Below, piece by piece: positions 1 to 64,000 of a stretch of DNA of 64,000 bases. Both the position numbers and the translations under genes were made by a program. Where the stretch lies: the sequence record OL770074.2. One strand, 5' to 3'. The number at the start of each line of letters is the position of its first letter. Positions within the stretch are counted from its first letter, which is position 1. The notes beneath the pieces were generated by a model. The model saw nothing but the letters and a program-made list of their open reading frames with translations, was not told where the DNA came from and did no database searches. Source of the DNA: Escherichia phage vB_EcoM-RPN187.

Positions 1-72
1 AACTATATCGTTTAAAAATTAATTCTATGGGCATCTGGTTAATCCTAAGCCCATATTACTACAGAGGCTAAT

Positions 73-564
73 ATGTTTGTAGATGACGTAACTCGTGCCT
101 TCGAATCAGGTGATTTCGCTCGCCCTAACCTGTTCGAAGTAGAAATCTCTTATCTTGGGCAAAACTTTAGCTTCCAGTGTCGTGCTACGGCTCTTCCTGC
201 TGCGATCGTTGAAAAGGTTCCTGTTTCTTATATGAACCGTAAAATTAACGTGGCCGGTGATCGTACATTCGATGATTGGACTATTACAGTAATGAACGAT
301 GATGCTCATAGCATTCGTCAGAAATTTGTTGATTGGCAAGGTATTGCAGCAGGACAAGGTAATGAAATTACCGGTGGTAAACCTGCTGAATATAAAAAGA
401 CCGCTATCGTTCGTCAATTTGCTCGTGATGCTAAAACGGTCACTAAAGAAGTTGAAATTGTTGGCTTGTGGCCTACTAACGTTGGTGAAGTATCTCTTGA
501 CTGGGACAGCAATAACGAGATTGAAACGTTCGAAGTAACTCTTGCTCTTGATTGGTGGGAATAA
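73..564 (+). CDS. 19: tail tube protein gp19
   Basis: 163-aa ORF; N-terminus MFVDDVTRAFESGDFARPNLFEVEI matches recalled T4 gp19; directly upstream of portal gene as in T4. Confidence 0.9.
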   Translation: MFVDDVTRAFESGDFARPNLFEVEISYLGQNFSFQCRATALPAAIVEKVPVSYMNRKINVAGDRTFDDWTITVMNDDAHSIRQKFVDWQGIAAGQGNEITGGKPAEYKKTAIVRQFARDAKTVTKEVEIVGLWPTNVGEVSLDWDSNNEIETFEVTLALDWWE

Positions 565-612
565 TCTGGTTGGGGAGAAATCCCCAGCTTCCCGTGATGA
601 CGGAGAAGTCCA

Positions 613-620
613 TATAAATA
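613..620 (+). promoter_or_regulatory. T4-type late promoter (TATAAATA) upstream of gene 20
   Basis: exact TATAAATA about 29 nt upstream of gene 20 ATG; SD GGAGAA follows. Confidence 0.6.
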
Positions 621-648
621 TAACTATAATTCCCATTCGGAGAATACA

Positions 649-2220
649 ATGAAATTTAATATCTTAAGTTTGTTTGCTCCATGGGCAAAAATGGACGAAC
701 GTGATTACAAAGACCAAGAAAAAGAAAATTTAGAATCTATCACCGCACCAAAATTGGACGACGGCGCTAAAGAATATGAAGTATCTGAAAATGAAGCACA
801 GCAAACATATAATGCTATGTTTCAGAGAATGTTCGGTAGTCAAGAACCAGGGCTCAAATCAACCCGTGAATTAATCGATACGTATCGAAATTTGATGACG
901 AACTATGAAGTGGATAACGCGGTCTCTGAAATAGTTTCCGATGCTATCGTGTATGAAGATGATACAGAAGTCGTTTCTATAAATTTAGACAACACAAAAT
1001 TTAGTCCAAATATCAAATCAATGATGTTGGATGAATTTAATGAAGTGTTAAATCATTTATCTTTCCAACGTAAAGGTTCAGATCATTTTAGACGTTGGTA
1101 TGTGGATTCTCGAATTTTCTTCCATAAAATTATTGACCCTAAACGCCCTAAAGAAGGTATTAAAGAGCTTCGTCGTTTAGACCCACGTCAAGTTCAATAT
1201 GTCCGTGAAGTTATTACAACCACTGAAGCCGGTGTTAAAATAGTCAAGGGTTATAAAGAATATTTCATTTATGACACATCACACGAATCTTATGCTTGTG
1301 ATGGTCGCATATATGAAGCCGGCACAAAAATAAAAATCCCTAAAGCCGCGATTGTTTATGCCCATTCTGGTTTAGTTGATTGTTGTGGTAAAAATATCAT
1401 TGGTTATTTGCATCGGGCTATTAAGCCGGCGAACCAATTAAAACTTCTTGAAGATGCCGTCGTAATTTATCGTATTACTCGTGCTCCTGATCGTCGTGTA
1501 TGGTATGTTGATACAGGTAATATGCCTTCAAGAAAAGCAGCCGAACATATGCAACATGTTATGAATACGATGAAAAACCGTATTGCGTATGATGCTACTA
1601 CAGGCAAGATTAAAAACCAGCAGCATATTATGTCGATGACCGAAGATTATTGGTTACAACGACGTGATGGTAAAGCGGTAACAGAAGTTGACACATTACC
1701 AGGTGCAGATAATACTGGAAATATGGAAGATGTACGTTGGTTCCGTAATGCGCTTTATATGGCTTTACGTATTCCTATTACCCGTATTCCAAGTGACCAA
1801 GGTGGTATACAGTTTGATGCTGGTACTTCTATTACACGAGATGAATTGACATTTGGTAAATTTATTCGTGAGCTGCAACATAAATTTGAAGAGATATTCC
1901 TAGACCCGCTTAAAACTAATTTAATTCTTAAAGGAATTATTACAGAAGATGAGTGGAATGATGAAATAAATAATATTAAGATAAAATTTCATCGGGATAG
2001 TTATTTCTCGGAATTAAAGGATGCTGAGATTCTGGAGCGTCGCATTAATATGCTTCAGATGGCCGAACCATTTATTGGTAAATATATTTCTCACAGAACA
2101 GCTATGAAAGATATTCTTCAGATGTCTGACGAGGAAATTGAACAAGAGGCTAAGCAAATTGAAGAAGAGTCGAAAGAGGCTCGTTTCCAAGACCCCGACC
2201 AAGAACAAGAGGATTTTTAA
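649..2220 (+). CDS. 20: portal vertex protein gp20
   Basis: 523-aa ORF, near-identical over long stretches to recalled T4 gp20 ([17 protein letters not shown]...[12 protein letters not shown]). Confidence 0.95.
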
Positions 2221-2450
2221 TGGACGATTTAATTCAAGCTATTAAATCAAACGACCTCGTTGCTACTCGAAAGTTTTTTGAAAGTGCAATGGCAGAAAAA
2301 ACGGTTCGTTTGATTGAAGCACGCAAAGCAGAAATCGCTTCTCAATTTTTGATTGAAGGCGAAGAACCCGAAGAAGAAGAGAAAGCTTCGGAAGACGACG
2401 CTGATGAAGGCGATGACGACGAAGACGAAGATGATGAGGACGATGAATAA
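2220..2450 (+). CDS. 67: prohead core protein gp67 with acidic C-terminal tail
   Basis: 76-aa ORF start-overlapping gene 20 stop (ATGA-type coupling); poly-D/E C-terminus; T4 synteny 20-67-68-21. Confidence 0.8.
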
Positions 2451-2875
2451 TGTATCTTATCCCTGAATCTTATGAATTGGTACTCGAAAATGTCGAAGCA
2501 CTTATTCCTGAAGCACAGGGCCGAATCGATGCATTGTCTTCTGCTCTCGATATTGACGATATAAATACTATTATCGAGAACATGCTTGAAACTGAAACGG
2601 ATTTAGCTGTTGCAATGGCTTCCATTATTAATGAAGAACAGTTAAATGAGTTTATCGTTAAACATGTTTCTTCTCGTGGTGAAGTCACTCGCACTAAAGA
2701 CCGTAAAACTCGTGAACGTAACGCGTTCCAAACAACTGGTCTTTCTAAAGCAAAACGTAGACAAATCGCTCGTAAGGTCGTTAAAGCTAAAAAAGCTAAC
2801 CCTTCAGGCCAAGTTAAAGGCTTGCGTAAGCGTAAAAAAGCTCTTAAACGTCGTAAAGCATTAGGATTAAGCTAA
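2450..2875 (+). CDS. 68: prohead core protein gp68
   Basis: 141-aa ORF, basic K/R-rich C-terminus; position between 67 and 21 as in T4. Confidence 0.8.
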
Positions 2876-3522
2876 TGAATAAACCCGAGTTACTTATTGA
2901 AACTTGGGGTCAACCCGGTGAGATTATTGATGGCGTTCCAATGTTGGAATCTCATGATGGAAAAGATTCTGGCTTAAAACCAGGGCTTTATATAGAAGGT
3001 ATTTTTCTTCAGGCAGAGGTTGTTAACCGAAATAAACGTTTATATCCTAAACGCGTTTTGGAAAAAGCAGTAAGTGACTATATTAAAGAACAAGTCGAAA
3101 CCAAACAAGCCCTTGGAGAATTAAACCATCCACCTCGTGCAAATGTTGACCCCATGCAAGCCGCTATCATTATTGAAGATATGTGGTGGAAAGGAAACGA
3201 TGTATACGGACGTGCTAGAATTATTGAAGGCGACCATGGTCCCGGTGATAAATTAGCTGCTAATATACGAGCTGGTTGGATTCCAGGTGTTTCCTCTCGT
3301 GGTCTTGGTTCTTTAACCGACACCAATAAAGGGTACCGTATCGTGAACGAAGGATTTAAATTAACCGTCGGCGTAGATGCCGTATGGGGACCTTCTGCTC
3401 CAGATGCTTGGGTTACTCCTAAACAAATATCAGAATCAGAATCAGAAAATTCGGTGGAAACCACCAAAAACAGTGCTGATGAAGCATTTAAAGCTCTCGC
3501 AGAGAGTTTAAAAGCATTATAA
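2875..3522 (+). CDS. 21: prohead core scaffold protein and protease gp21
   Basis: 215-aa ORF (T4 gp21 about 212 aa); synteny. Confidence 0.9.
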   Translation: MNKPELLIETWGQPGEIIDGVPMLESHDGKDSGLKPGLYIEGIFLQAEVVNRNKRLYPKRVLEKAVSDYIKEQVETKQALGELNHPPRANVDPMQAAIIIEDMWWKGNDVYGRARIIEGDHGPGDKLAANIRAGWIPGVSSRGLGSLTDTNKGYRIVNEGFKLTVGVDAVWGPSAPDAWVTPKQISESESENSVETTKNSADEAFKALAESLKAL

Positions 3523-3555
3523 ATAATAATGTAATCTAAACCACAGGACACTAAA

Positions 3556-4368
3556 ATGATCAAAGAACAACTTTTGAAAGAAGCTCAAAACATCGAGACT
3601 TCAGTTGCTCTTAATAGTGTTTTCGAATCAGTAGAACTGTCTCCGGACGTTAAAGCTAATTTCAGCACTGTATTCGAAGCCACCGTTAAGCAGGAAGCAG
3701 TCAAACTGGCTGAATCTCATATCAAAGCCATCGCCGAAAAGGCCGAAGAAGAAGTTGAAAAGGCCAAAGAAGATGCTGAAGAGAAAGCTGATAAAAAATT
3801 GGCTGAACAAGCTTCTAAATTCCTAGACCATCTTGCAAAAGAATGGCTCGCAGAAAACCAAATCGCAGTTGATAAAGGCATTAAAGCTGATTTGTTCGAA
3901 TCCATGCTTGGTGGTCTGAAAGAACTGTTTGTTGAACATAACGTTGTTGTTCCAGAAGAATCTGTAGATGTTGTAGCAGAAATGGAAGAAGAGCTGGCCG
4001 AACATAAAGAAGAAACCGCTCGTTTGTTCGAAGAAGTTACCAAACGTGATGCATATATCAATTACGTTCAGCGTGAAACCGCTATTAATGAAAGCGTAAA
4101 AGACCTGACTGAATCTCAGAAAGAAAAAGTTATTGGCCTGGTTGAAGGTATGGATTATTCTGACGCATTTGGTACTAAGTTAACTGCTATTGTAGAAATG
4201 GTTAAAGGTTCTACTAAAGAAGAAGCCGCTATTACCGAAAGTATAAATACAGTTGACAATGACGCTGCCGGTCTTAATTTTGTTGCCGAAGCAGTTGACA
4301 CTACCACAACTCAGGTAGAACAGAATTCTAATGTAAGTTTATATGCGAAAGTCGCATCTCGTTTCTAA
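3556..4368 (+). CDS. 22: prohead core scaffolding protein gp22
   Basis: 270-aa highly acidic, alpha-helical/coiled-coil-like ORF (T4 gp22 269 aa); synteny. Confidence 0.9.
   Translation: MIKEQLLKEAQNIETSVALNSVFESVELSPDVKANFSTVFEATVKQEAVKLAESHIKAIAEKAEEEVEKAKEDAEEKADKKLAEQASKFLDHLAKEWLAENQIAVDKGIKADLFESMLGGLKELFVEHNVVVPEESVDVVAEMEEELAEHKEETARLFEEVTKRDAYINYVQRETAINESVKDLTESQKEKVIGLVEGMDYSDAFGTKLTAIVEMVKGSTKEEAAITESINTVDNDAAGLNFVAEAVDTTTTQVEQNSNVSLYAKVASRF
4242..4249 (+). promoter_or_regulatory. candidate late promoter TATAAATA inside 3' end of gene 22 (possible P23)
   Basis: exact TATAAATA about 137 nt upstream of gene 23 ATG; no consensus closer to the start. Confidence 0.35.
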
Positions 4369-4385
4369 TTTAAAGGTTAACACAA

Positions 4386-5954
4386 ATGACTACTATCAAA
4401 ACTAAAGCTCAGCTCGTAGACAAATGGAAAGAACTGCTGGAAGGTGAAGGCCTGCCGGAAATCGCTAATAGCAAGCAGGCTATTATCGCTAAAATCTTCG
4501 AAAACCAGGAAAAAGATTTCGAAGTATCCCCTGAATATAAAGACGAGAAAATCGCTCAGGCATTTGGTTCTTTCTTGACCGAAGCTGAAATTGGTGGTGA
4601 CCATGGTTATAATGCTCAGAACATCGCAGCAGGTCAAACCTCTGGTGCAGTAACCCAAATTGGGCCAGCAGTTATGGGTATGGTTCGTCGTGCTATTCCT
4701 AATCTGATCGCTTTTGATATTTGTGGTGTTCAGCCTATGAACAGCCCGACCGGTCAGGTATTTGCTCTCCGTGCAGTATATGGTAAAGACCCTATCGCTG
4801 CTGGCGCTAAAGAAGCTTTCCATCCGATGTATGCCCCGGACGCGATGTTCTCTGGTCAGGGTGCTGCTAAGAAATTCCCAGCTCTGGCTGCTGACACTAC
4901 TACTGTTGTAGGTGATATCTATACTCACTTCTTCCAAGAAACTGGTACCGTATATCTGCAAGCTTCTGCTATCGTAACACTTGATTCTAGTGCGACTGAT
5001 GCTGCTAAATTAGATGCAGAAGTTAAGAAACAAATGGAAGCTGGTGCACTGGTAGAAATCGCTGAAGGTATGGCTACTTCTATCGCTGAACTCCAGGAAG
5101 GTTTCAACGGTTCTACCGACAACCCATGGAACGAAATGGGCTTCCGTATCGATAAACAAGTTATCGAAGCTAAATCTCGTCAGCTGAAAGCAGCTTACTC
5201 CATCGAATTAGCACAAGACCTCCGTGCAGTACACGGTATGGATGCTGATGCTGAACTGAGCGGTATTCTTGCTACTGAAATTATGCTAGAAATCAACCGT
5301 GAAGTTGTTGATTGGATTAACTACTCAGCACAGGTTGGTAAATCTGGTATGACCCTGACTCCGGGTTCTAAAGCCGGTGTATTTGACTTCCAGGACCCGA
5401 TTGATATCCGTGGTGCTCGTTGGGCCGGTGAAAGCTTTAAATCTCTGTTGTTCCAGATTGATAAAGAAGCAGTTGAAATTGCTCGTCAAACCGGTCGTGG
5501 TGAAGGTAACTTCATTATCGCTTCCCGTAACGTAGTTAACGTACTGGCTTCAGTTGATACTGGTATTTCTTACGCTGCACAGGGTCTGGCTTCTGGTTTT
5601 AATACCGACACTACTAAGTCTGTATTTGCCGGTGTACTTGGTGGTAAATACCGCGTATACATCGACCAGTATGCTAAACAGGATTACTTCACCGTTGGTT
5701 ACAAAGGCGCTAACGAAATGGATGCAGGTATTTACTATGCTCCTTACGTTGCACTTACCCCACTGCGTGGTTCCGATCCTAAGAACTTCCAGCCGGTAAT
5801 GGGCTTTAAAACTCGTTACGGTATCGGTGTTAACCCGTTTGCTGAAAGTTCCCTGCAGGCTCCAGGTGCTCGCATCCAGTCCGGTATGCCGTCTATCCTG
5901 AACAGCCTTGGTAAGAACGCTTACTTCCGCCGTGTATATGTAAAAGGCATCTAA
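4386..5954 (+). CDS. 23: major capsid protein gp23
   Basis: 522-aa ORF (T4 gp23 521 aa), very high codon bias, strong SD; T4 synteny. Confidence 0.97.
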   Translation: MTTIKTKAQLVDKWKELLEGEGLPEIANSKQAIIAKIFENQEKDFEVSPEYKDEKIAQAFGSFLTEAEIGGDHGYNAQNIAAGQTSGAVTQIGPAVMGMVRRAIPNLIAFDICGVQPMNSPTGQVFALRAVYGKDPIAAGAKEAFHPMYAPDAMFSGQGAAKKFPALAADTTTVVGDIYTHFFQETGTVYLQASAIVTLDSSATDAAKLDAEVKKQMEAGALVEIAEGMATSIAELQEGFNGSTDNPWNEMGFRIDKQVIEAKSRQLKAAYSIELAQDLRAVHGMDADAELSGILATEIMLEINREVVDWINYSAQVGKSGMTLTPGSKAGVFDFQDPIDIRGARWAGESFKSLLFQIDKEAVEIARQTGRGEGNFIIASRNVVNVLASVDTGISYAAQGLASGFNTDTTKSVFAGVLGGKYRVYIDQYAKQDYFTVGYKGANEMDAGIYYAPYVALTPLRGSDPKNFQPVMGFKTRYGIGVNPFAESSLQAPGARIQSGMPSILNSLGKNAYFRRVYVKGI

Positions 5955-5978
5955 TCTTAATTGATTAAATCTTATTTT

Positions 5979-5996
5979 GGGAGACTTCGGTCTCCC
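5979..5996. terminator. CUUCGG tetraloop hairpin terminator after gene 23 (bidirectional context)
   Basis: GGGAGA-CTTCGG-TCTCCC followed by ATTTTT; preceded by T-run on the other strand, so also serves the convergent minus ORF. Confidence 0.8.
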
Positions 5997-6006
5997 ATTT
6001 TTGGTT

Positions 6007-6276
6007 TTATTTCTGTGCAATTTCGATGTAAGTTTTCAAAATATTTTGCCAATTAGGCATACCTTCTTGGACATATGCCGGAGAACCATCTTTGTTTTTG
6101 AATGACGCAAGTTTATCAGTGGCCCAATAACCTTTAGCTCGAGCTTCGGAATCAACTTTCATCCATACTTTGTTGAAGGCATTACCATTAACTTTTGCAC
6201 CATATTTTTCTACTAATCTAACTGCTTCAGCTTCCAGAACTTTTAAAGTATCTCGTAAGAAACGTGCTTTAGTCAT
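6007..6276 (-). CDS. hypothetical protein (occupies the T4 segD position between 23 and 24)
   Basis: 89-aa ORF with its own early-type promoter upstream; no nuclease motifs. Confidence 0.5.
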   Translation of the reverse strand: MTKARFLRDTLKVLEAEAVRLVEKYGAKVNGNAFNKVWMKVDSEARAKGYWATDKLASFKNKDGSPAYVQEGMPNWQNILKTYIEIAQK

Positions 6277-6305
6277 TTTGTTTACTCCTCTGTAGTTGAT
6301 AAGTC

Positions 6306-6336
6306 TATAGTATCACATACCAAATACGTTGTAAAC
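6306..6336 (-). promoter_or_regulatory. T4 early-type promoter (GTTTAC -35, TACTAT -10) for ORF 6007..6276
   Basis: plus-strand tatagta...(17 nt)...tgtaaac is the reverse complement of GTTTACA-N17-TACTATA. Confidence 0.55.
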
Positions 6337-6342
6337 AATCTT

Positions 6343-6350
6343 TATAAATA
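6343..6350 (+). promoter_or_regulatory. late promoter TATAAATA for gene 24
   Basis: exact TATAAATA 28 nt upstream of gene 24 ATG. Confidence 0.6.
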
Positions 6351-6377
6351 ATCTATATCACATAAGGAAAAAATGCA

Positions 6378-7661
6378 ATGAGTAAAATCCAAAAATTATT
6401 GCGTGAATCTACAACGTCTACTAGCAACTCAATTGGTCGCCCAAATCTCGTTGCTTTGACTCGCGCTACGACTAAATTAATATATTCTGACATTGTAGCA
6501 ACACAAAGAACTAATCAACCTGTTGCTGCTTTTTATGGTATCAAATATCTTAACCCAGATAACGAATTCACATTTAAAACTGGTGCTACTTATGCAGGCG
6601 AAGTTGGATATGTGGACCGAGAAAAAATTACTGAGCTCACAGAAGATTCAAAAGCCACACTAAATAAAGGCGATTTTTTCAAATATAATAATATCGTCTA
6701 TAAAGTGTTAGAAGATACACCGTTTGCAGATATTCAAGAAAGTGATCTAGAACTAGCTCTTCAGATTGCAATCGTTCATTTAAAGGTACGGTTATTTTCA
6801 GATGCAGCGGTAACAAGCAAATTTGAAAGCTCTGATAGCGAAATTTCTGATGCAAGATTCCAGATTAATAAATGGCAAACTTCGGTCAAATCTCGTAAAC
6901 TTAAAACTGGTCTCACGGTTGAATTAGCGCAAGATTTGGAAGCGAATGGATTTGATGCCCCTAACTTCTTAGAAGATTTGCTTGCTACTGAAATGGCTGA
7001 TGAAATTAATAAAGATATTCTTCAGTCTTTAATTACTGTATCTAAACGCTATAAAGTTACTGGAATTACTGACACCGGATTTATTGACTTGAGCTATGCA
7101 TCCGCTCCAGAAGCAGGTCGTTCATTATATCGAATGGTGTGTGAAATGGTATCACACATTCAAAAAGAGACAACTTATACTGCAACGTTTTGTGTAGCCT
7201 CAGCTCGTGCAGCTGCTATTCTTGCTGCTTCTGGTTGGTTAAAACATAAGCCAGAAGATGACAAGTATCTTTCACAAAATGCTTATGGATTCTTGGCAAA
7301 TGGATTACCTCTTTACTGCGATACCAACAGTCCGTTAGATTATGTTATTGTGGGTGTTGTAGAAAATATCGGCGAAAAAGAAATTGTAGGGTCCATCTTT
7401 TATGCTCCATACACTGAAGGAGTAGATTTAGATGACCCTGAACATGTTGGTGCATTTAAAGTTGTAGTTGATCCAGAAAGCTTGCAACCGTCTATCGGAT
7501 TATTGGTTAGATATGCTTTATCAGCAAATCCTTACACAGTAGCAAAAGATGAAAAAGAAGCGAGAATAATTGATGGCGGGGACATGGATAAAATGGCAGG
7601 ACGTTCAGACTTGTCTGTTTTACTCGGTGTTAAATTGCCAAAAATCATCGTTGATGAATAA
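6378..7661 (+). CDS. 24: capsid vertex protein gp24
   Basis: 427-aa ORF (T4 gp24 427 aa); gp23-like fold expected; synteny. Confidence 0.93.
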   Translation: MSKIQKLLRESTTSTSNSIGRPNLVALTRATTKLIYSDIVATQRTNQPVAAFYGIKYLNPDNEFTFKTGATYAGEVGYVDREKITELTEDSKATLNKGDFFKYNNIVYKVLEDTPFADIQESDLELALQIAIVHLKVRLFSDAAVTSKFESSDSEISDARFQINKWQTSVKSRKLKTGLTVELAQDLEANGFDAPNFLEDLLATEMADEINKDILQSLITVSKRYKVTGITDTGFIDLSYASAPEAGRSLYRMVCEMVSHIQKETTYTATFCVASARAAAILAASGWLKHKPEDDKYLSQNAYGFLANGLPLYCDTNSPLDYVIVGVVENIGEKEIVGSIFYAPYTEGVDLDDPEHVGAFKVVVDPESLQPSIGLLVRYALSANPYTVAKDEKEARIIDGGDMDKMAGRSDLSVLLGVKLPKIIVDE

Positions 7662-7669
7662 AAAAAAAA

Positions 7670-7685
7670 GGGACCTTACGGTCCC
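7670..7685. terminator. bidirectional hairpin terminator between gene 24 and rnlB
   Basis: GGGACC-TTAC-GGTCCC flanked by A10 upstream and T5 downstream. Confidence 0.75.
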
Positions 7686-7692
7686 TTTTTCG

Positions 7693-8691
7693 TTATGATA
7701 CTAATTCAATCCATGCAGGACGCAGAACATCTTGCACCATTCGGACTAATTCTTTCTTAACAAGATTCGGATTATCAGATGATGTTAATACAATACCTTC
7801 ACGAGAAGTTTCTTCCAGAATATCTTGAACAGTCAATCCCATCACTTTGCCAAAATCTTTTGGCGTTACAGTCCCAATCTTAGAAATCACATTATTAACA
7901 CGATTTAATGTAACATAACAAGCTAGAACATCAAGCAAGTTTTTGTCAATTTCGGTTAATGGAACCTGAGTTTTAATAGGCTTATCAGACTTTTTCTTTT
8001 CACTGAATTTAGAGTTCTTGCACTTAATAGCTACACGAGTACCGTTTGGCAGCCATTTAGGGAAACAAGGCTTCAGAACATAACCTTCTGCCGTATTATC
8101 GCCAATAACATTAGCATCAAATACACAATTATTTGCTTCTAAAAGGTCTTCTGACGCAGTAGCATTATAAGCGGCTAAGACGGAATCAAGGTCGTTCGGA
8201 ATCATGATAAGAGAATCAAATGTTCCACGACCAAGCATTGGTGCCATTTTAAAACCGAATTCATTACAGAAATCTTGCATTTCGTAATCGGTCAAATACG
8301 TATTATCACCACTTTCTGTATTGATAAGGATATCGAACACATAAAAATCTTTTTCACCGTAGTCAACACCTTTCTGGATTCCACCGCCAGCGAATTCACC
8401 GAATACTTGATATGATACGGCTCGAGCTGCGTGCATTAATTCCTGAACGGCTTTAATAGCTTTATCATACTTCTTGAGTACGATTTCATAGCCGTAAAAA
8501 TCTTCTGCTGGAAGAATAGGGCCTGTGCGCTTGGCGCATGTGACGTTGTCACGTTCAATTATTAACGAGAAGTTGGTCCCATGGATCTTCTCACGTGCTA
8601 CCCAAACACCAGTAGTCAAACCGTTAGTGTAGAGGTTTTCAATAAACTTAGAGTTGTAGTGGTTTTCAAGACTGCTGTATTTCTTAAACAT
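7693..8691 (-). CDS. rnlB: RNA ligase 2 (RnlB)
   Basis: 332-aa ORF; nucleotidyltransferase motif I KIHGTN; T4 Rnl2 is about 334 aa; synteny after gene 24. Confidence 0.85.
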
Positions 8692-8783
8692 AAATCACCA
8701 TTATAAATAATAATATCAAAATAATTAGCAGAGACTCTATCTCTGTCCCAATGTTTAATTTGAATGGATAGAACCTAGATTCA

Positions 8784-8810
8784 TTATACCATCAAAAAAT
8801 GTAAAGCATA
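8784..8810 (-). promoter_or_regulatory. MotA-dependent middle promoter for rnlB
   Basis: minus strand reads ATGCTTTA (MotA box) - 13 nt - TATAAT. Confidence 0.5.
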
Positions 8811-9062
8811 CTAGAACTTGATTTCTATCCAGTGCCCATCACGCTGGTCGTGATTAATTTTGTACTGAAAGCCGTTATCACGGAACCACTGCCCGATTTG
8901 CTCGGTGATAGTTAAATCATTCTTTGACGGATAGTATGTAAATTGTGTCTGGCCTTTGTCAGCGGCTTTCTCTGCCATCACAGAGAAGTTAGTAATAAAA
9001 TCTTTCAACAAATTGGCTTTAGTGGCCAGGGCCCTTTCTCTTAATTCCTGTGCAAAACTCAT
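8811..9062 (-). CDS. hypothetical protein
   Basis: 83-aa ORF, start-overlaps upstream ORF stop. Confidence 0.5.
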   Translation of the reverse strand: MSFAQELRERALATKANLLKDFITNFSVMAEKAADKGQTQFTYYPSKNDLTITEQIGQWFRDNGFQYKINHDQRDGHWIEIKF

Positions 9063-9259
9063 TTCTTCACCTTTTTGTTAATAAAACGTTTACGGTATAC
9101 AACTTTTTCTTTTGCTTTAAACTTTGACCGAGCTGTCTCGGCTTTAGTCCATAGTAATCCAACTTCTTTAGGTTGTAAACCGATTTTTTGAGCAATTTCT
9201 ACGAATGAAAATCCCGCCTCATGTAATGTATAAACTTCAACTTCAGCTCTCATAATCAA
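9059..9259 (-). CDS. small helix-turn-helix protein (hypothetical)
   Basis: 66-aa ORF; segment LHEAGFSFVEIAQKIGLQPKEVGLLW resembles an HTH (sigma region-4/LuxR-like); basic C-terminus. Confidence 0.45.
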   Translation of the reverse strand: MIMRAEVEVYTLHEAGFSFVEIAQKIGLQPKEVGLLWTKAETARSKFKAKEKVVYRKRFINKKVKK

Positions 9260-9334
9260 TCCCGTATTATTTGGTTTGTGCCATTATACACATCAATCTC
9301 AAGATGTGTTTTGTATGCTTTAAAAACGAAGAAA

Positions 9335-9348
9335 GGGGCCGAAGCCCC
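9335..9348 (-). terminator. UUCG-tetraloop hairpin after hoc
   Basis: GGGGC-CGAAG-CCCC on plus gives UUCG loop on the minus transcript, followed by T-rich tract. Confidence 0.6.
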
Positions 9349-9354
9349 TTACGA

Positions 9355-10206
9355 TTATTGATAGGTATAGATGATACCAGTTTCTAAAGCAGTTTTATGA
9401 ATGATGTATCCATTACGTGATTCTTGAACATCAACTTCTGGATAATCTTGCAACATCTTCTGAAGAGTGTAACGATGCAGGTAGTATTTACTATCTGGAT
9501 CTTCAGTTTTCCAATCTTTACCTTCTTCGGTCATTTTTTGGATTTCATCCATAACCCACCAACCGCACCAGATGTAAGCTGAAGTACGATGTGGAAGAGG
9601 ATGAACATAAGGTAATTCGCCTTCTGGTTCTTGAGCAACTTTATCATTCACAGTAAGTGATACTTCATTCGAAGTAACTTCCTTTGCATCATAATCTGTC
9701 GCGGTTACTTGAGCTACACACTTAATTGTTTTAACTCCGCTTGTGGAAGGAGTGTAATTAAATGTAGCAGAAGTTGCTTCGCCTACAGGAGAACCGTCAA
9801 CGTACCACTGATACGTAGCAGATGCGCCTGATGGTTGAGAAGCTAAAGCAGCAGTAAATTCAACAGGAGTTCCAATCGCTCCAGTAGCAGGACTATCAGG
9901 AGTTACAGCTAAGGTAGTTGACTGAGTTTTATTTTTAACTGTGATAGTTGTTGTCGCTTCAGCCGTTTCCGGGCCTCCTTCAGAAAGTGTATTTGTTGCA
10001 ACAACTTTAATTGTTTTTGTTCCAGCAGGTCCTTTTAACACATAATCAAAAGTTGCTTCAGATCCATCTTGTTGAACATTATCTACAGTCCAAGCATAGG
10101 TAATAGTTCCACCTCCAGTTTCACCACTGGGTGTAGCAGTAAACTGCTGAGTCTGATCTATAACTCCAGTAGGTGTTTTAGGAGTTATATCAACTGTAAA
10201 AGTCAT
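9355..10206 (-). CDS. hoc: Hoc, outer capsid decoration protein with Ig-like domains
   Basis: 283-aa ORF; two T/S/V-rich Ig-like repeats (TITYAWTVDN...KTIKVVATN and ATYQWYVDG...KTIKCVAQV) plus Trp-rich C-terminal domain; T4 synteny. Confidence 0.8.
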   Translation of the reverse strand: MTFTVDITPKTPTGVIDQTQQFTATPSGETGGGTITYAWTVDNVQQDGSEATFDYVLKGPAGTKTIKVVATNTLSEGGPETAEATTTITVKNKTQSTTLAVTPDSPATGAIGTPVEFTAALASQPSGASATYQWYVDGSPVGEATSATFNYTPSTSGVKTIKCVAQVTATDYDAKEVTSNEVSLTVNDKVAQEPEGELPYVHPLPHRTSAYIWCGWWVMDEIQKMTEEGKDWKTEDPDSKYYLHRYTLQKMLQDYPEVDVQESRNGYIIHKTALETGIIYTYQ

Positions 10207-10215
10207 AAGTTATCC

Positions 10216-10884
10216 TTATTTTAATGTTACGAAAGAAGAATTGCGTGTTTCACGAATTAGAACTGATCCGTCGCGATTAATGTAATAAATTAAGCTAAAT
10301 AAAGTTTGGTGAGCAGAAGCATGCACAAAACTAGTTGGGCGAGATTTCCAATCTGGGGTTTCGGCTATCCATTGATAAATCCACCAAGGAACAGTAACAT
10401 ATCCTGGGCCTTTGCCTAATTTAATGAGTGTAGGACTAAAATTTTCAGGCAGAACAAATTTTACTTCTTTATTTACATCTGCCTCAGGCTCTTTTTCAGA
10501 TTCAACAACCTGAGTAATTGCTTCTTCGAATTTATCATGGTCGAATTCTTTTTCTTGTTCGACAACTTCTAATACTTCAACTTGTTCTGTTGGAGAATCA
10601 AACAACAGAATAGCTTCTTCTTTAACTTCTTCGTTGGTGAAATTAACACCGTCCACATCATCTGCGGCAGTAATTAAATCGGTGATAGATAATCCATCAG
10701 TTTCAGGTAATGGTTCATCAGCCAGTGCTTTAAGAGCTTCTTCGATATCAATAACAATATTATCGAATGATTTTGTTTTCTTAACACTAATCCCAAATTG
10801 TTCTGCGTATTCAAACAGTTTAGCTTTGGCTTCCTTTTTATCAGAAAGAGCACGTAACTCTTCAATATAGTCTTTATCGATCAT
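10216..10884 (-). CDS. inh: Inh, inhibitor of prohead protease
   Basis: 222-aa ORF (T4 Inh about 226 aa); position between hoc and uvsW. Confidence 0.7.
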   Translation of the reverse strand: MIDKDYIEELRALSDKKEAKAKLFEYAEQFGISVKKTKSFDNIVIDIEEALKALADEPLPETDGLSITDLITAADDVDGVNFTNEEVKEEAILLFDSPTEQVEVLEVVEQEKEFDHDKFEEAITQVVESEKEPEADVNKEVKFVLPENFSPTLIKLGKGPGYVTVPWWIYQWIAETPDWKSRPTSFVHASAHQTLFSLIYYINRDGSVLIRETRNSSFVTLK

Positions 10885-10897
10885 GGTATTTCCTCAT

Positions 10898-10905
10898 TAT
10901 AAATA
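10898..10905 (+). promoter_or_regulatory. late promoter TATAAATA for uvsW
   Basis: exact TATAAATA 30 nt upstream of uvsW ATG. Confidence 0.55.
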
Positions 10906-10934
10906 TAACTATATTTATTACATGGTAATTTGAC

Positions 10935-12449
10935 ATGACTGACATTAAAGTACATTTTTATGATTTTAGTCACGTGCGCATTGAATGCGACGAAAGTACG
11001 TTTTACGAACTTCGTGACTTTTTTAGTTTTGAAGCTGACGGGTATAAATTTAACCCAAAATATCGCTATGGGAACTGGGATGGTAGAATTCGACTTTTAG
11101 ATTATAACCGTTTGTTACCATATGGACTTGTAGGACAAATAAAAAAGTTCTGTAATAATATGAGTTATTCTGTATGGATTGACCCTAAAATATTTGAGAC
11201 CGAAGACCTTACCAGGGAAGATTTTGACGCATGGCTTTCTAAACAAGAAATTTATTCGGGCAACTCCAAAATCGAACCACATTGGTATCAAAAAGATGCA
11301 GTATACGAAGGATTAGTTAATCGTCGTCGAATTTTAAACCTTCCGACATCAGCAGGTAAATCACTAATCCAAGCACTTTTAGCTCGATATTATCTAGAGA
11401 ACTATGAAGGTAAAATTCTCATTATCGTCCCTACAACAGCATTGACAACCCAGATGGCTAATGATTTTGTTGATTATCGCTTGTTTAGTCATTCGATGAT
11501 TAAGAAAATTGGCGGTGGTGCTGATAAAGCAGACAGAGCTAAAAACGACGCTCCAATTATTGTTGGCACATGGCAAACAGTAGTTAAGCAGCCTAAAGAA
11601 TGGTTCTCTCAGTTCGGTATGATGATGAATGATGAATGCCACTTAGCAACAGGCAAAAGTATTTCTTCAATCATCTCAGGATTAAATAATTGCATGTTTA
11701 AATTCGGTTTATCTGGCTCATTAAGAGATGGAAAAGCCAATGTAATGCAGTACGTAGGTATGTTCGGCGAAATCTTCCGTCCTGTTAGCACGTCTAAATT
11801 AATGGAAGACGGACAGGTAACTGAGCTTAAGATTAATAGTATTTTCCTTCGTTATCCGGACGAATTCACCGTTAAATTAAAAGGTAAAACATACCAAGAA
11901 GAAGTTAAAATTATTACCGGACTAAAACGACGTACAAAGTGGATTGCTCAACTTTCAGTCAAATTGGCTAAGAAAGACGAGAACGCCTTTGTAATGTTTA
12001 AACACGTTACACACGGTAAAGAAATATTTGAAGCTATTAAAGAGCTTGGATACGAAAAAGTTTATTACGTATCAGGTGAAGTTGATACTGAAACACGTAA
12101 CGCGCTTAAAGTCATGGCAGAAAATGGTAAAGGCATTATTATTGTCGCATCATATGGAGTATTCTCTACTGGTATTTCAGTCAAGAATCTTCATCATGTT
12201 ATTTTTGCCCATGGTGTTAAATCAAAAATTATCGTACTTCAAACCGTAGGTCGCGTGCTTCGTAAGCATGGTTCTAAAGCTGTTGCTACAGTTTGGGATC
12301 TCATCGATGACGCAGGTGTAAAACCTAAATCATTAAATACTAAAAAGAAGTATACTCATCTTAATTACTTGTTAAAACACGGTATTGATCGTATCCAACG
12401 TTACGCTGATGAGAAATTTAACTATGTAATGAAAACAATTAATTTATAA
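10935..12449 (+). CDS. uvsW: UvsW DNA/RNA helicase (SF2)
   Basis: 504-aa ORF; Walker A PTSAGKS, DECH box (MMMNDECHL), SF2 motifs; T4 UvsW 502 aa. Confidence 0.95.
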   Translation: MTDIKVHFYDFSHVRIECDESTFYELRDFFSFEADGYKFNPKYRYGNWDGRIRLLDYNRLLPYGLVGQIKKFCNNMSYSVWIDPKIFETEDLTREDFDAWLSKQEIYSGNSKIEPHWYQKDAVYEGLVNRRRILNLPTSAGKSLIQALLARYYLENYEGKILIIVPTTALTTQMANDFVDYRLFSHSMIKKIGGGADKADRAKNDAPIIVGTWQTVVKQPKEWFSQFGMMMNDECHLATGKSISSIISGLNNCMFKFGLSGSLRDGKANVMQYVGMFGEIFRPVSTSKLMEDGQVTELKINSIFLRYPDEFTVKLKGKTYQEEVKIITGLKRRTKWIAQLSVKLAKKDENAFVMFKHVTHGKEIFEAIKELGYEKVYYVSGEVDTETRNALKVMAENGKGIIIVASYGVFSTGISVKNLHHVIFAHGVKSKIIVLQTVGRVLRKHGSKAVATVWDLIDDAGVKPKSLNTKKKYTHLNYLLKHGIDRIQRYADEKFNYVMKTINL

Positions 12450-12464
12450 GGGCTTCGGCCCTTA
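12449..12464 (+). other. CUUCGG hairpin between uvsW and uvsW.1 (no T-run; RNA structure)
   Basis: AAGGGC-TTCG-GCCCTT overlapping uvsW stop, immediately followed by SD AGGAG of uvsW.1. Confidence 0.5.
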
Positions 12465-12474
12465 GGAGATAAAA

Positions 12475-12705
12475 ATGGTACTTGAATTTAAACAATTTTT
12501 ATACGAAGCATCTATTGACGAATTCATGGGTAAAATTGCTAGTTGTCATACCTTAGAAGGGCTTGAAGAATTGGAAGCTTATTATAAGAAACGTATAAAA
12601 GAAACGAAATTAAAAGATACAGATGATATTTCTGTCAGGGATGCCTTAGCAGGTAAGCGTGCCGAACTTGAAGGCGACGATGATGATGAGGAAGAAGACT
12701 TCTAA
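12475..12705 (+). CDS. uvsW.1: UvsW.1 small acidic protein
   Basis: 76-aa ORF with SD AGGAG; acidic DDDDEEEDF tail; T4 UvsW.1 is 76 aa. Confidence 0.8.
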   Translation: MVLEFKQFLYEASIDEFMGKIASCHTLEGLEELEAYYKKRIKETKLKDTDDISVRDALAGKRAELEGDDDDEEEDF

Positions 12706-12761
12706 TTAAAAAAGGCCCGACCTTTTTGGAAGGGCCAAAACCATAGGCAAAAAAGGTAACA

Positions 12762-12929
12762 CTATAGTAAAAGTTGGGTTTCGTTCAATTGCTCTTCTGA
12801 ACTTTCTGAAACCGGCATTTGTTGGACATAATTATAACAAGGCCCAGGATGTGCTGGTCCTTTGTCTGTTTCAACAACCAATGCAGAATCGATTGGAGTT
12901 TTACAGACAACACAAATCTTATCTGACAT
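12762..12929 (-). CDS. small Cys-containing hypothetical protein (uvsY upstream-region ORF)
   Basis: 55-aa ORF below the ORF-track threshold; strong SD GGAGG 6 nt upstream; CxxC...C spacing; minus-strand TATAAATA 30 nt upstream. Confidence 0.4.
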   Translation of the reverse strand: MSDKICVVCKTPIDSALVVETDKGPAHPGPCYNYVQQMPVSESSEEQLNETQLLL

Positions 12930-12958
12930 GATTGCCTCCTAAGTTGAAATTACATATC

Positions 12959-12966
12959 TATTTATA
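12959..12966 (-). promoter_or_regulatory. late promoter (TATAAATA on minus strand)
   Basis: plus tatttata = minus TATAAATA, 30 nt upstream of ORF 12762..12929. Confidence 0.4.
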
Positions 12967-13186
12967 CAACTCGCATGCACATATCGATACCCATATCTTT
13001 TGTATAAAAATACTCGTCGATGTACCCAGCAAACTTCCCTTTAATATAAAGGACGTCTTCGCCACAAGGGTGGTCTGCCAGGATACGAATATCCTGGCGT
13101 CGTAGACGATACTTTTCCATTAAGAATTTAATTTCAGTTTCAAATTCTTCATCATTATTAAAGGCATCTTCAATTGAATAGCGCAT
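12962..13186 (-). CDS. hypothetical protein (T4 uvsY.-1/-2 position)
   Basis: 74-aa ORF start-overlapping uvsY stop. Confidence 0.5.
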   Translation of the reverse strand: MRYSIEDAFNNDEEFETEIKFLMEKYRLRRQDIRILADHPCGEDVLYIKGKFAGYIDEYFYTKDMGIDMCMRVV

Positions 13187-13599
13187 TATTGCCCCGCTTC
13201 AAATTCTCGCATATCCTGGATATGTTTAAGTGCAAAACTACGAGACTTAACTGCGTCAAGTGCACCACTACAGAACTCAAGTAAAATTCCCCAGTATTGT
13301 AAAGTAGTCTCTATTTTAAGCACATCTTTATCTGCAGCCAGGACAGTTTTCATTTCAGACTTCTCGTATCGGTCCATACTGAATTCATCACCGTCACCTC
13401 GTCCCGAGTAGTAGTCTAATCTTGCTTTTAGAGCAGTTTTCTTCTGAGTCTCTATACGCAACATTTCTTTACGAATAAATGAGTGCTTACGTAGCCATTT
13501 GCTGTATAACTTAACATTATTCGCCGTCTCATATTGCAACTTTGTCATATCAATAGCTAAGTCTGCGTCTAACTCTTCCTGTAAATCTTCCAGCTTCAT
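13186..13599 (-). CDS. uvsY: UvsY recombination mediator protein
   Basis: 137 aa from MKLEDLQEEL; near-identical to recalled T4 UvsY; the 164-aa track ORF is an upstream in-frame extension. Confidence 0.9.
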   Translation of the reverse strand: MKLEDLQEELDADLAIDMTKLQYETANNVKLYSKWLRKHSFIRKEMLRIETQKKTALKARLDYYSGRGDGDEFSMDRYEKSEMKTVLAADKDVLKIETTLQYWGILLEFCSGALDAVKSRSFALKHIQDMREFEAGQ

Positions 13600-13654
13600 A
13601 ATGTTCTCTCTTTTAACTAATAATCTCCCGGCTGTATCGGAAGGACCTAAAACC

Positions 13655-13680
13655 ATTATACACAGGTTGCCTTGAAGCAT
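13655..13680 (-). promoter_or_regulatory. MotA-dependent middle promoter for uvsY
   Basis: minus strand ATGCTTCA (MotA box) - 12 nt - TATAAT; overlaps gene 25 stop. Confidence 0.55.
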
Positions 13681-14078
13681 TACACTCTATTGCTTGACGC
13701 TAACTGAAGTTTAATTTGTTCAATATCGTCAGGGTTGTCTACGACCGAAAATCTAATCTCTACTATAACCGTATAGTCATCATATACTGGCGTTACACTC
13801 ACAGAAAGTTTGTCGATGCGTGGCTCATAGTTACGAACAGCTGCCTGGATATTACGCTCAATCGTATCGGCTGTAAGTGGTGTCATGTTCTCGAAAAGTT
13901 CGTCGACCAAATCGCATCCAAATTCAGGGTCGAAGGGGCGTGAGCCTTTTCTAGTTGTCACTATGCCAAGAAGACTATTTTTAATAGAACGAAGTCCTAC
14001 AGAACGAGCAACGTCCTTGTTCCAATCCATACGCATTTCTGGGTCGATATCTGAATAAAGTTTATTGATATTAGACAT
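13680..14078 (-). CDS. 25: baseplate wedge protein gp25
   Basis: 132-aa ORF (T4 gp25 132 aa); synteny. Confidence 0.9.
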   Translation of the reverse strand: MSNINKLYSDIDPEMRMDWNKDVARSVGLRSIKNSLLGIVTTRKGSRPFDPEFGCDLVDELFENMTPLTADTIERNIQAAVRNYEPRIDKLSVSVTPVYDDYTVIVEIRFSVVDNPDDIEQIKLQLASSNRV

Positions 14079-14704
14079 TATAGTAACTCAAAGAATTCTT
14101 TGAGGCCTCGTATTGTGTGAACGTGTGACGCCCCACATTTGGGACATTTAATAGGGGTTGCCAGATAAATTGATGGCGATACTAAAAGATTTTTAATATT
14201 GATCATGTCATCTTCTGTTATAAGGCCGTAAAGGTCGTTTATTTCTGCTTCAGTTAAATCTTCAACAGGGATGGACTCTCCATTGACAAAAACAGCCTCA
14301 ATACATGAAGCAATCATTAATGCGATATTTTTATCGTCAAATAATTTAGGTTGACGGAACTTAATTTTAATACCACTGAACGAATACCAGGGATCGGCCT
14401 GTTCATCTAATCGAGTGTGCAATAAATTCATATAGACTTGAAATGAATGCCCACAGGAACAATTCCAGGTGTGTTCTTGATTCACTTCACCTAATGAATG
14501 TGCCCACAGATTTACCAACAATAACTCGGCTTCTTGTTTAGTCAAGTTTTTAGCGTTAGAGCAATTAGTGATAATATTGTTCACTGCTGATTCAATAGTA
14601 CCTGTAGCCCGCGCACCTATGAGTCCTAGATATTCTTTTAAAGTAAAGGCTCTACAATTCACTTCTTTATCGCCTAAACGTACGGTAAACGTATATTTGT
14701 ACAT
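14078..14704 (-). CDS. 26: baseplate hub protein gp26
   Basis: 208-aa ORF (T4 gp26 208 aa); start-overlaps gene 25. Confidence 0.85.
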   Translation of the reverse strand: MYKYTFTVRLGDKEVNCRAFTLKEYLGLIGARATGTIESAVNNIITNCSNAKNLTKQEAELLLVNLWAHSLGEVNQEHTWNCSCGHSFQVYMNLLHTRLDEQADPWYSFSGIKIKFRQPKLFDDKNIALMIASCIEAVFVNGESIPVEDLTEAEINDLYGLITEDDMINIKNLLVSPSIYLATPIKCPKCGASHVHTIRGLKEFFELL

Positions 14705-14721
14705 GTTAACTCCTTTATTGT

Positions 14722-14733
14722 GTATTTATAAAT
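14722..14733. promoter_or_regulatory. overlapping divergent late promoters (TATAAATA on both strands) for 26-25 and 51-27-28-29-48-54
   Basis: plus tatttataaata contains TATAAATA (14726-14733, +) and its reverse complement (14722-14729, -). Confidence 0.6.
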
Positions 14734-14751
14734 AATAGAAAAGGAGTAATT

Positions 14752-15504
14752 ATGGCTAATATAATTCGTTGTAAATTACCGGATGGTGTTCATCGTTTTA
14801 AGCCGTTCACTGTGGCGGATTATAGAGACTTTTTACTAGTTAGAAATGATATCGAACATCGTTCGCCACAAGAACAAAAAGAAATAATTGCCGATCTGAT
14901 TGATGATTATTTTGGCGAGTACCCTAAAACATGGCAACCATTTATATTCCTGCAAGTTTTTGCAGGCTCTATAGGCAAAACAAAAGTTCCCGTTATTTTC
15001 ACTTGCCCTAAATGCTCTAAAGAAAAAACTGCACCATTTGAAATATATCAAAAAGAACTAGTCGAACCTGAACTTGATGTTGCTGGTATAAAAATACGTT
15101 TTTCTTTCCCTGAAAAGTTTTATGACAATAAAGCATTAATGATAAGTGAAAACATAAAAGAAATATATTATAATGATGAATGGTACCCATGGAATGATTT
15201 GACTGAAGAGAACCAAATCCAAGTAATAGAAGCAATAGACATTGACTCGCTCGAGAAGGTTATTGCTTCTATGAACCCTATTAATTTGACCCTTAGATTA
15301 GGTTGTTGTGAACGTCATGTTAAAACATATACTGATATCTTAGAGGTTTTTAAATTGTTAGTTAACCCTGATGAGATTTTTACATTCTATCAGATAAACC
15401 ATTCACTAGTAAAGAGTCAATACACATTGGATTCTATTATGCAAATGATTCCTGTTGAACGTGGTATTGCTTTAACATTAGTAGAAAAGGACCATAAAAA
15501 ATGA
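14752..15504 (+). CDS. 51: baseplate hub assembly catalyst gp51
   Basis: 250-aa ORF (T4 gp51 249 aa); divergent from gene 26 as in T4. Confidence 0.85.
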
Positions 15505-16673
15505 CAGTATTCCAACGTCCAGGATATCCTAACTTAAGCGTTAAATTATATCAAGATTATTCGGCTTGGCAAGAAAATAGATACGTTGAACTCGCGGCAA
15601 CAATAACAACTTTAACCATGCGAGATTCGCTATATGGAAGAAATGAAGGGATTCTTCAATTTTATGACACTAAAAACATCCACACTAAAATGGATGGTAG
15701 ACAGATAGTCCAAATCTCTGTTTCAAATTCAAACACACCTCTCCAAGTTAGAACTCGAATTTATGGATGTAGACATTATTCTGTGTCTGTGGACTCAAAA
15801 GGTGACAATATTATTGCAATTGAGCTTGGAACAATACATTCTATAGAGAACCTTAAATTTGGGCGTCCATTCTTCTCAGACGCAGGAGAATCTATACGTG
15901 AAATGTTAGGTGTCATATATAAAGACCGTACGTTAATTACTCCGCCAATAAACACTATTAATGCTTATGTTCCTGATATTCCTTGGACAAGCACATTTGA
16001 TGATTATTTGGCATATGTCAGAGAATTAGGACTTGCTACAGCGAGTGATAAGTTCGTATTCGTATGGCAAGATATTTTAGGCGTAAACATGATTGACTAC
16101 GATACTCTTATTGGTCAGGAAGGCATTAAGATGGTTGTAGGTGAGCCAAATACTGTAGGTCAGTATATTCAAGAGCTTGAGTATCCATTAGTATGGGATT
16201 TCACCTGGATGACTAAAGCTAACCAATTTACAAGAGACCCTATTAAAAACGCCACGATATTCGCTCATTCATTTTTAGATACATCTATTCCGGTTATTGT
16301 TACAGGTGATGGTGATAATGCTATTCTTGTGTCAAGATCAGGTGGATATTCCGAAATGACCTATCGTAATGGATTTGAAGAAGCAAGTCGTCTTCAGACA
16401 ATGGCCCAATATGACGGATATGCTAAATGCACTACTACAGGTAATTTTAACATAACGCCTGCTACTAAAATTATATTTGTTGACCAAAAGAACCAATTCA
16501 AATCCGAATTTTACGTGGATGAAGTTATTCATGAGTTATCAAATAACAACTCGCAAACTCATCTGTACATGTTTACCAACTCAATGGTGTTAGAACCTGT
16601 TAACCCAGTTAAGGTTAAAAATGAACTTAAATCTGATTCTACCTCTAAAGAAAATAATTCTACCACAGTCTAA
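15501..16673 (+). CDS. 27: baseplate hub protein gp27
   Basis: 390-aa ORF (T4 gp27 391 aa); ATGA overlap with gene 51. Confidence 0.9.
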
Positions 16674-17154
16674 TAAAAAGGTAATGATTCCCAAACTAGG
16701 GCTCAAACATTATAATCTTTTAAAGGACGTTAAAGGTCCTGACGAAAACATGAAAATCTTAGCTGATTCTATTTGTAAAAATATGAGTCCCGCAGATTTT
16801 GATTTTGCATGTCTACACATATTGGAATTTAATAACAAACTTAAGTCTGAAGTTGAAAAAGATGGATTCACTTATAAACTAGATGACGTCTATGTATGCC
16901 AACGAACAGAATTCCAATTTCAAGGTAATACTTTTTATTTTAGACCCCCAGGCAAATTTGAACAATTCGCTACAATCAGTGAAATGCTATCAAATTGCTT
17001 AATAAAAGTTAACGACGAAGAGAAAGAAATTTCTTTCCTTGAGATGCCTGCTTTTGTAATCAAATGGGCAGAAGACCTTTCGACAACTATTGCTATTCCA
17101 GGCCCTAATGGTCCTATTAAGGGTATAGCAGAAATTATTGGATTGCTTGAATGA
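16621..17154 (+). CDS. 28: baseplate hub distal subunit gp28
   Basis: 177-aa ORF (T4 gp28 177 aa) overlapping gene 27 by 53 nt; alternative start at 16684 possible. Confidence 0.75.
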
Positions 17155-18923
17155 AACCTGAAGAAATGAAATCCATGCGTAGAAATAAGGTCATTGCCGA
17201 TAATAAACCACAAAAAGTAGCTGCAACAGCAGCTACTGATTCATTAGAAGCATTGAATAACATTTCATCAAAACTGGACGATGTCCAAGCCGCGTCTGAA
17301 CTCACATCACAAAGTGTAGAAGATAAAGGCAATGGAATTATTGAATCAATTGGAGACTTAAAGAATTCGACAGATAATACTGCTGAAGGCGCAGAGCTTA
17401 TCGCAGAAGTTATTGAAAAACAAACTGAAGTCACTAAAAGTATAAACGAAGTTTCTAGTGCAATAAGCTCCAAGTTAGACCGATTAGCTACATTATTAGA
17501 GCAAAAATTACAAACATCTACCGCTATTCAAAATACAGGAGGCACCTCTCTTGAAGTAATTGAGAACGCAATACCTGTTAAAGTGGTTGATAACGAAACT
17601 TATGATGAGTTGTTTAAAGCATTACCTACACCTGAAAAGATTGATAATAAGCCAGACGAAGATTTCTTCCCAGCCCCGGTTCAAGAAAGTGCTAATTCTA
17701 CTTCCGATTCTAAAGGTGGAATTAGCTTTAAATTGAGCGATAAAATTGCAATGCTCACCAAAACAGTTCAAGCCGGGTTTAATAAATCAATATCAATTTC
17801 AGACAGAATTGCTGGAATGCTTTTCAAATACACTATAACGGCTGCTATTGAAGCAGCAAAAATGGCCGCACTTATTCTTGGTATTGTTATCGGTATTGAT
17901 TTATTGATAGTCCATTTCAAATATTGGACAGACAAGTTCACTTCTGCCTGGGATTTATTTGATGAAAACTTTACTAAATTCTCCGATGAAGCTAAAGAGT
18001 GGGGTAAATTCTTAAGTGATATATTCACTTCTATTGACTCGATAAAACAATTGTGGGAAGCCGGAGACTGGGGTGGTTTAACCGTTGCTATTGTCAAAGG
18101 TGTAGGAACAGCGTTAATGAACTTAGGTGAACTAATTCAATTAGGAATGGCTAAACTCTCCGCGTCTATATTGCGTGCTATAGGTTTTGGTGATACCGCG
18201 GACGAAATAGAAGGACGTGCTTTGGAAGGATTCCAAGAAACTACTGGGAACAAATTAAAGAAAGAAGACCAAGAGAAAGTCGCTAAATATCAAATGAAGC
18301 GTGACGATGGTGAATTAGGAACCGTTTCTAAAGGTCTTGATATGTTACAACGCGGCAAAACATTTGTTACTAACTGGGTTCGTGGTAATGACAATAAAGA
18401 AGAGTTTAGTACAAGCGATGAACGTGCTGCAGAATCAGCAAAATTAAAAGAGTTACCTGAAGAGGAGCGTAAAGAGGCATATATAAAAGCTAATGAAACT
18501 CGTGCAGCACTGGTTAGATTTGAGGATTATATCGATAAAATCGATATGACTAATCCGGAAAATGCTAAAAACGTCGAGAAGTCTTATGCTGATTTAAGTA
18601 AACTTATTAAAGACCCTGAACTTAATAAAACTCCTGTTGTTAAAAAGGAATTAGATGCTAGATTTGAAAAGCTAAATAATAAAATGGCTGAAGCCAAAAA
18701 GGCCCAGACGACAGTTAAGCCTGAATCTTCGACTAAATCTCCAGAAGCAAAACAAGTTCAGTCAATAGAGAAAGGACGTGCTTCTGAATCTAAACAACAG
18801 CAACCGGTAGCGGCGATTAGTAACACAAATAATGTCGTCAAAAAGAATACCGTAGTCCAGAATATGACCCCTGTAACAAGTACAACGGCTCCTGGAATTT
18901 TCCATGCCACCGGTGTTAATTAA
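17151..18923 (+). CDS. 29: baseplate hub / tail length determinator gp29
   Basis: 590-aa ORF (T4 gp29 590 aa). Confidence 0.85.
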   Translation: MKPEEMKSMRRNKVIADNKPQKVAATAATDSLEALNNISSKLDDVQAASELTSQSVEDKGNGIIESIGDLKNSTDNTAEGAELIAEVIEKQTEVTKSINEVSSAISSKLDRLATLLEQKLQTSTAIQNTGGTSLEVIENAIPVKVVDNETYDELFKALPTPEKIDNKPDEDFFPAPVQESANSTSDSKGGISFKLSDKIAMLTKTVQAGFNKSISISDRIAGMLFKYTITAAIEAAKMAALILGIVIGIDLLIVHFKYWTDKFTSAWDLFDENFTKFSDEAKEWGKFLSDIFTSIDSIKQLWEAGDWGGLTVAIVKGVGTALMNLGELIQLGMAKLSASILRAIGFGDTADEIEGRALEGFQETTGNKLKKEDQEKVAKYQMKRDDGELGTVSKGLDMLQRGKTFVTNWVRGNDNKEEFSTSDERAAESAKLKELPEEERKEAYIKANETRAALVRFEDYIDKIDMTNPENAKNVEKSYADLSKLIKDPELNKTPVVKKELDARFEKLNNKMAEAKKAQTTVKPESSTKSPEAKQVQSIEKGRASESKQQQPVAAISNTNNVVKKNTVVQNMTPVTSTTAPGIFHATGVN

Positions 18924-18931
18924 GGATTATT

Positions 18932-20041
18932 ATGATTAGTGTAAAAGAAATAGTAGTAGATGCAAAGGATTTAAATAAAGCAATCCCAGTCTCAGAAAGT
19001 GCTGGGCAAAGCACTAAAACCGAAACAACTACTAAAACTTATGTTGCTCAATTTCCTACAGGAAGAGCAGCCGGAAATGACTCCACAGGAGACTTCCAGG
19101 TAACAGATCTTTATAAGAATGGATTATTATTTACCGCGTACAATATGTCTGCACGCGATTCAGGATCCCTCAGGAATTTACGTCCGGCATACGCCGGCAC
19201 TTCATCTAACGGTATCATATCAGATTTAACTGATAATGTGAAAGATGCAGTGACTAAATTCTCTAATGGGTTGCTTCCTGCCGGAGCTAATAAACCTACT
19301 ATAAATAAAACTCCTGTTGCTAATATACTTTTGCCACGTTCCAAATCTGACGTTGATACAACTTCACATCGTTTTAATGATATTGGTGATAGCCTTATTA
19401 CTAAAGGTGGAGGTACTGCTACGGGTGTTTTAAGTAACATTGCTTCTACTGCAGTTTTTGGTGCATTAGATTCTATTACTCAAGGGCTTATGGCTGATAA
19501 TAACGAACAGATTTATACGACTTCTCGTAGTATGTACGGCGGTGCTGAGAACCGTACTAAAGTCTTTACATGGGATTTAACTCCACGTTCAACTGAAGAC
19601 CTTATGGCTATTATAAACATTTACCAGTATTTTAACTATTTCTCATATGGTGAGACCGGTAAATCACAGTACGCCCAAGAGATTAAAAGTTATTTAGACG
19701 AATGGTACCGTTCAACGTTTATTGAGCCTATGACGCCTGATGATGCAGTAAAAAATAAGACATTGTTTGAAAAGATTACTGCGTCATTAACAAATGTATT
19801 AGTTGTAAGCAACCCTACAATTTGGATGGTTAAAAACTTTGGTTATACGTCTAAATTTGATGGATTAACTGACGTATTTGGCCCATGTCAAATTCAAAGC
19901 GTACGTTTTGATAAAACTCCAAATGGACAATTTAATGGTCTTGCTGTTGCTCCTAACTTACCGTCAACATTTACGTTAGAGATAACAATGCGAGAAATTA
20001 TTACATTAAACCGTTCTTCACTTTATGCGGGGACTTTCTAA
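18932..20041 (+). CDS. 48: baseplate tail-tube cap gp48
   Basis: 369-aa ORF; synteny 29-48-54. Confidence 0.85.
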   Translation: MISVKEIVVDAKDLNKAIPVSESAGQSTKTETTTKTYVAQFPTGRAAGNDSTGDFQVTDLYKNGLLFTAYNMSARDSGSLRNLRPAYAGTSSNGIISDLTDNVKDAVTKFSNGLLPAGANKPTINKTPVANILLPRSKSDVDTTSHRFNDIGDSLITKGGGTATGVLSNIASTAVFGALDSITQGLMADNNEQIYTTSRSMYGGAENRTKVFTWDLTPRSTEDLMAIINIYQYFNYFSYGETGKSQYAQEIKSYLDEWYRSTFIEPMTPDDAVKNKTLFEKITASLTNVLVVSNPTIWMVKNFGYTSKFDGLTDVFGPCQIQSVRFDKTPNGQFNGLAVAPNLPSTFTLEITMREIITLNRSSLYAGTF

Positions 20042-21003
20042 TGTACTCTTTAGAAGAATTTAATAACCAAGCTATAAATGCAGATTTCCAACGAAACAAT
20101 ATGTTTAGTTGTGTATTTGCTACTACACCGTCGACCAAATCGTCTTCACTAATTTCGTCAATTGGTAGTTTTGCTTATAATAACTTAGGGTTGGATTCAG
20201 ATTGGCTAGGATTATCTCAAGGTGATATCAATCAGGGCGTAACAACCCTGATTACAGCAGGAACACAGAAATTAATTCGAAAATCAGGTGTAAGTAAATA
20301 TCTGATTGGAGCAATGAGTCAACGTACGGTACAAAGCTTGTTAGGCGAGTTCACAGTAGGAGCTTATCTGATAGACTTCTTCAATATGGCATATAATAAT
20401 ACAGGTTTAATGATTTATTCTGTAAAAATGCCTGAGAACCGATTATCTTATGAAACGGATTTCAACTATAACTCTCCGAACATCCGAATTACCGGCCGTG
20501 AAATGGACCCGTTAGTAATAAGCTTTAGAATGGATTCCGAAGCATCTAACTTTAGAGCAATGCAAGACTGGGTAAACTCAGTCCAAGACCCTGTAACAGG
20601 TCTTCGTGCTTTACCACAAGACGTCGAAGCAGATATTCAGGTTAATTTACATGCACGAAATGGTTTACCACATACCGCTGTCATGTTCACCGGATGTATT
20701 CCTGTTAGTGTCTCTTCTCCTGAGTTAACGTATGATGGTGATAATCAGATAACAGTTTTTGATGTAACATTTGCTTATCGCGTTATGCAATCAGGTGCCG
20801 TAAATAGACAGGCTGCTTTAGAATGGCTGGAATCAGGACTTATTAGTAGTGTTTCAGGAATGTTTGGAAATAATCAGAATGATTCTGGCCTAGGAAGTGC
20901 AGTATCAAGACTTTCTAGATTAGGTGGGACTGCTGGAGGTGTGTCTAATATAAACACATTGACAGGTGTGGTGAATTCTGCGTCAAGAGTTTTAGGACTA
21001 TAA
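20041..21003 (+). CDS. 54: baseplate tail-tube initiator gp54
   Basis: 320-aa ORF (T4 gp54 320 aa); ATGT overlap with gene 48. Confidence 0.85.
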   Translation: MYSLEEFNNQAINADFQRNNMFSCVFATTPSTKSSSLISSIGSFAYNNLGLDSDWLGLSQGDINQGVTTLITAGTQKLIRKSGVSKYLIGAMSQRTVQSLLGEFTVGAYLIDFFNMAYNNTGLMIYSVKMPENRLSYETDFNYNSPNIRITGREMDPLVISFRMDSEASNFRAMQDWVNSVQDPVTGLRALPQDVEADIQVNLHARNGLPHTAVMFTGCIPVSVSSPELTYDGDNQITVFDVTFAYRVMQSGAVNRQAALEWLESGLISSVSGMFGNNQNDSGLGSAVSRLSRLGGTAGGVSNINTLTGVVNSASRVLGL

Positions 21004-21011
21004 GGAAAAAA

Positions 21012-21028
21012 GGGAGACGTCGTCTCCC
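21012..21028. terminator. bidirectional hairpin terminator after gene 54
   Basis: GGGAGACG-TCGTCTCCC palindrome flanked by A-run upstream and TTT downstream. Confidence 0.7.
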
Positions 21029-21037
21029 TTTAGGGGT

Positions 21038-21331
21038 TTATTTACGGAATGAAAGGAATGCTGGTGCTCGGAATGGAGTATCATCTTTAGAGTATTTAAC
21101 TAATACGACCATTGGTACCTCTGTTTCTAAATGACCTGTCACTACACCGACAAAAATTTGATCAGTGTGCTCAGGGTCGCGAAAGTTTTTAAGAGGTTCC
21201 ATAGCAATATGGAATGCACCTGGGAATACTCGATTCAATTCGTCAATCACAGCTTCGTTAAAAGCATCATCCGCTGGGATAACATCTTCAACTACTAGTT
21301 CTTGACCATTAAAGCGAAGCATAGATTTCAT
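21038..21331 (-). CDS. hypothetical protein (T4 alt.-x region)
   Basis: 97 aa from MKSMLRF, chosen so the early promoter at 21361-21390 lies upstream; the 121-aa track ORF extends into alt. Confidence 0.45.
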   Translation of the reverse strand: MKSMLRFNGQELVVEDVIPADDAFNEAVIDELNRVFPGAFHIAMEPLKNFRDPEHTDQIFVGVVTGHLETEVPMVVLVKYSKDDTPFRAPAFLSFRK

Positions 21332-21360
21332 AACGTTTTCCTCATGTTGTTGATGGGATG

Positions 21361-21390
21361 ATAGTATCACACATCCATGTGTTTGTAAAC
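21361..21390 (-). promoter_or_regulatory. T4 early-type promoter
   Basis: plus atagtat...(16 nt)...tgtaaac, i.e. minus GTTTACA...ATACTAT, overlapping alt 3' end. Confidence 0.5.
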
Positions 21391-23477
21391 TATCCTTGGA
21401 CAAATTTAAATGGAACTGATTCTAAATCCATTAAAGATGCTAACAATTTCAATCCTTTAGGAGCACTAGTTTTTTCTACAAATGAAGAGAACGATACCGG
21501 CTCATCCGATTCGATTTCACCAGTCATAGCAACCACCTCGCCTGTTTCCATGAGAACATCACCATCGTAAATGACAGCTTCGTCCAACTGGTCTGAGGAC
21601 ATGACTTCAGCTTGAATAAATTTAAGGTTGGATTCTAAACCTGCACCAGTGTCAGATGACGCATCTGTAATTTTATTTATCTGCAAGAGAATGCCTCTAG
21701 GCAAAATAATTTCTTGCTCGTTAGGGTGATTACTCAACTGTCCAGGATAAATCACGTTAACTTTATGGGCGCCATCAATAGCCCATCCAACGTTAACACG
21801 GATTTGGTCTGGTGCATGCATAGCTGTTCTTACTTGACTAGGAGAAATAGTAACACCTTCGTCATTATTATCAATGTTAAGCTCTTTGCGAACTTCTTCA
21901 GGAGCAAGTCCAAGGGCAACGTTCTCTTTAAACCCGCCGAAAATAATAGGAGCTAGTGAAGTGGAAACATAGTTTCTGAAGTAGAATACCTTATTTTTAA
22001 CCATTGCTTCGTAAATAGGCATTCTGATAGACTGAGCTCTATATAACGTTAGTCCTTCAGGTAAACGGTCTCCATTTAAAAACGCCGAATCAAGACCATC
22101 AATAGCGCGTTTAACTTCATCTTCATCTGCAACATCGTAAAAATCTGGTTTATAACGACCTAACAACATATTATTGATATCGGTATACGCAGAAGAGGCA
22201 TATTCACGAATAGCTCGTTTTTCAGCAACAGAGTATTGATTAGGGACCCGATTCATTGTTATATTAAAGGTGCCTCTAGCCGATTCTCGTGCATAAGTAT
22301 ACATCACATTAGACAAGAACGCTGATTTACGCTGTTTCCAAGTTTTTTCAGATACTTCAGCTAAAACGTCGTCAGCCAGTTGGAAATTATCACGTCTAAA
22401 ATCTTCAAACCATTCGTCTTTAATAGAGTCTGCAATTTCATTTGCAGCTTCAACAAAAGCAGCTAATGCTTTAACAGATGTTGTTTTTTCAGTTTTAATT
22501 TTCTTAGCAAACTTTTCTAAAGTTGGCTTAATAACACTACCGTAAGAAACTTCATCAGCAAATCTAAAGGATTCATCAATACGATTATAAATCTTATTTT
22601 CGATATCAGCAACTAAAGTGCCTTTTGCTGTGGACGATGCTTGGGCTAGTACGATTTCATATGCTTCAGGAAGTAATTCGGCTGTAGCTGGGCCACTAAC
22701 TTCTTTAGCAGAATTTTCGTATTTCTGGAATAACTCACCTTCTTGACGGTCAGCTTCTAAAGATTGACTTGCTGCAATAGCACGACGAGAAATTTTAGTA
22801 CGAGCAATAACAGGCTTATCTTTACGTTTTTCTTCTACAGCAGCAATAGAACCAGCGATAGCAGTTTCTTTGGTGACCATTTCACCAGTCTTTTTACTCA
22901 CATAAACTTCGCCAACATCAGAATCTACTTTCGTGTACAACTCTGTGTTAATGTTAGGGATGCCTTTAATATCTTCAATGTTGGCATTTTTACGAACCAT
23001 CATCACATAGGTGTGTTTACCTGTGAATTGATACATTGCCGACAATACTTTAAAACGACCACCGGTTTTAGTAGAAACTAAACGAGCAAGAAGAGTTTGA
23101 AGTTGTTGTCCACGTCCTTTCAATTTCTTTGTAGGGAATCGGAACAGAACTGCATCCATACGAAGAGCTTTAACCTGTTCATATACTGTATTGAAAATGG
23201 TGTTGATTGCATCAATAGGAGCAGGACCAAGGCCGTTTTTCAATTCAGCGAGATTACCCTTTTCAGACAGACTCATAATAACAACATGAGCGTATTTGTC
23301 GCCAAGTTTAACTTGTTTTACAGCATCGCCTTCAGAAAGGTAAGAGAATAAGCGAACTACGATGTTTGTATCAACATCACCAATTTTCCAGACTTGTGGA
23401 ACTTTAGCTTTAGGGTTCAAATTGACGACAGGAAGACTGCCTTCAGATTCAAACACTTCATTTAATTGTTCAGACAT
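21390..23477 (-). CDS. alt: Alt ADP-ribosyltransferase (packaged, modifies host RNA polymerase)
   Basis: 695-aa ORF (T4 Alt 682 aa); position upstream of gene 54 block and downstream of gene 30 as in T4. Confidence 0.85.
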   Translation of the reverse strand: MSEQLNEVFESEGSLPVVNLNPKAKVPQVWKIGDVDTNIVVRLFSYLSEGDAVKQVKLGDKYAHVVIMSLSEKGNLAELKNGLGPAPIDAINTIFNTVYEQVKALRMDAVLFRFPTKKLKGRGQQLQTLLARLVSTKTGGRFKVLSAMYQFTGKHTYVMMVRKNANIEDIKGIPNINTELYTKVDSDVGEVYVSKKTGEMVTKETAIAGSIAAVEEKRKDKPVIARTKISRRAIAASQSLEADRQEGELFQKYENSAKEVSGPATAELLPEAYEIVLAQASSTAKGTLVADIENKIYNRIDESFRFADEVSYGSVIKPTLEKFAKKIKTEKTTSVKALAAFVEAANEIADSIKDEWFEDFRRDNFQLADDVLAEVSEKTWKQRKSAFLSNVMYTYARESARGTFNITMNRVPNQYSVAEKRAIREYASSAYTDINNMLLGRYKPDFYDVADEDEVKRAIDGLDSAFLNGDRLPEGLTLYRAQSIRMPIYEAMVKNKVFYFRNYVSTSLAPIIFGGFKENVALGLAPEEVRKELNIDNNDEGVTISPSQVRTAMHAPDQIRVNVGWAIDGAHKVNVIYPGQLSNHPNEQEIILPRGILLQINKITDASSDTGAGLESNLKFIQAEVMSSDQLDEAVIYDGDVLMETGEVVAMTGEIESDEPVSFSSFVEKTSAPKGLKLLASLMDLESVPFKFVQG

Positions 23478-23517
23478 AGTGTTTTCCTTTTAGTAATAAT
23501 TTATATTTATGCCAAAA

Positions 23518-23533
23518 AGAGCCCGAAGGCTCT
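23518..23533 (-). other. UUCG-tetraloop hairpin upstream of alt
   Basis: AGAGCC-CGAA-GGCTCT on plus (UUCG on minus transcript) followed by T-run. Confidence 0.55.
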
Positions 23534-23721
23534 TAATCCACAATCGGGAGCAAAGTACGATAAACTTCAAAATTAGGGCCTTTTTCGTACCCATTAACGT
23601 TATCTACGAAAACCCGATACGAATTTTCATTAGGAAAATCTAATATAATCTGAGAGCAAGAGGTGGAAACATCTCCACCATCCTTCTTAGCTACAATAAC
23701 TGTTTCTAAATAAGCTTTCAT
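23533..23721 (-). CDS. hypothetical protein
   Basis: 62 aa from MKAYLETV; start overlaps gene 30 stop (TAATG). Confidence 0.4.
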   Translation of the reverse strand: MKAYLETVIVAKKDGGDVSTSCSQIILDFPNENSYRVFVDNVNGYEKGPNFEVYRTLLPIVD

Positions 23722-25214
23722 TATAAACCTGTCTGGGACCACGGTCCAAATACGTCTTCAAATGAATCCGCTTCTGTTTTATCAAAACGGAACCCTTTAA
23801 TAATTGGAAGGAAAATACCTACAGTACCTTCACGGCCTTTAGAATGAACCCAACCATTACATTCACAATCAGCGATACGCCCAATTAATTTACCTTCACG
23901 AGCTTCGGTCATTAATCGTTCACGGTCCAAATCATGACGCTCGTCTAAAGGAATAAGAACCTTTACACCGTCAACTGTTTTATGAGTTGTATCTTTAAAA
24001 CCTGAACCACAATCAGTTGTAATACGACGACAACGTGATACGAGTTCGACACCACCTAATTTGTTAGGGTCTTTAGAGTGTTCATAGTATCCTACAACTT
24101 CTAAAGCGATATCAATAACTTCTTTAAATTTAATTAGGTTCTTAGATCGTTTGTTTTCCCAATATGAATCACGGTTTTTAAGGATAATACCTTCAAGACC
24201 TTGGTCAACATATTTTTTATAAACCGCTTTAGCTTCGTCAAGATTACGAACTAACTGATTTTCAATTGGCTCAATTCGCTTAAAGCCTTCAGCCATATTT
24301 TCAAGAGCAGCAAAACGAACATCGTATTTCTGACCTTTAATTTTGCCATCAGAATAGACTTCATCTAAAGGAACATAGTCCCAGGCTTGAAGAACCATAC
24401 CTTCCGCTTCTTTAGGAGAAATAGTCCCTTGAAGAGATTTATTTGCTAAACCATTTGAAGTGCTACGGTCTGCAACTTGTACTTCTTCTGATTCTTCATT
24501 ATCACCAAATAAGAACGACAGGTCATTTCCTGAGCTCACAGCCTTTTTAATATCAAATGAATGATAAACTAATTCACCGTCGATTAAAACCCCATTAGGG
24601 TGTCTTTCACGAGCTTCTTTAGTCATTTCCATTAGTTCATCCGCTAATAGAGTAAGACCATGGTATTCGTTACCAGCACGAGAAAAGAATTGAACACCAT
24701 CATCGCGAACTTCAGCGAAACAACGAGCACCATCTGCTTTTAATTGGGCAAATGCTGGCCATTTAATATTTTTAGTAATCAATTTCTCATCATATGCAGA
24801 TGCTAACATCTGTGGTTGCAATTGAATAAGTCCAGGCCACACCTTATTCGCGATAGACACTGAAGCACCTACTTCAAGATCGCGCATCATTACACGACGA
24901 AGGACTTCTACATCATCAGGTTTACCATCAGCGATATAACCCATGAGCTCTTTAATTGCAGCGTTACCAGTGAGTTTACGAGTGGCTAATGTGAACTCAA
25001 TAAAATCCAACATGTCATCTAATTCAAGAAGACCATATGCTTGAGACCTTTCACCCGGTCCTGGCCATTTCTTAATATAATACTGGATACCACGTGCATA
25101 TGTTAAACGATACACACGTTCAAGTAATTTGTTGTCCTTATTTTTCTTAAGGATTTCTTGTTTTGTTTTAGTAGAACCGATCGCAGCTATTTTGTTTAAA
25201 ATATCTAAAATCAT
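23721..25214 (-). CDS. 30: ATP-dependent DNA ligase gp30
   Basis: 497-aa ORF; adenylation motif KADGAR; T4 ligase 487 aa. Confidence 0.95.
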   Translation of the reverse strand: MILDILNKIAAIGSTKTKQEILKKNKDNKLLERVYRLTYARGIQYYIKKWPGPGERSQAYGLLELDDMLDFIEFTLATRKLTGNAAIKELMGYIADGKPDDVEVLRRVMMRDLEVGASVSIANKVWPGLIQLQPQMLASAYDEKLITKNIKWPAFAQLKADGARCFAEVRDDGVQFFSRAGNEYHGLTLLADELMEMTKEARERHPNGVLIDGELVYHSFDIKKAVSSGNDLSFLFGDNEESEEVQVADRSTSNGLANKSLQGTISPKEAEGMVLQAWDYVPLDEVYSDGKIKGQKYDVRFAALENMAEGFKRIEPIENQLVRNLDEAKAVYKKYVDQGLEGIILKNRDSYWENKRSKNLIKFKEVIDIALEVVGYYEHSKDPNKLGGVELVSRCRRITTDCGSGFKDTTHKTVDGVKVLIPLDERHDLDRERLMTEAREGKLIGRIADCECNGWVHSKGREGTVGIFLPIIKGFRFDKTEADSFEDVFGPWSQTGL

Positions 25215-25480
25215 TTGATGTCCTCGATTTTGGTTACGGTTCTATTATAAGCCACTTCATCTAGAAGCGATTTCAGCGTTTTCTGATAAGTGGTAATCCA
25301 TTTACCGAGTCCTTCAACATAGTATTCTGAAATGTAGATGAACCCTTGTTCAACACACTCTTTAAATATTTCTGCATCTTTTACTGAACGAAACAACGGC
25401 CAGTCTCGAAAGAACATGTTAACGTGACCGTAGTCACGCGTTGTGTTTTTGCCATCTGTAATATCATGAACTACAAACAT
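25211..25480 (-). CDS. hypothetical protein (T4 30.1 position)
   Basis: 89-aa ORF; ATGA overlap with gene 30 start. Confidence 0.5.
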   Translation of the reverse strand: MFVVHDITDGKNTTRDYGHVNMFFRDWPLFRSVKDAEIFKECVEQGFIYISEYYVEGLGKWITTYQKTLKSLLDEVAYNRTVTKIEDIK

Positions 25481-25489
25481 AATTAACCC

Positions 25490-26305
25490 TTAACAATTTG
25501 TAGACCAAGTCCATTTGGACGAATCTAAAGGAAAGTTTTGAATCGTCCACCATGGCTGCATATCGGTTGGTCCTGGGGTTCGCCAGGTATACGGATTCGA
25601 CGGAGCGCCAATTTGATTAGGCCATGCGCCTGGACTTGTTGTACCAGATTCTTTAAGCAAATCCGCCAATCGTTTTAAAAGGTCTTCATGATCTGAATCT
25701 GAATTATGCTCGGGAGGAACCAAACGAGATTCAATATCATCCCACGTGTGTACACGTTGTGCAGTACGAGGAATGGCATCACGTTCACCACGAGCCAACC
25801 AATAAATCGGTACATTAAGAATTTCTGCTGCATGGTCACAATGATGAGCTAAATCGTCAACGTAACAAATCACGTTATATTTTGTTTTAGCTAGTTCGAA
25901 TAATTGTTCCTTTGAAGAATCATGACCACACATCATTACTTCAGAGAAAGCGCCTGGGAACAAAGCATTCAAATTAAATTGTCTATTCAATCGAGCATCA
26001 ATTGAATCACCTAGCGCCGTCACGGCTACAAAATTATAGTCTTCCTTTAGTTTATTGATAACTCGAAGAGCATCAGAATAAGGCGCTAAGTAACGAATAA
26101 AATCAGAGCGATTATATTTTTCTATTAATTGTTTACCGAGGTTATCGTCGGTATTGAATAGTTTACCAGGAGAAATAAATTTTTCGTCCTGAATCATTTT
26201 TAAAATATGTTCTAATGGAAGATTATATTTTTGGGCAAAATAAGGAAGTCCAGATTGCCAGCTTAAACATACACCATCAATATCAGTTAAAATAGTAGGT
26301 TTCAT
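25490..26305 (-). CDS. HAD-superfamily hydrolase (T4 30.2 position)
   Basis: 271-aa ORF; HAD motif I LTDIDGV near N-terminus; unusual Trp/Pro-rich C-terminal tail. Confidence 0.6.
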   Translation of the reverse strand: MKPTILTDIDGVCLSWQSGLPYFAQKYNLPLEHILKMIQDEKFISPGKLFNTDDNLGKQLIEKYNRSDFIRYLAPYSDALRVINKLKEDYNFVAVTALGDSIDARLNRQFNLNALFPGAFSEVMMCGHDSSKEQLFELAKTKYNVICYVDDLAHHCDHAAEILNVPIYWLARGERDAIPRTAQRVHTWDDIESRLVPPEHNSDSDHEDLLKRLADLLKESGTTSPGAWPNQIGAPSNPYTWRTPGPTDMQPWWTIQNFPLDSSKWTWSTNC

Positions 26306-26754
26306 AAAGAGTCTCTTAATAGGTTTAACACATCAATAAATTCAGCTTCGGTTAGTATTGTATCATCTTTTGTTAGACCGCTAGCCATGCTGTGCTTCAA
26401 AATTTTTCCTTTAGAGGCTTGTAAGGCATCACGAAACCCCTTGTTTTGGATCGCGGCTTCAAAATATGCATTTGTGTATAATTCTTTCCACGCTTCGGAG
26501 TATCTTGAAAATGGAACTCCTAACCAGAAGAGAGTCCCACGGTCCTGAGCTCTTGCATAAGACCTTCCGGCTTGCTGTGCAGCCAATCCAGACAACCTAA
26601 ATATACGTTTTTGTTGTTCAACATTTTTCACCTTACATCCTTGGAGAAATCCTTCAAGTCCTCCGAATTGAATACCATCCATAACAAAAGGCCATTGAGC
26701 AAAGTTACTTAATGCACATGACGGCCATGGAAAATTGCTTCTGATTTCAATCAT
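26302..26754 (-). CDS. hypothetical protein, possible NADAR/YbiA-like domain (T4 30.3 position)
   Basis: 150-aa ORF; N-terminal LSNFAQWPF..DG...F resembles the YbiA/NADAR signature; assignment tentative. Confidence 0.4.
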   Translation of the reverse strand: MIEIRSNFPWPSCALSNFAQWPFVMDGIQFGGLEGFLQGCKVKNVEQQKRIFRLSGLAAQQAGRSYARAQDRGTLFWLGVPFSRYSEAWKELYTNAYFEAAIQNKGFRDALQASKGKILKHSMASGLTKDDTILTEAEFIDVLNLLRDSL

Positions 26755-26945
26755 AGTCTTTTAAGGCTTTTGATAATTTCTAATTCAGAACTCATGCGAA
26801 CGTCTTCAGTTCCATCGACCCATAGGACGGTGTAGGCTTCTTTAATTTGTGTATTACCCAATTTAAAAGCAGGTAGAACCTTGGAAATCATGCCAGGAAT
26901 ACCTACACCTTTTAATTGAACTGTTTGTGATAAGAATAGTTGCAT
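26751..26945 (-). CDS. hypothetical protein
   Basis: 64-aa ORF, ATGA-coupled to neighbours. Confidence 0.45.
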   Translation of the reverse strand: MQLFLSQTVQLKGVGIPGMISKVLPAFKLGNTQIKEAYTVLWVDGTEDVRMSSELEIIKSLKRL

Positions 26946-27232
26946 TAGAACCTCATCTGAAAGCCATGAGATTTAACATTACCACCATAGATGTCAGAGG
27001 TATTGACTTCACGGGCGACACTTGGGTCGATATTGATAACATGGTTGAGCTTAGTGATTGCTAGGGTATCCCGACCATTAACAGTACGGAATTCTACTGG
27101 GCATACAACATCGGCATAAGCCTTAATAGATTCACGAGTAGGTTGTTTGTCGGCAGGAACATCTTTACCCGCTTTAGAGAAAACAACTTCACAGAAATTT
27201 TTACGAGTATCGAAATAAGTGGTCATAAACAT
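26945..27232 (-). CDS. hypothetical protein
   Basis: 95 aa from MFMTTYF (SD GAGGAAAA upstream); the longer track ORF starts inside a hairpin. Confidence 0.45.
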   Translation of the reverse strand: MFMTTYFDTRKNFCEVVFSKAGKDVPADKQPTRESIKAYADVVCPVEFRTVNGRDTLAITKLNHVINIDPSVAREVNTSDIYGGNVKSHGFQMRF

Positions 27233-27247
27233 AATATTTTCCTCAAT

Positions 27248-27263
27248 GGAGGCTTCGGCCTCC
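27248..27263 (-). other. CUUCGG hairpin (intercistronic)
   Basis: GGAGGC-TTCG-GCCTCC followed by ATTTTTA. Confidence 0.5.
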
Positions 27264-27273
27264 ATTTTTAAGA

Positions 27274-27639
27274 TTAGATATCGAATTCGTTAAGAACTAC
27301 ATCAAAGATTGCTTCGAGATGTTCAGGTTTAGCTCGATTGCTCAGGATGTGACGAATCCAAGTTTTAACCAGAAGTTTACGATTAACACCGTTCCAGCAA
27401 GGATGAGTACCTAAATCACGTTGACGGAAATCGTCATCTAATGCAATTTTGAAGTTGGAACCTTCCATCGTGATTGAAACCGTGATGCCATTTTCAAATC
27501 GCATATAAACGTAATTAGGAGTCATATACTGCTCAATTTCGCATACTGAGCCGTTATTATGCTTCCATAAGCAAATTGTATCGATAGAACCAGCGATACA
27601 GTTAGAAACATATTTACGTTCGAAGTTGATGTAGTTCAT
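27274..27639 (-). CDS. hypothetical protein
   Basis: 121-aa ORF. Confidence 0.5.
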   Translation of the reverse strand: MNYINFERKYVSNCIAGSIDTICLWKHNNGSVCEIEQYMTPNYVYMRFENGITVSITMEGSNFKIALDDDFRQRDLGTHPCWNGVNRKLLVKTWIRHILSNRAKPEHLEAIFDVVLNEFDI

Positions 27640-27679
27640 TTTATTCTCCAGATGTTTAAGTTGTTTGTTGGTACAGGTC

Positions 27680-27709
27680 TATAATAACAAAACCTGTACC
27701 AAAGTAAAC
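27680..27709 (-). promoter_or_regulatory. T4 early-type promoter with -10 embedded in an inverted repeat
   Basis: minus GTTTAC-N17-TATTAT; flanking inverted repeat ggtacagg/cctgtacc. Confidence 0.5.
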
Positions 27710-27713
27710 TGTT

Positions 27714-28082
27714 TTATGCAACTTTAATCCAATTGCCTAAATTTAAAACACCTTTGGCTTTCATTTTTTCGATCAGGTTATCTGCTGTAATGCGTCCATT
27801 TTGATACCATGTAACATCTTCAGAGTAACCAGTTTCTTCGTCAACATATGTTTCTGAGCGAATTTTACCGGTAATAATAGTTTTTAATTCGTATGTGTCA
27901 CCAGTGAAAAAGTTTGCTAACACAATTTTCCAAGAGAAATCATTTGAAGGACCTTCAGGGGTCATACAACTTATGAACTCAAATTGCTCTTTGTATAACA
28001 TCCACTGGAATTCTTTAATTTCGATAGCTTTATAACCGTCGTGGTCTTTACATTTGATGTATGAGTTCAGATTGATTTTCAT
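27714..28082 (-). CDS. hypothetical protein
   Basis: 122-aa ORF. Confidence 0.5.
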   Translation of the reverse strand: MKINLNSYIKCKDHDGYKAIEIKEFQWMLYKEQFEFISCMTPEGPSNDFSWKIVLANFFTGDTYELKTIITGKIRSETYVDEETGYSEDVTWYQNGRITADNLIEKMKAKGVLNLGNWIKVA

Positions 28083-28123
28083 TTTATTCTCCGGTTGTTT
28101 TATTGATTAGGTGGTACAAGTCT

Positions 28124-28153
28124 ATAGTAACACATCCTACAGGAGAGTAAACA
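28124..28153 (-). promoter_or_regulatory. T4 early-type promoter
   Basis: minus GTTTAC-N17-TACTAT. Confidence 0.5.
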
Positions 28154-28189
28154 TCTTTTTTAAACTTTTTCTGCCCTAAACGCACAAAA

Positions 28190-28207
28190 GGGAGACCGAA
28201 GTCTCCC
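28190..28207 (-). terminator. CUUCGG tetraloop hairpin terminator
   Basis: GGGAGA-CCGAAG-TCTCCC (identical 18-mer family) downstream of small ORF stop, followed by T-rich tract on minus. Confidence 0.7.
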
Positions 28208-28212
28208 TAAAA

Positions 28213-28392
28213 TTATGCAACAACCTTTCCAAAACGAGAAGCATCATCTCGAAGAACTGCACGTGCTCTGCGCATGATCTTCTCAACTGTTTGATTAATA
28301 CGAGAGTTCGACCCACGCTTGTATCCAGCGCGTTTAGAGGTACCATCAACTTTCTTTTCTACTGCTTTCTTTGCTTTAGCTTGTTTTGCCAT
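28213..28392 (-). CDS. small basic Lys/Arg-rich protein (hypothetical, not in ORF track)
   Basis: 59-aa ORF MAKQAKAKKAVEKKVDGTSKRAGYKRGSNSRINQTVEKIMRRARAVLRDDASRFGKVVA; terminator hairpin immediately downstream. Confidence 0.45.
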   Translation of the reverse strand: MAKQAKAKKAVEKKVDGTSKRAGYKRGSNSRINQTVEKIMRRARAVLRDDASRFGKVVA

Positions 28393-28662
28393 TATAAATT
28401 CTCTTTAAATGAAAATGCAGGACTTATTGACATTGCCTGCTCAAGCCCTCAAGGGGAACATAGGTTTTTGAATATTTAACGACCAGGATAACCATAAACC
28501 CGTCATCATACCTACCACGACTTAGACAGATAACCTTTTTCTGACGCGTGATAGTACAAAATACATTCAAGAGGTACACCGTAAAATTGTCGGGGCGGTA
28601 CTTCTAAAACATACCGATTCGCAAATCGATAATCAGACAATTCGACGGCTCCTCGATTTAAC

Positions 28663-28911
28663 TTACTTCAGGGTAATAACAAAATGACGAACTGCTTTAC
28701 GTGCTGCAGAAGCCAGAGGCTTAGCATATTTCAATTCATCTTTCTGGACCAGGATATCACGAAGATCAGCTTGTGCTGGATTCAGATGTTTGAAATACTG
28801 TAAGATTTCAAGAGCTTCGGCTTCAACATCAATAGATGCACCGTAATTTTCATGGCCATTATTCCATGCATGGCGTTGCAGTTCAAGAGCGTGTTGTAAT
28901 TGTTTAATCAT
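28663..28911 (-). CDS. rIII: rIII lysis-inhibition accessory protein
   Basis: 82-aa ORF (T4 rIII 82 aa); position just upstream of gene 31. Confidence 0.8.
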   Translation of the reverse strand: MIKQLQHALELQRHAWNNGHENYGASIDVEAEALEILQYFKHLNPAQADLRDILVQKDELKYAKPLASAARKAVRHFVITLK

Positions 28912-29035
28912 TTTAAATTCTCAATTCGAGATAATATTTAGTAGCCACGTTCTTCTGAATTTCACTTTCTTTCGACAAGTCTCTCAGGTGTAGGCTACCG
29001 CTTAGAAGAGTGTTCTCTTCATATAGTTATTTATA

Positions 29036-29368
29036 TCACTTATAAAGACACGGAATAGCTTTATAGTGGCATGTTACGAATTTCTGTTTAATTTCTTTAG
29101 GTTGTTTAAGACCCAAAGCCACAAATGGATGTGGAACATTTCGAATTTGTCCAACTGGTAGTGGAGTCAAATCACCGACTTCAACAAAACCTTCAGGAAC
29201 ATCAGGACCTACAGAATGAACTACACATAGTTCAGGAACTTCACCTTGAACACGTTTACCAATCACAAGTCCTGATTCTGTAACTTCTTCATCACCTGCT
29301 TGAGCTGGTTCAGAAACCAGAATGACATATTCACCAACAGCACGAATTGGGAGTTGTACTTCAGACAT
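29036..29368 (-). CDS. 31: gp31 co-chaperonin (GroES analogue for gp23 folding)
   Basis: 110-aa ORF (T4 gp31 111 aa); synteny rIII-31-cd. Confidence 0.85.
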
Positions 29369-29425
29369 CTTATTTCCTTATTGTTTGACGATAGATTAAT
29401 AATACCATACTATTCGTAAAGCATA

Positions 29426-29734
29426 TTACATAAGAAGCAAACGTTCTACCGGAGTGCCATCAACCGAAATTACTTTATCAAGGCGGAAAGAACGCCACTG
29501 ACCTAACTTGGTGTCGAATGCTCGAACTGATTCACGAGGTTCATAACGAACTTCTGTTGCTGGATTGTTATTTTCGTATTTGACTTCAAGTTCATCGCGC
29601 GAAGCAAACATAGTGCGTACCTCGCCGTTAGCCTTTTCAAATACAACACAATGAACGCCTACAGACAGAATAGTTTTAATACGTTCACGAAGAACCATAG
29701 TTTCTTGTTCAGTTAAAATCATATTATTCACCAC
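29426..29734 (-). CDS. hypothetical protein (T4 31.1 position)
   Basis: 102-aa ORF, start-overlaps cd stop. Confidence 0.5.
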   Translation of the reverse strand: MVNNMILTEQETMVLRERIKTILSVGVHCVVFEKANGEVRTMFASRDELEVKYENNNPATEVRYEPRESVRAFDTKLGQWRSFRLDKVISVDGTPVERLLLM

Positions 29735-30305
29735 AAAAGTTTCGGATTTGTTCCCAATTCAGAGAACGAAGATTATTACGAGAGTACTGAATTACTTCAA
29801 TACCGGCTTGTTTTAGAATGTCTGCCCAATTTTCAGGAGATCGATCGTATAATTCTGCGTATACAACCTTTTTAATACCTGACTGCGTAATAGCTTTAGT
29901 GCAATCAGGACACGGAGAAAGCGTCGTATATAACGTAGCACCTTCAATAGAATTACCTTTACGAGCTGCAAACAAAATTGCGTTCAGTTCCGCATGGATT
30001 TCGTTATTAGCAGACCATGCACTATGAGCCGCTCGATGTTCTTTAGCCAAAACAAAATTATCTGCCCGTCCAAATGCCGTAGTGCCTTCTTTATGTCCAG
30101 CAACGATGACCGGACTTGGTTTATTCTTCAACCAACCATTTTCGGATGCATGTTCGCAACAGTTAACGCCACCGGCCGGTGAACCATTATATCCAGTAGA
30201 GATAATGCGCCCATCTTTTTCAATGACGGCACCAACTTTCCATGAACAACATTTTGATTCTTGAGAAATCAAATAAGCAATTTGAAGATATGTGCTAGCT
30301 TTCAT
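29724..30305 (-). CDS. cd: dCMP deaminase
   Basis: 193-aa ORF; zinc-binding HAE (HAELNAI) and PCPDC motifs; T4 Cd 193 aa. Confidence 0.95.
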   Translation of the reverse strand: MKASTYLQIAYLISQESKCCSWKVGAVIEKDGRIISTGYNGSPAGGVNCCEHASENGWLKNKPSPVIVAGHKEGTTAFGRADNFVLAKEHRAAHSAWSANNEIHAELNAILFAARKGNSIEGATLYTTLSPCPDCTKAITQSGIKKVVYAELYDRSPENWADILKQAGIEVIQYSRNNLRSLNWEQIRNFCGE

Positions 30306-31297
30306 TATTGAACCTTATTAATATAAGTTAACAGCTCTTTAGTTTGTTCCCAACTGATGCACGCATCGGTAACGGAAACGCCATAGGACATATTATCAGA
30401 AATTTTTTGATTTCCTTCATGTAGGAATGATTCTATCATAATTCCTTTGACCAAATCATTAGCTGCTAAATTTTTACCAATACCAATTTGATTGCTATAA
30501 CACCCATCAGCGTTTGCATGGCTACAGTCAACCATTACATAATGATTCAGACCTAATGCACTTGCTTTGTTAGAAGCTTCTTGAATATCAGAAGAATGAT
30601 AGTTCGGGCCGTTGGTCCCACCACGCAATACGATATGCGTATTCTGATTACCTTCAGCTTCAACAATGCCTACAGTACCATCGACGTCCATACCCATATA
30701 CCGATGAGGCCAGGCGGCACTATACATCGCGTCTGTAGCTACTTTAATAGAACCATTGGTTGCGTTCTTGAAGCCTACGCACATCGGTAGACCTGAAGCA
30801 ATTTCACGATGTGTCTGACTTTCAGTCGTACGGGCGCCAATAGCAACCCATGAGAAAATACCAGAAAGATACTTAATTGTGAATGGGTCTAATACTTCAG
30901 TTGCTAATGGAAGTCCCATACGTAGAAGTTTACGACACAATGTTCGTGCAACTATAAGACCGTGGTTCATATCAAAACTTCCGTCAAGATATGGATCATT
31001 TACAAGACCTTTCCAACCTACGGTAGTTCGAGGCTTTTCAAAATAAACGCGCATCACTAACAGAACATTAGGAAGACGAGTTTGAAGTTCAGCCAGACGT
31101 TTGCCGTATTCAACAGCAGCAATAGGGTCATGAATTGAACAAGGACCTACAACAATAAGTTTGCGTGGGTCTTCACCGTTCATAATCGAATTAACTTGTT
31201 CGCGATGAGAAGCCACTTGTGATGCGTAAGCTTCCGACAAAGGAATAATCTCAGCCAGTTCTTTTGGAGAAATAAGTTTTCTGATGACAGGTAACAT
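30305..31297 (-). CDS. 3-deoxy-D-arabino-heptulosonate-7-phosphate (DAHP) synthase, class I AroG/AroF-like
   Basis: 330-aa ORF; AroG-like motifs LIVVGPCSIHD, KPRTTVGWKGL, GARTTESQ, DCSHAN, ESFLHEGNQ, TDACI; SD TAAGGA; start overlaps cd stop. Confidence 0.85.
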   Translation of the reverse strand: MLPVIRKLISPKELAEIIPLSEAYASQVASHREQVNSIMNGEDPRKLIVVGPCSIHDPIAAVEYGKRLAELQTRLPNVLLVMRVYFEKPRTTVGWKGLVNDPYLDGSFDMNHGLIVARTLCRKLLRMGLPLATEVLDPFTIKYLSGIFSWVAIGARTTESQTHREIASGLPMCVGFKNATNGSIKVATDAMYSAAWPHRYMGMDVDGTVGIVEAEGNQNTHIVLRGGTNGPNYHSSDIQEASNKASALGLNHYVMVDCSHANADGCYSNQIGIGKNLAANDLVKGIMIESFLHEGNQKISDNMSYGVSVTDACISWEQTKELLTYINKVQ

Positions 31298-31417
31298 AAC
31301 AATCCTTAGGAGATATAAACAGATTCTGATTCAACAATACCTTTAACCGGATTAGACAGGCTAAGTTAGTAGTGCTCAGATTTATGACCATTCTCGATAG
31401 TAATTAGATAACTCTCA

Positions 31418-31654
31418 TTATAGTGTTCCATATACTCGAGTTGCTTCAACGAGACCATCACTGCCTAATTTAAGATTAGTAATTTGGTCACCATCTTTAG
31501 GATTAACGATTATGAGAAAAGAACGAGGAGATTCTTGAATAACTCGTAATGTTGCATCCTGGAAACGTTCAGACACTTTATTGATGAGTGTTTGAGCGAA
31601 TTCTTTTACTTTAATCTGAAATTCGTGTACTGTAATTGGATTTTCACTTAGCAT
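31418..31654 (-). CDS. hypothetical protein
   Basis: 78-aa ORF with early promoter upstream. Confidence 0.5.
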   Translation of the reverse strand: MLSENPITVHEFQIKVKEFAQTLINKVSERFQDATLRVIQESPRSFLIIVNPKDGDQITNLKLGSDGLVEATRVYGTL

Positions 31655-31673
31655 TTCTATTTCCTCATTTGTT

Positions 31674-31702
31674 GGTAGAGTTATAGTATCACAACTCCAC
31701 CA
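31674..31702 (-). promoter_or_regulatory. T4 early-type promoter
   Basis: minus GTTTAC-N17-TACTAT. Confidence 0.5.
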
Positions 31703-31714
31703 TGTTGTAAACCA

Positions 31715-31990
31715 TTAAATTGCTTTGCATTCAATTTTTTGTGAATCGAAATCAACTTCACATTGAATTACTAGATCAGCGTCAAGTCCAAACACAACAA
31801 TCACATGAGCCGAGCTTGGCAACAGTGTAACAGACACAGAATCCACTTGGTCTGGCACCAGCGTATTCAAAACGTAGAGTAGTTCAGAGTGGATCTTAAG
31901 CTCGGTGGCCGTATCCGGCTTATCAAAGAAATGATTTGCGATAATCTGACTAAAAACTACCTTTACAATTTCAGAATATTTAGGGAACAT
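31715..31990 (-). CDS. hypothetical protein
   Basis: 91-aa ORF. Confidence 0.5.
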   Translation of the reverse strand: MFPKYSEIVKVVFSQIIANHFFDKPDTATELKIHSELLYVLNTLVPDQVDSVSVTLLPSSAHVIVVFGLDADLVIQCEVDFDSQKIECKAI

Positions 31991-31997
31991 AATTACC

Positions 31998-32222
31998 TCA
32001 GTGCACAGTATTTACTTTAACTCGAACAACAAATCGCTCGGTTGGTTCACCTACAGGAACAAACTCTACATGATATTCACCTTTGTAACGAGTATTCAGA
32101 TCATTACGAATTCCTGCGAGTTTGTTGATTAATGTAGGACTCATATTAAGTCCCACTAGTTTACGAAGCATTTTGTATGCTTCATCTTCGATTTCATGAT
32201 GTTTATCGTACATAGTTTTCAT
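31998..32222 (-). CDS. hypothetical protein
   Basis: 74-aa ORF. Confidence 0.5.
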   Translation of the reverse strand: MKTMYDKHHEIEDEAYKMLRKLVGLNMSPTLINKLAGIRNDLNTRYKGEYHVEFVPVGEPTERFVVRVKVNTVH

Positions 32223-32393
32223 TTAACCATTCAATTGCCTGGTCGACGTTATCAAATATACTGCCGTCCAACCATTCTTCATGTTCATAGTCCAGCACAT
32301 CAATACCGAACCGTCCATTTACTAAAGGCCATACTACAAACAAATATTCTTTATGCTGTTCGATGGCCTCAATCACTTCATATAATCGTTTCA

Positions 32394-32394
<1 letters not shown>
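32203..32394 (-). CDS. hypothetical protein
   Basis: 63-aa ORF, acidic; ATGA overlap with pseT start. Confidence 0.45.
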
Positions 32395-33480
<1,086 letters not shown>

Positions 33481-33481
<1 letters not shown>

Positions 33482-33780
33482 TATTTTATTCCTAAGAAAA
33501 TTTCAAGAATACGAATGTTATGCTCGCGCCGGTCTTTATTAATTTCAGCAACGTTTTTATTAATTGACGTACTTCTAACGTTTGAAGAAATAAATTTAAT
33601 CATATGACTTTTGAGTTGTTGCAAATCCAACCCTTTTTCTTTAGCAGCTTTACGAAGAGCTTTACCTGCTTCATCTAGTGCCTTTGCTGCATCTTTGTCA
33701 TAATTGCCAAGTGACATTCCACGGCAGATATCAATATACTCATCAGACCGTTTGATGTAATTCTCTAGTAATGTTTTCAT
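33481..33780 (-). CDS. hypothetical protein
   Basis: 99-aa ORF, basic. Confidence 0.5.
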
Positions 33781-33808
33781 TTAGATTTCCTCAATTATCC
33801 ATAGGAGC

Positions 33809-33838
33809 ATTATACTCTGCTCCTGAGAGTTTGTAAAC
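33809..33838 (-). promoter_or_regulatory. T4 early-type promoter, -10 TATAAT inside inverted repeat
   Basis: minus GTTTAC-N18-TATAAT; IR ggagca/tgctcc flanks -10; near-identical to promoter at 61410-61439. Confidence 0.55.
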
Positions 33839-34062
33839 TATTTTACTAAAGATTCAATATACTCGTGAAGAGCTTTAGTCGCTACTGCCCACTTATTCTG
33901 ATATTCATTTTTCAGATTAGCACGAGACTGAACTAACAATCGGTCATTAGTCGGAGGCAAAGATTCTAATCGTTGAATCTGGCGCCCATAAATCATAGCC
34001 GCCATTTCAGATTCATAGATAAGCCCTTTAATGTATTCATGCTGTTCTTTAGTCATTGGCAT
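33838..34062 (-). CDS. hypothetical protein
   Basis: 74-aa ORF. Confidence 0.45.
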   Translation of the reverse strand: MPMTKEQHEYIKGLIYESEMAAMIYGRQIQRLESLPPTNDRLLVQSRANLKNEYQNKWAVATKALHEYIESLVK

Positions 34063-34343
34063 TTTTCCTCTTTTAAACCACTACGATAATAACATATCAT
34101 AGTCTTCTGGTCATGTACGTATCTTTTTACGTCGTTTAACCAGATACGAAATTCTTGAGAGTCTTCAAATGGCATTCCAACCCACGGATTACCATCAATA
34201 ACCTTTACTTGCCATTTCTGGTTATATTCAACAATAGATTCAGGCCATGGCGGATGTAAAGTTTCTTTAGGGCTTAAGGGCACATCCTGGGCACATCCGG
34301 CTAAAATGCCAATAGATAATACAACTGCAGTTAATTTAATCAT
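34053..34343 (-). CDS. predicted small lipoprotein
   Basis: 96-aa ORF; signal peptide with lipobox MIKLTAVVLSIGILAG-C. Confidence 0.5.
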   Translation of the reverse strand: MIKLTAVVLSIGILAGCAQDVPLSPKETLHPPWPESIVEYNQKWQVKVIDGNPWVGMPFEDSQEFRIWLNDVKRYVHDQKTMICYYRSGLKEEKCQ

Positions 34344-34696
34344 TCTGAGAGCTTCCTGAGGTCTTCTGCAAAGGAATCGAAGGACCTGTTGATTTGTTTT
34401 TCGACCAATCCTGGTTTACTTGCCACCACGTTCTTCTTCTTCGAATCCTTACGGAGCTTTTCATTTTCGGCCTTAAGTTGGTCAACTAAAACACGGTTCT
34501 TATAAGTCATTTCTTCGATTGACTGATATTGAACCTTGAAGTCGTCTAATACTTTAGCATTGTTTTTAGCAGTCTCTTTAACAGAAGCTAATTCATTATT
34601 CAACGAATCAACTTTGTTGTTTAAGACAACTATTGTTAGCGTAGAAACTAGAGCAAAAGCTGCTACCATAGCATAAATCGGATTTACTTTAAGCAT
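34340..34696 (-). CDS. predicted single-pass membrane protein with coiled-coil
   Basis: 118-aa ORF; N-terminal hydrophobic helix (AMVAAFALVSTLTIVVL) then charged helical region. Confidence 0.5.
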   Translation of the reverse strand: MLKVNPIYAMVAAFALVSTLTIVVLNNKVDSLNNELASVKETAKNNAKVLDDFKVQYQSIEEMTYKNRVLVDQLKAENEKLRKDSKKKNVVASKPGLVEKQINRSFDSFAEDLRKLSE

Positions 34697-35183
34697 GTTT
34701 TAATAATCTCAATGATTTCATCTCGGGATAATCCATTGATAAGAACGGTTTTCGGACCATCACACTGGATTTTGTACGATTCAAACAATACACACAACTC
34801 TTCTGCTGTATGATACGGACTTGAAATTCCGAGGCGATTGAATTTGTCGGTAAGAGGGTCGCAAATAATGTAGAATTTTATACCTGAGATATGTACGTTT
34901 GGTTGACTAATATTAATGAACACATTAGCGTCATATTTAGTCAAATTGTTTTGAAGAAATTCTACCATGGCATTAACTGCTTCCGGCATCGCTTCACGTT
35001 TCTCTTCGGTGTAACGTGTTGAATATTCCTTTTGCTTTAACTTCTTTTTAGCATTTTTCGCTAGAGTAGTACGAAGGTCCGTAAGATAACCAACTGCACG
35101 GCCTTTCTTAAAGACTCGGATTCCATCTGTAGAATCACCAAATGCTGCCACAACCATATCGTTAGTAATCAATTGCATATTCA
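34684..35183 (-). CDS. alc: Alc-like protein (host transcription termination on dC-DNA), tentative
   Basis: 166 aa from MNMQLITN (SD GAGGAG); T4 Alc is 167 aa and sits immediately downstream of rnlA. Confidence 0.5.
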
Positions 35184-35214
35184 TAATTTTCTCCTCGTGT
35201 TGTTGATAAAAGCC

Positions 35215-35244
35215 ATAGTAACACCTTCCTTGGTGTTTGTAAAC
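35215..35244 (-). promoter_or_regulatory. T4 early-type promoter
   Basis: minus GTTTAC-N18-TACTAT. Confidence 0.5.
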
Positions 35245-35246
35245 CA

Positions 35247-36380
<1,134 letters not shown>

Positions 36381-36426
36381 TCAGTTAGTTTTTTTAAATT
36401 GTACCACAATCCTTGTGGCATGTAAA

Positions 36427-36837
36427 CTACTTTTTCTTATGTTGGATATTCCAAGGCGGGTTGAACTTTTTGATAAAAAGCGGTTCTTCAAGGTCCATTG
36501 TTGCGATGGTCATTGAACCAAGTTCGTTGGTGACTGAAAGGTCAAAACATTGGCGGGCCCAGAATTCAACCTTTTTGCCTTGCATTAAGGCATCCAAAAT
36601 CATAAGTGATTTTCTTGAATCTGAAGTCTGGTCTTTTCGATTTATGGCTGTTCGATAATAGTTAATGCGTTTCTTTAAATTCTTGGTTTTACCAATATAC
36701 ACAAGCTCGTCATCTATAGCAATAGCGTATATGACATTTTTCTTATTAGGGACATCAACTGTTTTAATTGTTGCATCTTCTAATAGCTCCAATTCTGTAT
36801 ATTTAATAAAGGAATATTCGGCGGCAATATCTTTCAT
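36427..36837 (-). CDS. denA: endonuclease II (DenA)
   Basis: 136-aa ORF (T4 DenA 136 aa); GIY-YIG-like segment VIYAIAIDDELVYIGKT; position next to nrdB. Confidence 0.8.
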   Translation of the reverse strand: MKDIAAEYSFIKYTELELLEDATIKTVDVPNKKNVIYAIAIDDELVYIGKTKNLKKRINYYRTAINRKDQTSDSRKSLMILDALMQGKKVEFWARQCFDLSVTNELGSMTIATMDLEEPLFIKKFNPPWNIQHKKK

Positions 36838-36845
36838 AATAAAGT

Positions 36846-36859
36846 GGGACCGAAGTCCC
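36846..36859 (-). other. UUCG-tetraloop hairpin between nrdB and denA
   Basis: GGGAC-CGAAG-TCCC. Confidence 0.5.
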
Positions 36860-36863
36860 GTCC

Positions 36864-38054
36864 TTAGAAATATTTTTTGTATGAATTGATTACATTTTGG
36901 TCTACATCATTATCAATTTGTGCGACAAGATAAGAACTGATTTCAACTTCCTGAGGAGCTGCTTGAACTAAATCAGAGTTCAGATATTCACGAATCCAAG
37001 GATACGGATGCTTGGTCGGAGCATCAGTGATTGGGCAGGGTAAACCACACTGTTTCATACGAGACACAGTCAAGTAATCAACAAAAGCACACATACTCTG
37101 CGTATTGATACCTGGACATGTACCGTCTTTAAAGAGGTGTGCAGCCCATTCCTTCTCTTGACTATTTACTTCCATAAAAATGCCAACTGCTTCTTGTTCA
37201 CATTCTTTAGCAATTTGAACCCACTCATCACCGTCAGTACCAGATTGAAGTTGACGGATAATGTACTGAGTACCCTTTAGGTGGAGTTGTTCGTCACGAG
37301 CAATGAACTTCATAATCTTTGCATTACCTTCCATAATTTCCATATTTTTATGGAAGTTGAAAGTACATGCGAAAGATACATAAAAACGAATAGCTTCCAA
37401 GGCGTTAATTACATGAAGGCAAAGATAAAGAGATTTCATTAGCTCACGCTTCCAATATGTCTCATGCTCAATAGCATCTTCAATAACGTCTTCGTCTGCA
37501 TTAATTTCTTTTTGGTATTTGATATCAGCTTTAGCGTTTTCCCAATAACGAGTTTTAACCAGAACATCATCGTAATATTTACCTATTGATTCAGCTCGTT
37601 TCATGATTGCTTCGTCTAATACAATCTCATCAAATACCTTAGACGGATCGGTATAAAGATTTCGCATAATATGAGTATACGAACGAGAGTGAATAGTTTC
37701 GCTGAATGTCCATGTTGCAACCCACGTATCTAATGAAGGGTCAGAAATCAGTGCCATAAGTACCGCAGATGGGGCTCTGCCTTGGATAGAATCTAATAAT
37801 GATTGATACTTAAGATTGTTTGTAAAGATGTCCTGTTGGAACTGAGGAAGCTTATTGAACTGCGCAGAGTCCAACATCAAGTTTACCTCTTCGGGGCGCC
37901 AGAAAAACGAGAGCTGACGTTCAATAAGTTCTTCAAATACTCGATGTCGTTGAATATCATAACGAGCTAAACCTAATCCAGAACCAAAGAACATCGGTTC
38001 ATTCAAAACATCAACTTGTTGTGTGTTAAAAACTGTACTCATTATATTTCTCAC
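36864..38054 (-). CDS. nrdB: ribonucleotide reductase small subunit NrdB (intron-less)
   Basis: 396-aa uninterrupted ORF with class Ia R2 ferritin-like features; T4 nrdB carries a group I intron, none here. Confidence 0.93.
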   Translation of the reverse strand: MRNIMSTVFNTQQVDVLNEPMFFGSGLGLARYDIQRHRVFEELIERQLSFFWRPEEVNLMLDSAQFNKLPQFQQDIFTNNLKYQSLLDSIQGRAPSAVLMALISDPSLDTWVATWTFSETIHSRSYTHIMRNLYTDPSKVFDEIVLDEAIMKRAESIGKYYDDVLVKTRYWENAKADIKYQKEINADEDVIEDAIEHETYWKRELMKSLYLCLHVINALEAIRFYVSFACTFNFHKNMEIMEGNAKIMKFIARDEQLHLKGTQYIIRQLQSGTDGDEWVQIAKECEQEAVGIFMEVNSQEKEWAAHLFKDGTCPGINTQSMCAFVDYLTVSRMKQCGLPCPITDAPTKHPYPWIREYLNSDLVQAAPQEVEISSYLVAQIDNDVDQNVINSYKKYF

Positions 38055-38094
38055 TTAGTTTAACTCATCCATGAGTAAATTATAATCAAAAGTC

Positions 38095-40350
38095 TTAAAG
38101 CTTACAAGCAGAACAATCTTCAGCTTTAGGTGTTTCTAATTCATAGTCATCTGTACCTGACCCATCACGAGTGTTATGATAGTAGAGATTTTTTCCGCCA
38201 AAGTACCAGAAGTAAAGCAGATCGTCAAGCATTACTGACATTGGCACTTTACCTTTCTCAAATACCGCAGGGTCATAGTAAGTATTAGCAGAAGCAGATT
38301 GGCACACCCATTTCAACATGATAGCAACTTGGGTCAAATAAGGTTTATTACCTTTCTTAGCAAGTTTCCACGCGTAGTCGTAAAGACTCATGTTATGTTC
38401 TATATTAGGAACAACCTGACGGAAGTTGCCTTCTTTAGATTCTTTAATACTTACTGGACCGCGTGGGGGCTCAATCCCGTTTGTAGAGTTTGATACTTGA
38501 CTGCTTGACTCACAAGGCATGAGTGCAGACAACGTTGAGTTACGAATTCCATGTTCTTTGAGTTCAGCTCGAAGTTCTTCCCAGTCACAGACGTAGTTCG
38601 GGGCTGCGATTTGGTCAATCTTTTTATTGTACCAGTCGATAGGTAATTCGCCTCTAGACCATTTAGTGTCTGAATAATACTCGCAACATCCTTTTTCTTT
38701 GGCGAGTTTGATTGAAGCTTTGATAAGGCCATATTGCAATCTCTCAAACAATTCATGAGTCAAATCGTTAGCGTCTTCATATGAAGCAAAGTTAGAAGTT
38801 AACCATGCAGCATAGTTCGTCACACCAACACCGAGGTTTCGACGCTTTTTAGCTTTTAAAGCTTCTGGAACCGGATAATCTTGATAGTCTAACAGGTTAT
38901 CAAGTGCACGAACTTGGACTTCTGCCAATTCATTAATTTTATCTTGGTCTTGCCAATCAAATTTATCTAATACAAAAGCAGATAATGTGCATAAACCAAT
39001 TTCAGCATCAGGACCATTCACATCATTAGTTGGAATAGCGATTTCACAACATAAGTTACTCTGACGAATTGGAGCTTTTTCACGAATAAATGGAGTATAG
39101 TTATTAGTGTTATCAACAAACTGTGGATAAATTCGAGCGGTGCCAGAACGTTCAGTCATGAACAATTCAAAGAGTTCTAGTGCTTTGATTCTTTTCTTTC
39201 TGATTGTCGGGTCTTTTTCAGCTTTCTCATAAAGCTCACGGAATTTATCTTGATCTTCAAAGAACGAGTAGTATAGTTCGCCTGACATTTCGTGAGGGCT
39301 AAATAAAGTAATATAATCATTTTTACCAAGGCGTTCCATCATGAGGTCATTAATCTGAATTCCGTAGTCCATATGTCGAATACGGTTTTCATCCACGCCT
39401 TTGTTATTTTTCAGAACTAATAGGTTCTCTACTTCTAAGTGCCACATTGGATAATAAGCTGTAGCAGCACCACCACGAATACCACCTTGAGAACAAGATT
39501 TTACTGCAGTTTGGAAATGTTTCCAGAATGGAATAACACCCGTATGTCGAACTTCACCCATACCGATCTTAGAACCTTCTGCACGAAGCATACCAACGTT
39601 GATACCGATACCAGCTCGTTTAGAAATATATTCAATAATTGATGCTGAAGTTTTGTTAATAGATTTTAACGAATCACCAGCTTCAATAACTACACAACTA
39701 GAGAACTGACGAGTTGGAGTACGAGCACCTGCCATAATTGGGGTAGGCAATGAAACTTGATGAGTAGAAACGGCATCATAAAAACGAATAATATGTTTCA
39801 AACGGTCATGAGTTTCGTCTTGGTGTAAGGCCATACCAATAGCCATGATAGCAAACTGTGGAGTTTCATAAATCTTCCCAGTTGTTTTATCTTTAACTAG
39901 ATATTTTTCTTTAAGCTGCATAGCACCAGCATAAGTCAGGTCAAAGTCTCGTTCATGTTTAATCTGTGAATCGAGATAAATGATTTCTTCTGCTGAATAT
40001 TGAGACAACAACTCAGGGTCGTATTTACCTTCATTAACACAGTAAGAAATATGGTCGATAAAAGCAGGCGGTTCAAACTGCCCGTATACATCTTTACGAA
40101 GTGCAAACATTAATCCTTTAGCGGCGACATACTGATAATCAGGTTCTTCGACAGAAATCAAGTTAGCTGCAACTTTAATACAAATCTTCTGAATATCTTT
40201 GGTGCTCATCCCATCGACAAGATGGGTCTTAATTTCTTCGTATAATTCATATGGGTCGATTTGTGTTCCTTCACATTGCCAAGTTAAAACTTGAATAATT
40301 TTCTGTGCATCAAAATTTTGAGATACACCACTGCTCTTAGTTACTTGCAT
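38095..40350 (-). CDS. nrdA: ribonucleotide reductase large subunit NrdA
   Basis: 751-aa ORF (T4 NrdA 754 aa); C-terminal redox cysteine pair. Confidence 0.95.
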   Translation of the reverse strand: MQVTKSSGVSQNFDAQKIIQVLTWQCEGTQIDPYELYEEIKTHLVDGMSTKDIQKICIKVAANLISVEEPDYQYVAAKGLMFALRKDVYGQFEPPAFIDHISYCVNEGKYDPELLSQYSAEEIIYLDSQIKHERDFDLTYAGAMQLKEKYLVKDKTTGKIYETPQFAIMAIGMALHQDETHDRLKHIIRFYDAVSTHQVSLPTPIMAGARTPTRQFSSCVVIEAGDSLKSINKTSASIIEYISKRAGIGINVGMLRAEGSKIGMGEVRHTGVIPFWKHFQTAVKSCSQGGIRGGAATAYYPMWHLEVENLLVLKNNKGVDENRIRHMDYGIQINDLMMERLGKNDYITLFSPHEMSGELYYSFFEDQDKFRELYEKAEKDPTIRKKRIKALELFELFMTERSGTARIYPQFVDNTNNYTPFIREKAPIRQSNLCCEIAIPTNDVNGPDAEIGLCTLSAFVLDKFDWQDQDKINELAEVQVRALDNLLDYQDYPVPEALKAKKRRNLGVGVTNYAAWLTSNFASYEDANDLTHELFERLQYGLIKASIKLAKEKGCCEYYSDTKWSRGELPIDWYNKKIDQIAAPNYVCDWEELRAELKEHGIRNSTLSALMPCESSSQVSNSTNGIEPPRGPVSIKESKEGNFRQVVPNIEHNMSLYDYAWKLAKKGNKPYLTQVAIMLKWVCQSASANTYYDPAVFEKGKVPMSVMLDDLLYFWYFGGKNLYYHNTRDGSGTDDYELETPKAEDCSACKL

Positions 40351-40437
40351 ACATTCCTCAGTACAGGTTGGTAGACATTACTCCAAACGGGATAGTATTT
40401 ATCCCGTTAATTTATTATACACTTTTAAACTGAAGCG

Positions 40438-40692
40438 TTAATTATCCTCAGCAATAATTTCTTCGTATTCTTTAGGTGTCAAGACTGTGATATCGAAATA
40501 AACCAACGGTTCTTTTTCTATACCGTAACCACCACAAAATTCACGATATTCATAAATTCGTTCGTGTGAATAGCAAATAAATCGTTCACCTTTAACTGTG
40601 ATTTCACTATTAGGTGAAGGGATATCCAGTTCACTTGGATTTTTCATTTCAAAAATTGTGGTGCCATATGAATTAATAAAACGTAAAATCAT
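40438..40692 (-). CDS. hypothetical protein (nrdA.1 position)
   Basis: 84-aa ORF between td and nrdA. Confidence 0.5.
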   Translation of the reverse strand: MILRFINSYGTTIFEMKNPSELDIPSPNSEITVKGERFICYSHERIYEYREFCGGYGIEKEPLVYFDITVLTPKEYEEIIAEDN

Positions 40693-40693
40693 T

Positions 40694-42404
<1,711 letters not shown>

Positions 42405-42421
42405 TTTTATTTGATAGGGCT

Positions 42422-42451
42422 ACTATAACATAGCCCTATCTTGTTATAAAC
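42422..42451 (-). promoter_or_regulatory. T4 early-type promoter with -10 in loop of a 9-bp inverted repeat
   Basis: minus GTTTAT-N18-TATAGT; IR gatagggct/agccctatc. Confidence 0.45.
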
Positions 42452-42843
42452 TACTTTTTAAAAGTTTTTTGCAAAAGTTTGATGATTTCGTCGACGTTGG
42501 TTTCATCTACGATACAATGGATTTTTGTTACACCTAAAGTTATACCTTCATTAGTAGGTTGAGGCTTTACTAAATCTACCTCAGTAAAGTATTTGAACTC
42601 GTCAGGATAAATCTCAAAATAAGTTTCAATTTCACCACCAGCAGAACATACCGTACCATCTTCCATAGTTACACTTACTACGTTTGACGTATCGCTATCA
42701 TAATCAGGTTCCATTCCGTTTACAACAAAACTAGGCCCGTGAAGTTCAATCAATTTTAACATCTTAGCGTTATTGTGTGGTGCTTCTTGAACAAAGTCGT
42801 CTTTAAACAAAGGGTTAATGATATAAGATTTTCCGATTTCCAT
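42451..42843 (-). CDS. hypothetical protein (frd.2 position)
   Basis: 130-aa ORF. Confidence 0.5.
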   Translation of the reverse strand: MEIGKSYIINPLFKDDFVQEAPHNNAKMLKLIELHGPSFVVNGMEPDYDSDTSNVVSVTMEDGTVCSAGGEIETYFEIYPDEFKYFTEVDLVKPQPTNEGITLGVTKIHCIVDETNVDEIIKLLQKTFKK

Positions 42844-42872
42844 TTTGATTTCCTCATGTTGTTGATAGAACT

Positions 42873-42901
42873 ATAATATCACATCTAGGGAAGAAGTAAA
42901 C
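42873..42901 (-). promoter_or_regulatory. T4 early-type promoter
   Basis: minus GTTTAC-N17-TATTAT. Confidence 0.5.
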
Positions 42902-42933
42902 AACTTTTTTTGGCAATTTACAGATACTCAAAA

Positions 42934-42951
42934 GGGAGACCGAAGTCTCCC
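42934..42951 (-). terminator. CUUCGG tetraloop terminator after gene 32
   Basis: GGGAGA-CCGAAG-TCTCCC 7 nt after gene 32 stop, followed by T-run on minus. Confidence 0.8.
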
Positions 42952-42957
42952 GATTTA

Positions 42958-43860
42958 TTATAGACCAGCTAACAGGTCATCGAGGTCGCCATCATCAGAG
43001 GATGAGGTAGAGCTCATGAAGTCATCTTCAGTTTTTGCAGAACTAAAGGCTTCCATGTCTTTATCAAAATCGTCAAGGTCAGAAGCAACTTTATCTGCAA
43101 CAGAAGCTGCTGCGGCTGCTGCACCACCAAGAGCGGCAGTACCAAGAACTTGATTAAATTTAGTATTCAATTCTTCAAACGATTTGAACTTATCTTTAGA
43201 AGTCATTTCAGAAAGGTCAACCATTTGTTCGAACAATTCTTTCTGGAAAGATTCATCATCAATGTTTGGAATCGCAGATTGATTCAGGAATTTAGATTCG
43301 TCGTAGTTACTGAAACCAGAAACCTGTTTAACTTTCAGTACAAAGTTAGCACCTTCCCATGGGCAAGTTACATCAACAGGAGTTTCACCCATTTCAGTAT
43401 CGACTGCAATCATTGCATTGATTTTGTCCCAAATCTTTTTACCAAAACGGTATTTGAATACTTTACCTTCATTGTCTGGAGCTTGTGGGTCTTTAACAAC
43501 CAGGATATTAGCCCAATAAGAAGTTTTACGTTTCAGTTGAGAATATTCTGTTTTGTTTGTATTGTACAGATCATTTTTACTAATGTACTGACATACTGGA
43601 CAAGAGTCATAATCGCCGTGTGTAGATGAACAGGTTTCAATATACCATTTGCCGTTTTTCTTGAACCCGTGGTTAACAAGAATTGCAAACGGAAGTGCGT
43701 CATCTGTTTTTGCCGGCAGGAAACGAATTACCGCTTGACCATTACCGGATGCATCGAGTTTCAGCTTCCATTCACCTTTATCTTCTGAAGAGAAACCTTT
43801 GTTACCATTCAGTTTAGCCATCTGAGCTGCGAGGTCTGCGGTACTTTTACGTTTAAACAT
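42958..43860 (-). CDS. 32: single-stranded DNA-binding protein gp32
   Basis: 300-aa ORF near-identical to recalled T4 gp32; acidic C-terminal tail. Confidence 0.97.
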
Positions 43861-43948
43861 TTTATTTGCCTTTATTTAGATTATTAATTAAATTTTACAG
43901 TTGGTTGCTACGACACTTATACCTCGTAGCTGGTATGTTTTATTTATA
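43861..43948 (-). promoter_or_regulatory. gene 32 5' leader: late promoter, hairpin and A/U-rich autoregulatory operator
   Basis: minus TATAAATA (43941-43948); palindrome gctacga...tcgtagc (43907-43930); 46-nt A/T-rich unstructured tract up to the ATG. Confidence 0.6.
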
Positions 43949-43977
43949 CGGTAATTCTAACACACAAGAAATAAAGC

Positions 43978-44631
43978 TTAATACTTACATGATTTGATTG
44001 TTTCTATGAACAATTTCTTAGCAGCATTTCCATCGATTTGAAGTATTTTTCGATATGCCTTTAATTTGGTAGAATAATTTTGCCAGACTAAGTTATCGGT
44101 GAGTTCGTCGTGCTTATCTATAATATTCAAAAATGAGTCCAACAATAAGAAAGTCTCAAATGAAATTATATTGCTTTGTAGCAATTTGAATATGTAGCTC
44201 GACTGAACGTTGTTATTATAATCAAATATCTCTTGAAGCGCACTAACTTCAACTTTCTTACTGAAATAGTAGATGTTACGCACGTCTTCAGCAAACGTCT
44301 CCTTGGCTTGTTTGAGACGTCCAATATATTCCCTATAGAAAACTAATGCATCAGCGTCTGATATCTCACCAATCCATGCGTCTTGGTTAGCAACTAAGTT
44401 GCTTATGAATATCAAGGTGAGTTCCTTCAATTTATATTTCTCTGATAGTTTTTCAAAGAAATATTTATCTCGGCGTTTTTGATACGCATTATCCGAAACA
44501 CGCATGCACCAGTTATATTTGATTACGTCATACCGACCATTAAAATGTTGTTTGCACATCAAGTATAGTTTATATACCGATTTTCCATTAATATAACGTT
44601 CTCCATCAGGAGGCATGCGTATTTTAATCAT
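43978..44631 (-). CDS. 59: gp59 helicase-loading protein
   Basis: 217-aa ORF near-identical to recalled T4 gp59 (MIK.RMP..GERYI.GKSVYKLYLM). Confidence 0.95.
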   Translation of the reverse strand: MIKIRMPPDGERYINGKSVYKLYLMCKQHFNGRYDVIKYNWCMRVSDNAYQKRRDKYFFEKLSEKYKLKELTLIFISNLVANQDAWIGEISDADALVFYREYIGRLKQAKETFAEDVRNIYYFSKKVEVSALQEIFDYNNNVQSSYIFKLLQSNIISFETFLLLDSFLNIIDKHDELTDNLVWQNYSTKLKAYRKILQIDGNAAKKLFIETIKSCKY

Positions 44632-44966
44632 AATAAGAAATCTAACGTATTAGTTTTTTCACCACGAGCAACTGATGGGCGAAGCATGTTTTCGTCAATT
44701 GCTTCGCTTGTAATTTTTTCAACAATTCCTGTAGGAATAAATTTAGCAAATTGTGTTTCTGGAATAGAATTTTCTTCCAAGAAAGCAGTTGTTGCTTCTA
44801 AATAAGACATACCAAATTGTTCAACCATGGATTCGATAATGAATCCGTTTTCTTGACGGTCAAGCAATTTAGCGATATCATCTTTATCGTGTTTTACTGC
44901 TAATTCTTGTTCAGATAAACCGGCCTCATCAACCGGCTTAATATCACTTAGTGAAAACTGTGTCAT
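44628..44966 (-). CDS. 33: gp33 late transcription co-activator
   Basis: 112-aa ORF (T4 gp33 112 aa); ATGA overlap with gene 59. Confidence 0.85.
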   Translation of the reverse strand: MTQFSLSDIKPVDEAGLSEQELAVKHDKDDIAKLLDRQENGFIIESMVEQFGMSYLEATTAFLEENSIPETQFAKFIPTGIVEKITSEAIDENMLRPSVARGEKTNTLDFLL

Positions 44967-45231
44967 AAAGCTCGACTACCTCTTCGTTTTCAGCTTCAAA
45001 TTGGTCACGAGCGTCTTTATGATAAAGAGCTAACAAACGATTAAACATTTTTACATCGACGCCAAGCTCTTCTTTAGCACGAGTACGAATGTCTTTAATC
45101 AGTTCATTATAACCAGAAATTTTAAGTTTGTTATCGGAAGCTTCCTTGACTAGTTTAGCCAGTTCTTCACCATGCACATCTTGATTAAATTCAACTGCTT
45201 CTTTCTTAGCCATGTTTACCTCAGAATTCAT
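44944..45231 (-). CDS. dsbA: DsbA double-stranded DNA-binding protein (late transcription)
   Basis: 95-aa ORF; alternative start MAKKEAVEF at 45213 would give the T4 size of 89 aa. Confidence 0.75.
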   Translation of the reverse strand: MNSEVNMAKKEAVEFNQDVHGEELAKLVKEASDNKLKISGYNELIKDIRTRAKEELGVDVKMFNRLLALYHKDARDQFEAENEEVVELYDTVFTK

Positions 45232-46138
45232 TAATTACACTTGTTAATTTAGAAAGACCAGATTTTACAAAGTATGAATAAATCTTGCCTTTAGGTTGTG
45301 GTTTATATGAGTTATAATACTCTATAATGGTTGAAGCAATATTATCAGGGATATAATCAAAATCAATGAGAACCAAATTTTCTTGATACCGTTTATATTC
45401 TTCTGCACTTAATAATACTTCAGCTTGAGAACGGTCATTGGCAATTGCTTCAATAATCGTTGTTTTCATGCTCGGAGTTCGTTCACCATCAACTCTGGTA
45501 AACCAGAAGTCGCCGCGAACTCGAACAGATGCAACGCCGTCTTTACGGTCACCTTTAAGAATTTTAGTCATGCAATCAATTTCAGCAGAACCGTTCTTAA
45601 TTTTAACCCATTTTTTCTGTGGTGGCGACCACTGTTTAACGTTAGGATATTTGTGTAATTGTGTAAAGTCACCATCTGATGCAACAATACATACCTTATG
45701 TCCAGTTAATGACAAATATTTAGTTAATACACCGATATGGTCATCCGCTTCATACTTGTCAATATCCATTACAACGTATGGCATGTATTTCTTAATCTCA
45801 TCAACAACTTGACGGAGCGCAGTAAAATATCCTTCCCAATCCCACTTTGAAGCTTCACGATCGGTTTTACGATTTTTCTTGTAATAGTAAGCAAAGTCAC
45901 GACGCCAATAACCTGAAGTAGCATTATCCATACACAATACAAATTTTGTATAGCCTTGCTTACGGAACATCACTACGTTTTTACGAATTGAATTCAAGAT
46001 TACATGGCGAACCATCGGAACAGTAATTTTATCACCGTCTTCAAAGTTGTTTAATGCAGCTGCTAATGCAATGTTACTAAAGTCGGCAAGTGCAATACCT
46101 TCTTTGTAATCTTCATCCAACATCATTTCTAAATCCAT
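45221..46138 (-). CDS. rnh: RNase H (5'-3' exonuclease / flap endonuclease)
   Basis: 305-aa ORF (T4 Rnh 305 aa); FEN-like acidic clusters. Confidence 0.9.
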   Translation of the reverse strand: MDLEMMLDEDYKEGIALADFSNIALAAALNNFEDGDKITVPMVRHVILNSIRKNVVMFRKQGYTKFVLCMDNATSGYWRRDFAYYYKKNRKTDREASKWDWEGYFTALRQVVDEIKKYMPYVVMDIDKYEADDHIGVLTKYLSLTGHKVCIVASDGDFTQLHKYPNVKQWSPPQKKWVKIKNGSAEIDCMTKILKGDRKDGVASVRVRGDFWFTRVDGERTPSMKTTIIEAIANDRSQAEVLLSAEEYKRYQENLVLIDFDYIPDNIASTIIEYYNSYKPQPKGKIYSYFVKSGLSKLTSVINEF

Positions 46139-46170
46139 ATGAACCTCTTGTTCAGTTAGTCAACTTGACT

Positions 46171-46200
46171 ATAGTAACATACTCATTTGAAAGCGTAAAC
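46171..46200 (-). promoter_or_regulatory. T4 early-type promoter for rnh
   Basis: minus GTTTAC-N18-TACTAT. Confidence 0.5.
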
Positions 46201-46203
46201 TGG

Positions 46204-46211
46204 TATAAATA
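46204..46211 (+). promoter_or_regulatory. late promoter TATAAATA for gene 34
   Basis: exact TATAAATA 30 nt upstream of gene 34 ATG, divergent from rnh promoter. Confidence 0.6.
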
Positions 46212-46241
46212 AGTATTATTGAAACAATAAAGGAAAAACGA

Positions 46242-49200
46242 ATGGCCGACATCAAACGTAAGTTCAGAGCCGAAGACGGTCTGGACGCCGGTGGCGACAA
46301 GATTGTTAACGTAGCATTAGCCGACCGTACAGTAGGTACTGATGGCGTAAACGTTGACTTCCTGGTACAAGAAAACACCGTTCAAGTATATGATTCTACG
46401 CGTGGATATAACAAAGGATTTGTTGTTCTTTATGACAACCGTTTATATCAAGCAATAAATGATATCGTGTCTCCTTCCGGGGCATTTAACCTTTTACAAT
46501 GGCGTGCAGTTCGTACCGATGCACAATGGATAACTGTCTCTTCTGGGACTTATCAACTTTCTTCAGGTGAATCGATTTCGGTTAACACTGGTGCCGGCAA
46601 TGATATGGTTTTCACATTGCCAAATACGCCGGTTGATGGTGATACTGTTGTTTTGGCTGATATTGGTGGAAGAACCGGGACAGTTAAAGTACAGATTAAC
46701 GCGTCTGTGCAGAGTATTTTAAACTTTAGAGGTGAACAAGTTCGTACAGTTTTAATGACGCGCCCACGTTCACAACTATTGTTTGTGTTTAGTAATCGTT
46801 TGTGGCAGATGTATATTACCGATTATGGTAAAGAATCAATCACTGTTACACCTGCGGCACCATACCAAGCACAAGCAAATGATTTTATCGTTCGTCGTTT
46901 TACTAGTGCAGCACCAATCAACATTACACTTCCACGTAATGCTAACAATGGTGATATAATCAGCCTAGTCGATTTAGATAGATTAAACCCGCTGTATCAT
47001 ACATTTGTTAAAACATTTGATGATACAACGTCTATTGGTGAAGTCGGGACTCATATTGCCGAAGGCAGAAATGACTCTGACGCGTTTTTTGTTTTTGATG
47101 CTGCAAATAGTTTATGGCGTATATGGGAAGGCGACCAGAAATCGCGTCTTCGTATTATCCGTGCGGATTCAAATATTCGTCCAAATGAAGAAGTTCTTAT
47201 TTTTGGCACAAATAACGCTACAGCCGGAACTATTAATCTTACGCTGCCTTCTGGAATTTTGAGTGGTGACACTGTTAAAATTTCAATGAACTACATGCGT
47301 AAAGGCCAAACAGTAAAAATTAAAGCTGCCGAAGGTGATACAATTGCTTCTTCTGTTGCGTTGCTTCAGTTCCCTAAACGTTCGGAGTATCCACCTGATG
47401 CACAATGGGTCTCTGTTACTGAACTAGAATTCAATGGCACTACTTCATATGTTCCTGTATTAGAATTAGCGTATATCGAAGACACCGTTGCTGGTACACG
47501 TTATTGGGTTGTTAAACAAAACGTCCCAACTGTAGAACGTGTCGATGCTGGAACTGATGCTACACGAGCTCGTTTAGGTGTTATTGCTCTTGCTACTCAA
47601 GCGCAAGCAAATGTTGATTTAGAGAATACTCCAGCTAAAGAAGTGGCTATTACTCCTGAAACGTTGGCAAATCGTACAGCAACTGAAGCTCGACGTGGTA
47701 TCGCCAAAATTGCTACAACATCACAAGTTAACCAGAATTCCACAGCATCATTTGTGGACGATACTATTGTTACGCCTAAAAAACTAAATGAGCGTACAGC
47801 AACTGAAACTCGTCGCGGTCTTGCTGAAATTGCTACTCAGACTGAAACCGATGCTGGTCTTGATGACACAACGATTATTACGCCTAAGAAATTACAGGCA
47901 CGTCAGGGTTCCGAAACACTATCGGGTATAGTTAAATATGTATCAACTACTTCTGCTACTCCTGCCGAAACTCGTGGGGCTGCAGGCACTAATGTTTATA
48001 ATAAAACCGTAAATAATTTAACTATTTCTCCTAAAGCCCTTGACCAATATAAAGCAACTTACGCCCAACAAGGTGCAGTAATTTTAGCTATTGATAGTGA
48101 AGTAATTGCTGGACAATCTCAGTCTGGATACTCTCATGCTGTAGTAACTCCTGAAACACTACATAAGAAAACTTCTACTGATGGACGTATTGGTTTAATT
48201 GAAATTGCTACGCAAGCAGAAACTAATGCTGGGACTGATTATACACGTGCAGTAACGCCTAAGACGTTAAATGATAGGAGAGCGACGGAAGGATTATCCG
48301 GCATAGCCGAAATTGCTACGCAAGTTGAATTTGATACTGGAACTGATGATACTCGTATCTCGACTCCACTGAAAATTAAAACTCATTTTGATTCTTCTGA
48401 CCGTACCAGTGTTAATTCTGATTCCGGACTTATTGAAGAAGGAACCTTGTGGAACCATTATACTCTTGATATTTCTAAAGCAAATGAAACACAACGTGGT
48501 ACACTTCGCGTAGCGACCCAGGCAGAATCTAATGCAGGAACTTTAGATGATGTTCTTATTACTCCTAAAAAGCTTTTAGGGACTAAGTCCACTGAAACGT
48601 CTGAAGGTGTAATCAAGGTTGCAACCCAGTCTGAAACTGTGACTGGAACGTCAGCGAACACTGCTGTATCTCCTAAGAATTTAAAATGGATTGTGCAGAG
48701 TGAACCAACATGGGCTGCTACTACAGCAATTCGCGGATTCGTTAAAACTTCATCCGGTTCTATTACATTCGTTGGTAATGATACAGTCGGTTCTACACAA
48801 AACTTAGAGCTATACGAGAAAAATAGCTATGCAGTATCACCGTATGAATTAAACCGTGTATTGGCAAATTACTTGCCATTAAAAGCAAAAGCTGCTGACG
48901 CAAATTTATTAGATGGCCTAGATTCATCTCAGTTCATTCGTAGGGACATTGCACAGACGGTTAATGGTTCACTAACCTTAACCCAACAAACGAATCTGAG
49001 TGCCCCTCTTGTATCATCTAGTACGGCTACGTTTGGTGGTTCGGTATCTGCTAATAGTACATTAACTATTTCTAATACAGGTGCTTCAACTCGCTTAATA
49101 TTTGAAAAAGGTCCACAAACTGGAAACAACCCTGCTCAGGCGATGAATATCCGTGTATGGGGTAACCAATTCGCCGGCGGTTCTGATACATCTCGTGCTA

Positions 49201-50117
49201 CGATATTTGAAGTTGGTGATGAAACATCTAACCACTTTTATTCACAACGGGATAACCTTGGTAATATTACTTTCAGCATCAACGGTACAGTTCGGCCGAT
49301 TAATGTTAATGCATCCGGAACATTGAATGCTAATGGTGCGGCAACATTTGGACGTTCGGTGACAGCACAGGGTGAATTTATAACCTATAGTGCAAACGCA
49401 TTCAGAGCAATTAGTGGTAATTACGGATTCTTTATTCGTAATGATGCTGCTAATACCTATTTTATGCTTACTGCATCAAGTGATCAGACTGGCGGATTTA
49501 ATGGATTACGTCCTTTAGCTATTAATAATGCATCCGGCCAAGTAACGATTGGTGAAAGCTTAATCATTGCCAAAGGTGCTACTATAAATTCAGATGGTTT
49601 AACTGTTAACTCGAGAATTCGTTCTCAGGGCACTAAAACCGCTGATTTATACACCCGTGCACCGACATCTGATACTGTAGGATTCTGGTCAATTGACATT
49701 AATGATTCAGCTACTTATAACCAATTCCCGGGTTATTTTAAAATGGTTGAAAAAACTAATGAAGTGACTGGGCTTCCATACTTAGAACGTGGCGAAGAAG
49801 TTAAATCTCCTGGTACATTGACTCAGTTTGGTAATACACTTGATTCACTTTACCAAGATTGGATTACTTATCCAACAACTCCAGAAGCACGTACAACCCG
49901 TTGGACACGTACATGGCAGAAAACTAAAAATTCTTGGTCGAGTTTTGTTCAGGTATTTGATGGCGGAAACCCTCCTCAACCTTCTGATATTGGCGCTTTA
50001 CCTTCTGATAATGCAACAATCGGAAACTTGACAATAAGGGATTTCTTAAGGATTGGTAATGTTCGCATTATTCCAGACCCTGTGAATAAAACTGTTAAAT
50101 TTGAGTGGATTGAATAA
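46242..50117 (+). CDS. 34: long tail fiber proximal subunit gp34
   Basis: 1291-aa ORF (T4 gp34 1289 aa); internal repeats; synteny 34-35-36-37. Confidence 0.95.
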   Translation: MADIKRKFRAEDGLDAGGDKIVNVALADRTVGTDGVNVDFLVQENTVQVYDSTRGYNKGFVVLYDNRLYQAINDIVSPSGAFNLLQWRAVRTDAQWITVSSGTYQLSSGESISVNTGAGNDMVFTLPNTPVDGDTVVLADIGGRTGTVKVQINASVQSILNFRGEQVRTVLMTRPRSQLLFVFSNRLWQMYITDYGKESITVTPAAPYQAQANDFIVRRFTSAAPINITLPRNANNGDIISLVDLDRLNPLYHTFVKTFDDTTSIGEVGTHIAEGRNDSDAFFVFDAANSLWRIWEGDQKSRLRIIRADSNIRPNEEVLIFGTNNATAGTINLTLPSGILSGDTVKISMNYMRKGQTVKIKAAEGDTIASSVALLQFPKRSEYPPDAQWVSVTELEFNGTTSYVPVLELAYIEDTVAGTRYWVVKQNVPTVERVDAGTDATRARLGVIALATQAQANVDLENTPAKEVAITPETLANRTATEARRGIAKIATTSQVNQNSTASFVDDTIVTPKKLNERTATETRRGLAEIATQTETDAGLDDTTIITPKKLQARQGSETLSGIVKYVSTTSATPAETRGAAGTNVYNKTVNNLTISPKALDQYKATYAQQGAVILAIDSEVIAGQSQSGYSHAVVTPETLHKKTSTDGRIGLIEIATQAETNAGTDYTRAVTPKTLNDRRATEGLSGIAEIATQVEFDTGTDDTRISTPLKIKTHFDSSDRTSVNSDSGLIEEGTLWNHYTLDISKANETQRGTLRVATQAESNAGTLDDVLITPKKLLGTKSTETSEGVIKVATQSETVTGTSANTAVSPKNLKWIVQSEPTWAATTAIRGFVKTSSGSITFVGNDTVGSTQNLELYEKNSYAVSPYELNRVLANYLPLKAKAADANLLDGLDSSQFIRRDIAQTVNGSLTLTQQTNLSAPLVSSSTATFGGSVSANSTLTISNTGASTRLIFEKGPQTGNNPAQAMNIRVWGNQFAGGSDTSRATIFEVGDETSNHFYSQRDNLGNITFSINGTVRPINVNASGTLNANGAATFGRSVTAQGEFITYSANAFRAISGNYGFFIRNDAANTYFMLTASSDQTGGFNGLRPLAINNASGQVTIGESLIIAKGATINSDGLTVNSRIRSQGTKTADLYTRAPTSDTVGFWSIDINDSATYNQFPGYFKMVEKTNEVTGLPYLERGEEVKSPGTLTQFGNTLDSLYQDWITYPTTPEARTTRWTRTWQKTKNSWSSFVQVFDGGNPPQPSDIGALPSDNATIGNLTIRDFLRIGNVRIIPDPVNKTVKFEWIE
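47560..48690 (+). repeat. tandem coding repeats in gp34 (about 40-aa repeat units, at least 7 copies)
   Basis: recurring motif T-E/D-x-R/S-x-G-[IL]-[AI]-[EK]-[IV]-A-T-Q-x-E-x-x-A/TG-T-D-D/x-T-x-I-TPK-x-L. Confidence 0.6.
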
Positions 50118-50125
50118 GAGGTATT

Positions 50126-51253
50126 ATGGAAAAATTTATGGCTAAGTTCGGACAAGGATACGTCCAAACGCCATTTTTATCGGAAAGCAATTCAGTACGA
50201 TTTAAATTAAGCATAGCGGGCTCTTGCCCGCTATCAACATCTCCTGCTTATATTAAGTTCCAAGATAATCCACTTGGGTCCCAGGTTTTTTCCGTTGGAT
50301 TAAACGTTCGTGTAATAAATCCTACAACAGGTGCAGTAGTTGAATCTAAGTCATATAATTTCTCTACTGAAAACGACGCCACGTCAAGTGCATTTGTTAC
50401 TTACATGGACACATATGCTTCTAATTTTATATTTGCTCTTGTTACTAACGCTAAAACAAACTTTCCTCCTGAAGTTCTCGCATGGTTTACCAAAGTTGGG
50501 AGTTCTGTTATTCCATTAGCTCAACAAGTTTTAAATATAGTGGACATTTCTTATTCTGCATTTTATATTTCTGGTAAGAATGCTATAGCACTAGAACATA
50601 TTAAGTATAGTAATAAGAAAACTTCAACCGACTATAGTACACCACTTGATGTTGTGTACGACACGATTGATGATATTGGTGCTACCGGCTTTCCTAGTCG
50701 TACGTACGAATCGACAGACACATTTTTATCTGCTGTTGGAGGTACTAATAATGAAATTAAAAGGATGCCTACAACGTCCCTTATTACACCTCTCGCTGGG
50801 TATAAATTGAAGGCTGGAGATTTCCTTTATATGAAATTCCAACTAATGGCTGATGCTGATTTGTTAGCACAAGGGACGACACGACTTTCTATTCGTTTCT
50901 TTAAATCTCCTTCTACTTCACCTATTTCATTTAAGGATATAAACTTTGATGGGGGCGCAGGTGAATGGAAGATATATGAAGACTACATAGAAATTCCTGC
51001 CGGTGCCGACGGGTTCACGATTTATTGTTATCGTACAGCTCCAGTTGGGCAAGGTGGATTAAGAAATGTTATATTCACTGAAGTATCATGTAATGGAAGC
51101 GTTTCAAAACCTGCCGAGTTTGGTATAAATGGTATTCGTGTAAATTATGTTTCAGAATCTTTAAGTGCCCCAGACATATTGACATTACCTACTCAATCTT
51201 CAACTGATACTGGTAAGGTATTTGGACAAGAATTTAAAGAAGCATCAGAATAA
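50126..51253 (+). CDS. 35: long tail fiber hinge connector gp35
   Basis: 375-aa ORF (T4 gp35 372 aa). Confidence 0.9.
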   Translation: MEKFMAKFGQGYVQTPFLSESNSVRFKLSIAGSCPLSTSPAYIKFQDNPLGSQVFSVGLNVRVINPTTGAVVESKSYNFSTENDATSSAFVTYMDTYASNFIFALVTNAKTNFPPEVLAWFTKVGSSVIPLAQQVLNIVDISYSAFYISGKNAIALEHIKYSNKKTSTDYSTPLDVVYDTIDDIGATGFPSRTYESTDTFLSAVGGTNNEIKRMPTTSLITPLAGYKLKAGDFLYMKFQLMADADLLAQGTTRLSIRFFKSPSTSPISFKDINFDGGAGEWKIYEDYIEIPAGADGFTIYCYRTAPVGQGGLRNVIFTEVSCNGSVSKPAEFGINGIRVNYVSESLSAPDILTLPTQSSTDTGKVFGQEFKEASE

Positions 51254-51258
51254 ATTTA

Positions 51259-51276
51259 GGGAGACTTCGGTCTCCC
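51259..51276 (+). terminator. CUUCGG tetraloop terminator after gene 35
   Basis: GGGAGA-CTTCGG-TCTCCC (identical to the one after gene 23) followed by ATTTTT. Confidence 0.8.
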
Positions 51277-51283
51277 ATTTTTG

Positions 51284-51291
51284 TATAAATA
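51284..51291 (+). promoter_or_regulatory. late promoter TATAAATA for gene 36
   Basis: exact TATAAATA 25 nt upstream of gene 36 ATG. Confidence 0.6.
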
Positions 51292-51315
51292 TGGTATACA
51301 TATAAGGAGACAACT

Positions 51316-51978
51316 ATGGCCGATTTAAAAGCTGGTAGTACAACTGGCGGTGCTGTTATATGGCACCAAGGTAATTTCCCTTTAATGCCAGCAGGTGATG
51401 ACGTCCTGTATAAAACGTTTAAACTCTATTCAGAATATAATAAACCGCAAGCGGCTGATAACGACTTCGTTTCTAAAGCTAATGGTGGTACTTACGCTGC
51501 GACTGTTCGATTTAATGGAGGCGTACATGTTCCTACTGTAGGTAGTAGTCAACAGTGTGGTGTTTATCCAGGTAACGGTGATAATGCTACTTTTGCTGTA
51601 ACAAATATCGATATTGTTTCGTGGAATGGTATTGGTTTTAAGTCATCACAAGGTTCAGCAGACCGAACTGTTGTAATTAATGCACGTAACGGTGATATTA
51701 GTACAAAAGGCGTTGTGACAGCAGCTGGTCAAGTAAGAAGTGATGCGACTGCTCCTATAGCAGCGAATGACCTTACTAGAAAAGATTATGTTGATGGACG
51801 AATAAATATTGTTACAGATAACGCAAATTCCCGTGTATTGCGTTCTGGCGATACTATGGCTGGTACTTTAACAGCACCAAACTTTTTCTCACAGAATCCG
51901 GCATCTGAGGCTAATCATGTTCCTCGTTTCGACCAGATTGTAATTAAAGATTCTGTTCAAGATTTCGGCTATTATTAA
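51316..51978 (+). CDS. 36: long tail fiber distal connector gp36
   Basis: 220-aa ORF (T4 gp36 221 aa). Confidence 0.9.
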
Positions 51979-51986
51979 GAGGACTT

Positions 51987-54900
51987 ATGGCTACATTAAA
52001 ACAGATACAATTTAAAAGAAGCAAAACCGCAGGTGCACGTCCTGCTGCTTCAGTATTAGCCGAAGGTGAATTGGCTATAAACTTAAAAGATAGAACAATT
52101 TTTACTAAAGATGATTTAGGAAATATCATTGATCTGGGTTTTGCTAAAGGCGGACAAGTTGATGGAAATGTAACTATAAATGGTCTTTTGAGATTAAACG
52201 GCGATTATGTACAAACAGGCGGAATGACCGTAAATGGACCTATTGGTTCTACTGATGGCATAACTGCAAAAGTTTTCAGATCTACACAAGGTTCATTTTA
52301 CGCAAGAGCAACAAACGATACATCAAATGCCCACCTTTGGTTTGAAAATACGAATGGATCGGAGAGAGGGGTTTTATACTCAAAACCGCAGTCTGAAAAT
52401 GAAGGCGTAATTACAATGCGTGTTCGCCAAGGAACCGCAGCAGGGGCTCAAAGTTCAGAATTTCATTTCATTTCTACTGATGGCGGTATCTTCCAGGCAC
52501 GCAAATTAACTGCTTTAACTTCTATTAGTACACCAACTATTAGTGTTAATTTAATTAATCATGATTCTAAAGCCTTTGGACAATATGATTCACAATCTTT
52601 GGTTAACTATGTTTATCCTGGAGATGGCGAAACCAACGGAGTAAACTATCTTCGTAAAGTTCGCGCTAAAGCTGCCGGAACCATGTGGCATGAAATCTGT
52701 ACAGCTCAGACTGGCCAAGCAGATGAAATGTCTTGGTGGACGGGTAATACTCCATCATCTAAACAATATGGTATTCGTAACGACGGCCGAATGGCTGGGC
52801 GTAATAGCCTTGCATTAGGTACATTCACTGCAGATTTCCCATCTAGTGATTATGGTAACGTCGGTGTAATGGGCGATAAGTATCTTGTTCTCGGTGACAC
52901 TGTAACTGGCTTGTCATACAAAAAAACTGGTGTATTTGATCTAGTTGGCGGTGGATATTCTGTTGCTTCTATTACTCCTGACAGTTTCCGTAGTACTCGT
53001 AAAGGTATATTTGGTCGTTCCGAGGACCAAGGCGCTACATGGATTATGCCTGGAACCAACGCAGCCTTTTTATCGGTTCAAACACAGGCCGATAATAACA
53101 ATGCTGGAGACGGACAAACCCATATCGGGTACAATGCTGGTGGTAAAATGAGTCATTATTTCCGCGGTAAAGGCAAAACTAATATTAATACTCAGGAAGG
53201 TGTAGACGTTAACCCGGGTATTTTAAAATTAACAACCGGTGCTAACAGTATTAGCTTTAACGCTGCAACAGGTAATATTGATTCTACATTAGCTTTTCGT
53301 CTTAATAAAGGTATAATTATTGATGGGCCTGATAATCAGGGGTTCCAATTCAATGCTCCGACGGCTGTAGATGGTACTAGAAGCATATACTGGAATAGTG
53401 GCACACGCTCAGGTCAAAACAAAAGCCCTGTTACGGTTAAGGCATGGGGAAGTGCGTACAGCACAGGCGATAAATCTCGTGAAACTGTATTTGAAGTTGG
53501 CGACGGACAAGGTTATTATTTTTATGCGCAGCGTGTAGCTCCAGCTTCAGGATCTACTGTTGGGCCAATTCAATTTAGAATTGCTGGAGCATTATTAACC
53601 GGTGGTGGTATTACATCATCCGGCTCGATTGTTACAGAATCCAGTTTAGTTGCTAATAACGGAATGACTGTAAACGGTCAAGCCAAATTTGGCGGAACAG
53701 CAGATGCATTAAGAATTTGGAACTCTCGTTATGGTGCCATTTTCCGCCGCTCAGAAACATCATTATATATTATCCCAACTAACGAAAATGAAGGGGAAAA
53801 CGGTGAAATAAACGACCTTCGTCCGTTTAGTATTGAGTTAGGCACCGGCGCAGTTTATATGAATCACGTTGTTGATATTGGCCGGGGCAAGTTTAAAGTA
53901 GAAGCATCCGGTACTACAGCAGGGCAACGTATTACAGTTAATACTGCCTCCGATGCTATTAGAATAAATGCTCCAACACAAGAATCTTCTAACTTCATCC
54001 AAGGACGTAAAGCAGATGTTCCGAAATGGTATTTAGGTATTGGCGATGGCGGCAACATCGTTCGTATGCACAGTTACACCTACTCCCATGGTATTGCATT
54101 AAACTCTGATACTGTTGATATAGCTAAACCTCTTAGAATAGGTTCAGCTCAATTAGGTACTGATGGTAATATTACTGGCGGTTCTGGTAATTTTGCTAAC
54201 TTGAATACCACAATAAATAACCTTAAGACGGATATTGTCTCGAGTTACCCAATTGGCGCTCCGATTCCTTGGCCTACTGATACACCTCCTGAAGGCTATG
54301 CCATAATGGAAGGTCAAACATTTGATGCTGGCTTGTATCCTAAGTTAGCTGCGGTGTATCCTTCCGGCACTCTGCCTGATATGCGTGGTCAAACTATCAA
54401 GGGTAAACCATCTGGGCGTGCTGTATTAAGTACAGAAGCAGACGGTGTTAAGTCACATAGCCATAGTGCAAGTGCATCAAGCACAGATTTAGGTACTAAG
54501 ACCACTTCTAGTTTTGATTACGGTAGCAAAACGACTTCAAGCTTTGATTATGGTACTAAGACAAGTAGTACCACTGGCAACCATAACCATACAGTGAGTG
54601 GTAATACTAGTTCCGCTGGTGCTCACCAACACGCGCGTTCAGGCCCTCAGATACAAGGCGTCGTACCCGCTAGCATATTCTATGATGGATACAATAGTGC
54701 CGGTCCAAACGGCAACGCTAAAATCACTGGAAGCGTGAGCGGTGCTACTGCATCGTCGAATATGGCCAAAACTTCTTCAGACGGTGCCCACGCCCATAGT
54801 TGGTCTGGTACTACTAGCGCCACAGGTAACCATGCGCATACGGTGGGTATTGGCGCTCATACCCATTCGGTAGGTATTGGTGCTCATACGCATACTGTTG

Positions 54901-55001
54901 CAATTGGTTCCCATGGACATACAATAACTGTAAATGCCACAGGAAATACAGAAAACACAGTTAAAAACGTTGCTTTTAACTATATCGTTCGTTTAGCATA
55001 A
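51987..55001 (+). CDS. 37: long tail fiber distal subunit gp37 (receptor-binding tip, T4 type)
   Basis: 1004-aa ORF; C-terminal His-x-His boxes; followed by T4-type gp38 chaperone. Confidence 0.95.
54453..54932 (+). repeat. His-box (G-x-H-x-H) repeat region of gp37 needle domain with short tandem DNA repeats
   Basis: HSHS, HNHT, HQHA, HAHS, HAHT, HTHS, HTHT, HGHT motifs; duplicated KTTSSFDYG and VGIGAHTH units. Confidence 0.7.
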
Positions 55002-55031
55002 GGAGAAGGGACTTCTGTCCCTTTTTATAAT
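55001..55031 (+). promoter_or_regulatory. split ribosome-binding site of gene 38: SD, stable hairpin, then AUG
   Basis: SD AGGAG (55001-55005), hairpin GGGAC-TTCT-GTCCC (55008-55021) plus T5, ATG at 55032; hairpin doubles as terminator after gene 37. Confidence 0.6.
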
Positions 55032-55583
55032 ATGAAACTCTATCACTATTATTTTGACACTAAAGAATTTTACAAAGAAGAAAATTACAAACCATTAAAA
55101 GGCGTAGGATTTCCGGCTCATTCGACACCAAAAAAACCTTTAGACCCTAAAGAAGGCTATGCTATTATATTTGACGAACGCGAGCAAGAATGGGTATATG
55201 TTGAAGACCATCGTGGAAAAACGGTATGGACTTATGATAAGCAAAAAATTGTTATTGACACTCCAGGTGCTCTTCAAAATGTTACTACAGAAGAACCCGG
55301 CGAATTTGACATTTGGACCGACGACGGGTGGAAGGAAGATGAAGCATATAAACGCGTAGTTCAACGTGATAAGAAAATTCATGAACTCTATAAATTATTC
55401 AGTGTTTTAAGTTCTCTTATTGACGCAGAGGTTGCTAATAGAGAAGAAAAACGAAAATTTAAAGAGCTCAAAAAATTCTTTGCCCTTTTAGAAAAGCATG
55501 AACATCTTGGCGGTGAATTCCCTAAATTCCCTGACCTTGAAAACAAATCTATTGTCAAAGCGATTATAAATATCTTTAAGTAA
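55032..55583 (+). CDS. 38: gp38 long tail fiber assembly chaperone (T4 type)
   Basis: 183-aa ORF; N-terminus MKLYHYYFDTKEFYKEENYKP and C-terminal LLEKHEHLGGEFP match recalled T4 gp38. Confidence 0.9.
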   Translation: MKLYHYYFDTKEFYKEENYKPLKGVGFPAHSTPKKPLDPKEGYAIIFDEREQEWVYVEDHRGKTVWTYDKQKIVIDTPGALQNVTTEEPGEFDIWTDDGWKEDEAYKRVVQRDKKIHELYKLFSVLSSLIDAEVANREEKRKFKELKKFFALLEKHEHLGGEFPKFPDLENKSIVKAIINIFK

Positions 55584-55592
55584 GGAGGTATT

Positions 55593-56252
55593 ATGGCAAC
55601 ACCAAAAGTATCATCTTCGCCTAGTGATATTCTATTTGGGTTGCTAGATCGTATTTTCAAAGATAACGCTACTGGAAAGGTTTTAATGTCTCGAGTAGCG
55701 GTAATTATTCTTTTGTTCCTAATGGCACTAATATGGTACAAAGGAAGTATTTTGCTGGATTATTATGTAAGAGCTAAGTATGATACTTATACTGAAATAA
55801 TCCAAAAAGAACGAGCTTTACGTTTTGAATCTGCGGCTCTAGAACAACTGCAAATAGTTCATATCTCATCTGGTGCAGATTTTAGTGCTGTGTATTCTTT
55901 CAGACCTAAAAACTTAAATTATTTCGTCGACCTTATAGCTTATGAAGGCAAACTACCTAGCACAATTTCTGAAAAGTCCCTTGGCGGATTCCCGGTGGAT
56001 AAAACGGCTAATGAATATATAATTCATTTAAGTGGCCGTCATTTCTCATCTAAATCAGAATTTGCATTTTTGCCTACAAAATCTAAGACTGCCGAACTTT
56101 CTTATATGTATAGTTGTCCATACTTTAATTTGGATAACATCTATGCTGGAACTGTGACGATGTATTGGTATAAGGGGAGTAATATACTTGAGGAAGATCG
56201 CTTAGCGGCTATATGCAACCAAGCGATCCGAATACTAGGAAGGGCTAAATAA
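55593..56252 (+). CDS. t: holin T
   Basis: 219-aa ORF near-identical to recalled T4 holin; SD AAGGAGG; one N-terminal TM helix and large periplasmic domain. Confidence 0.95.
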   Translation: MATPKVSSSPSDILFGLLDRIFKDNATGKVLMSRVAVIILLFLMALIWYKGSILLDYYVRAKYDTYTEIIQKERALRFESAALEQLQIVHISSGADFSAVYSFRPKNLNYFVDLIAYEGKLPSTISEKSLGGFPVDKTANEYIIHLSGRHFSSKSEFAFLPTKSKTAELSYMYSCPYFNLDNIYAGTVTMYWYKGSNILEEDRLAAICNQAIRILGRAK

Positions 56253-56525
56253 TTAGTTGTTAGAATACATCGCTAAATGACGATAAATATTTTCAAAACC
56301 TTCATTGAATTCACTAATCAGTGTTTTCTTTTCTTCGGCAGTTAAATTTGTAATTAGTTTTCTGAACGAATTCTGATTTAGCTGCCGACCATCTTTTTTA
56401 ATTCCAATCTCATTCAAGAATCCGATGAAACTTGCTCGGTCTTCAACAATATCTTCCCTAGAGAATTTAATCAAAATAGAAGCAATAGTAATAATTTCAC
56501 GTACGATTTCAATATCTTTATTCAT
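56253..56525 (-). CDS. asiA: AsiA anti-sigma70 factor
   Basis: 90-aa ORF near-identical to recalled T4 AsiA (MNK.I..VREIIT.ASILIKFSREDIVE.RA). Confidence 0.95.
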   Translation of the reverse strand: MNKDIEIVREIITIASILIKFSREDIVEDRASFIGFLNEIGIKKDGRQLNQNSFRKLITNLTAEEKKTLISEFNEGFENIYRHLAMYSNN

Positions 56526-56559
56526 AACGTTTTATTCATTCCACTTAGTTGATATGGAT

Positions 56560-56589
56560 ATAGTACCATTATCAGTGTTGATTGTAAAC
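56560..56589 (-). promoter_or_regulatory. T4 early-type promoter for asiA
   Basis: minus GTTTAC-N18-TACTAT. Confidence 0.5.
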
Positions 56590-56733
56590 GGCTTTTTCTA
56601 CGCTTTTAACGTAATTGGTATAGTCTTCCTGTTCATACGAGTGTAAGGCCAAGAACTGAACTAATAGTTCATTATAGACTAAAGCCTCACGCTCACGTTC
56701 GGCCTCTACTACGTTCTGAAGATTATGACTCAT
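56572..56733 (-). CDS. hypothetical protein
   Basis: about 53 aa from MSHNLQN; the 71-aa track ORF overlaps the upstream gene. Confidence 0.35.
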   Translation of the reverse strand: MSHNLQNVVEAEREREALVYNELLVQFLALHSYEQEDYTNYVKSVEKAVYNQH

Positions 56734-57022
56734 ATCGTTCCTTATAACTATCAATATAGTCCTGTATGTCGAAGAATGATATTTCATATTCTAGGGCATT
56801 AAGAGCCCGTTCTTCAGTATAGTCAGAACCAAAGACGATAGTGATTTCGCCAGGCTTCATGTGATTGAAATCAACACTAAAAGGAATACGAGAACATACT
56901 TCGTCTGCCATATCTGCAACAACACTACGGTATACTTCTCGGTTAACCTGATAAAGCTCTGCAAGTTCTTCACATTGAATAACAAGTTCAGTGGCAGGAT
57001 TTTCTTTGATTTTAGTAAGCAT
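56723..57022 (-). CDS. acidic small protein, candidate Arn (anti-restriction nuclease) homologue
   Basis: 99-aa ORF, strongly acidic; T4 Arn (92 aa) lies immediately upstream of asiA; assignment by position and composition only. Confidence 0.4.
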   Translation of the reverse strand: MLTKIKENPATELVIQCEELAELYQVNREVYRSVVADMADEVCSRIPFSVDFNHMKPGEITIVFGSDYTEERALNALEYEISFFDIQDYIDSYKERYES

Positions 57023-57096
57023 AGTCTTTACCCTTATGTTTTTGTTTGCGTTTAGATTGAAGTTCTGATTTCTTTTTGTCCTTATGAACAGAAGCC

Positions 57097-57324
57097 TTAT
57101 TGAAATCGTGTTTTGCTACAAGATTGTTCATAATGATTTATAACCTCATTTAAACATTTATCGGTAAAAGAAAACTTTTTAGCCACAGAACATTCGATAA
57201 TGTGCTCTTTCAAATCTTTAGAGTTGGTATATCCCATCTCAGTAATAAAGTGGCGAATTAAAGCTTTATTCTTATCATTAACAGAATTAAAATAATCTGC
57301 TTTAGAATCAATTATTCTCATCAT
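57097..57324 (-). CDS. hypothetical protein
   Basis: 75-aa ORF in arn-motA hyperplastic region. Confidence 0.45.
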   Translation of the reverse strand: MMRIIDSKADYFNSVNDKNKALIRHFITEMGYTNSKDLKEHIIECSVAKKFSFTDKCLNEVINHYEQSCSKTRFQ

Positions 57325-57589
57325 CTAATTTCCTTAATTGATATTGCAACGAGCTAATAATTTCTTCGTTCATTTTAATATACATATCACGCAAGAAAGG
57401 TTTTAACCCATCACGAATAATTGCTAACGTATCACCTTTACATAAATTAACCAAATAAGGATGGTCTAAAGCGTCCCAACCAGGCTGATTAGCATACATA
57501 CCATAGTTTTCTTCCATCATATGATTAAGACGTTTGATATCTTGGATACGTGATTCAATAGCATCTTTCTGGAGTTGTTTAATATTCAT
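57308..57589 (-). CDS. hypothetical protein
   Basis: 93-aa ORF. Confidence 0.5.
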   Translation of the reverse strand: MNIKQLQKDAIESRIQDIKRLNHMMEENYGMYANQPGWDALDHPYLVNLCKGDTLAIIRDGLKPFLRDMYIKMNEEIISSLQYQLRKLDDENN

Positions 57590-58050
57590 TAATAAAGGTC
57601 CTCTGAATAAAGTTCTTTCTCACTTCCGCCACGTTCAATACGTACCTGTCCAGCATACGTTGCAATAATCATTGCTTCTTCACGAGTCCAGTAATTAGAG
57701 TATTGGTCAATAAAGCCTTGGTCGTCACCACAAACTTGTTGCGAGACTAATTGAGGACCAACTATATCAAGTACTTCAGCCATATCTTTAGAGTAATGAC
57801 GAACTCCAGGAATAACCAGAGTTCCACCACTCTTCAATTTAAACCTATTAGCTGCACATACTATAACACGTTGAACTTTTTGGTCATTATTCCAATAGCA
57901 CGTTTGCCAACAGATTTCAGGAACTTCATTCATTATATCATCAGCAGAATAATTATAACCGTATGACTGGAATTTTTCTGCTAGACTTTCAGGAGTCTCA
58001 CGAGACAAGGCCAAATCTAATAGCTCTAAACGTTCTTTAAATGATTTCAT
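57589..58050 (-). CDS. hypothetical protein
   Basis: 153-aa ORF, ATGA-coupled to neighbours. Confidence 0.5.
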
Positions 58051-58376
58051 TTAAACCATTCCTTAATACGTTGCCAAATAGATTTTTGTTCTTGTTTATT
58101 TACACCGATCGAACGAATAACCGGTTGTGACTGCTGGTATTCTTTATAATCTTCTTTATAGATTTCGTAAGCTGCATCAACAAATGAACTGATCGCTGCC
58201 ATGTAGTTTTTACTAAGGCCAAATGGTGCGTCATTATTTTCACGAATAACCATATATTGGCCCGCTTTAATCTTTACAATTGTCCCTAAATAAGCCCCGT
58301 GGTACCAAATATCCCATCCTTCCTGAGTAGGTTCTGCACATTTACGAAGTTCGTTAATAATATTCAGCTTATTCAT
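58047..58376 (-). CDS. hypothetical protein
   Basis: 109-aa ORF. Confidence 0.5.
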
Positions 58377-58386
58377 TATGTATTCC

Positions 58387-59019
58387 TCACAGTACGTTAG
58401 TTACAAGGGTAATGATTTCTTTGGATACATTAGGGAAGTCAATGTAAGTATATTTACCACCGATCTTAATCTTAACATCGTTTTCAAGAGAAGTAAACAG
58501 TTTTGATTCAGTTTCTGACATGTTGTATGCAAATATTCTAAGACAACCATCTCGACGAATTTCAATCTGACGAATACCTAGAACTCGTTTTGCAAATCGA
58601 ACTTCCAAGTTACTACGGTTTTCACCAATTTCTTTAACTTCAACTTTATCTTTAATATTTTCAAAAACAAAGTTTGCTAATTCATGCATTTCGGGAGTAA
58701 CTCCACGTGCTTTTCTAGTGTTACGTTTCTGAAGAAGTTCTGGAGCATTTTCTTGGGCAAAGAGGTCTGCAGCTTTTTGGATAATATCCATTGCTTCGCC
58801 TGTTGCTATAAGTCCATCACCGGATTTTTCGACTAAACCTTTCTTAATCAATACACCAATGTTAGAGTTAACAACCGATGCATTGTATTCCGCTTCCAGA
58901 GCTTCACGGACATTGGCAGCAGTGGTGAAGTTGTTCTTAATGATATAAACCATTATTGCAGCAGTTTTTTCATTCAGAGCGTTTTCAGAAGCTTTGATGA
59001 TGTAAGCAACTTTAGACAT
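58387..59019 (-). CDS. motA: MotA middle-transcription activator
   Basis: 210-aa ORF; N-terminus MSKV.YIIKAS...LNEKTA and VLIKKGLVEKSGDGLI match recalled T4 MotA. Confidence 0.9.
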   Translation of the reverse strand: MSKVAYIIKASENALNEKTAAIMVYIIKNNFTTAANVREALEAEYNASVVNSNIGVLIKKGLVEKSGDGLIATGEAMDIIQKAADLFAQENAPELLQKRNTRKARGVTPEMHELANFVFENIKDKVEVKEIGENRSNLEVRFAKRVLGIRQIEIRRDGCLRIFAYNMSETESKLFTSLENDVKIKIGGKYTYIDFPNVSKEIITLVTNVL

Positions 59020-59058
59020 TTTATTTCTCCAATTTGGTTGTTTTGTTTTGATAGGTCT

Positions 59059-59087
59059 ATAATATCATGTTTGAAGCACATGTAAAC
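59059..59087 (-). promoter_or_regulatory. T4 early-type promoter for motA
   Basis: minus GTTTAC-N17-TATTAT. Confidence 0.5.
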
Positions 59088-59114
59088 TGTTTTGTGAGAA
59101 AAAATGCACAAAAA

Positions 59115-59128
59115 GGAGCCGAAGCTCC
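59115..59128 (-). terminator. UUCG-tetraloop hairpin downstream of gene 52
   Basis: GGAGC-CGAAG-CTCC, followed on minus by T5. Confidence 0.6.
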
Positions 59129-59205
59129 CTAATCATGTTTGTCCAACCAATACAGCCAAATCACTAGTGCAGCTATTGCACCGAGAAATCCCAAGGCTAG
59201 GGCAC

Positions 59206-60531
59206 TCAAAGTGCCTCCAAGTCTTTAGTGTACTCTGTCACAACATCAGTAGACTTCCAATACTCATTTTCTTCTTTCTTAGCTTTAGCTTCTTCTGCTA
59301 GTTTACGTGCTTCGTCAGAAGTGATATGGAAGATGTTAAGACCTACCAGTTTATCGACATGTTCTTTGTACATTTCGATTTGTGTTAGCTCTTCAGTCAA
59401 AGCTTTACGAGTCTTGCCTTGAATCACAATTTCACCGTTGATAACTTTTTTGATGAAGTGTGCCTTAGCAAAAGCAAGTTTAAATGCTTTTTCAGATTCA
59501 AGGATTTTGTTATCAATACGTTTCTGAACGTAAGTCTTACGGACTTCAACAAAATCTTTGATTAAGTCCACTACGTTATCGTAGACCGCTAATTTACCCT
59601 TTTCATTAATCACTGTGATGTTTTGTGAACGACGTTCGATGAGACTAAAATCTTTCATGATTTTTTCATGACGTAGCTCTTCATCATCAGGAAGCGAGTA
59701 CTCTTTACGGAACTTCACCTTAAACCCAAAGCCGTGTTCACCACAATCGTCTTCCCATGAGATTAGACCTTTGTCTTCCAATGGGTCAAGAACCTTACTC
59801 ACATACGTTTCACGGTCGAATTTATATGGGATTTCAGTTATCTGCATTTGAGTGCGAGATGTGAACTTATACGTTCCGTGAATCTCATAACGCCCATCAA
59901 CTTCATGTACTTCACCACGGAATTCCGGGAATTCAACTTTTGGCTTAGTGACATTTTTACCTTGAAGAGCTTGTAATACAGCCTTTTTGACTGATTTAAA
60001 ACTATGAGGCAGAATATTTGTTGCGTAACCGGTTGCAATACCAGATACGCCGTTCAAAAGAACTGTCGGAATAATAGGAAGATAGAATTTTGGTGGAATG
60101 TGTTCTTTATCTTCATGAGCTGGAGCATATTCAGTATCTTTATATACGTTATAGAAATTTTTACTTACACGTGCAAAAATATAACGAGATGCTGCAGCTT
60201 TTTGGACTGTTCGAGAACCAAAGTTGCCTTGGCCATCTAACAGTGGATAGTTGTTGTTCCATGTGTTAGCCATCAATGCACCTGCATCTTGTGCAGAAGA
60301 TTCACCATGGTGATAACCTAAATCTGCAACACCGCCTGCAATTGACGCAAGTTTATGAAATTTTTCTTTATTACCACGAGCCAAATCTAACGCACGATGA
60401 ACCACAAAACGTTGAACCGGCTTAAATCCATCAATCATGTTTGGGATTGCACGGTTTTCAACGGTGTACATCGCATATGCTAAGGCTTCGTTATCAATAA
60501 TACTTTTTAGATTACGAGAATTCAATTCCAT
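59206..60531 (-). CDS. 52: DNA topoisomerase II medium subunit gp52
   Basis: 441-aa ORF (T4 gp52 442 aa); GyrA-like N-terminal region. Confidence 0.93.
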   Translation of the reverse strand: MELNSRNLKSIIDNEALAYAMYTVENRAIPNMIDGFKPVQRFVVHRALDLARGNKEKFHKLASIAGGVADLGYHHGESSAQDAGALMANTWNNNYPLLDGQGNFGSRTVQKAAASRYIFARVSKNFYNVYKDTEYAPAHEDKEHIPPKFYLPIIPTVLLNGVSGIATGYATNILPHSFKSVKKAVLQALQGKNVTKPKVEFPEFRGEVHEVDGRYEIHGTYKFTSRTQMQITEIPYKFDRETYVSKVLDPLEDKGLISWEDDCGEHGFGFKVKFRKEYSLPDDEELRHEKIMKDFSLIERRSQNITVINEKGKLAVYDNVVDLIKDFVEVRKTYVQKRIDNKILESEKAFKLAFAKAHFIKKVINGEIVIQGKTRKALTEELTQIEMYKEHVDKLVGLNIFHITSDEARKLAEEAKAKKEENEYWKSTDVVTEYTKDLEAL

Positions 60532-60677
60532 AATTTTACCATACTAGTGAATGGAATAGCCATAATAACATCGGAAATAAAAAGCACAACTTGAATTATC
60601 CCGAACATTACTCCATAATACAGCGCTACCAATAAAGCAGCAAGGGCTAACGAGTAGCCCAAGATTTTATTAATCAT
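60522..60677 (-). CDS. small membrane protein (52.1/ac region)
   Basis: 51 aa from MINKILGYSLALAALLVALYYG; two hydrophobic helices. Confidence 0.45.
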   Translation of the reverse strand: MINKILGYSLALAALLVALYYGVMFGIIQVVLFISDVIMAIPFTSMVKLWN

Positions 60678-60831
60678 TTTTAATCGTCTTAAGTAAACCG
60701 ACAAAAGTAGAAAGAACCCAACCAATAAGCAGAAAACTTAAGAATATCGGACCAGGGGCCCACACACCTAAAAAGAAGCAAACCGAACAGACTATAGCCG
60801 TAATAAGTTCAATAAAAACTACGATAATCAT
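60670..60831 (-). CDS. small membrane protein (52.1/ac region)
   Basis: 53-aa ORF MIIVVFIELITAIVCSVCFFLGVW... with SD GAGGAAAAT; stop overlaps next start; below ORF-track threshold. Confidence 0.4.
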   Translation of the reverse strand: MIIVVFIELITAIVCSVCFFLGVWAPGPIFLSFLLIGWVLSTFVGLLKTIKND

Positions 60832-60844
60832 ATTTTCCTCATTA

Positions 60845-60858
60845 GCGTCCGAAGACGC
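60845..60858 (-). other. UUCG-tetraloop hairpin
   Basis: GCGTC-CGAA-GACGC. Confidence 0.4.
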
Positions 60859-60918
60859 CTTTAGTTTTAAGATTGTTACGATAGAACTGCATCACATGTT
60901 CGTTATGGAAATTACTCA

Positions 60919-61365
60919 TTAGTAAGCCTGCAGGATGAATTTAAAGTTATCAGCCAACATACGGTTCATTTCTTCCAGAGTCTGGAAGTCGGAACTATGA
61001 TTGCGAGTGAATGCCAGAGCCAATTGTCCTTTACCATAACCAGTGGTCAGTGGTTTCATGTTCTTAGCTGCAACAAAGATTACATCATATTCGATATTGT
61101 TAGTGCCCATGGTACGGGCTAGTTGCGAACGGCCTTGACGAATGTGAGAAAGAATTGCATCCAACCCTTGTTTAGAACGTTGACGTCCTACAAAGAATCG
61201 TGCTGCTACTTGGCGCCAATCAGATGAACCTTTAACAAAGAAGTAAAAACCTTCACGAGAACGAAACTCTTTAGAAACTTCAGAACCGTATTCGCCATTA
61301 CGAACTACTGCAACAACTTCACCACCAACTGCCAGAAGGTCTTTACGAGTTAAATATTTGGACAT
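60919..61365 (-). CDS. ndd: Ndd nucleoid disruption protein
   Basis: 148-aa ORF; C-terminal half near-identical to recalled T4 Ndd (RFYVGNQRSKQG...LADNFKF.LQAY). Confidence 0.9.
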
Positions 61366-61409
61366 GCTAATTTCCTCAATTGATTAATGTTTTTGTAATC
61401 CATGAGAGC

Positions 61410-61439
61410 ATTATACTCTGCTCTCAAGAGTTTGTACAA
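61410..61439 (-). promoter_or_regulatory. early-type promoter for ndd, -10 TATAAT inside inverted repeat
   Basis: minus TTGTAC-N18-TATAAT; IR gagagca/tgctctc; paralogous to promoter at 33809-33838. Confidence 0.5.
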
Positions 61440-61441
61440 TT

Positions 61442-61642
61442 TTATTCGGTTATATCAGAACGTTCAAAAAGCTCTTCGACAGTTAAACATTCGGTGTCAT
61501 CCTCAATAAAGAATCGGGTCCAACACGTCGGGGCGATGCAGTTATGAGTTTGTCCGGCTATAGAAGCTACACGAATAAGCTGTTGACCATTATTCAGGAC
61601 AAATTTTTCACCAATTTCAACATCTTTAAAAAGCTTAGCCAT
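61442..61642 (-). CDS. hypothetical protein
   Basis: 66-aa ORF with Cys/His pattern (HNCIAPTCW...C). Confidence 0.5.
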   Translation of the reverse strand: MAKLFKDVEIGEKFVLNNGQQLIRVASIAGQTHNCIAPTCWTRFFIEDDTECLTVEELFERSDITE

Positions 61643-61670
61643 TTTGTATTCCTCATGTTTTGATAGGACT

Positions 61671-61700
61671 ACTATACCATAATCCTACCTTGATGTAAAC
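61671..61700 (-). promoter_or_regulatory. T4 early-type promoter
   Basis: minus GTTTAC-N18-TATAGT. Confidence 0.5.
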
Positions 61701-61702
61701 AA

Positions 61703-61727
61703 TTAAATTACATTAAATTACATTAAA
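61703..61727. repeat. short tandem direct repeat (AAATTACATT x2.5)
   Basis: aattaaattacattaaattacattaaaat. Confidence 0.6.
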
Positions 61728-61823
61728 ATATGTTAAAGCCAACCATGTTCCGGTGAACGAACATGCGATGTAAAAACCTGTATCGCAAATTGTTCTTAGT
61801 ACAATAATAAGTGCATTTTTCAT
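61713..61823 (-). CDS. candidate small hydrophobic peptide
   Basis: 36-aa ORF MKNALIIVLRTICDTGFYIACSFTGTWLALTYFNVI; ATGA-coupled to upstream peptide ORF. Confidence 0.3.
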   Translation of the reverse strand: MKNALIIVLRTICDTGFYIACSFTGTWLALTYFNVI

Positions 61824-61906
61824 AAGTACCTCAATGCAATTGAAAATATTATACAAATCATAGGGATACTAAGCAACCATATTCCGATCCACGTTTTAGA
61901 GCTCAT
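61820..61906 (-). CDS. candidate small hydrophobic peptide
   Basis: 28-aa ORF MSSKTWIGIWLLSIPMICIIFSIALRYL; ATGA-coupled to ORF 61903..62166. Confidence 0.3.
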   Translation of the reverse strand: MSSKTWIGIWLLSIPMICIIFSIALRYL

Positions 61907-62166
61907 ATCTCAACTTCCGCGAGTTCCATATATCCTTTGTTGATAACCTCTTTAAGGTCTTTAGAAAGAATAACACTAAAATGGTCGTTCATATGTCCAT
62001 TAACCAGACGAGTTATTTCGGCTTCAGATGACATATAAGGCACGTCTGAGTCCCAATGAGATAGACCCAAATGGGTATAAATCATCCCTTCGTCATCTGC
62101 GGTGTTGTACATTGAAACAAATTCACCTGTTACTTTATGTTTTGCGTAGAAAAATTTAAATTTCAT
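61903..62166 (-). CDS. hypothetical protein
   Basis: 87-aa ORF with early promoter upstream. Confidence 0.5.
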   Translation of the reverse strand: MKFKFFYAKHKVTGEFVSMYNTADDEGMIYTHLGLSHWDSDVPYMSSEAEITRLVNGHMNDHFSVILSKDLKEVINKGYMELAEVEI

Positions 62167-62191
62167 GATGTTATCCTCTTTTAGATAGGAC

Positions 62192-62221
62192 TACTATATC
62201 ATAGTCCTACTTAGTTGTAAA
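62192..62221 (-). promoter_or_regulatory. T4 early-type promoter with -10 inside inverted repeat
   Basis: minus GTTTAC-N18-TATAGT; IR ataggact/agtccta. Confidence 0.5.
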
Positions 62222-62234
62222 CACTTTTATGAAA

Positions 62235-62792
62235 TTAAAGTTGAAGATACCACCCGTTGTAGTTGCTCTTGCGGACGATTTTCTTTAGGTCTTCATGGTC
62301 TCCCACGAACTTTATAGAATAAGAGAAGACGTCAGGTGAGGTTTCTTTGACATCTAATATAATAATGCAATCTGCGACTCGATGGTTCAAGAAGGGCCCT
62401 ATATTGATTCCATTACCACCCGGATAATCACCACTGTATCCTGTGGTGACCGAAATCCATTTAGAATCTATCTGGTGTGTCTTGACTTCTACACGAATTC
62501 CACAGTACTTGGGATGGGCTAACACGTCCCATGCATACGTGTACGGGTCTTCTACGTCTTCAATACCTTTATTAACATATCCGTCTAGCCAATTTGCTAC
62601 TACATACTCTGCAAAGACCGCAACCTTACAACGTCGAACTACGTCTTCTTTTATTTGACCTGGATCTTGTTTCAACGAGTACCGAGCAGTGTCAGCAATC
62701 TTCACCTTCATTTCACTAGTCAAAAACTCATTCGACAGGATAAATGTCGGAAGATTCTTCAGTCTCAACAGTCCCAAGTTCGTCTTTACCAT
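62235..62792 (-). CDS. denB: endonuclease IV (DenB), tentative
   Basis: 185 aa from MVKTNLGL (SD GAGG); T4 DenB is 185 aa and adjacent to rIIB; no motif confirmation. Confidence 0.6.
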   Translation of the reverse strand: MVKTNLGLLRLKNLPTFILSNEFLTSEMKVKIADTARYSLKQDPGQIKEDVVRRCKVAVFAEYVVANWLDGYVNKGIEDVEDPYTYAWDVLAHPKYCGIRVEVKTHQIDSKWISVTTGYSGDYPGGNGINIGPFLNHRVADCIIILDVKETSPDVFSYSIKFVGDHEDLKKIVRKSNYNGWYLQL

Positions 62793-63018
62793 AGATACCT
62801 CTGATGTGTAGTTCGCCAAAATAAATGCGGTCACCTTCTTCAAGATATTCTGCATCTACAGGCGGAATTTCAATAACAACTTCGTCACATTCTAACCAAC
62901 CGTAGTGTGCATCGCCAGGATGTTTTACCAATTTAGCACAATAAACTGATTTGCACTTATGATGACCACGAAGATTAGCAATTTTGGATTCTGATACGTC
63001 AAATGGATGAATCATAAT
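62728..63018 (-). CDS. hypothetical protein (rIIB-denB intergenic ORF)
   Basis: 96 aa from MIHPFDV (SD AGGGGT); overlaps denB start by 65 nt in another frame. Confidence 0.45.
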   Translation of the reverse strand: MMIHPFDVSESKIANLRGHHKCKSVYCAKLVKHPGDAHYGWLECDEVVIEIPPVDAEYLEEGDRIYFGELHIRGIYGKDELGTVETEESSDIYPVE

Positions 63019-63034
63019 TACCCCTAAAGAAAAA

Positions 63035-63050
63035 GGGGACCGAAGTCCCC
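63035..63050 (-). terminator. UUCG-tetraloop terminator after rIIB
   Basis: GGGGAC-CGAAG-TCCCC with T5 on minus strand. Confidence 0.7.
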
Positions 63051-63055
63051 AATTA

Positions 63056-63991
63056 TTATTCTGCAAATAATTCAGTAACGTCTGAAATTACTTCATAACG
63101 ACAAGTACGCATCTTAGCATCACCATAGTCAACTGGGATAGATACAACATCACGCGGATGAACTTTAACCTTAACAACTTTATCTGAGCTAGAACCAAAG
63201 TAACGAATATATGATTTAGCACAAACATGTAGACCACGGGAACAAGTTTGTGTATCATCGTCGTTAACACGAGTACGAGGCATTGAAACAACTTTACCAG
63301 GCGAGTTATCGAATGTGCCGCTATAGCAATCTAAATAGTCTTTACGAACTACTTTCCACGCGTAGAAATGCCCATCTTCAGTGATTTCAATATCGTTTGC
63401 AACCAAGAAGTCAAATAAACGTTGTACAGCTTTTTCGCTTGGGTTTTCTAACAGGTTTTCAAGGAACGGCAGATAGAATTTAAAGTCTTCGCCTTTTTCC
63501 ATGGAATCAATAATACGGTTAACCAGTCCTGAACGAATTTCTATACCTTGATAAAATAAACTACCACCTTCAATAGTAACATTACCGTCAACAAACTTAG
63601 TAATAGCTTTCTTGATGTTAATAAGTTCGACAGCTTTACTAAGGTTTCCTGCGACCAAATTGGCTTTAATTTCTTCAAAATTTGCATGACTTGATGGGGT
63701 CGCATTGTATGCTACGCGTCCTTCAATGATTGAAATAAATTTAGATGACGCGTTCCATACGATTTCTGGACGATGACCTGTAATAATAGGTTCATTATTT
63801 TCTGGGATCTGTTCTTCGTCTTCAAATTCAGCTGCTTTCTCTTCAGCTTTAAAATTCTTGACAATCTTACGAAGAGTATCTGTTGAAATGTCGAAGTAAT
63901 CGGCAATTTCTTTACGGGTCCATTTGCCTGATTTGACCAGGTCGTAAGCTTCTAACTGTTCTTCTTGGGACAAGCATTTGATATTGTACAT
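63056..63991 (-). CDS. rIIB: rIIB membrane-associated rapid-lysis protein
   Basis: 311-aa ORF; C-terminal two-thirds near-identical to recalled T4 rIIB (GGSLFYQ.IE.RSGLV.RI.DSMEKGE.F...). Confidence 0.95.
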   Translation of the reverse strand: MYNIKCLSQEEQLEAYDLVKSGKWTRKEIADYFDISTDTLRKIVKNFKAEEKAAEFEDEEQIPENNEPIITGHRPEIVWNASSKFISIIEGRVAYNATPSSHANFEEIKANLVAGNLSKAVELINIKKAITKFVDGNVTIEGGSLFYQGIEIRSGLVNRIIDSMEKGEDFKFYLPFLENLLENPSEKAVQRLFDFLVANDIEITEDGHFYAWKVVRKDYLDCYSGTFDNSPGKVVSMPRTRVNDDDTQTCSRGLHVCAKSYIRYFGSSSDKVVKVKVHPRDVVSIPVDYGDAKMRTCRYEVISDVTELFAE

Positions 63992-64000
63992 AATGTTTCC

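Follow-up and report, generated by a model that had tools for sequence, protein, structure and literature searches.

Four identical C(UUCG)G hairpins at gene ends in a T4-like phage: probable terminators whose stems tend to be shared within genomes

Hairpin copies and neighbouring genes

The window, meaning the whole 64-kb stretch of DNA analysed here, belongs to a Mosigvirus (an RB69-like T-even phage) and is 99% identical to AV113. A motif scan of both strands for GGGAGACTTCGGTCTCCC and its variants gave exactly four copies of this 18-mer, against a chance expectation of 0 in 100 dinucleotide shuffles, and no further matches in the window at up to 3 mismatches. All four had been predicted from the sequence at these positions, and each was found to be exact, to lie after the gene named and to read GGGAGAC-UUCG-GUCUCCC in the sense of that gene:

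5979-5996, plus strand: copy 1, exact 18-mer, 3' of gp23 (major capsid protein, 4386-5954)
51259-51276, plus strand: copy 2, exact 18-mer, 3' of gp35 (50126-51253)
42934-42951, minus strand: copy 3, exact 18-mer, 3' of gp32 (ssDNA-binding protein, 42958-43860)
28190-28207, minus strand: copy 4, exact 18-mer, 3' of a gp30.9 homologue (28213-28392)

The last of these genes is a 59-aa basic ORF, 95% identical to T4 gp30.9. The distance from stop codon to hairpin is 24 nt for gp23, 5 nt for gp35 and the gp30.9 homologue, and 6 nt for gp32. The claim that the copies mark the most highly expressed cistrons held in part: gp23 and gp32 are highly expressed in T4, but gp35 is a low-copy tail-fibre hinge, and the description does not fit gp30.9 either. 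A GGTCTC (BsaI-type) site is present inside the 18-mer hairpin; T-even DNA is modified.

Each of the four contexts is shared with about 110-150 GenBank genomes. For the gp23 copy, 120 phage records match the 101-nt context at 95% identity or more, and the contexts of the gp32 and gp30.9 copies are conserved in 152 and 150 records, respectively. Three of the four sites coincide with conserved terminator sites in the available text of Nolan et al. 2006 (PMC1524935), which includes RB69 among the genomes analysed and places terminators after g23 and between g35 and g36 in all 6 T4-like genomes compared, with one after g32 in 5 of the 6. That text gives positions (TransTerm) but differs from the present result in making no statement of one shared hairpin sequence and no mention of the gp30.9 site.

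Terminator features and the wider hairpin family

The 18-mer hairpins have a 7-8 bp stem with five G-C pairs, a 4-nt loop and a hairpin free energy of -12 to -13.6 kcal/mol; folded with their flanks, they gave z-scores of -2.8 to -4.2. The 58-nt fold at gp23 reached -16.8 kcal/mol (z -4.2), and here the stem extends to 8 bp (5978-5997) with UUUUUGGUUUU directly 3'. The gp30.9 stem likewise extends to 8 bp (28189-28208), followed by UUUGUGCGUUU. UUUUG lies directly 3' of the gp32 hairpin, and downstream of the gp35 hairpin AUUUUUG is followed by the late-promoter box of gp36, TATAAATA (51284-51291). A tract of 4-5 U thus stands directly 3' on the transcribed strand at 4/4 copies (tails AUUUUUGG, AUUUUUGU, UUUUGAGU and (U)UUUGUGCGUUU). 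Each copy therefore combines the GC-rich stem and small loop, U tract and sense placement after a stop codon expected of an intrinsic terminator, and each has the UUCG loop and C-G closing pair, in RNA sense, of the extra-stable C(UUCG)G hairpins.

Annotations in relatives point the same way at three of the four sites. The GenBank record of PhAPEC2 carries ARNold terminators at the gp23, gp54 and gp30.9 sites, and the gp35 site is annotated as a terminator in phage NBG1; these annotations are predictor-based. An Rfam scan of the whole window at the gathering threshold gave no matches. A search of the literature turned up nothing relevant on T4 Term-seq or 3'-end mapping, and one on intrinsic UUCG-tetraloop terminators of phages gave no papers.

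C(UUCG)G hairpins are long known from T4: they were described in its intercistronic regions, and intergenic CUUCGG hairpins were noted as abundant in T4 phages, by Tuerk et al. 1988 (PNAS 85:1364), as cited in PMC8948821 and PMC4371310. The copies described here share with them the loop, closing pair, intergenic location, transcript sense and phage family. Of the more than 20 that T4 carries, several (those at hoc, ac/ndd, 30.9 and g23) occupy orthologous sites. The difference lies in the stems: a single 7-bp stem is used four times exactly in the window, whereas T4 repeats others (AGGGGC three times, GGACUCC twice, and GGGAACC at g23 and g35).

In the window the CTTCGG hexamer occurs 35 times, about 2-fold above expectation (16.7 +/- 4.1). 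Twelve of the 35 lie in stems of at least 5 bp, all 12 of them between genes, and 11 of these 12 carry UUCG in transcript sense. The C(UUCG)G hairpins are thus over-represented and concentrated between genes, as is typical of T4. The 11 shorter relatives listed in the original prediction all proved to be real hairpins:

7664-7691, unstranded: hairpin of 12 bp, loop GUAA/UUAC, in the gap between convergent gp24 and rnlB; probable bidirectional terminator
9333-9350, minus strand: AAGGGGC-UUCG-GCCCCUU after hoc; identical to the T4 hoc terminator
12447-12464, plus strand: UAAGGGC-UUCG-GCCCUUA after uvsW; intercistronic hairpin, Shine-Dalgarno directly next and no U-run
21012-21028, unstranded: a fifth copy of the 7-bp stem of the 18-mer, GGGAGAC/GUCUCCC, here closed by a 3-nt loop; lies between convergent gp54 and an alt.-3-like ORF
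23517-23534, minus strand: AAGAGCC-UUCG-GGCUCUU with UUU, upstream of alt
27245-27266, minus strand: 9-bp intercistronic hairpin between 30.7-like and 30.6-like genes; transcript-sense loop CGAA
36846-36859, minus strand: GGGAC-UUCG-GUCCC between nrdB and denA; weak U-run
about 55006-55023, plus strand: AAGGGAC-UUCU-GUCCCUU with UUU, after gp37
59113-59130, minus strand: AGGGAGC-UUCG-GCUCCUU with UUUG, after gp52; early promoter 26 nt downstream
60844-60859, minus strand: GGCGUC-UUCG-GACGCU, intercistronic, no U-run; conserved in T4
63035-63050, minus strand: GGGGAC-UUCG-GUCCCC with UUUUU, after rIIB

By loop type, eight of the 11 are C(UUCG)G hairpins (those at 9333, 12447, 23517, 27245, 36846, 59113, 60844 and 63035), but at 27245-27266 the UUCG is on the plus strand, antisense to the local genes; in AV113 and PhAPEC2 this loop is UUCG in sense. 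The hairpin at 21012-21028 is flanked by A-runs and T-runs, as a bidirectional terminator would be, and PhAPEC2 annotates a terminator there on both strands.

One further function considered for the four copies was that of a shared RNA operator or processing signal for a phage protein or nuclease, co-regulating gp23, gp32, gp35 and gp30.9. Identical sequences at four genes would fit such a role, as would the GGAG within the stem, which is the core motif of RegB. This GGAG is, however, buried in a stable stem, and targeting by RegB was dropped as a candidate because secondary structure protects against its cleavage; late transcripts are not RegB substrates (PMC3014915), and no proteins are said to bind UUCG loops (PMC4371310). 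With four genes of different temporal classes, different stems at the same sites in other lineages and the same 18-mer serving in unrelated phages (see below), an operator role appears highly improbable.

Termination accounts best for these features. Past the stop codon, the 7-8 bp stem with its C(UUCG)G loop would fold in the nascent RNA just before the tract of 4-5 U, and the folded hairpin and U tract together would release some or all transcripts; termination may be only partial because the U tracts are short. The hairpin remaining at the mRNA 3' end should then slow 3'-to-5' exonucleases. From the structure, orientation, U tracts, positions, promoters and conservation we infer that the four 18-mers are probably Rho-independent terminator hairpins that also cap mRNA 3' ends. 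The terminator or stabiliser role originally proposed is thus supported at the level of sequence, by stem, C(UUCG)G loop, U-run, sense placement after the stop codon and conserved positions. The 18-mer hairpins are an already known kind of element, and the four look like ordinary transcription terminators of the type known in T4 since 1988.

Early promoters and the question of mobility

The promoter-early stem-loop (PeSL) units of T4-type phages are composite terminator-promoter cassettes, laid out as a stem-loop terminator, an AT-rich stretch, TTTACW-N17-TAYWAT, a Shine-Dalgarno and ATG (Arbiol 2010, PMC2839356; Comeau 2014, PMC4122927). Both minus-strand copies, at 28190 and 42934, have this layout, with an early-type promoter 33-37 nt downstream:

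28124-28151, minus strand: early-type promoter TTTACT-N17-TACTAT, 37 nt downstream of copy 4, leading to ATG 28082
42873-42900, minus strand: early-type promoter TTTACT-N17-TATTAT, 33 nt downstream of copy 3, leading to ATG 42843

The promoter at 28124-28151 falls within a repeat family of early-promoter cassettes (D4) and that at 42873-42900 in another repeat family (D18). The related hairpin after gp52 (59113) forms a third PeSL-like unit, and a lineage-specific stem-loop consensus has also been described for PeSLs (PMC2839356, PMC4122927). The gp23 and gp35 copies differ in that they end late genes and have no early promoter: a convergent ORF comes next at 5979, and the gp36 late promoter follows at 51259. 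The 18-mer sites also lie at core genes, not in hyperplastic ORFan regions. The gp32 and gp30.9 hairpins would thus serve as the upstream half of a terminator and early-promoter unit, insulating the next early gene, and those of gp23 and gp35 would separate late transcription units.

A mobile origin was also considered, in which the 18-mer would be the heart of a cassette that had inserted at four places: a miniature transposable element, or a PeSL module that can be excised as a mini-circle. Recombination and mini-circle formation are on record for the PeSL cassettes of T4-type phages (PMC2839356, PMC4122927), two copies have the PeSL layout, and early-promoter cassettes occur as repeat families in the window. 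Identity between the copies nevertheless stops 23-25 nt from the hairpin start, beyond which the flanks share only an A/T-rich context, and no terminal inverted repeats, target duplications or other transposon-like features were found at the four copies. The gp23 and gp35 copies also lack the promoter half of such a module. Presence/absence polymorphism of the MITE or REP kind was likewise not seen: the contexts are stable in about 110-150 genomes, and distant T4-like genera have terminator sites at the same four positions, which are not insertions peculiar to one lineage. Insertion of a mobile cassette is therefore very unlikely, and the proposal finds no support in the transposon sense. A weaker version of it survives, in which two copies are the stem-loop part of PeSL-type units and stems may be copied within the genome.

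The REP/BIME palindromes of bacteria are likewise short repeated intergenic hairpins at gene 3' ends, and they can stabilise upstream mRNA. They differ from the 18-mer in their greater length, their hundreds of copies, a family consensus that reaches beyond the stem and mobilisation by a dedicated transposase-like protein, none of which is seen here.

Stems shared within genomes and between lineages

The same 18-mer was found in more than 120 unrelated viral contigs of 30-63% GC, followed in most by a T-run, and a control stem of the same composition (permuted) in 108 viral stretches. A unique preference for GGGAGAC across viromes was therefore rejected, the control being about as common, and the sequence itself is generic. 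The original description of the hairpins as convergently maintained is partly right, in that the same 18-mer appears to recur as a terminator in unrelated phages.

The arm-swapped sequence was at least 2.5-fold rarer in viromes (47 versus at least 120), which bears on whether the palindromes act as DNA, that is, as cruciforms, recombination hotspots or replication pause sites. PeSL stem-loops are found at recombination junctions, and the loop inversion at 27245 shows that a DNA hairpin can join in template switching. A DNA palindrome would, however, be indifferent to orientation, and the hairpins of the window show a strong strand bias, with UUCG in transcript sense in 11/12 and the U-run on that strand only. 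Action as DNA is consequently very unlikely.

The comparison was then extended to other T4-like lineages; for the gp35 site the gp36 alignment was used (a search based on the gp35 protein gave two fragments). At g23, g35 and g32 a genome tends to carry one and the same stem, which changes from lineage to lineage: GGGAGAC in the present phage, CHI14 and EcS1, GGAGCC in Moon and GGGACC in VR25. In Moon GGAGCC occurs twice, and the terminators of g23 and g32 agree at every position over 34-36 nt, a stretch that takes in the tail and runs 16 nt past the hairpin. GGGACC occurs 2-3 times in VR25, where the g23 stem is unlike those of its closest relatives but matches the phage's own g32 and g35 stems. 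T4 has a GGGAACC-type stem at both g23 and g35. The gp30.9 site has GGACUCC-UUCG in T4 and most lineages and GGGAGAC only in the present lineage, in an intergenic region that is otherwise homologous. IMG/VR contigs with 94-95% gp23 identity were examined as candidate Mosigvirus variants with different terminators and were rejected as Tequatrovirus-like because their gp30.9, g32 and g35 terminators match or closely resemble those of T4.

Across sites, stems were identical in 15/50 comparisons within lineages versus 7.5% between (permutation p ~4e-4 to 8e-4, for lineages that are not phylogenetically independent). When the GGGAGAC-rich lineages were excluded, the within-genome excess was small (2/32 versus 1.4%).

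The same terminator and stabiliser function would be served if the copies had become identical by other means than copying, with an ancestral GGGAGAC kept or with independent convergence among the few short stems that fit. On the gp23 tree, a g23 stem of GGGAGAC turns up in scattered places and is probably ancestral; at g23, g35 and g32 alike, the present lineage may just have kept an ancestral GGGAGAC. The virome counts make recurrent independent origin feasible, the A/T-rich flanks of the four copies share nothing further, and T4 itself has three exact copies of AGGGGCUUCGGCCCCU. Against this, to arrive at the sets in Moon, VR25 and T4 without copying, several sites would have had to undergo compensatory changes in parallel; the identity in Moon runs past the hairpin into the tail; and only in this lineage is the gp30.9 site derived. 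Identity without copying is a serious possibility, if a somewhat doubtful one.

The lineage-specific stem sets and the derived gp30.9 site suggest copying between terminators. The four copies would then be identical in part because few designs are available (the stem is short, its 5' arm is rich in purines and the loop is C(UUCG)G) and in part, with about an even chance, because short-patch copying, through gene conversion or template switching, homogenises the terminators of a T4-like genome into a 'house' stem for each lineage. We tentatively extend this to the core-gene terminators of T4-like phages generally, including the late ones that are not part of PeSLs, which might evolve in concert by short-patch copying within the genome (gene conversion or hairpin-primed template switching). 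That stems are shared within a genome and differ by lineage is suggested by these comparisons as a tendency only, and is a mildly new point beyond the published accounts found.

For genome annotation, the four hairpins are best treated as ordinary intrinsic terminators, in a compact and portable 18-nt design used by many phages. Concerted copying, if true, would give genus-specific 'house' terminators and scatter identical 18-36-nt recombination substrates round the chromosome. If confirmed, it would widen the PeSL idea, in which regulatory cassettes serve as substrates of recombination, to take in the terminators of core and late genes, and would provide an easy way of tracing short-patch recombination in phages that recombine so readily.

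The hairpin copies and their genomic setting

Megablast of positions 4386-9000 against GenBank phages placed the window among Mosigvirus (RB69-like T-even phages): Escherichia phage AV113 matched at 99% identity, and its fellow Mosigvirus members ST0, HX01, JS09 and PhAPEC2 at about 98%. A gene map was built from the AV113, PhAPEC2 and T4 annotations. It runs from gp19-gp24, rnlB, hoc, inh, uvsW, uvsY, the baseplate genes and alt, through gene 30 and the 30.x genes, rIII, 31, cd, pseT, alc, rnlA and denA, to nrdB/A, td, frd, 32, 59, 33, dsbA, rnh and 34-38, and ends with t, asiA, motA, 52, ndd, denB and rIIB. Periodic in-frame repeats (families D3, D8 and D10), spaced partly at ~108-120 nt, were seen at 47544-48356 within gp34 (46242-50117), the proximal long-tail-fibre gene.

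A motif scan for the 18-mer GGGAGACTTCGGTCTCCC returned exactly four occurrences, with 0 expected by chance, confirming the four identical hairpins of the original prediction; allowing up to three mismatches, no near-matches beyond these were found in the window.

Exact copies of the 18-mer (coordinates, strand, location)
5979-5996, plus strand, after gp23, starting 24 nt past the stop codon
51259-51276, plus strand, after gp35, starting 5 nt past the stop codon
28190-28207, minus strand, after gp30.9, starting 5 nt past the stop codon
42934-42951, minus strand, after gp32, starting 6 nt past the stop codon

All four have the same sense as the neighbouring gene, and the "small basic ORF" that precedes the 28190-28207 copy has 95% identity to T4 gp30.9. 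Each 18-mer is followed directly by AUUUUUG or UUUUG. The gp23 and gp35 copies have 25 nt in common (…CCCATTTTTG) and the gp32 and gp30.9 copies 23 nt (repeat family D17), outside which the flanks are unrelated. Each of the four 101-nt contexts recurs at 95% identity or more in 113-150 GenBank records, almost all of Escherichia and Shigella phages, so the four-copy state is a stable trait of the phage group rather than a quirk of one isolate. PhAPEC2 carries a further exact copy after gp8 (comparison sequence L286, 2249-2266), where AV113 (158901-158918) has GGGAGCC-UUCG-GGCUCCC, a single compensatory base-pair difference inside the genus.

Terminator-like features and two layouts

All features of the copies that can be read from the sequence are consistent with Rho-independent terminators. 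The stems, 7-8 bp long and containing five G-C pairs, close on the extra-stable C(UUCG)G tetraloop. The hairpins have a dG of -12 to -13.6 kcal/mol, folds including the flanks exceed shuffles in stability by 2.8-4.2 sd, and the 3' U tract is present on the transcribed strand alone. ARNold terminators are annotated at the gp23, gp24/rnlB, hoc, gp54 and gp30.9 hairpins in the PhAPEC2 record (98% identical), and the gp35 hairpin is annotated as a terminator in the NBG1 record. Nolan et al. 2006 (PMC1524935), whose six T4-like genomes included RB69, reported a predicted terminator behind gene 23 and another in the gene 35/36 interval in all six, and one behind gene 32 in five. CUUCGG hairpins were classically noted in T4 by Tuerk et al. 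1988, as cited in PMC4371310 and PMC8948821, where they are described as common in phage intergenic regions and especially abundant in T4.

From the structure, orientation, U tracts, promoters and conservation of the copies, we infer that the nascent-RNA hairpin would fold before the U tract, so that some or all transcripts would end after gp23, gp35, gp32 and gp30.9, and that it may then stay as a 3' cap slowing exonucleases. Of the four genes, gp23 and gp32 alone fit the proposal that the copies mark the most highly expressed cistrons.

The minus-strand copies match the layout of the promoter-early stem-loop (PeSL), the terminator-promoter unit of T4-type phages, for which the T4/PST consensus is TTTACW-N17-TAYWAT (PMC2839356, PMC4122927). 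On the minus strand, TTTACT-N17-TACTAT lies 37 nt downstream of the gp30.9 copy and TTTACT-N17-TATTAT 33 nt downstream of the gp32 copy; beyond each promoter come a leader, then a Shine-Dalgarno sequence, then the next early gene's ATG. In these two units the hairpin may shield the early promoter from upstream transcription. After gp52 comes a third PeSL-like unit, whose stem, AGGGAGC, is related; a stable hairpin lies within 90 nt upstream of 3 of the 18 early-promoter motifs in the window. The early-promoter cassettes (GTTTAC-N17-TAnnAT, leader and Shine-Dalgarno sequence) themselves form 54-91-nt repeat families of 60-85% identity.

Early-promoter cassettes (all minus strand)
6286-6339, 21340-21393, 27635-27725, 28078-28168, 31662-31729,
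42409-42468, 42838-42883, 61650-61717, 62172-62239

The plus-strand copies lie at the ends of late genes. Downstream of the gp35 copy lies gp36's late-promoter box, TATAAATA; the gp23 copy is followed by a small convergent ORF (~6007-6276, minus strand; region 5997-6380, between gp23 and gp24), a homologue of RB69ORF188c where T4 has segD. Because the gp23 hairpin has no U-run on the minus strand, it would be an inefficient terminator for the convergent transcript.

The GGGAGAC stem occurs a fifth time, with a 3-nt loop, at 21012-21028 between gp54 and a convergent ORF, a predicted bidirectional terminator. Every shorter relative proposed earlier proved to be a real hairpin, eight with C(UUCG)G, one with GUAA/UUAC and one with UUCU, and the CTTCGG hexamer is about 2-fold enriched (35 versus 16.7 in shuffles). 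The UUCU loop belongs to the terminator after gp37 (55006-55023) and is one base off UUCG; T4 has AGAGGGGC-UUCG-GCCCUUCU in the same place. At 27245-27266, UUCG is on the non-transcribed strand. This hairpin, AAUGGAGGC-loop-GCCUCCAUU, is intercistronic between 30.7-like and 30.6-like genes, and its 4-nt loop (27254-27257) is an exact inversion relative to AV113 and PhAPEC2, reading CGAA in transcript sense here and UUCG in both; the stem is the same in AV113, and the PhAPEC2 3' arm differs slightly. The inversion looks like the outcome of hairpin-mediated template switching.

Stems across T4-like lineages

The comparison covered the terminators that follow gp23, gp32 and gp30.9 and the one preceding gp36, in T4 and in IMG/VR T4-like genomes, several of which megablast identified as EcS1, Serratia CHI14, Citrobacter Moon and VR25. 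Within one genome the stems of different sites tend to agree; from lineage to lineage they tend to differ.

Terminator stems by lineage
Window: g23, g35 and g32 GGGAGAC; gp30.9 likewise
CHI14: g23, g35 and g32 GGGAGAC
EcS1: g23, g35 and g32 GGGAGAC; the 34 kb covered contain four exact copies
Moon and relatives: g23 and g32 GGAGCC
VR25: g23 GGGACC; g35 GGACC; g32 GGGACC
T4: g23 GGGAACC; g35 GGGACC/GGUUCC (imperfect); g32 GGGGACC, CUAGA loop

In Moon and relatives the g23 and g32 terminators are the same over 34-36 nt, tail UUUUGUUGUUUCUGGA included, and in T4 those of g23 and g35 (106536, 155810) have a common 3' half, CUUCGGGUUCCCUUUUU. The nearest relatives of VR25 (L134/L222/L296) by gp23, the JS98-like sequences L131 and L174, have GGGAGAC after g23; the VR25 g23 terminator, unlike these but like its own g32 and g35 terminators, is a candidate for recent homogenisation. 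The gp30.9 site holds G(A/G)GGACUCC-UUCG/UACG in T4 and most other lineages, and GGGAGAC only in the window's lineage among those compared, the promoter part of whose intergenic region can still be aligned to the others.

A scan of the T4 genome gave 34 hairpins that have a UUCG loop and a stem of 5 bp or longer; more than 20 are of the C(UUCG)G type. Hairpins of the window have orthologues among them: after hoc (identical), in the ac-ndd interval, and downstream of 30.9 and of g23. T4 also carries AGGGGCUUCGGCCCCU three times (29952, 69291, 110165; after regA, e.6 and hoc) and GGACUCC-UUCG after soc and 30.9 (15303, 130339).

Origin of the identity

The suggestion of a mobile cassette was not borne out in the transposon sense: the copies show no transposon-like features, identity stops at 23-25 nt, and no terminal repeats or target duplications were found around them. 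All four sites are terminator sites in distant genera as well. Nor is the 18-mer peculiar to this phage family; it occurs in at least 120 IMG/VR stretches (contig GC 30-63%), and most of the matches listed are followed by a T-run in the same orientation. A stem with matching composition (GGAGGAC…GUCCUCC), used as a control, occurs in 108 stretches, so hairpins of this kind arise readily. The arm-swapped 18-mer occurs in 47, pointing to an approximately two-fold or greater preference for a purine-rich 5' arm; this bias and the UUCG orientation argue for a role at the RNA level.

Across 20 lineages, which have common ancestry, identical hairpins were found at different sites of the same genome in 15 of 50 comparisons, as against 7.5% for different sites of different lineages. 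Mean edit distance between same-genome sites was 4.02 versus 5.10 ± 0.28 when permuted (p ~8e-4), and for the three core sites 3.23 versus 4.73 (p ~4e-4), with the same shared ancestry. With GGGAGAC-rich lineages left out, the excess was small (2/32 versus 1.4%).

GGGAGAC is probably ancestral at g23. Whichever stem is ancestral, at least two internally uniform stem sets must be derived, which needs either copying or double (compensatory) changes made in parallel at several sites. T4-type recombination is described as acting on patches of <50 bp (Arbiol 2010, PMC2839356), and the loop inversion at 27245 appears to show hairpin-mediated template switching in the window's own genome. On this basis a contribution of copying is favoured over pure convergence or retention, with about an even chance of being correct.

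Publications or public records already cover the window's hairpins as to element type, position and even annotation, and the PeSL papers (PMC2839356, PMC4122927) describe lineage-specific stem-loop consensus sequences. In the accessible text of the literature found, neither the presence of one exact hairpin at four to five core-gene ends across the genus and two other genera nor lineage-specific "house" stems (reused by one lineage at several gene ends) that include late-gene terminators is stated.

Follow-up and report, generated by a model that had tools for sequence, protein, structure and literature searches.

Variable endonuclease content is a typical trait of the Tevenvirinae (PMC10844046). 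For RB69, which is the Mosigvirus type member, the published count of homing endonuclease genes is "None" versus 15 in T4 (PMC2993671, Table 5), and no group I introns are present in RB69 (PMC1524935). The lack of both homing endonuclease genes and introns in RB69 was described by Nolan 2006 and Petrov 2010, with T4 and its 15 genes as the outlier. Alleles that lack an endonuclease gene or intron but carry the corresponding target can be converted by double-strand-break repair (PMC2790892, PMC2993671).

Relationship to RB69 and T4

The 64-kb stretch of DNA analysed here, referred to as the window, was compared with these phages and their relatives. At the nucleotide level, the window was 98-99% identical to AV112 and AV113, which are filed under Mosigvirus, about 95-97% identical to RB69 (Mosigvirus RB69, NC_004928) and 70-82% identical to T4. 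The genes from 19 to rIIB followed the same order in RB69, AV112 and AV113 (95-99% nucleotide identity), and the window was collinear with these phages except for five small indel regions. Judged by this identity and synteny with RB69 and the genus, the window comes from an RB69-type Mosigvirus genome, of which it covers the part from gene 19 to rIIB. The first-pass annotation had described the T4 elements as missing from their expected loci, as if from a T4 backbone; this framing had to be abandoned, as the genome is RB69-like, and the proper reference for the window is RB69, not T4.

Some differences between the window and RB69 were present. The window contained a 1.1-kb DAHP-synthase gene in the cd.1 slot, its hoc gene was shorter than that of RB69, the 30.4 segment differed, and ORF245c was absent. 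Additionally, an 89-aa ORF between genes 23 and 24 was intact in the window, while it is annotated as two fragments in RB69. None of these differences concerned a mobile endonuclease. In RB69, AV112 and AV113, as in the window, td and nrdB were uninterrupted and no endonuclease gene was located at 23/24, inh/uvsW, nrdA/nrdB or 32/59, and the window was collinear with RB69 and AV112 at all six sites that carry elements in T4. The 100-150 kb region of T4 (Tequatrovirus) shared its backbone genes and their order with the window, and its Td and NrdB proteins were 82-86% identical to those of the window. Unlike the window, however, this T4 region contained segD, segE, mobE, segG and two group I introns that carry endonucleases.

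The six T4 insertion sites

The window was aligned by blastn with the homologous T4 stretch (NC_000866, 100000-149999), which revealed six T4-only insertions whose counterparts in the window span 2-326 nt (Table 1). This alignment with the T4 reference had been proposed as a check in the first-pass annotation, and every absence listed there is real: no seg gene lies between genes 23 and 24, between inh and uvsW or between genes 32 and 59, the td and nrdB introns with I-TevI and I-TevIII are absent, and the length of 50 nt given for the gap between inh and uvsW is correct. The list was nevertheless incomplete as an account of all the expected loci, because it left out the slot of mobE, which lies between nrdA and nrdB and was likewise empty. 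In the spacer of the segG slot, the part next to gene 32 was homologous to the leader of this gene in T4, and homology to T4 extended up to position 43936.

Table 1. Features of the window at and around the sites occupied by mobile elements in T4. Aligned spans are from blastn.
Feature	Position	Strand	Description	Aligned span, window / T4 (nt)	T4 element
gene 23	4386..5954	+	major capsid protein; left flank of T4 segD slot; collinear with gene 23 of RB69 (522 aa) and of T4		
terminator-like hairpin and T-run	5978..5997	+	follows gene 23; sequence conserved in AV112 and RB69		
89-aa gene, phrog_6003	6007..6276	-	conserved hypothetical gene in the 23/24 slot	326 / 714 (23/24 slot)	segD
gene 24	6378..7661	+	capsid vertex protein; right flank of segD slot		
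empty T4 segE slot	10885..10934	.	50-nt inh/uvsW intergenic spacer	19 / 635	segE
nrdB	36864..38042	-	uninterrupted, 392 aa	2 / 600 (inside nrdB)	598-nt intron with I-TevIII relic
empty T4 mobE/nrdB.1 slot	38043..38094	.	52-nt nrdA/nrdB spacer	58 / 702	mobE and nrdB.1
nrdA	38095..40350	-	uninterrupted, 751 aa		
td	40694..41554	-	uninterrupted, 286 aa	2 / 1019 (inside td)	1017-nt intron with I-TevI
gene 32	42958..43860	-	single-stranded DNA binding protein		
empty T4 segG slot	43861..43977	.	117-nt spacer, gene 59/gene 32	43 / 623	segG
gene 59	43978..44631	-	helicase loader		

The Td protein of the window was equal in length to spliced T4 Td and 82% identical to it, and the genomic td sequence of T4 aligned on either side of a T4-only block of 1017 nt. 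The insertion site lies between + strand positions 41005 and 41006, where the window joins exon 1 directly to exon 2 in a full-length ORF, in agreement with the earlier description of td as uninterrupted. I-TevI cleaves at a CNNNG motif located 23-27 nt upstream of the insertion site, and its binding region extends across this site. We found that the window td had kept a CAACG motif of the I-TevI type at this upstream spacing of 23-27 nt, as in T4. The spacer from this motif to the intron position contained three substitutions relative to T4, and four more occurred in the +1 to +15 region of exon 2.

A corresponding picture was obtained for nrdB, the product of which was 86% identical to spliced T4 NrdB. 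The genomic nrdB sequence of T4 aligned on either side of a T4-only block of 598 nt, and the intron site of T4 and RB3 falls between + strand positions 37366 and 37367, where the exons of the window are contiguous. While nrdB had correctly been called uninterrupted, the start assigned to it, a GTG at 38054, was replaced: the most likely start is the ATG at 38042, which is favoured by an upstream GAG Shine-Dalgarno sequence and by the annotated start in AV112.

Endonuclease homologues were searched for with tblastn and phmmer --max, using ten endonuclease queries (six of T4 and four of Mosigvirus relatives) against every segment of at least 30 aa in the six-frame translation of the window. No homologue was found in the 64 kb, the best E-value being 0.012. 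In particular, the GIY-YIG queries (SegD, SegE, SegG and I-TevI) gave best E-values of 0.019 or higher over the six frames, and the HNH queries (MobE, I-TevIII and the Mosigvirus nrdA-associated endonucleases) gave a best E-value of 0.012, which is at chance level. As a positive control, the same GIY-YIG queries found one another in T4 with E-values of 1e-5 to 1e-23. A weak I-TevIII-like match at 7403-7531 on the minus strand (E = 0.012-0.12) was rejected as a chance match; it covered 35-43 aa, ran antisense within the conserved gene 24 and came from a search with ten queries. Among 26 ORFs of the region that were small or hypothetical, a Pfam search revealed no GIY-YIG (PF01541-type), HNH or LAGLIDADG domain. 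The "Serglycin" matches that appeared on every concatenated query were an artefact of the GS linkers joining the ORFs.

The Rfam model Intron_gpI (RF00028), run in E-value mode, had no match in the whole 64 kb, while the intron cores of T4 td and nrdB scored 40.3 and 35.7 bits in this mode as positive controls. At the gathering threshold there were also no matches in the window, a result that is uninformative, as none was obtained on T4 and three intron-bearing Mosigvirus loci either; this threshold is unusable for excluding ORF-bearing phage group I introns. Taken over alignment, six-frame, Pfam and Rfam searches, neither an intron-like RNA nor an endonuclease ORF overlooked in the first reading was detected, and blastn, tblastn, phmmer and Rfam revealed no remnant ORF, scar or intron fragment at the six sites. 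These results refer to 64 kb of the genome; endonuclease genes might be present in other parts, for instance at the equivalents of T4 segA-C, segF, mobA-D or the nrdD intron.

The 89-aa gene between genes 23 and 24

The first-pass annotation had stated that the segD slot instead holds an unrelated 89-aa ORF. The ORF is indeed unrelated to segD, but it is not a substitute for it, as it belongs to phrog_6003 and a homologue occupies the identical slot position, in the same orientation, in Gaprivervirus VR7. The match to phrog_6003, which is in the PHROGs category of unknown function, was full-length (E = 3.9e-45; residues 1-89 on profile positions 1-90 of 90). A tblastn search identified the ORF in 239 phage records, about 117 of them at 95-99% identity and about 119 more at 30-38%. 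No Pfam family matched the protein, and a single-sequence AF2 model was mostly helical but of low confidence (pLDDT 65.8, pTM 0.50), too weak for a fold search. Homology and position identify the gene as a normal 23/24 resident in RB69-, JS98- and VR7-type phages and not as an endonuclease.

A GGAG Shine-Dalgarno sequence was found upstream of the ORF, together with a promoter-like sequence, GTTTACA-17-TACTAT, at 6336-6307 on the minus strand. On visual inspection, the latter matches the early consensus of T4, as claimed when an early promoter was assigned to the gene; in a generic promoter scan, however, one site was found versus 1.7 expected in shuffled sequence, so that the match does not rise above shuffle expectation. 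From this promoter-like site, the gene may be expressed early.

Intron-bearing relatives and the origin of the empty state

Three Mosigvirus phages, G2469 (vB_EcoM_G2469), NRG-P0074 and JM17, have backbones about 94-98% identical to the window in this region. Unlike the window, they contain a TuIa-type td intron of 1016-1017 nt with a 245-aa GIY-YIG ORF and an RB3-type nrdB intron of 1090-1096 nt with a 269-aa HNH ORF. The introns are located exactly at the td and nrdB junctions given above for the window, and the flanking exons are identical or nearly identical to those of the window, with merely 1-2 nt of difference near the td junction. NRG-P0074 and JM17 additionally have HNH endonuclease genes at nrdA; this gene lies just upstream of nrdA in NRG-P0074 and splits nrdA in JM17, in contrast to the window. 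The nrdB intron of these relatives shares 98-100% identity with the RB3/T4 intron of Tequatrovirus, and short T4-like conversion tracts are present beside it in their nrdB exons, whereas the nrdB flanks of the window are not T4-like. Because of this intron identity and these exon tracts, we infer that cross-genus homing into an RB69-type backbone has happened. The presence of introns and endonuclease genes is polymorphic within Mosigvirus.

The endonuclease- and intron-free state of the window is real, ordinary and already known, and it matters little alone, as the same absence in RB69-type phages has been published since 2006-2010. We put a probability of about 90% on the reading that the window comes from an RB69-type Mosigvirus with empty alleles at all six T4 sites, a state common to the lineage and not derived by loss from a T4-like one. 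These selfish elements would have been gained by T4 and the T-even phages close to it, and mostly not by RB69-type phages. It is very unlikely that an ancestor had the introns and/or seg/mob genes and later lost them precisely, as could happen through recombination with empty alleles, since the empty state is common to RB69, AV112 and most close relatives, the six sites are free of the traces that were searched for, and the nrdB flanks lack the conversion tracts seen beside the introns of the relatives. The polymorphism within the genus does imply that gain and loss are both ongoing in the population, and a lineage that lost the elements precisely long ago and then diverged cannot be distinguished strictly from one that was never invaded. 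The chance that real introns or endonuclease genes were collapsed out of the sequence by assembly or misreading is practically negligible; no point in support of such an artefact was found, the reading frames are intact, and the same uninterrupted layout recurs in the independently sequenced AV112, AV113, RB69, phi25-307, pEB20 and many others.

Another explanation is that the sites are resistant and not naive, so that their sequences or exclusion functions block cleavage or repair from T-even donors. The substitutions in the window td relative to T4 (three in the spacer and four within the initial 15 nt of exon 2) agree with this explanation, as do the identity of just 74-82% between the slot flanks of the window and those of T4 and the complete exclusion of T4 by RB69, from which no recombinants were recovered (PMC2993671). 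We nonetheless regard it as unlikely, because the CAACG motif is kept at the right distance, the td flanks of the intron-bearing relatives hardly depart from those of the window near the junction, and the RB3/T4-like nrdB intron with its exon tracts shows homing across the genus boundary. That the endonuclease-free state is actively maintained, with RB69 exclusion functions or slot genes such as phrog_6003 acting as barriers, is highly improbable; if this were true, exclusion functions or small slot genes would be barriers against the spread of selfish elements.

In homing, an endonuclease would cut the empty td or nrdB allele, the cut would be resected by exonuclease, and repair would be copied from a co-infecting intron-bearing phage. 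The empty td and nrdB sites of the window retain the sequence found around the introns of the relatives, which would make them potential recipients for this process. The view of the backbone as a naive target for introns and seg genes, put forward in the first reading, is therefore best restricted to td and nrdB, where it is plausible, the relatives being filled at the exact junctions between near-identical exons. Mixed infection with T4 is a poor test of homing, because RB69 excludes T4 and the flanks are only 74-82% identical. The window resembles T2 in the marker exclusion of T4 x T2 crosses in that an endonuclease-poor recipient allele keeps the target sequence. In contrast, T2 is close to T4 and recombines with it, whereas the lineage of the window is much more diverged and includes a phage, RB69, that excludes T4 (PMC2993671). 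For this lineage, Mosigvirus phages with introns, and not T4, would be the realistic donors, and only with such phages are the empty td and nrdB alleles sensible recipients for homing.

Relatives of the phage and the frame of reference

Megablast was used to compare three large pieces of the window with 50,697 phage records. The best matches were AV112 and AV113, which are filed under Straboviridae, Tevenvirinae, Mosigvirus and matched every query along its entire length (100%) at 98-99% identity; many further Mosigvirus genomes followed, with RB69 at approximately 95-97% (megablast/blastn). Alignment with T4 required blastn, the more sensitive program, and the aligned segments were each 68-87% identical. 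The source of the window is an RB69-type phage; the first-pass annotation had identified the genes correctly and had taken the wrong reference, T4, for comparison.

The window was collinear with RB69 save for five indel regions (hoc, uvsY.-2, 30.3/30.4, the cd.1 slot and a frd.3-like ORF), none of which had intron- or endonuclease-gene-like content. The hoc product (9355-10206, minus strand) was only 283 aa long; the RB69 and T4 products have 471 and 376 aa, respectively. This difference in length explained most of the variation in span that relatives showed in this part of the genome. The slot of T4 cd.1 contained a gene for a 330-aa DAHP synthase (30305-31297, minus strand; Pfam DAHP_synth_1, E = 8.5e-74). 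This 1.1-kb segment, which both RB69 and T4 lack, was found in AV112 and many Mosigvirus records, where it is annotated as aroF or phospho-2-dehydro-3-deoxyheptonate aldolase. Whereas RB69 and many relatives carry the frd.3-like ORF (RB69ORF245c, approximately 230 nt) between frd.2 and gene 32, it was missing at 42844-42957 of the window and in AV112.

Empty sites of the T4 mobile elements

The window was aligned by blastn with the homologous stretch of T4 (NC_000866 100000-149999), a check that the first-pass annotation had proposed. The alignment revealed a T4-only block at each of six places and confirmed the observation; the T4 mobile elements in the homologous region number six, not five.

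Sites of T4 mobile elements and the ORF of the 23/24 slot in the window
Feature	Window position	Window length	T4 length	T4 element	Evidence
23/24 slot		326 nt	714 nt	segD	blastn
inh/uvsW slot		19 nt	635 nt	segE	blastn
nrdB intron site	37366/37367	2 nt	600 nt	intron with I-TevIII relic	blastn
nrdB/nrdA slot		58 nt	702 nt	mobE and nrdB.1	blastn
td intron site	41005/41006	2 nt	1019 nt	intron with I-TevI	blastn
32/59 slot		43 nt	623 nt	segG	blastn
89-aa ORF	6007-6276 (minus strand)	89 aa			phrog_6003, full-length match, E = 3.9e-45

All elements previously listed as absent were truly absent, including the seg genes at 23/24, inh/uvsW and 32/59, where T4-only blocks were found at all three; the mobE slot between nrdA and nrdB had been left out of that list. 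The inh/uvsW spacer of 50 nt agreed with the length already reported, and the nrdB/nrdA and 32/59 spacers were 52 nt and 117 nt. The flanks of the segD, segE, segG and mobE slots were only 74-82% identical to T4 (blastn). In a rough check from alignment spans over window 1-25000, none of the 20-25 closest relatives had, at the 23/24 or inh/uvsW slot, an extra block of at least 600 nt that would point to a seg gene.

When the genomic td and nrdB of T4 were aligned, the two exons of each gene matched directly adjoining stretches of the window, and T4 spliced at the inferred boundaries, with T at the end of exon 1 and G at the end of the intron, gave stop-free proteins of 286 aa (Td) and 388 aa (NrdB). 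Both window genes were uninterrupted, as had been proposed; Td (286 aa) and NrdB (392 aa) were 82% and 86% identical to the spliced T4 proteins, respectively. The most likely start of nrdB is the ATG at 38042, which follows a GAG Shine-Dalgarno and serves as the start in the AV112 annotation, and not the GTG at 38054.

Ten endonuclease queries, six from the homologous T4 region and four from Mosigvirus (an I-TevI-like ORF, a full-length I-TevIII-like ORF and a free-standing HNH gene from G2469 and NRG-P0074, and the HNH gene splitting JM17 nrdA), were searched by tblastn against the window and by phmmer --max against every six-frame segment of at least 30 aa (950 in total), and no endonuclease was found. 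The best match (E = 0.012), a 43-aa antisense stretch within gene 24, was at chance level for ten queries. In a positive control on T4, the queries recovered themselves and one another. Pfam revealed no nuclease domain in the 26 small or hypothetical ORFs at 6007-44631, only expected T4-family domains and the DAHP synthase. Rfam at its gathering threshold found nothing in the window, yet also nothing in T4 and three intron-bearing loci, and was useless as an intron test. The gathering score of Intron_gpI is 50, above the 40.3 and 35.7 bits that the genuine introns of T4 td and nrdB score (T4 locus L004, 37900-45200), so a default scan misses both entirely. With the E-value mode, both T4 intron cores were detected at these scores, and Intron_gpI matched nowhere in the window. 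An overlooked intron or endonuclease ORF, named earlier as the contrary finding, was thus not revealed by tblastn, phmmer, Pfam or Rfam E-value mode, and together with the intron- and endonuclease-free indels relative to RB69, these searches confirmed the observation.

The gene between 23 and 24

The 89-aa ORF had been described as an unrelated ORF held by the segD slot. It was indeed unrelated to segD. It had no Pfam family, and its PHROGs category is function unknown. Homologues were found by tblastn in 239 phage records, approximately 117 at 95-99% and 119 at 30-38% identity, the latter including Gaprivervirus VR7, JS10, AV114, AV115 and PNJ-9; AV114, AV115 and PNJ-9 are filed as Mosigvirus yet carry the divergent homologue. 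In VR7 (locus L009, 2201-2482), genes 23 and 24 flanked the homologue, which ran on the strand opposite to theirs; this is exactly the arrangement of the window. RB69 contained the same DNA, differing in its annotation as two fragments, ORF188c and ORF189c. Given the phrog_6003 match, these homologues, the VR7 position and the RB69 DNA, the ORF is the conserved occupant of this slot in non-T-even coliphages and not a substitute for segD. The gene occurred as two very different alleles (approximately 97-99% versus 30-38% identity to the window protein), and the divergent one in some Mosigvirus-filed records suggests allelic replacement in the slot.

As to the proposed early promoter, a GGAG Shine-Dalgarno and GTTTACA-17-(TG)-TACTAT, the latter resembling the T4 early consensus, were present upstream, but such sites were no commoner than in shuffled sequence in a generic promoter scan. 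A late-promoter-like motif, TATAAATA, was read by eye at approximately 6338-6345 (plus strand). It precedes gene 24 and stands back to back with the site of the 89-aa ORF that resembles an early promoter. The single-sequence AlphaFold model of the ORF was helical with low confidence (pLDDT 66).

Intron-bearing siblings and invasion of the backbone

The Mosigvirus siblings G2469, NRG-P0074 and JM17, with 94-98% identity to the window in the region, contained a td intron of 1016-1017 nt with a 245-aa GIY-YIG ORF and an nrdB intron of 1090-1096 nt with a 269-aa HNH ORF, both at exactly the window's td and nrdB junctions. Close to the td junction, only 1-2 nt of their exon sequence deviated from that of the window. 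A CAACG motif, the cleavage motif of I-TevI, was retained in the window at a distance of 23-27 nt on the upstream side of the insertion site. The sibling td intron was of the TuIa type (99.7% identity to TuIa, approximately 90% to T4). The nrdB intron was 98-100% identical to the Tequatrovirus intron of RB3, JK45 and T4 (G2469 locus L005, 1369-2461, with equivalents in L006 of NRG-P0074 and L007 of JM17) and was flanked by short T4-like exon tracts from approximately -57 to +21, while the rest of the gene was approximately 79% identical to T4. Such tracts are the expected footprint of homing with co-conversion, and they show that the backbone can be invaded. The junction alignment revealed no such tracts in the window, which argues against recent loss. 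The sibling intron and tracts are a footprint of homing across genera, for which a 2010 review found convincing evidence lacking (PMC2993671). At nrdA, JM17 carried a 236-aa HNH endonuclease gene that divides nrdA into two ORFs (L007, 4174-4884), and NRG-P0074 a 211-aa HNH endonuclease gene directly upstream (L006, 5447-6082); the window contained neither.

The sites are empty, and those of the td and nrdB introns are plausibly invadable, as siblings are filled at the same junctions. The earlier description of a naive target was apt to that extent, but it was framed against the wrong reference. The mixed infection with T4 suggested as a test is unsuitable because RB69 completely excludes T4 and recombinants were not obtained (PMC2993671). 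Petrov et al. (2010, Table 5, PMC2993671) listed 15 homing endonuclease genes in T4 and "None" in RB69, which, with the report of Nolan et al. (2006, PMC1524935) that RB69 lacks group I introns, makes the absence the published norm of the RB69 lineage. Such an absence is ordinary, and for RB69, the type member of the genus, it is already in print; the unusual genome is the endonuclease-rich T4.

Follow-up and report, generated by a model that had tools for sequence, protein, structure and literature searches.

The interval from position 25,490 to 26,754 of the 64,000-nucleotide stretch of Escherichia phage vB_EcoM-RPN187 analysed here (record OL770074.2; hereafter the window) very probably holds two independent early genes, one encoding gp30.3, the anti-DarT factor AdfN, and the other gp30.2, a HAD phosphatase with a probable tail tether. 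Both are ordinary early genes of the T4 type. For gp30.3, the original prediction of a NADAR-like protein acting against DarT-type toxins, made from a twelve-residue signature, is correct but was already known: the AdfN chemistry was published in 2024–2025 for a T4 orthologue that is 95% identical, and therefore nothing new is claimed for this protein. What is new concerns 30.2, a widespread gene that has a copy in 1444 phage records and is still called hypothetical in genome annotations. We place its product, as read here, in a branch that has diverged within the 5'(3')-deoxyribonucleotidases and find it tied more tightly to DNA ligase than to NADAR. Together, this placement, the ligase tie, and the motifs of the gp30.2 tail lead to a concrete substrate panel and to interaction tests.

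The DNA belongs to a T4-like coliphage (Tequatrovirus). The 2 kb around 30.2 and 30.3 matched 746 phage records, with a best identity of 98% and mostly from Escherichia and Shigella phages of the Tequatrovirus type, and for each of the two proteins the homologues ran into the hundreds (30.2, E = 1.7e-178; 30.3, E = 1.5e-90). Two ORFs, both on the minus strand, fill the interval exactly (Table 1), and the minus-strand gene order around them is the same as that of T4 (alt, alt.1, 30, 30.1, 30.2, 30.3, 30.5, 30.6, 30.7, 30.8, 30.9, rIII, 31, cd). Because these genes are translated right to left, the order on the coding strand runs from 30.3 through 30.2 and 30.1 to 30 (ligase), alt.1, and alt, so that 30.3 and 30.2 lie upstream of ligase; the original prediction had put them directly downstream of it, which holds in plus-strand coordinates but not on the coding strand. 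The 30.3 stop codon and the 30.2 start codon share the sequence ATGA, an overlap of the same kind joins 30.3 to the ORF just upstream of it, and stop/start overlaps are the general rule across this gene block. A scan of positions 23400–28700 for promoters and terminators gave a number of sites not above that in shuffled sequence. Separately, the internal out-of-frame gene 30.3' that is annotated in T4 was rejected as a conserved gene, with stop codons breaking its frame here.

Table 1. Genes, domains, and motifs in and next to the studied interval; positions are those of the window
Feature	Position	Strand	Description
alt	21390-23477	minus	T4-like gene order
Gene 30, ATP-dependent DNA ligase	23721..25214	minus	Pfam PF01068, E = 1.2e-26; conserved downstream neighbour of 30.2
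Gene 30.1	25211..25480	minus	DUF3045; Pfam PF11243, E = 1.4e-26
Gene 30.2	25490-26305	minus	ORF of 271 aa
gp30.2 C-terminal tail	25493..25720	minus	Residues 196-271; helix 203-221, then disordered Trp/Pro-rich stretch
Tail motif TWRTPGPTDMQPWW	25547..25588	minus	gp30.2 residues 240-253
Gene 30.2 catalytic core	25721..26305	minus	Residues 1-195; predicted C1-capped HAD phosphatase related to NT5C
HAD motif I, DIDGV	26270..26284	minus	gp30.2 residues 8-12
Gene 30.3 = adfN (anti-DarT factor NADAR)	26302..26754	minus	150 aa, full length; Pfam PF08010
His121, last beta-strand of gp30.3	26392..26394	minus	Phage-NADAR marker residue
Catalytic Glu34 and Lys41 of gp30.3 (LEGFLQGCK)	26632..26655	minus	Equivalent to T4 AdfN E36 and K43
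N-terminal NADAR signature SNFAQWPFVMDG	26674..26709	minus	gp30.3 residues 16-27

At the level of sequence families, gp30.3 matched Pfam PF08010 (Phage_30_3), which Pfam lists apart from its NADAR family, at 229.9 bits (cut-off 36; E = 1e-68) across profile positions 2–138 of 138. Pairwise alignment with T4 gp30.3, which UniProt names NADAR_BPT4, ‘Anti-DarT factor NADAR’, gave 95% identity over 149 residues, gap-free to the last residue, and a residue offset of 2 between the two proteins. The profile-HMM search that had been proposed as a check of the NADAR and HAD assignments returned a divided answer, with the PF08010 match on one side and, on the other, no match at E <= 1 between this phage's gp30.3 and the Pfam NADAR profile (PF08719) and, for gp30.2, a HAD_2 score below its cut-off. 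Among ten gp30.3 relatives, two matched PF08719 (best E = 0.047). In NCBIfam, the riboflavin N-glycosidase model TIGR02464 was weakly matched by gp30.3 (E = 0.095); a single-sequence search of the PDB found E. coli YbiA as the sole match (E = 0.25), and a profile built from ten family members found YbiA again, and only YbiA, at E = 8.7e-4. Because the Pfam NADAR profile is not significant, the NADAR membership of gp30.3 rests on its fold, its active site, and published biochemistry.

The AF2 model of gp30.3 (mean pLDDT 81.6, pTM 0.81) has hairpins at residues 23–30 and 74–83 with helices between them. When this model was searched with Foldseek against 350,542 PDB chains, the top three matches were the three solved NADAR structures, i.e., YbiA 2b3w (E = 2e-4, probability 1.00), the G. 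lovleyi NADAR 8bat (probability 0.97), and the Phytophthora NADAR 8bau (probability 0.82), while all remaining PDB matches had probabilities <= 0.04; structure prediction, the second proposed check, accordingly bore out the NADAR/YbiA fold. The N-terminal signature from which the NADAR idea had started, SNFAQWPFVMDG, is present, with FSNFAAWPIKVDG of YbiA (E. coli, 2b3w) as its aligned counterpart, and the family alignment (A3) shows no variation at S16, N17, F18, D26, and G27 of the signature. In the same alignment E34 is invariant, K41 is nearly so, and H121, which sits in model strand 119–122, is invariant, so that the catalytic Glu, Lys, and His are all kept. The C-terminal helix is intact as well, with a model helix at residues 136–149 and a T4 alignment that reaches the last residue.

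Much is published on the T4 orthologue of this protein. Johannesman, Carlson, and LeRoux traced the DarTG1 resistance of T-even phages to gene 30.3, which they renamed adfN; once it was deleted, T2 and T4 became sensitive to DarTG1 by about four logs, AdfN supplied in trans, alone, rescued RB69, the T4 AdfN substitutions E36A and K43A abolished that rescue, and purified AdfN alone stripped ADP-ribose from DarT1-modified DNA (PMC11257639). The RB69 allele, which is without the last 15 residues, is inactive, and protection by AdfN from DarTG1 is on record for T2, T4, and RB69 chimeras (PMC11257639). The anti-DarT role that had been suggested for the interval is therefore established for the T4 orthologue, a DNA ADP-ribosylglycohydrolase both required and sufficient to overcome DarTG1, and the proposed plating of a deletion mutant on DarTG hosts had already been done in T2 and T4 with the result foreseen (PMC11257639). 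Activity of T4 gp30.3 in vitro was also shown by an independent group (PMC11125620), and a preprint based on transposon sequencing found 30.3/adfN to be essential only in the presence of DarTG1, with insertion loss on DarTG1 reported for 30.3/adfN only and 30.2 left unmentioned (10.1101/2025.11.20.689424).

By its sequence, the 150-aa gp30.3 of the interval is this published AdfN, which would strip ADP-ribose off phage DNA and so counter DarTG1. We infer the activity of this phage's protein from the 95% identity, the kept Glu34, Lys41, and His121, and the intact C-terminal helix. In the proposed sequence of events, the host DarT1 toxin would ADP-ribosylate guanines of the replicating phage DNA, and AdfN would hydrolyse the ribose–guanine bond, releasing ADP-ribose and leaving the base intact; with the base restored, replication would continue and the DarTG1 defence would fail. 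Because gp30.3 is full length and carries every residue known to be critical, the phage is predicted to be resistant to DarTG1.

For gp30.2, the HAD motif I that had been recognised in the original prediction, DIDGV, is present at residues 8–12, and the four catalytic motifs are conserved: D8-x-D10 (motif I), T96 (motif II), K132 (motif III), and D150-D151 (motif IV) are invariant or nearly so in 36 close relatives, and among 79 distant relatives D8, D10, and K132 are invariant, with T96 and D151 nearly so. R108, N111, and W16 are likewise kept in the alignments of both close and distant relatives. With DxD in motif I and all four catalytic motifs in place, gp30.2 is, judged from these motifs, a phosphatase- rather than a dehalogenase-type HAD protein. 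Its core was confidently modelled and has the Rossmann-like HAD core fold, in keeping with the earlier HAD assignment, and four helices inserted between motif I and the strand of motif II form a C1 cap. In HAD enzymes a C1 cap goes with small substrates, and polynucleotide phosphatases are capless; a C1 cap closing over the gp30.2 site therefore suggests a small-molecule substrate. By analogy with HAD chemistry, gp30.2 would be a Mg-dependent phosphomonoesterase of the HAD superfamily, in which Asp8 would serve as the nucleophile that forms a phospho-aspartyl intermediate and Asp10 as the acid/base, while phosphate binding would fall to Thr96, Lys132, and probably Arg108, and metal binding to Asp150/151.

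Placing this enzyme within the superfamily called for family-wide comparisons. Against Pfam and NCBIfam HAD models, gp30.2 scored nowhere above cut-off (HAD_2 at 15.5 bits with a cut-off of 23.8; TIGR01428 at 12.8 with a cut-off of 125.4), single-sequence NCBIfam scans reached E ~0.09 at best for gp30.2 and gp30.3 alike, and a close-family gp30.2 profile searched against PDB sequences was uninformative (amidase 0.11, cdN 0.64); the gp30.2 family is too diverged for generic HAD models. An exhaustive search of 1.84 billion representatives with the family profile yielded 1042 relatives. When 79 proteins (78 distant relatives and this phage's gp30.2) were scanned with Pfam, NT5C (PF06941) was the family most often matched, by 26 of the 79 and with a best E of 4.2e-10. 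The PF06941 cut-off was passed, over the full length, by three of ten sampled distant relatives, and one distant viral homologue (L076) matched NT5C at 24.0 bits; among 36 close relatives six matched, all below threshold, and this phage's gp30.2 itself had no PF06941 match. In a profile comparison, hhalign aligned the T4-like gp30.2 family with a relative that scores 33.8 bits on PF06941 (P0237) at 99.2% probability (E = 1.5e-19, 184 columns). With the extended gp30.2 profile, the best PDB match was the putative 5'(3')-deoxyribonucleotidase 3bwv (E = 6.6e-7, full length), and the next matches, SSM1/Sdt1, XMP phosphatase, mdN, and cdN, are nucleotide phosphatases. On our reading, gp30.2 represents a diverged lineage among the NT5C-type 5'(3')-deoxyribonucleotidases, the substrate being a prediction only. 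Because its nearest named relatives are NT5C-type, a nucleoside monophosphate appears the likeliest substrate, an assignment to which we give about an even chance. A point against this assignment is that no nucleotidase role is known in T4 nucleotide metabolism. A search for gp30.2 in the available literature found no paper and no biochemical data on any homologue.

The odd Trp/Pro-rich tail that had been remarked on in gp30.2 is a distinct feature of the protein, with 6 Trp and 10 Pro in the 76 residues from 196 to 271. Tryptophan makes up 7.9% of this tail versus 1.3% of the long ORFs of the window (six times), and of 12,769 segments as long as the tail (76 residues), taken from the 47 ORFs that have 150 aa or more (gp30.2 included), five reach 6 Trp. 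From residue 221 onwards the model has a mean pLDDT per 10-residue block of 33–54. Tail length varies widely among 99 family members, at <=25 aa in 37 and >60 aa in 50 of them. The tail pattern W[RV][TN]PGP[ST]D..PW[WY] recurs in Klebsiella-phage homologues whose core is only ~50% identical, with TWRTPGPTDMQPWW of this phage's gp30.2 corresponding to KWVNPGPSDLKPWY in those homologues, and many tails of the family, that of T4 included, end in GTGIEYLxxQPT. A search for the gp30.2 tail motifs in the other ORFs of the window found none. At the DNA level, the tail is a mosaic relative to T4 with one conserved island (TWRTPG, in TWRTPGPTDMQPWW), and on this pattern the idea that it is a frameshifted T4 tail was rejected.

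Because conserved short motifs lie inside a disordered and fast-changing segment, a docking function is suggested for the tail, which probably anchors gp30.2 on some partner protein. A more elaborate version, in which gp30.2 would be an uncharacterised nucleotidase docked by its tail on a replication or repair partner, where it would edit the nucleotide pool or counter host defence, is speculative and, taken as a whole, unlikely.

The neighbourhood of 30.2 was sampled at 78 related loci on viral contigs. At 70 of the 75 loci with enough flank, the 30.2 homologue is followed by a same-strand ligase gene no more than 2.2 kb downstream, and the order 30.2 – (30.1) – ligase spans phages from coliphages to those of Acinetobacter, Aeromonas, and Vibrio. 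A gp30.3-type NADAR, detected by iterated HMM, lies within 2.2 kb upstream of 30.2 at 37 of 76 loci. Since 70 of 75 stands against 37 of 76, the conserved pairing is that of 30.2 with ligase and not that of NADAR with either. Klebsiella and Enterobacter phages carry both NADAR and 30.2 genes, and in Citrobacter phage CF1 NADAR is found at ~69 kb and 30.2 at ~129 kb, tens of kb apart. Across 50,697 phage records, a gp30.3-type gene was present in 1510 and 30.2 in 1444, with nearly the same taxonomic spread.

Nothing indicates that gp30.3 and gp30.2 need each other, or the ligase, for their function. The original prediction had envisaged a ligase-linked NADAR module for DNA repair or anti-defence, and this part was not supported: AdfN acts alone and leaves no nick, and NADAR is beside 30.2 in 37 of 76 loci. 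A ligase step would not be needed, because AdfN restores the base without a break in the backbone. Every NADAR located near 30.2 lies upstream of it and in the same orientation, in many cases with a stop/start overlap between the two, and because of this constancy a weak functional tie between NADAR and 30.2 is conceivable.

A stronger form of such a tie, in which gp30.3 and gp30.2 make up one translationally coupled module and the HAD enzyme processes a product or side-product of the NADAR reaction or supplies its substrate, would fit the ATGA overlap of the 30.3 stop and 30.2 start, the fixed upstream and same-strand position of nearby NADARs (zero gap in 15 loci), and the near-equal spread of the two genes (1510 versus 1444 records). 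We consider it very unlikely, given that AdfN is active by itself both in vitro and when supplied in trans (PMC11257639), that DarTG1-dependent insertion loss was reported for 30.3/adfN only, with 30.2 unmentioned (10.1101/2025.11.20.689424), and that 39 of 76 loci have lost the adjacency while the phage groups concerned still carry both genes; moreover, the overlap is of a kind general in this gene block, and a shared spread is as expected of any two genes common to one phage family. Also weighed was a gp30.3 that acts mainly on small molecules (riboflavin intermediates, as for YbiA, or soluble ADP-ribose signals) with its DNA activity secondary. YbiA is indeed the closest solved structure and the sole sequence-level PDB match, the riboflavin N-glycosidase model TIGR02464 is weakly matched (E = 0.095), and a survey from 2022 gave soluble ADP-ribose derivatives as the predicted targets of phage NADARs (PMC9503650), but loss of adfN makes T2 and T4 DarTG1-sensitive by four logs and catalytic mutants lose rescue (PMC11257639), the purified protein de-ADP-ribosylates DNA (PMC11257639, PMC11125620), and the gene is conditionally essential only with DarTG1 (10.1101/2025.11.20.689424), all of which leaves a mainly small-molecule role extremely improbable. 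AdfN acting on DNA remains the preferred reading of gp30.3.

For gp30.2, the order 30.2 – (30.1) – ligase kept in 70 of 75 loci, together with a weak HAD_PNKP match of one distant relative (E = 0.0032), could point to an end-healing 3'-phosphatase that prepares DNA or RNA ends for ligase in the manner of the phosphatase domain of polynucleotide kinase. Such an enzyme is highly improbable here, in view of the model's closed four-helix C1 cap, polynucleotide phosphatases being capless, and of a PNKP profile touched by 1 of the 79 scanned members as against 26 for NT5C. T4-type phages, moreover, already carry PseT for end healing. A phosphatase for a non-nucleotide metabolite, e.g., a sugar phosphate, has a somewhat better claim: structure searches with gp30.2 gave a flat plateau over many C1-capped HADs, including beta-phosphoglucomutase-like proteins and phosphoglycolate phosphatases, one gp30.2 homologue bears the JGI label ‘FMN phosphatase YigB’, and RB69 gp51, a different HAD protein that is structurally closest to a ‘putative 5'(3')-deoxyribonucleotidase’, was assigned arabinose-phosphate chemistry (PMC13326640). 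Yet NT5C is the nearest named family by sequence, the relatives of solved structure that score best all belong to the nucleotide phosphatases (3bwv, SSM1/Sdt1, XMP phosphatase, mdN, and cdN), and 30.2 sits among DNA-metabolism genes rather than sugar-modification genes, so we regard a non-nucleotide substrate as possible but on the unlikely side, and keep to the NT5C-type branch as our reading of gp30.2.

Compared with T4 AdfN (UniProt NADAR_BPT4), gp30.3 has the same place directly upstream of 30.2, agrees in the catalytic Glu and Lys and in the last-strand His, and likewise has a full-length C-terminal helix; it differs by seven substitutions in the 149-residue alignment, none of them at a residue known to matter, and by an N-terminus two residues shorter. 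With the DarG1/DarT1-associated NADARs (8bat, E. coli C7 NADAR) and YbiA (2b3w) it shares the fold and, going by published work, the guanine de-ADP-ribosylating chemistry, whereas its sequence similarity to them is marginal (E = 8.7e-4 with the family profile) and its last-strand catalytic residue is His instead of their Asp or Glu, this position being His in phage NADARs, Glu in YbiA, and Asp in DarT-linked NADARs (PMC11125620, PMC11543638). At 150 aa, gp30.3 is also without the fold extensions of the DarT-linked NADARs (189–219 aa) and, unlike them, the phage protein is an orphan without a toxin partner. In uninfected cells, phage AdfN had no neutralising effect on DarT1 (PMC11257639).

T4 gp30.2, a hypothetical protein of PHROG 420, is the orthologue of this phage's gp30.2 (which matches PHROG 420 at E = 3.3e-78) in the same position and is 70% identical overall, with T4-type phages at ~87% over residues 1–195. 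The tail, in contrast, is largely replaced: the terminal GGIEYLYNRPT of T4 and many relatives is absent from this phage's protein, and the TWRTPG island alone is common to both. Relative to NT5C (PF06941; human/mouse cdN and mdN; S. epidermidis 3bwv), the T4-like branch has invariants of its own (W16, S18, N65, S67, R108, N111, and R172) and often a long disordered tail, for which the matched solved cellular enzymes (168–200 aa) have no room, but it shares with them the C1-capped HAD fold, a motif I that runs DxDGV, aromatic residue, SGL, and a similar spacing of motifs II–IV.

Truncated variants of gp30.3, the NADAR-fold enzyme AdfN, are numerous in public data (among the protein homologues P0106 and P0112-P0121), and in other members of the same set the N-terminal part of gp30.3 is fused to 30.7, 30.8 or a PF11097 protein. 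These variants resemble natural deletions that run through adfN; phages carrying a truncated or fused gp30.3 should be sensitive to DarTG1. Further gp30.3-type NADARs, at 33-39% identity, occur in Sinorhizobium phages phiM12 and phiM9 and in Agrobacterium phage OLIVR6, where the match falls on a feature annotated as a "homing endonuclease". Automatic annotation could be misled by the 90%-identity cluster containing the window gp30.3, which includes gp30.2 proteins of 278-284 aa and has a gp30.2 protein as its representative, apparently because the clustering ran together the products of an overlapping gene pair.

Features compared with T4 or with distant relatives
Feature	Location	Strand	Comparison
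Frame of T4 30.3' within 30.3	window 26397-26624	-	T4 annotation compared with window
alt (Alt ADP-ribosyltransferase)	window 21390-23477	-	41% identity to T4 Alt
T4 30.5 homologue	window 26751-26945	-	67% identity to T4 30.5
gp30.2 C-terminal tail	window 25493-25720	-	compared with tails of relatives
gp30.2 homologue, then UvsX-type recombinase	L071 6001-6645 and 6837-7709		37% identity for gp30.2 homologue

The T4 annotation places 30.3', an internal out-of-frame gene, inside 30.3. In the window, stop codons interrupt its frame and leave pieces of only 34 and 24 codons, despite conservation of the DNA. This argues against 30.3' as a real gene, and we rejected it as a conserved gene. Immediately upstream of 30.3 lies the 30.5 homologue; T4 30.4 found no match anywhere in the window, and vB_EcoM-RPN187 therefore lacks 30.4.

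In L071, a 151-kb viral contig, the distant gp30.2 homologue is followed by a UvsX-type recombinase rather than ligase. Many gp30.2 relatives end in a conserved GTGIEYLxxQPT motif and other clades in an ANDDS-type acidic tip; the tails would seem to be interchangeable docking segments. T4 gp30.2 carries the GTGIEYLxxQPT ending, whereas the vB_EcoM-RPN187 protein has lost it. Matches to T4 alt.-1 and alt.-2 were confined to alt itself in the window, and the divergence of Alt from T4 Alt, at just 41% identity, is far above that of the neighbouring genes.

Follow-up and report, generated by a model that had tools for sequence, protein, structure and literature searches.

The window analysed here is a 64,000-nucleotide stretch of DNA from Escherichia phage vB_EcoM-RPN187 (OL770074.2). 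It is 95-98% identical to Mosigvirus phages and, judged by this identity, is a segment of an RB69-like (Mosigvirus) T4-type phage genome; gene names were taken from the RB69 and AV112 annotation. The motif GTTTAC-N17/18-TAnnAT was found 14 times, each time on the minus strand; the number expected is 0.59 (sd 0.71, max 3). Of these matches, 11 fall within 27680-62221. The match at 58498 was not counted as a cassette, as it lies within the motA ORF and has neither leader nor RBS. Four extra cassettes deviate from the motif, with TATAGT as -10 or a changed -35 (62222, 61700, 42451 with GTTTAT and 61439 with TTGTAC). In total, 17 credible early promoter cassettes are present on the minus strand of the window, 14 of them within 27680-62221, where a sequence-only reading had slightly generously counted at least 15. 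All are built alike: A-rich sequence lies upstream of GTTTAC, 17-18 bp separate this from TAnnnT, and a conserved leader, an SD and an ATG follow. With a PWM made from the 17 cassettes, each scores at least 20 bits, a circular value for these sites since the matrix was trained on them, while the next minus-strand site reaches 5.5 and the top plus-strand site 5.1. The motif excess and the shared layout confirm that these are paralogous cassettes, as had been proposed. They are sigma-70-type early promoters of an RB69-like (Mosigvirus) T4-type phage, and the genes that they precede include orthologs of T4 early genes, among them motA, asiA, alc, ndd and frd.1.

In seven of the 17 cassettes, a 7-11 bp inverted repeat encloses the -10, with loops of 6-13 nt:

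27637..27709, minus strand, gene 30.7 cassette (-35 27709-27704, -10 27686-27681, ATG 27639)
27668..27702 (27702-27692 / 27678-27668), minus strand, gene 30.7 hairpin, TTGGTACAGGT / ACCTGTACCAA, 11 bp, 13-nt loop, -20.1 kcal/mol as RNA
31652..31712, minus strand, cd.2 cassette (motif match)
31673..31702 (31702-31693 / 31682-31673), minus strand, cd.2 hairpin, TGGTGGAGTT / AACTCTACCA, 10 bp including one G.U, -16.9 kcal/mol
33778..33838, minus strand, RB69ORF231c-like gene cassette (motif match)
33803..33824 (33824-33818 / 33809-33803), minus strand, RB69ORF231c-like hairpin, AGGAGCA / TGCTCCT, 7 bp, -12.2 kcal/mol
42387..42451, minus strand, frd.1 cassette (-35 GTTTAT, -10 TATAGT)
42413..42440 (42440-42431 / 42422-42413), minus strand, frd.1 hairpin, GATAGGGCTA / TAGCCCTATC, 10 bp, -18.7 kcal/mol
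61363..61439, minus strand, ndd cassette (-35 TTGTAC)
61403..61426 (61426-61419 / 61410-61403), minus strand, ndd hairpin, TGAGAGCA / TGCTCTCA, 8 bp, -14.6 kcal/mol
61640..61700, minus strand, ndd.1 cassette (-10/-35 variant)
61664..61687 (61687-61680 / 61671-61664), minus strand, ndd.1 hairpin, TAGGATTA / TAGTCCTA, 8 bp including one U.G, -13.7 kcal/mol
62164..62222, minus strand, RB69ORF270c-like gene cassette (-10/-35 variant)
62185..62210 (62210-62202 / 62193-62185), minus strand, RB69ORF270c-like hairpin, (G)TAGGACTA / TAGTCCTA(T), 8-9 bp, -13.4 kcal/mol

The five inverted repeats reported earlier were all recovered in place, and those at 61700 and 31712 are new. The spacer holds the 5' arm, the loop holds the -10 and the 3' arm spans about -6 to +7. 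The hairpins end 6-25 nt before the SD, adjoining the conserved AUCAACAA leader, and no contact with the SD was found for any of the window's hairpins. Folding energies of the seven promoters range from -12.2 to -20.1 kcal/mol (z -1.6 to -5.5), whereas the other 10 stay at background (-4.3 to -10.9 kcal/mol, z -1.3 to +0.7). As a control, the 5' region of one promoter was cross-paired with the 3' region of another. The observed mean best stem was 5.53 bp against 4.0 when cross-paired, a mean reached by none of 5000 permutations, and stems of 6 bp or more numbered five where 1.17 were expected (P=0.002). A U-tract follows none of the seven embedded hairpins, and none was classed as terminator-like on the minus strand, which makes efficient intrinsic termination at them doubtful.

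The remaining cassettes, and the separate terminators, are as follows:

28080..28152, minus strand, 30.8 cassette, no hairpin enclosing the -10
28190..28207, minus strand, terminator hairpin upstream of the 30.8 promoter, GGGAGAC-UUCG-GUCUCCC, then UUUU
35182..35244, minus strand, alc cassette, just a small spacer-internal hairpin ACACC..GGUGU
36369..36427, minus strand, rnlA cassette, spacer-internal hairpin CCACAA-gga-UUGUGG, -8.3 kcal/mol
42841..42901, minus strand, frd.2 cassette, no hairpin enclosing the -10
42934..42951, minus strand, terminator after gene 32, GGGAGAC-UUCG-GUCUCCC, then UUUU
46136..46200, minus strand, rnh cassette, divergent from gene 34, no hairpin enclosing the -10
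56525..56589, minus strand, asiA cassette, overlaps the end of the upstream ORF, no hairpin
59017..59087, minus strand, motA cassette, no hairpin enclosing the -10
59115..59129, minus strand, terminator upstream of the motA promoter, GGGAGC-UUCG-GCUCC, then UUUUU
21329..21390, minus strand, alt.-3 cassette, outside 27680-62221, weak 5-bp stems only
9060..9180, minus strand, unnamed cassette, outside 27680-62221, long leader, no hairpin enclosing the -10
6274..6336, minus strand, unnamed cassette, outside 27680-62221, no hairpin

The hairpin promoters closely follow the upstream gene, with -1 to 12 nt between its stop codon and the -35 at all seven. The stop codon of 30.8 lies 4 nt ahead of the -35 of the gene 30.7 promoter and that of cd.3 2 nt ahead of the cd.2 promoter, while the pseT.1 stop TAG and the frd.2 stop overlap the -35 of the RB69ORF231c-like and frd.1 promoters. 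Eleven of the 17 promoters abut an upstream gene in this way, and all seven with a hairpin are among them (probability 0.017). An embedded hairpin is not obligatory at such places, since four abutting promoters (36427, 35244, 21390 and 56589) have no strong one. At the four promoters with long upstream spacers, a canonical UUCG hairpin with a U-tract is present instead; the window holds six canonical GGG..UUCG..CCC hairpins, each with a T-rich tail downstream.

We then compared the arms. Over the seven sites they fall into five unrelated sequence families (GGTACAGG, TAGGrCTA, rGrAGCA, GGTrGAG and AGGGCTA), and what is conserved is complementarity rather than sequence. The arms covary among paralogs, and also when orthologs from Mosigvirus, T4 and VR5 are compared, which answers the covariation check set by the sequence-only reading. 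For cd.2, the arms are TGGTGGAGTT/AACTCTACCA in the window, GGTAGAGTT/AGCTCTACC in T4 and TGGTAGGACT/AGTCCTACCA in VR5; within small samples of 7-8 sequences per family, 92.9% of cells of this stem are paired against 24-55% in slid controls, and three pairs are altered on both sides relative to T4 and VR5, which was equalled by one of 500 shuffles. Both-sided change affects four pairs in the ORF231c/ndd family, where the ndd hairpin is compensatory relative to 33838, RB69 42501 and the VR5 ndd promoter. The promoters at 33809-33838 and 61410-61439, described earlier as differing by a 1-nt indel, in fact show five substitutions over 30 nt: the -35 has two of them (GTTTAC vs TTGTAC), and the other three lie in or beside the 5' arm. 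Compensating changes in the 3' arm match the two inside the 5' arm (AGGAGCA/TGCTCCT vs GAGAGCA/TGCTCTC); the third adds an outer T:A pair. In the frd.1 stem, G:C pairs are lost or gained as pairs (paired indels) in T4, VR5 and CF1, and the core of the gene 30.7 hairpin, GGTACAGG/CCTGTACC, is kept in T4 and VR5. These results indicate that the inverted repeats are a structure under selection for pairing.

The mismatches tolerated in the five stem families are all G.T wobbles on the sense strand, that is, A.C on the other strand. Among unique variants, 18 G.T/T.G, one A.C and seven other mismatches were counted within helices; these are not independent events, and correspond to an estimated 8-9 or so independent wobble sites. 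The A.C and other mismatches are confined to marginal, chance-level helices outside the five families, and control mismatches are 19% G.T and 10% A.C. C-to-T and A-to-G changes are both seen. The RB69ORF231c-like arm is GGGAGCA (G.U) in SF, JK45, RB69 and VR5, the frd.1 hairpin has G.U variants in AV112, LF82-1, JK45 and JK36, and the ndd.1 hairpin of LF82-1, TAATCCTA, is all Watson-Crick. In 26 of 27 variants the sense RNA is stabler than the antisense; the difference averages 4.0 kcal/mol, compared with 0.73 for random windows from this region. The hairpin structure is sense-strand specific. A sense-strand ssDNA structure is also conceivable, since G.T pairs are tolerated in ssDNA hairpins too.

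The cassettes belong to a kind published for T4-type phages as PeSLs (promoter-early stem-loops; Arbiol et al. 2010, PMC2839356; Comeau et al. 2014, PMC4122927), and are real but largely known. In PeSLs, likewise, the stop codon of the upstream gene sits in A/T-rich sequence together with sigma-70-type -35 and -10 boxes and a stem-loop, and the SD and ATG come after them. The stem-loop may overlap the -10 or sit in the spacer, stems hold G-T pairs, and the cassettes are multi-copy, about 60-100 bp long and located at ORF insertions/deletions between close relatives. They were described for RB49/phi1 (G-rich/C-rich stems, TTGACA -35) and also for nt-1/KVP40, but not for RB69-like phages, and in PST/T4 the stem-loops are drawn just upstream of the promoter. 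The window also differs in that just seven of 17 cassettes have an embedded hairpin and four have a separate UUCG terminator. In the promoter descriptions of Nolan et al. 2006 (PMC1524935), GTTTAC -35 early promoters were predicted for RB69; there and in those of Hinton 2010 (PMC2988021), T4/RB69 early promoters have, as here, a GTTTAC -35, a TAnnnT -10, an A-rich upstream element and a GT-rich or TGn extended -10. The consensus passages of these two sources make no mention of inverted repeats around the -10. At T4 e, soc, 49 and I-TevI, the promoter lies within the 5' arm of an RNA helix exclusive to longer transcripts (PMC3014915). There too the 5' arm is upstream of the local start, so that the helix occurs in read-through RNA only and separates two transcript classes. 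However, those promoters are late and their 3' arm sequesters the SD or AUG, while the 3' arms of the window stop short of it. Like intrinsic (Rho-independent) terminators, the window's hairpins are stable and stand directly after a gene; unlike these, including the T4-type UUCG-tetraloop ones, they have no U-tract and their 6-13 nt loops contain the -10. In coliphage N4, promoters of the virion RNA polymerase are hairpin-form, the inverted repeat being integral as in these early promoters. The N4 hairpin has a 3-nt loop and is the recognition element for the phage polymerase, reportedly at all such promoters, whereas the cassettes of the window rely on the host sigma-70 holoenzyme and the repeat is missing from most promoters of the class.

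We propose that the hairpin is probably active in read-through RNA, as a 3'-end element of the upstream cistron, and give this a probability of roughly 0.65. Transcripts from the local promoter would lack the 5' arm, and the hairpin would form solely in RNA reading through from the upstream gene. There it may attenuate or pause read-through, or shield a processed 3' end, doing the job that separate UUCG terminators would do where the intergenic space is longer. One PeSL stem-loop cut lacZ expression as strongly as rrnB T1 (PMC2839356; PMC4122927). We infer both the active form, most likely the read-through RNA, and the effect of the hairpin on it. The sequence-only reading rightly placed the arms mostly upstream of the start, but took this to speak against RNA, overlooking read-through from the abutting gene.

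The hairpin could instead insulate processing or translation in the read-through RNA rather than attenuate transcription, which we consider unlikely. It might be a structured boundary beside an RNase E site in the AU-rich leader, the processed read-through mRNA then resembling the promoter-proximal transcript, or it might keep the downstream SD clear of upstream pairing. The missing U-tract, the position next to the AUCAACAA leader and the documented RNase E processing of T4 polycistronic early mRNAs (PMC3014915) are consistent with this. So is a second hairpin class in relatives: its 5' arm, located within the promoter spacer, base-pairs with the SD, which shows that read-through and local transcripts are told apart at the RNA level. 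The hairpins of the window, on the other hand, do not touch the SD, and the sole PeSL stem-loop assayed acted as a terminator/attenuator (PMC2839356).

A role in DNA is very improbable, even though the arms flank the -10 mostly upstream of +1; it would be that of an operator for a dimeric early-promoter regulator or of a cruciform, both suggested earlier, or of a non-template-strand hairpin, the extruded forms modulating promoter opening or serving as a recombination site. A common operator is not supported, since arm sequences are unrelated and orthologs swap sequence while retaining complementarity; the strand-specific wobbles and the weaker antisense fold make a symmetric cruciform unlikely. 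Moreover, 7-11 bp stems with 8-13 nt unpaired centres are poor candidates for cruciform extrusion. The repeat is also missing from 10 of 17 promoters of the same class. In favour of a recombination site, PeSL recombination joints were mapped inside a stem-loop in RB49 (PMC2839356), and one indel joint here adjoins the frd.1 hairpin.

The least probable reading is that the repeats are functionless and kept by template switching at quasi-palindromes, which could perfect an imperfect repeat in one step and so mimic compensatory change. Such mutation is reportedly well known in T4 from Ripley's work, one terminator loop reads UUCG in the window and its reverse complement, CGAA, in the close relative LF82-1, and the GenBank record of T4 mentions that an 'inverted complement' was corrected at the cd.2 promoter hairpin loop. 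But a preference for sense-strand G.T over A.C would not be expected from template switching, which also leaves unexplained both the restriction to promoters abutting an upstream gene and the persistence of hairpins at the same four or five promoters in three genera despite sequence turnover.

Finally, extra ORFs of relatives are located at cassettes, and cassettes coincide with indel joints. Two promoter cassettes bracket the extra ORF at the motA promoter and at the frd.1 promoter, the motA cassette being duplicated on either side of it in LF82-1 and AlbertHofmann. At frd.2, an extra RB69 ORF (ORF245c) is joined within the conserved leader, and the second copy retains the leader and SD only. 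The repeated cassettes probably serve as recombination substrates through which small ORFs are gained and lost.

RB69, VR5, CF1 and T4 do have early promoters whose hairpins pair with the SD, those of RB69 lying outside the window.

The part of the window from 27000 to 45000 aligned over its full length, at 95-98% identity, with AV112, SF, p000v, and other Mosigvirus (RB69-like T4-type) Escherichia phages; about 170 Mosigvirus and 600 Tequatrovirus records gave matches. Following the annotation of AV112 and RB69, the minus-strand gene order is alt, 30, 30.x, rIII, 31, cd, pseT, alc, rnlA, denA, nrdB, nrdA, td, frd, 32, 59, 33, dsbA, and rnh; the tail-fibre genes 34-38 and t come next on the plus strand, and then asiA, arn, motA, 52, ac, ndd, denB, and rIIB on the minus strand. 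The pattern GTTTAC-N17/18-TAnnAT gave 14 exact matches against 0.59 expected, all of them on the minus (early-gene) strand. When one hexamer was relaxed at a time and a leader with a Shine-Dalgarno sequence (SD) and an ATG was required, 17 credible cassettes were obtained in the window, predicted from their sequence to be sigma-70-type early promoters of the form GTTTAC(-like)-N17/18-TAnnnT. They are named here by the first base of the -35:

62222, minus strand: promoter of an RB69ORF270c-like gene, inverted repeat enclosing the -10
61700, minus strand: ndd.1 promoter, inverted repeat enclosing the -10
61439, minus strand: ndd promoter, inverted repeat enclosing the -10
59087, minus strand: motA promoter
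56589, minus strand: early promoter cassette
46200, minus strand: rnh promoter
42901, minus strand: frd.2 promoter
42451, minus strand: frd.1 promoter, inverted repeat enclosing the -10
36427, minus strand: early promoter cassette
35244, minus strand: early promoter cassette
33838, minus strand: promoter of an RB69ORF231c-like gene, inverted repeat enclosing the -10
31712, minus strand: cd.2 promoter, inverted repeat enclosing the -10
28152, minus strand: early promoter cassette
27709, minus strand: 30.7 promoter, inverted repeat enclosing the -10
21390, minus strand: early promoter cassette
9180, minus strand: early promoter cassette
6336, minus strand: early promoter cassette

With a weight matrix, none of the 17 cassettes scored below 20 bits; the runner-up on the minus strand reached 5.5 and the top plus-strand site 5.1. 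As the matrix was trained on the same 17 sites, only the score gap is informative. In most cassettes, an SD (GAGG or GGAG) and then an ATG lie 30-60 nt past the -10, and A-rich stretches (e.g., aaaagt, aaaata) are found upstream. The sequence-only reading had counted at least 15 such cassettes in 27680-62221: the promoter class stands, and the number there comes down to 14 credible ones. Both the GTTTAC -35 and the overall layout match the early promoter consensus known from T4 and RB69 (PMC1524935 and PMC2988021), and 57 such promoters were predicted in RB69 (PMC1524935). An exact GTTTAC-N18-TAAGAT was also present on the minus strand at 58469-58498, inside the motA coding sequence and without leader or ribosome-binding site; it is probably a chance match.

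We then looked at the hairpins around the -10. The five inverted repeats proposed earlier were all found, with Watson-Crick stems of 7-11 bp, and two further stems, of 8 bp at 61700 and 10 bp at 31712, were detected, each with one G.T pair. The 1-nt indel said to separate the promoters at 33838 and 61439 turned out to be five substitutions in 30 nt. As a control, the spacer of each promoter was paired with the downstream segment of every other promoter, which keeps positional composition. The best stem had a mean of 5.53 bp, versus 4.0 when cross-paired, and none of 5000 permutations got to the observed mean; stems of at least 6 bp were five for 1.17 expected (P=0.002). Folded as RNA over 55 nt from the -35, the seven hairpin cassettes gave -12.2 to -20.1 kcal/mol (z -1.6 to -5.5) and the other ten -4.3 to -10.9 kcal/mol (z -1.3 to +0.7). 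Over the 17 cassettes, seven stem-loops overlap the -10, three are small and spacer-internal, four are canonical UUCG hairpins upstream, and three cassettes have none. The hairpin is thus not a general feature of the promoter class: since ten of the 17 fold at background, the repeat marks a subset. Rfam covariance models gave no match at the gathering score in the whole window.

The sequence-only reading had staked its case on covariation of the repeat arms, and the arms do covary, among paralogs as well as among orthologs in Mosigvirus, T4, VR5, and CF1. For paralogs, the stem is AGGAGCA/TGCTCCT at 33838, GAGAGCA/TGCTCTC at 61439, and CGAGAGA/TCTCTCG in a third member, in RB69; likewise, TAGGGCTA/TAGCCCTA at 42451 stands against TAGGACTA/TAGTCCTA at 62222. 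A search of IMG/VR for relatives by the Ndd protein gave 3 loci only; therefore, the orthologs were taken from GenBank phage records, namely those of T4 (Tequatrovirus), VR5 (Dhakavirus), CF1 (Moonvirus), and seven Mosigvirus genomes. Downstream of cd.3, the stem arms of the promoter read TGGTGGAGTT/AACTCTACCA in the window, against GGTAGAGTT/AGCTCTACC in T4 and TGGTAGGACT/AGTCCTACCA in VR5, so that position 7 goes from A:U to G:C, position 8 from G:C to A:U, and position 9 from U:A through U.G to C:G. In the seven-ortholog alignment of this stem, 92.9% of cells are paired, versus 24-55% in slid registers, and its three pairs altered on both sides were matched by 1 of 500 shuffles. In the ORF231c/ndd family, both sides are altered in 4 of 8 pairs, a figure that only partly counts the compensatory pairs of the VR5 ndd promoter (CGAGAA/TTCTCG, versus TGAGAG/CTCTCA in the window; T:A to C:G and G:C to A:T), which were read by hand because MAFFT had shifted that promoter by one column relative to its own stem. 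At the frd.1 promoter a stem is retained, G:C pairs being gained or lost in both arms together (window, AGGGCTA/TAGCCCT; T4, AGGGTA/TACCCT; VR5, AGGCTAT/ATAGCCT; CF1, GTTGATAGGGT/ACCCTATCAAC). Finally, no change was seen in the 30.7 stem core GGTACAGG/CCTGTACC across the three genera, with flanking genes only about 82% identical within Mosigvirus. The signal is consistent over the five families, though the samples are small.

The repeats had been proposed to act at the DNA level, as an operator for a dimeric regulator or as a cruciform, and this was not supported. A common operator is unlikely because no half-site recurs, five unrelated arm sequences being found at the seven sites, and orthologs alter both arms while preserving their complementarity. 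To compare the strands, a helix finder with an equal penalty for each mismatch type was applied to 122 unique cassette variants, and helices scoring at least 6 were counted. The mismatches inside them were 18 G.T/T.G (not independent, representing about eight or nine separate sites), 1 A.C, and 7 others, the A.C and the others being confined to marginal helices at chance level. In the cross-paired controls, G.T made up 19% and A.C 10% of mismatches. What reads as G.T on the sense strand becomes A.C on the opposite one, and the wobble sites stem from C-to-T as well as A-to-G changes. Of 27 unique hairpin variants, 26 were more stable as the sense than as the antisense strand, the mean advantage being 4.0 kcal/mol; in random control windows from the same early regions, the difference was 0.73 kcal/mol and the sense was favoured in 57%. 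Such strand asymmetry speaks against a symmetric cruciform. The terminator scan had also flagged 42413-42440 as a plus-strand terminator, a reading rejected on the wobble pairs and energies, both favouring the minus (sense) strand.

Altogether, compensatory changes in three genera, wobble-only mismatches, and the tie to abutting upstream genes described below are evidence that the embedded stem-loops were selected for pairing on the sense strand, and RNA would be the natural carrier of such a structure. Since transcripts initiated at the promoter start within the 3' arm, with no 5' arm, this structured RNA must be read-through from the upstream gene.

The upstream context was then considered. 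The upstream gene ends close to the -35 at every one of the seven hairpin promoters, the distance from its stop codon being -1 to 12 nt; in three of them the stop is TAG, and its G doubles as the first base of the -35 hexamer. An upstream gene abuts 11 of the 17 promoters in this way, and all seven hairpins are among these (chance 330/19448 = 0.017). The remaining abutting promoters include three with small spacer-internal hairpins only, such as CCACAA-gga-UUGUGG at 36427. The four promoters with a long spacer to the upstream gene (59087, 42901, 28152, and 9180) all carry there a canonical hairpin of the GGGAG(A)C-UUCG-G(U)CUCCC type followed by a U-tract, and 46200 (probably also 6336), which has no real same-strand upstream gene, has neither an embedded nor a UUCG hairpin. 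The UUCG hairpins are:

63049-63036, minus strand: UUCG hairpin
59129-59115, minus strand: UUCG hairpin, upstream of the motA promoter
42951-42934, minus strand: UUCG hairpin
36859-36846, minus strand: UUCG hairpin
28207-28190, minus strand: UUCG hairpin
9348-9335, minus strand: UUCG hairpin

All six are GGG..-UUCG-..CCC tetraloop hairpins with a T-rich tail, a clear T-run in four, and two are identical 18-mers (GGGAGACTTCGGTCTCCC). They have the G+C-rich hairpin and direct U-tract of an intrinsic terminator and appear to be the canonical terminators of the early region. By the same definition, none of the seven embedded hairpins has a T-run past its 3' arm, and the terminator scan called none of them on the minus strand.

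The terminator at 59115-59129 reads GGGAGC-TTCG-GCTCC in the window and GGGAGC-CGAA-GCTCCC in phage LF82-1 (L004, about 41200-41220), a reverse-complemented loop that looks like a hairpin-loop inversion. In T4 (L011, 13301-13314, i.e., T4 133300-133313), the ortholog of 31683-31692, which is the loop and -10 of the cd.2 promoter hairpin, carries a GenBank misc_feature, 'inverted complement of previously reported sequence; corrects the early promoter Pe133295 between cd.2 and cd.3'; the earlier T4 sequence therefore had this loop flipped.

The arrangement resembles the promoter-early stem-loop (PeSL) cassettes defined in RB49 and phi1 by Arbiol et al. 2010. In the available text of that paper (PMC2839356), a PeSL consists of an upstream stop in an A/T-rich stretch, a sigma-70-like promoter, a stem-loop with G-T stem pairs in one of five positions (upstream, over the -35, in the spacer, over the -10, or just downstream), and an SD with ATG. 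A terminator or attenuator role for upstream transcription was proposed; one RB49 stem-loop cut lacZ expression like rrnB T1, and recombination between cassettes was shown, function and mini-circles being shown for that one stem-loop and two loci (same text). PeSLs were also described in PST/T4 and nt-1/KVP40 and suggested for all T4-like phages (Comeau et al. 2014; available text of PMC4122927). These were the two PeSL papers found, and the literature searched gave no description of PeSLs in RB69-like phages. All sequence-level defining features are found in the window cassettes, from sequence alone: -35 and -10 at about 17 bp, the A/T-rich stop just upstream of the -35 at all seven hairpin cassettes, the stem-loop, and the SD and start codon.

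PeSLs also lie at insertions, deletions, or replacements of ORFs between close relatives. Comparing indels between the window and six Mosigvirus genomes, we observed three insertions of small ORFs with their joints inside cassettes, the alignments overlapping at the joint in all three. In LF82-1 and AlbertHofmann, an additional ORF of 216 bp is flanked by the motA promoter (59011-59088), with identity extending over the first three codons. LF82-1 also carries an additional ORF at the frd.1 promoter, between two hairpin promoters, one with the window-type stem and one with the T4-type CAGGGTAA/TTACCCTG. For ORF245c of RB69, the joint falls in the frd.2 leader with its conserved AUCAACAA. Full promoter cassettes are thus present on both sides at motA and frd.1, whereas at frd.2 the second copy is leader and SD only. 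The majority of the other indels in the region lie away from recognised cassettes. The window and several relatives share a 1.1-kb segment (30308-31409) that carries a small ORF and a DAHP synthase (aroF-like) gene; RB69 and JK36 lack it, and its joint shows a 13-bp alignment overlap.

A related arrangement is known for T4 e, soc, 49, and I-TevI, whose promoter is contained in the 5' arm of a helix formed only in longer transcripts, hiding the SD (PMC3014915). In that type, the SD or start codon is under the 3' arm, whereas the window hairpins stop short of the SD, and no complementarity of at least 7 bp between spacer and SD was found among the window cassettes. Relatives do have a second hairpin class, in which the -35/-10 spacer is perfectly complementary over 8-13 bp to the SD region (e.g., TTCTCCTCTGGTT / AACCAGAGGAGAA); the SD would be hidden in read-through RNA and free in locally initiated RNA. 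These promoters are:

7429 and 20523, RB69 (L006): spacer-SD hairpin promoters
46016 and 16787, VR5 (L012): spacer-SD hairpin promoters
15324 and 7204, CF1 (L013): spacer-SD hairpin promoters
10311, T4 (L011): spacer-SD hairpin promoter

The best-supported reading of the seven hairpins is a PeSL-type cassette whose embedded hairpin would work in RNA read through from the upstream gene. The hairpin occupies the place of a terminator where room is lacking, but it has no U-tract; we infer that it may attenuate or pause read-through, or protect the 3' end of the upstream message. No usable 3'-end or Term-seq maps of T4 transcripts were found in the literature searched, the matches being on other phages only. 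It is unlikely that the hairpin is a device for self-insulating early promoters, stopping, pausing, or marking incoming RNA where the local promoter fires without a U-tract, or else a non-template DNA hairpin with the -10 in its loop that tunes open-complex formation; a self-insulating device, if true, would mean that a sigma-70 promoter is co-encoded with a non-canonical signal for termination or processing. The PeSL-type reading reveals no new kind of system. It widens the PeSL picture to RB69-like phages, and the pairing evidence points to an RNA-level role in read-through transcripts; comparative evidence for selection of sense-strand pairing was not found in the available text of PMC2839356 and PMC4122927. 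The seven hairpins and their variants offer a concrete set for studying how tightly packed early transcription units are kept apart in T4-type phages.

Two other structures were noted near promoters. The 9180 leader is unusually long (about 90 nt) and carries a hairpin, CCGAGACAGCUCGG, at 9126-9143 on the minus strand, soon after the start site. In the divergent intergenic region between rnh and gene 34, a palindrome, TAGTCAAgTTGACTA, at 46157-46171 on the minus strand begins at the last -10 base of the rnh promoter and is partly changed in RB69-type relatives.
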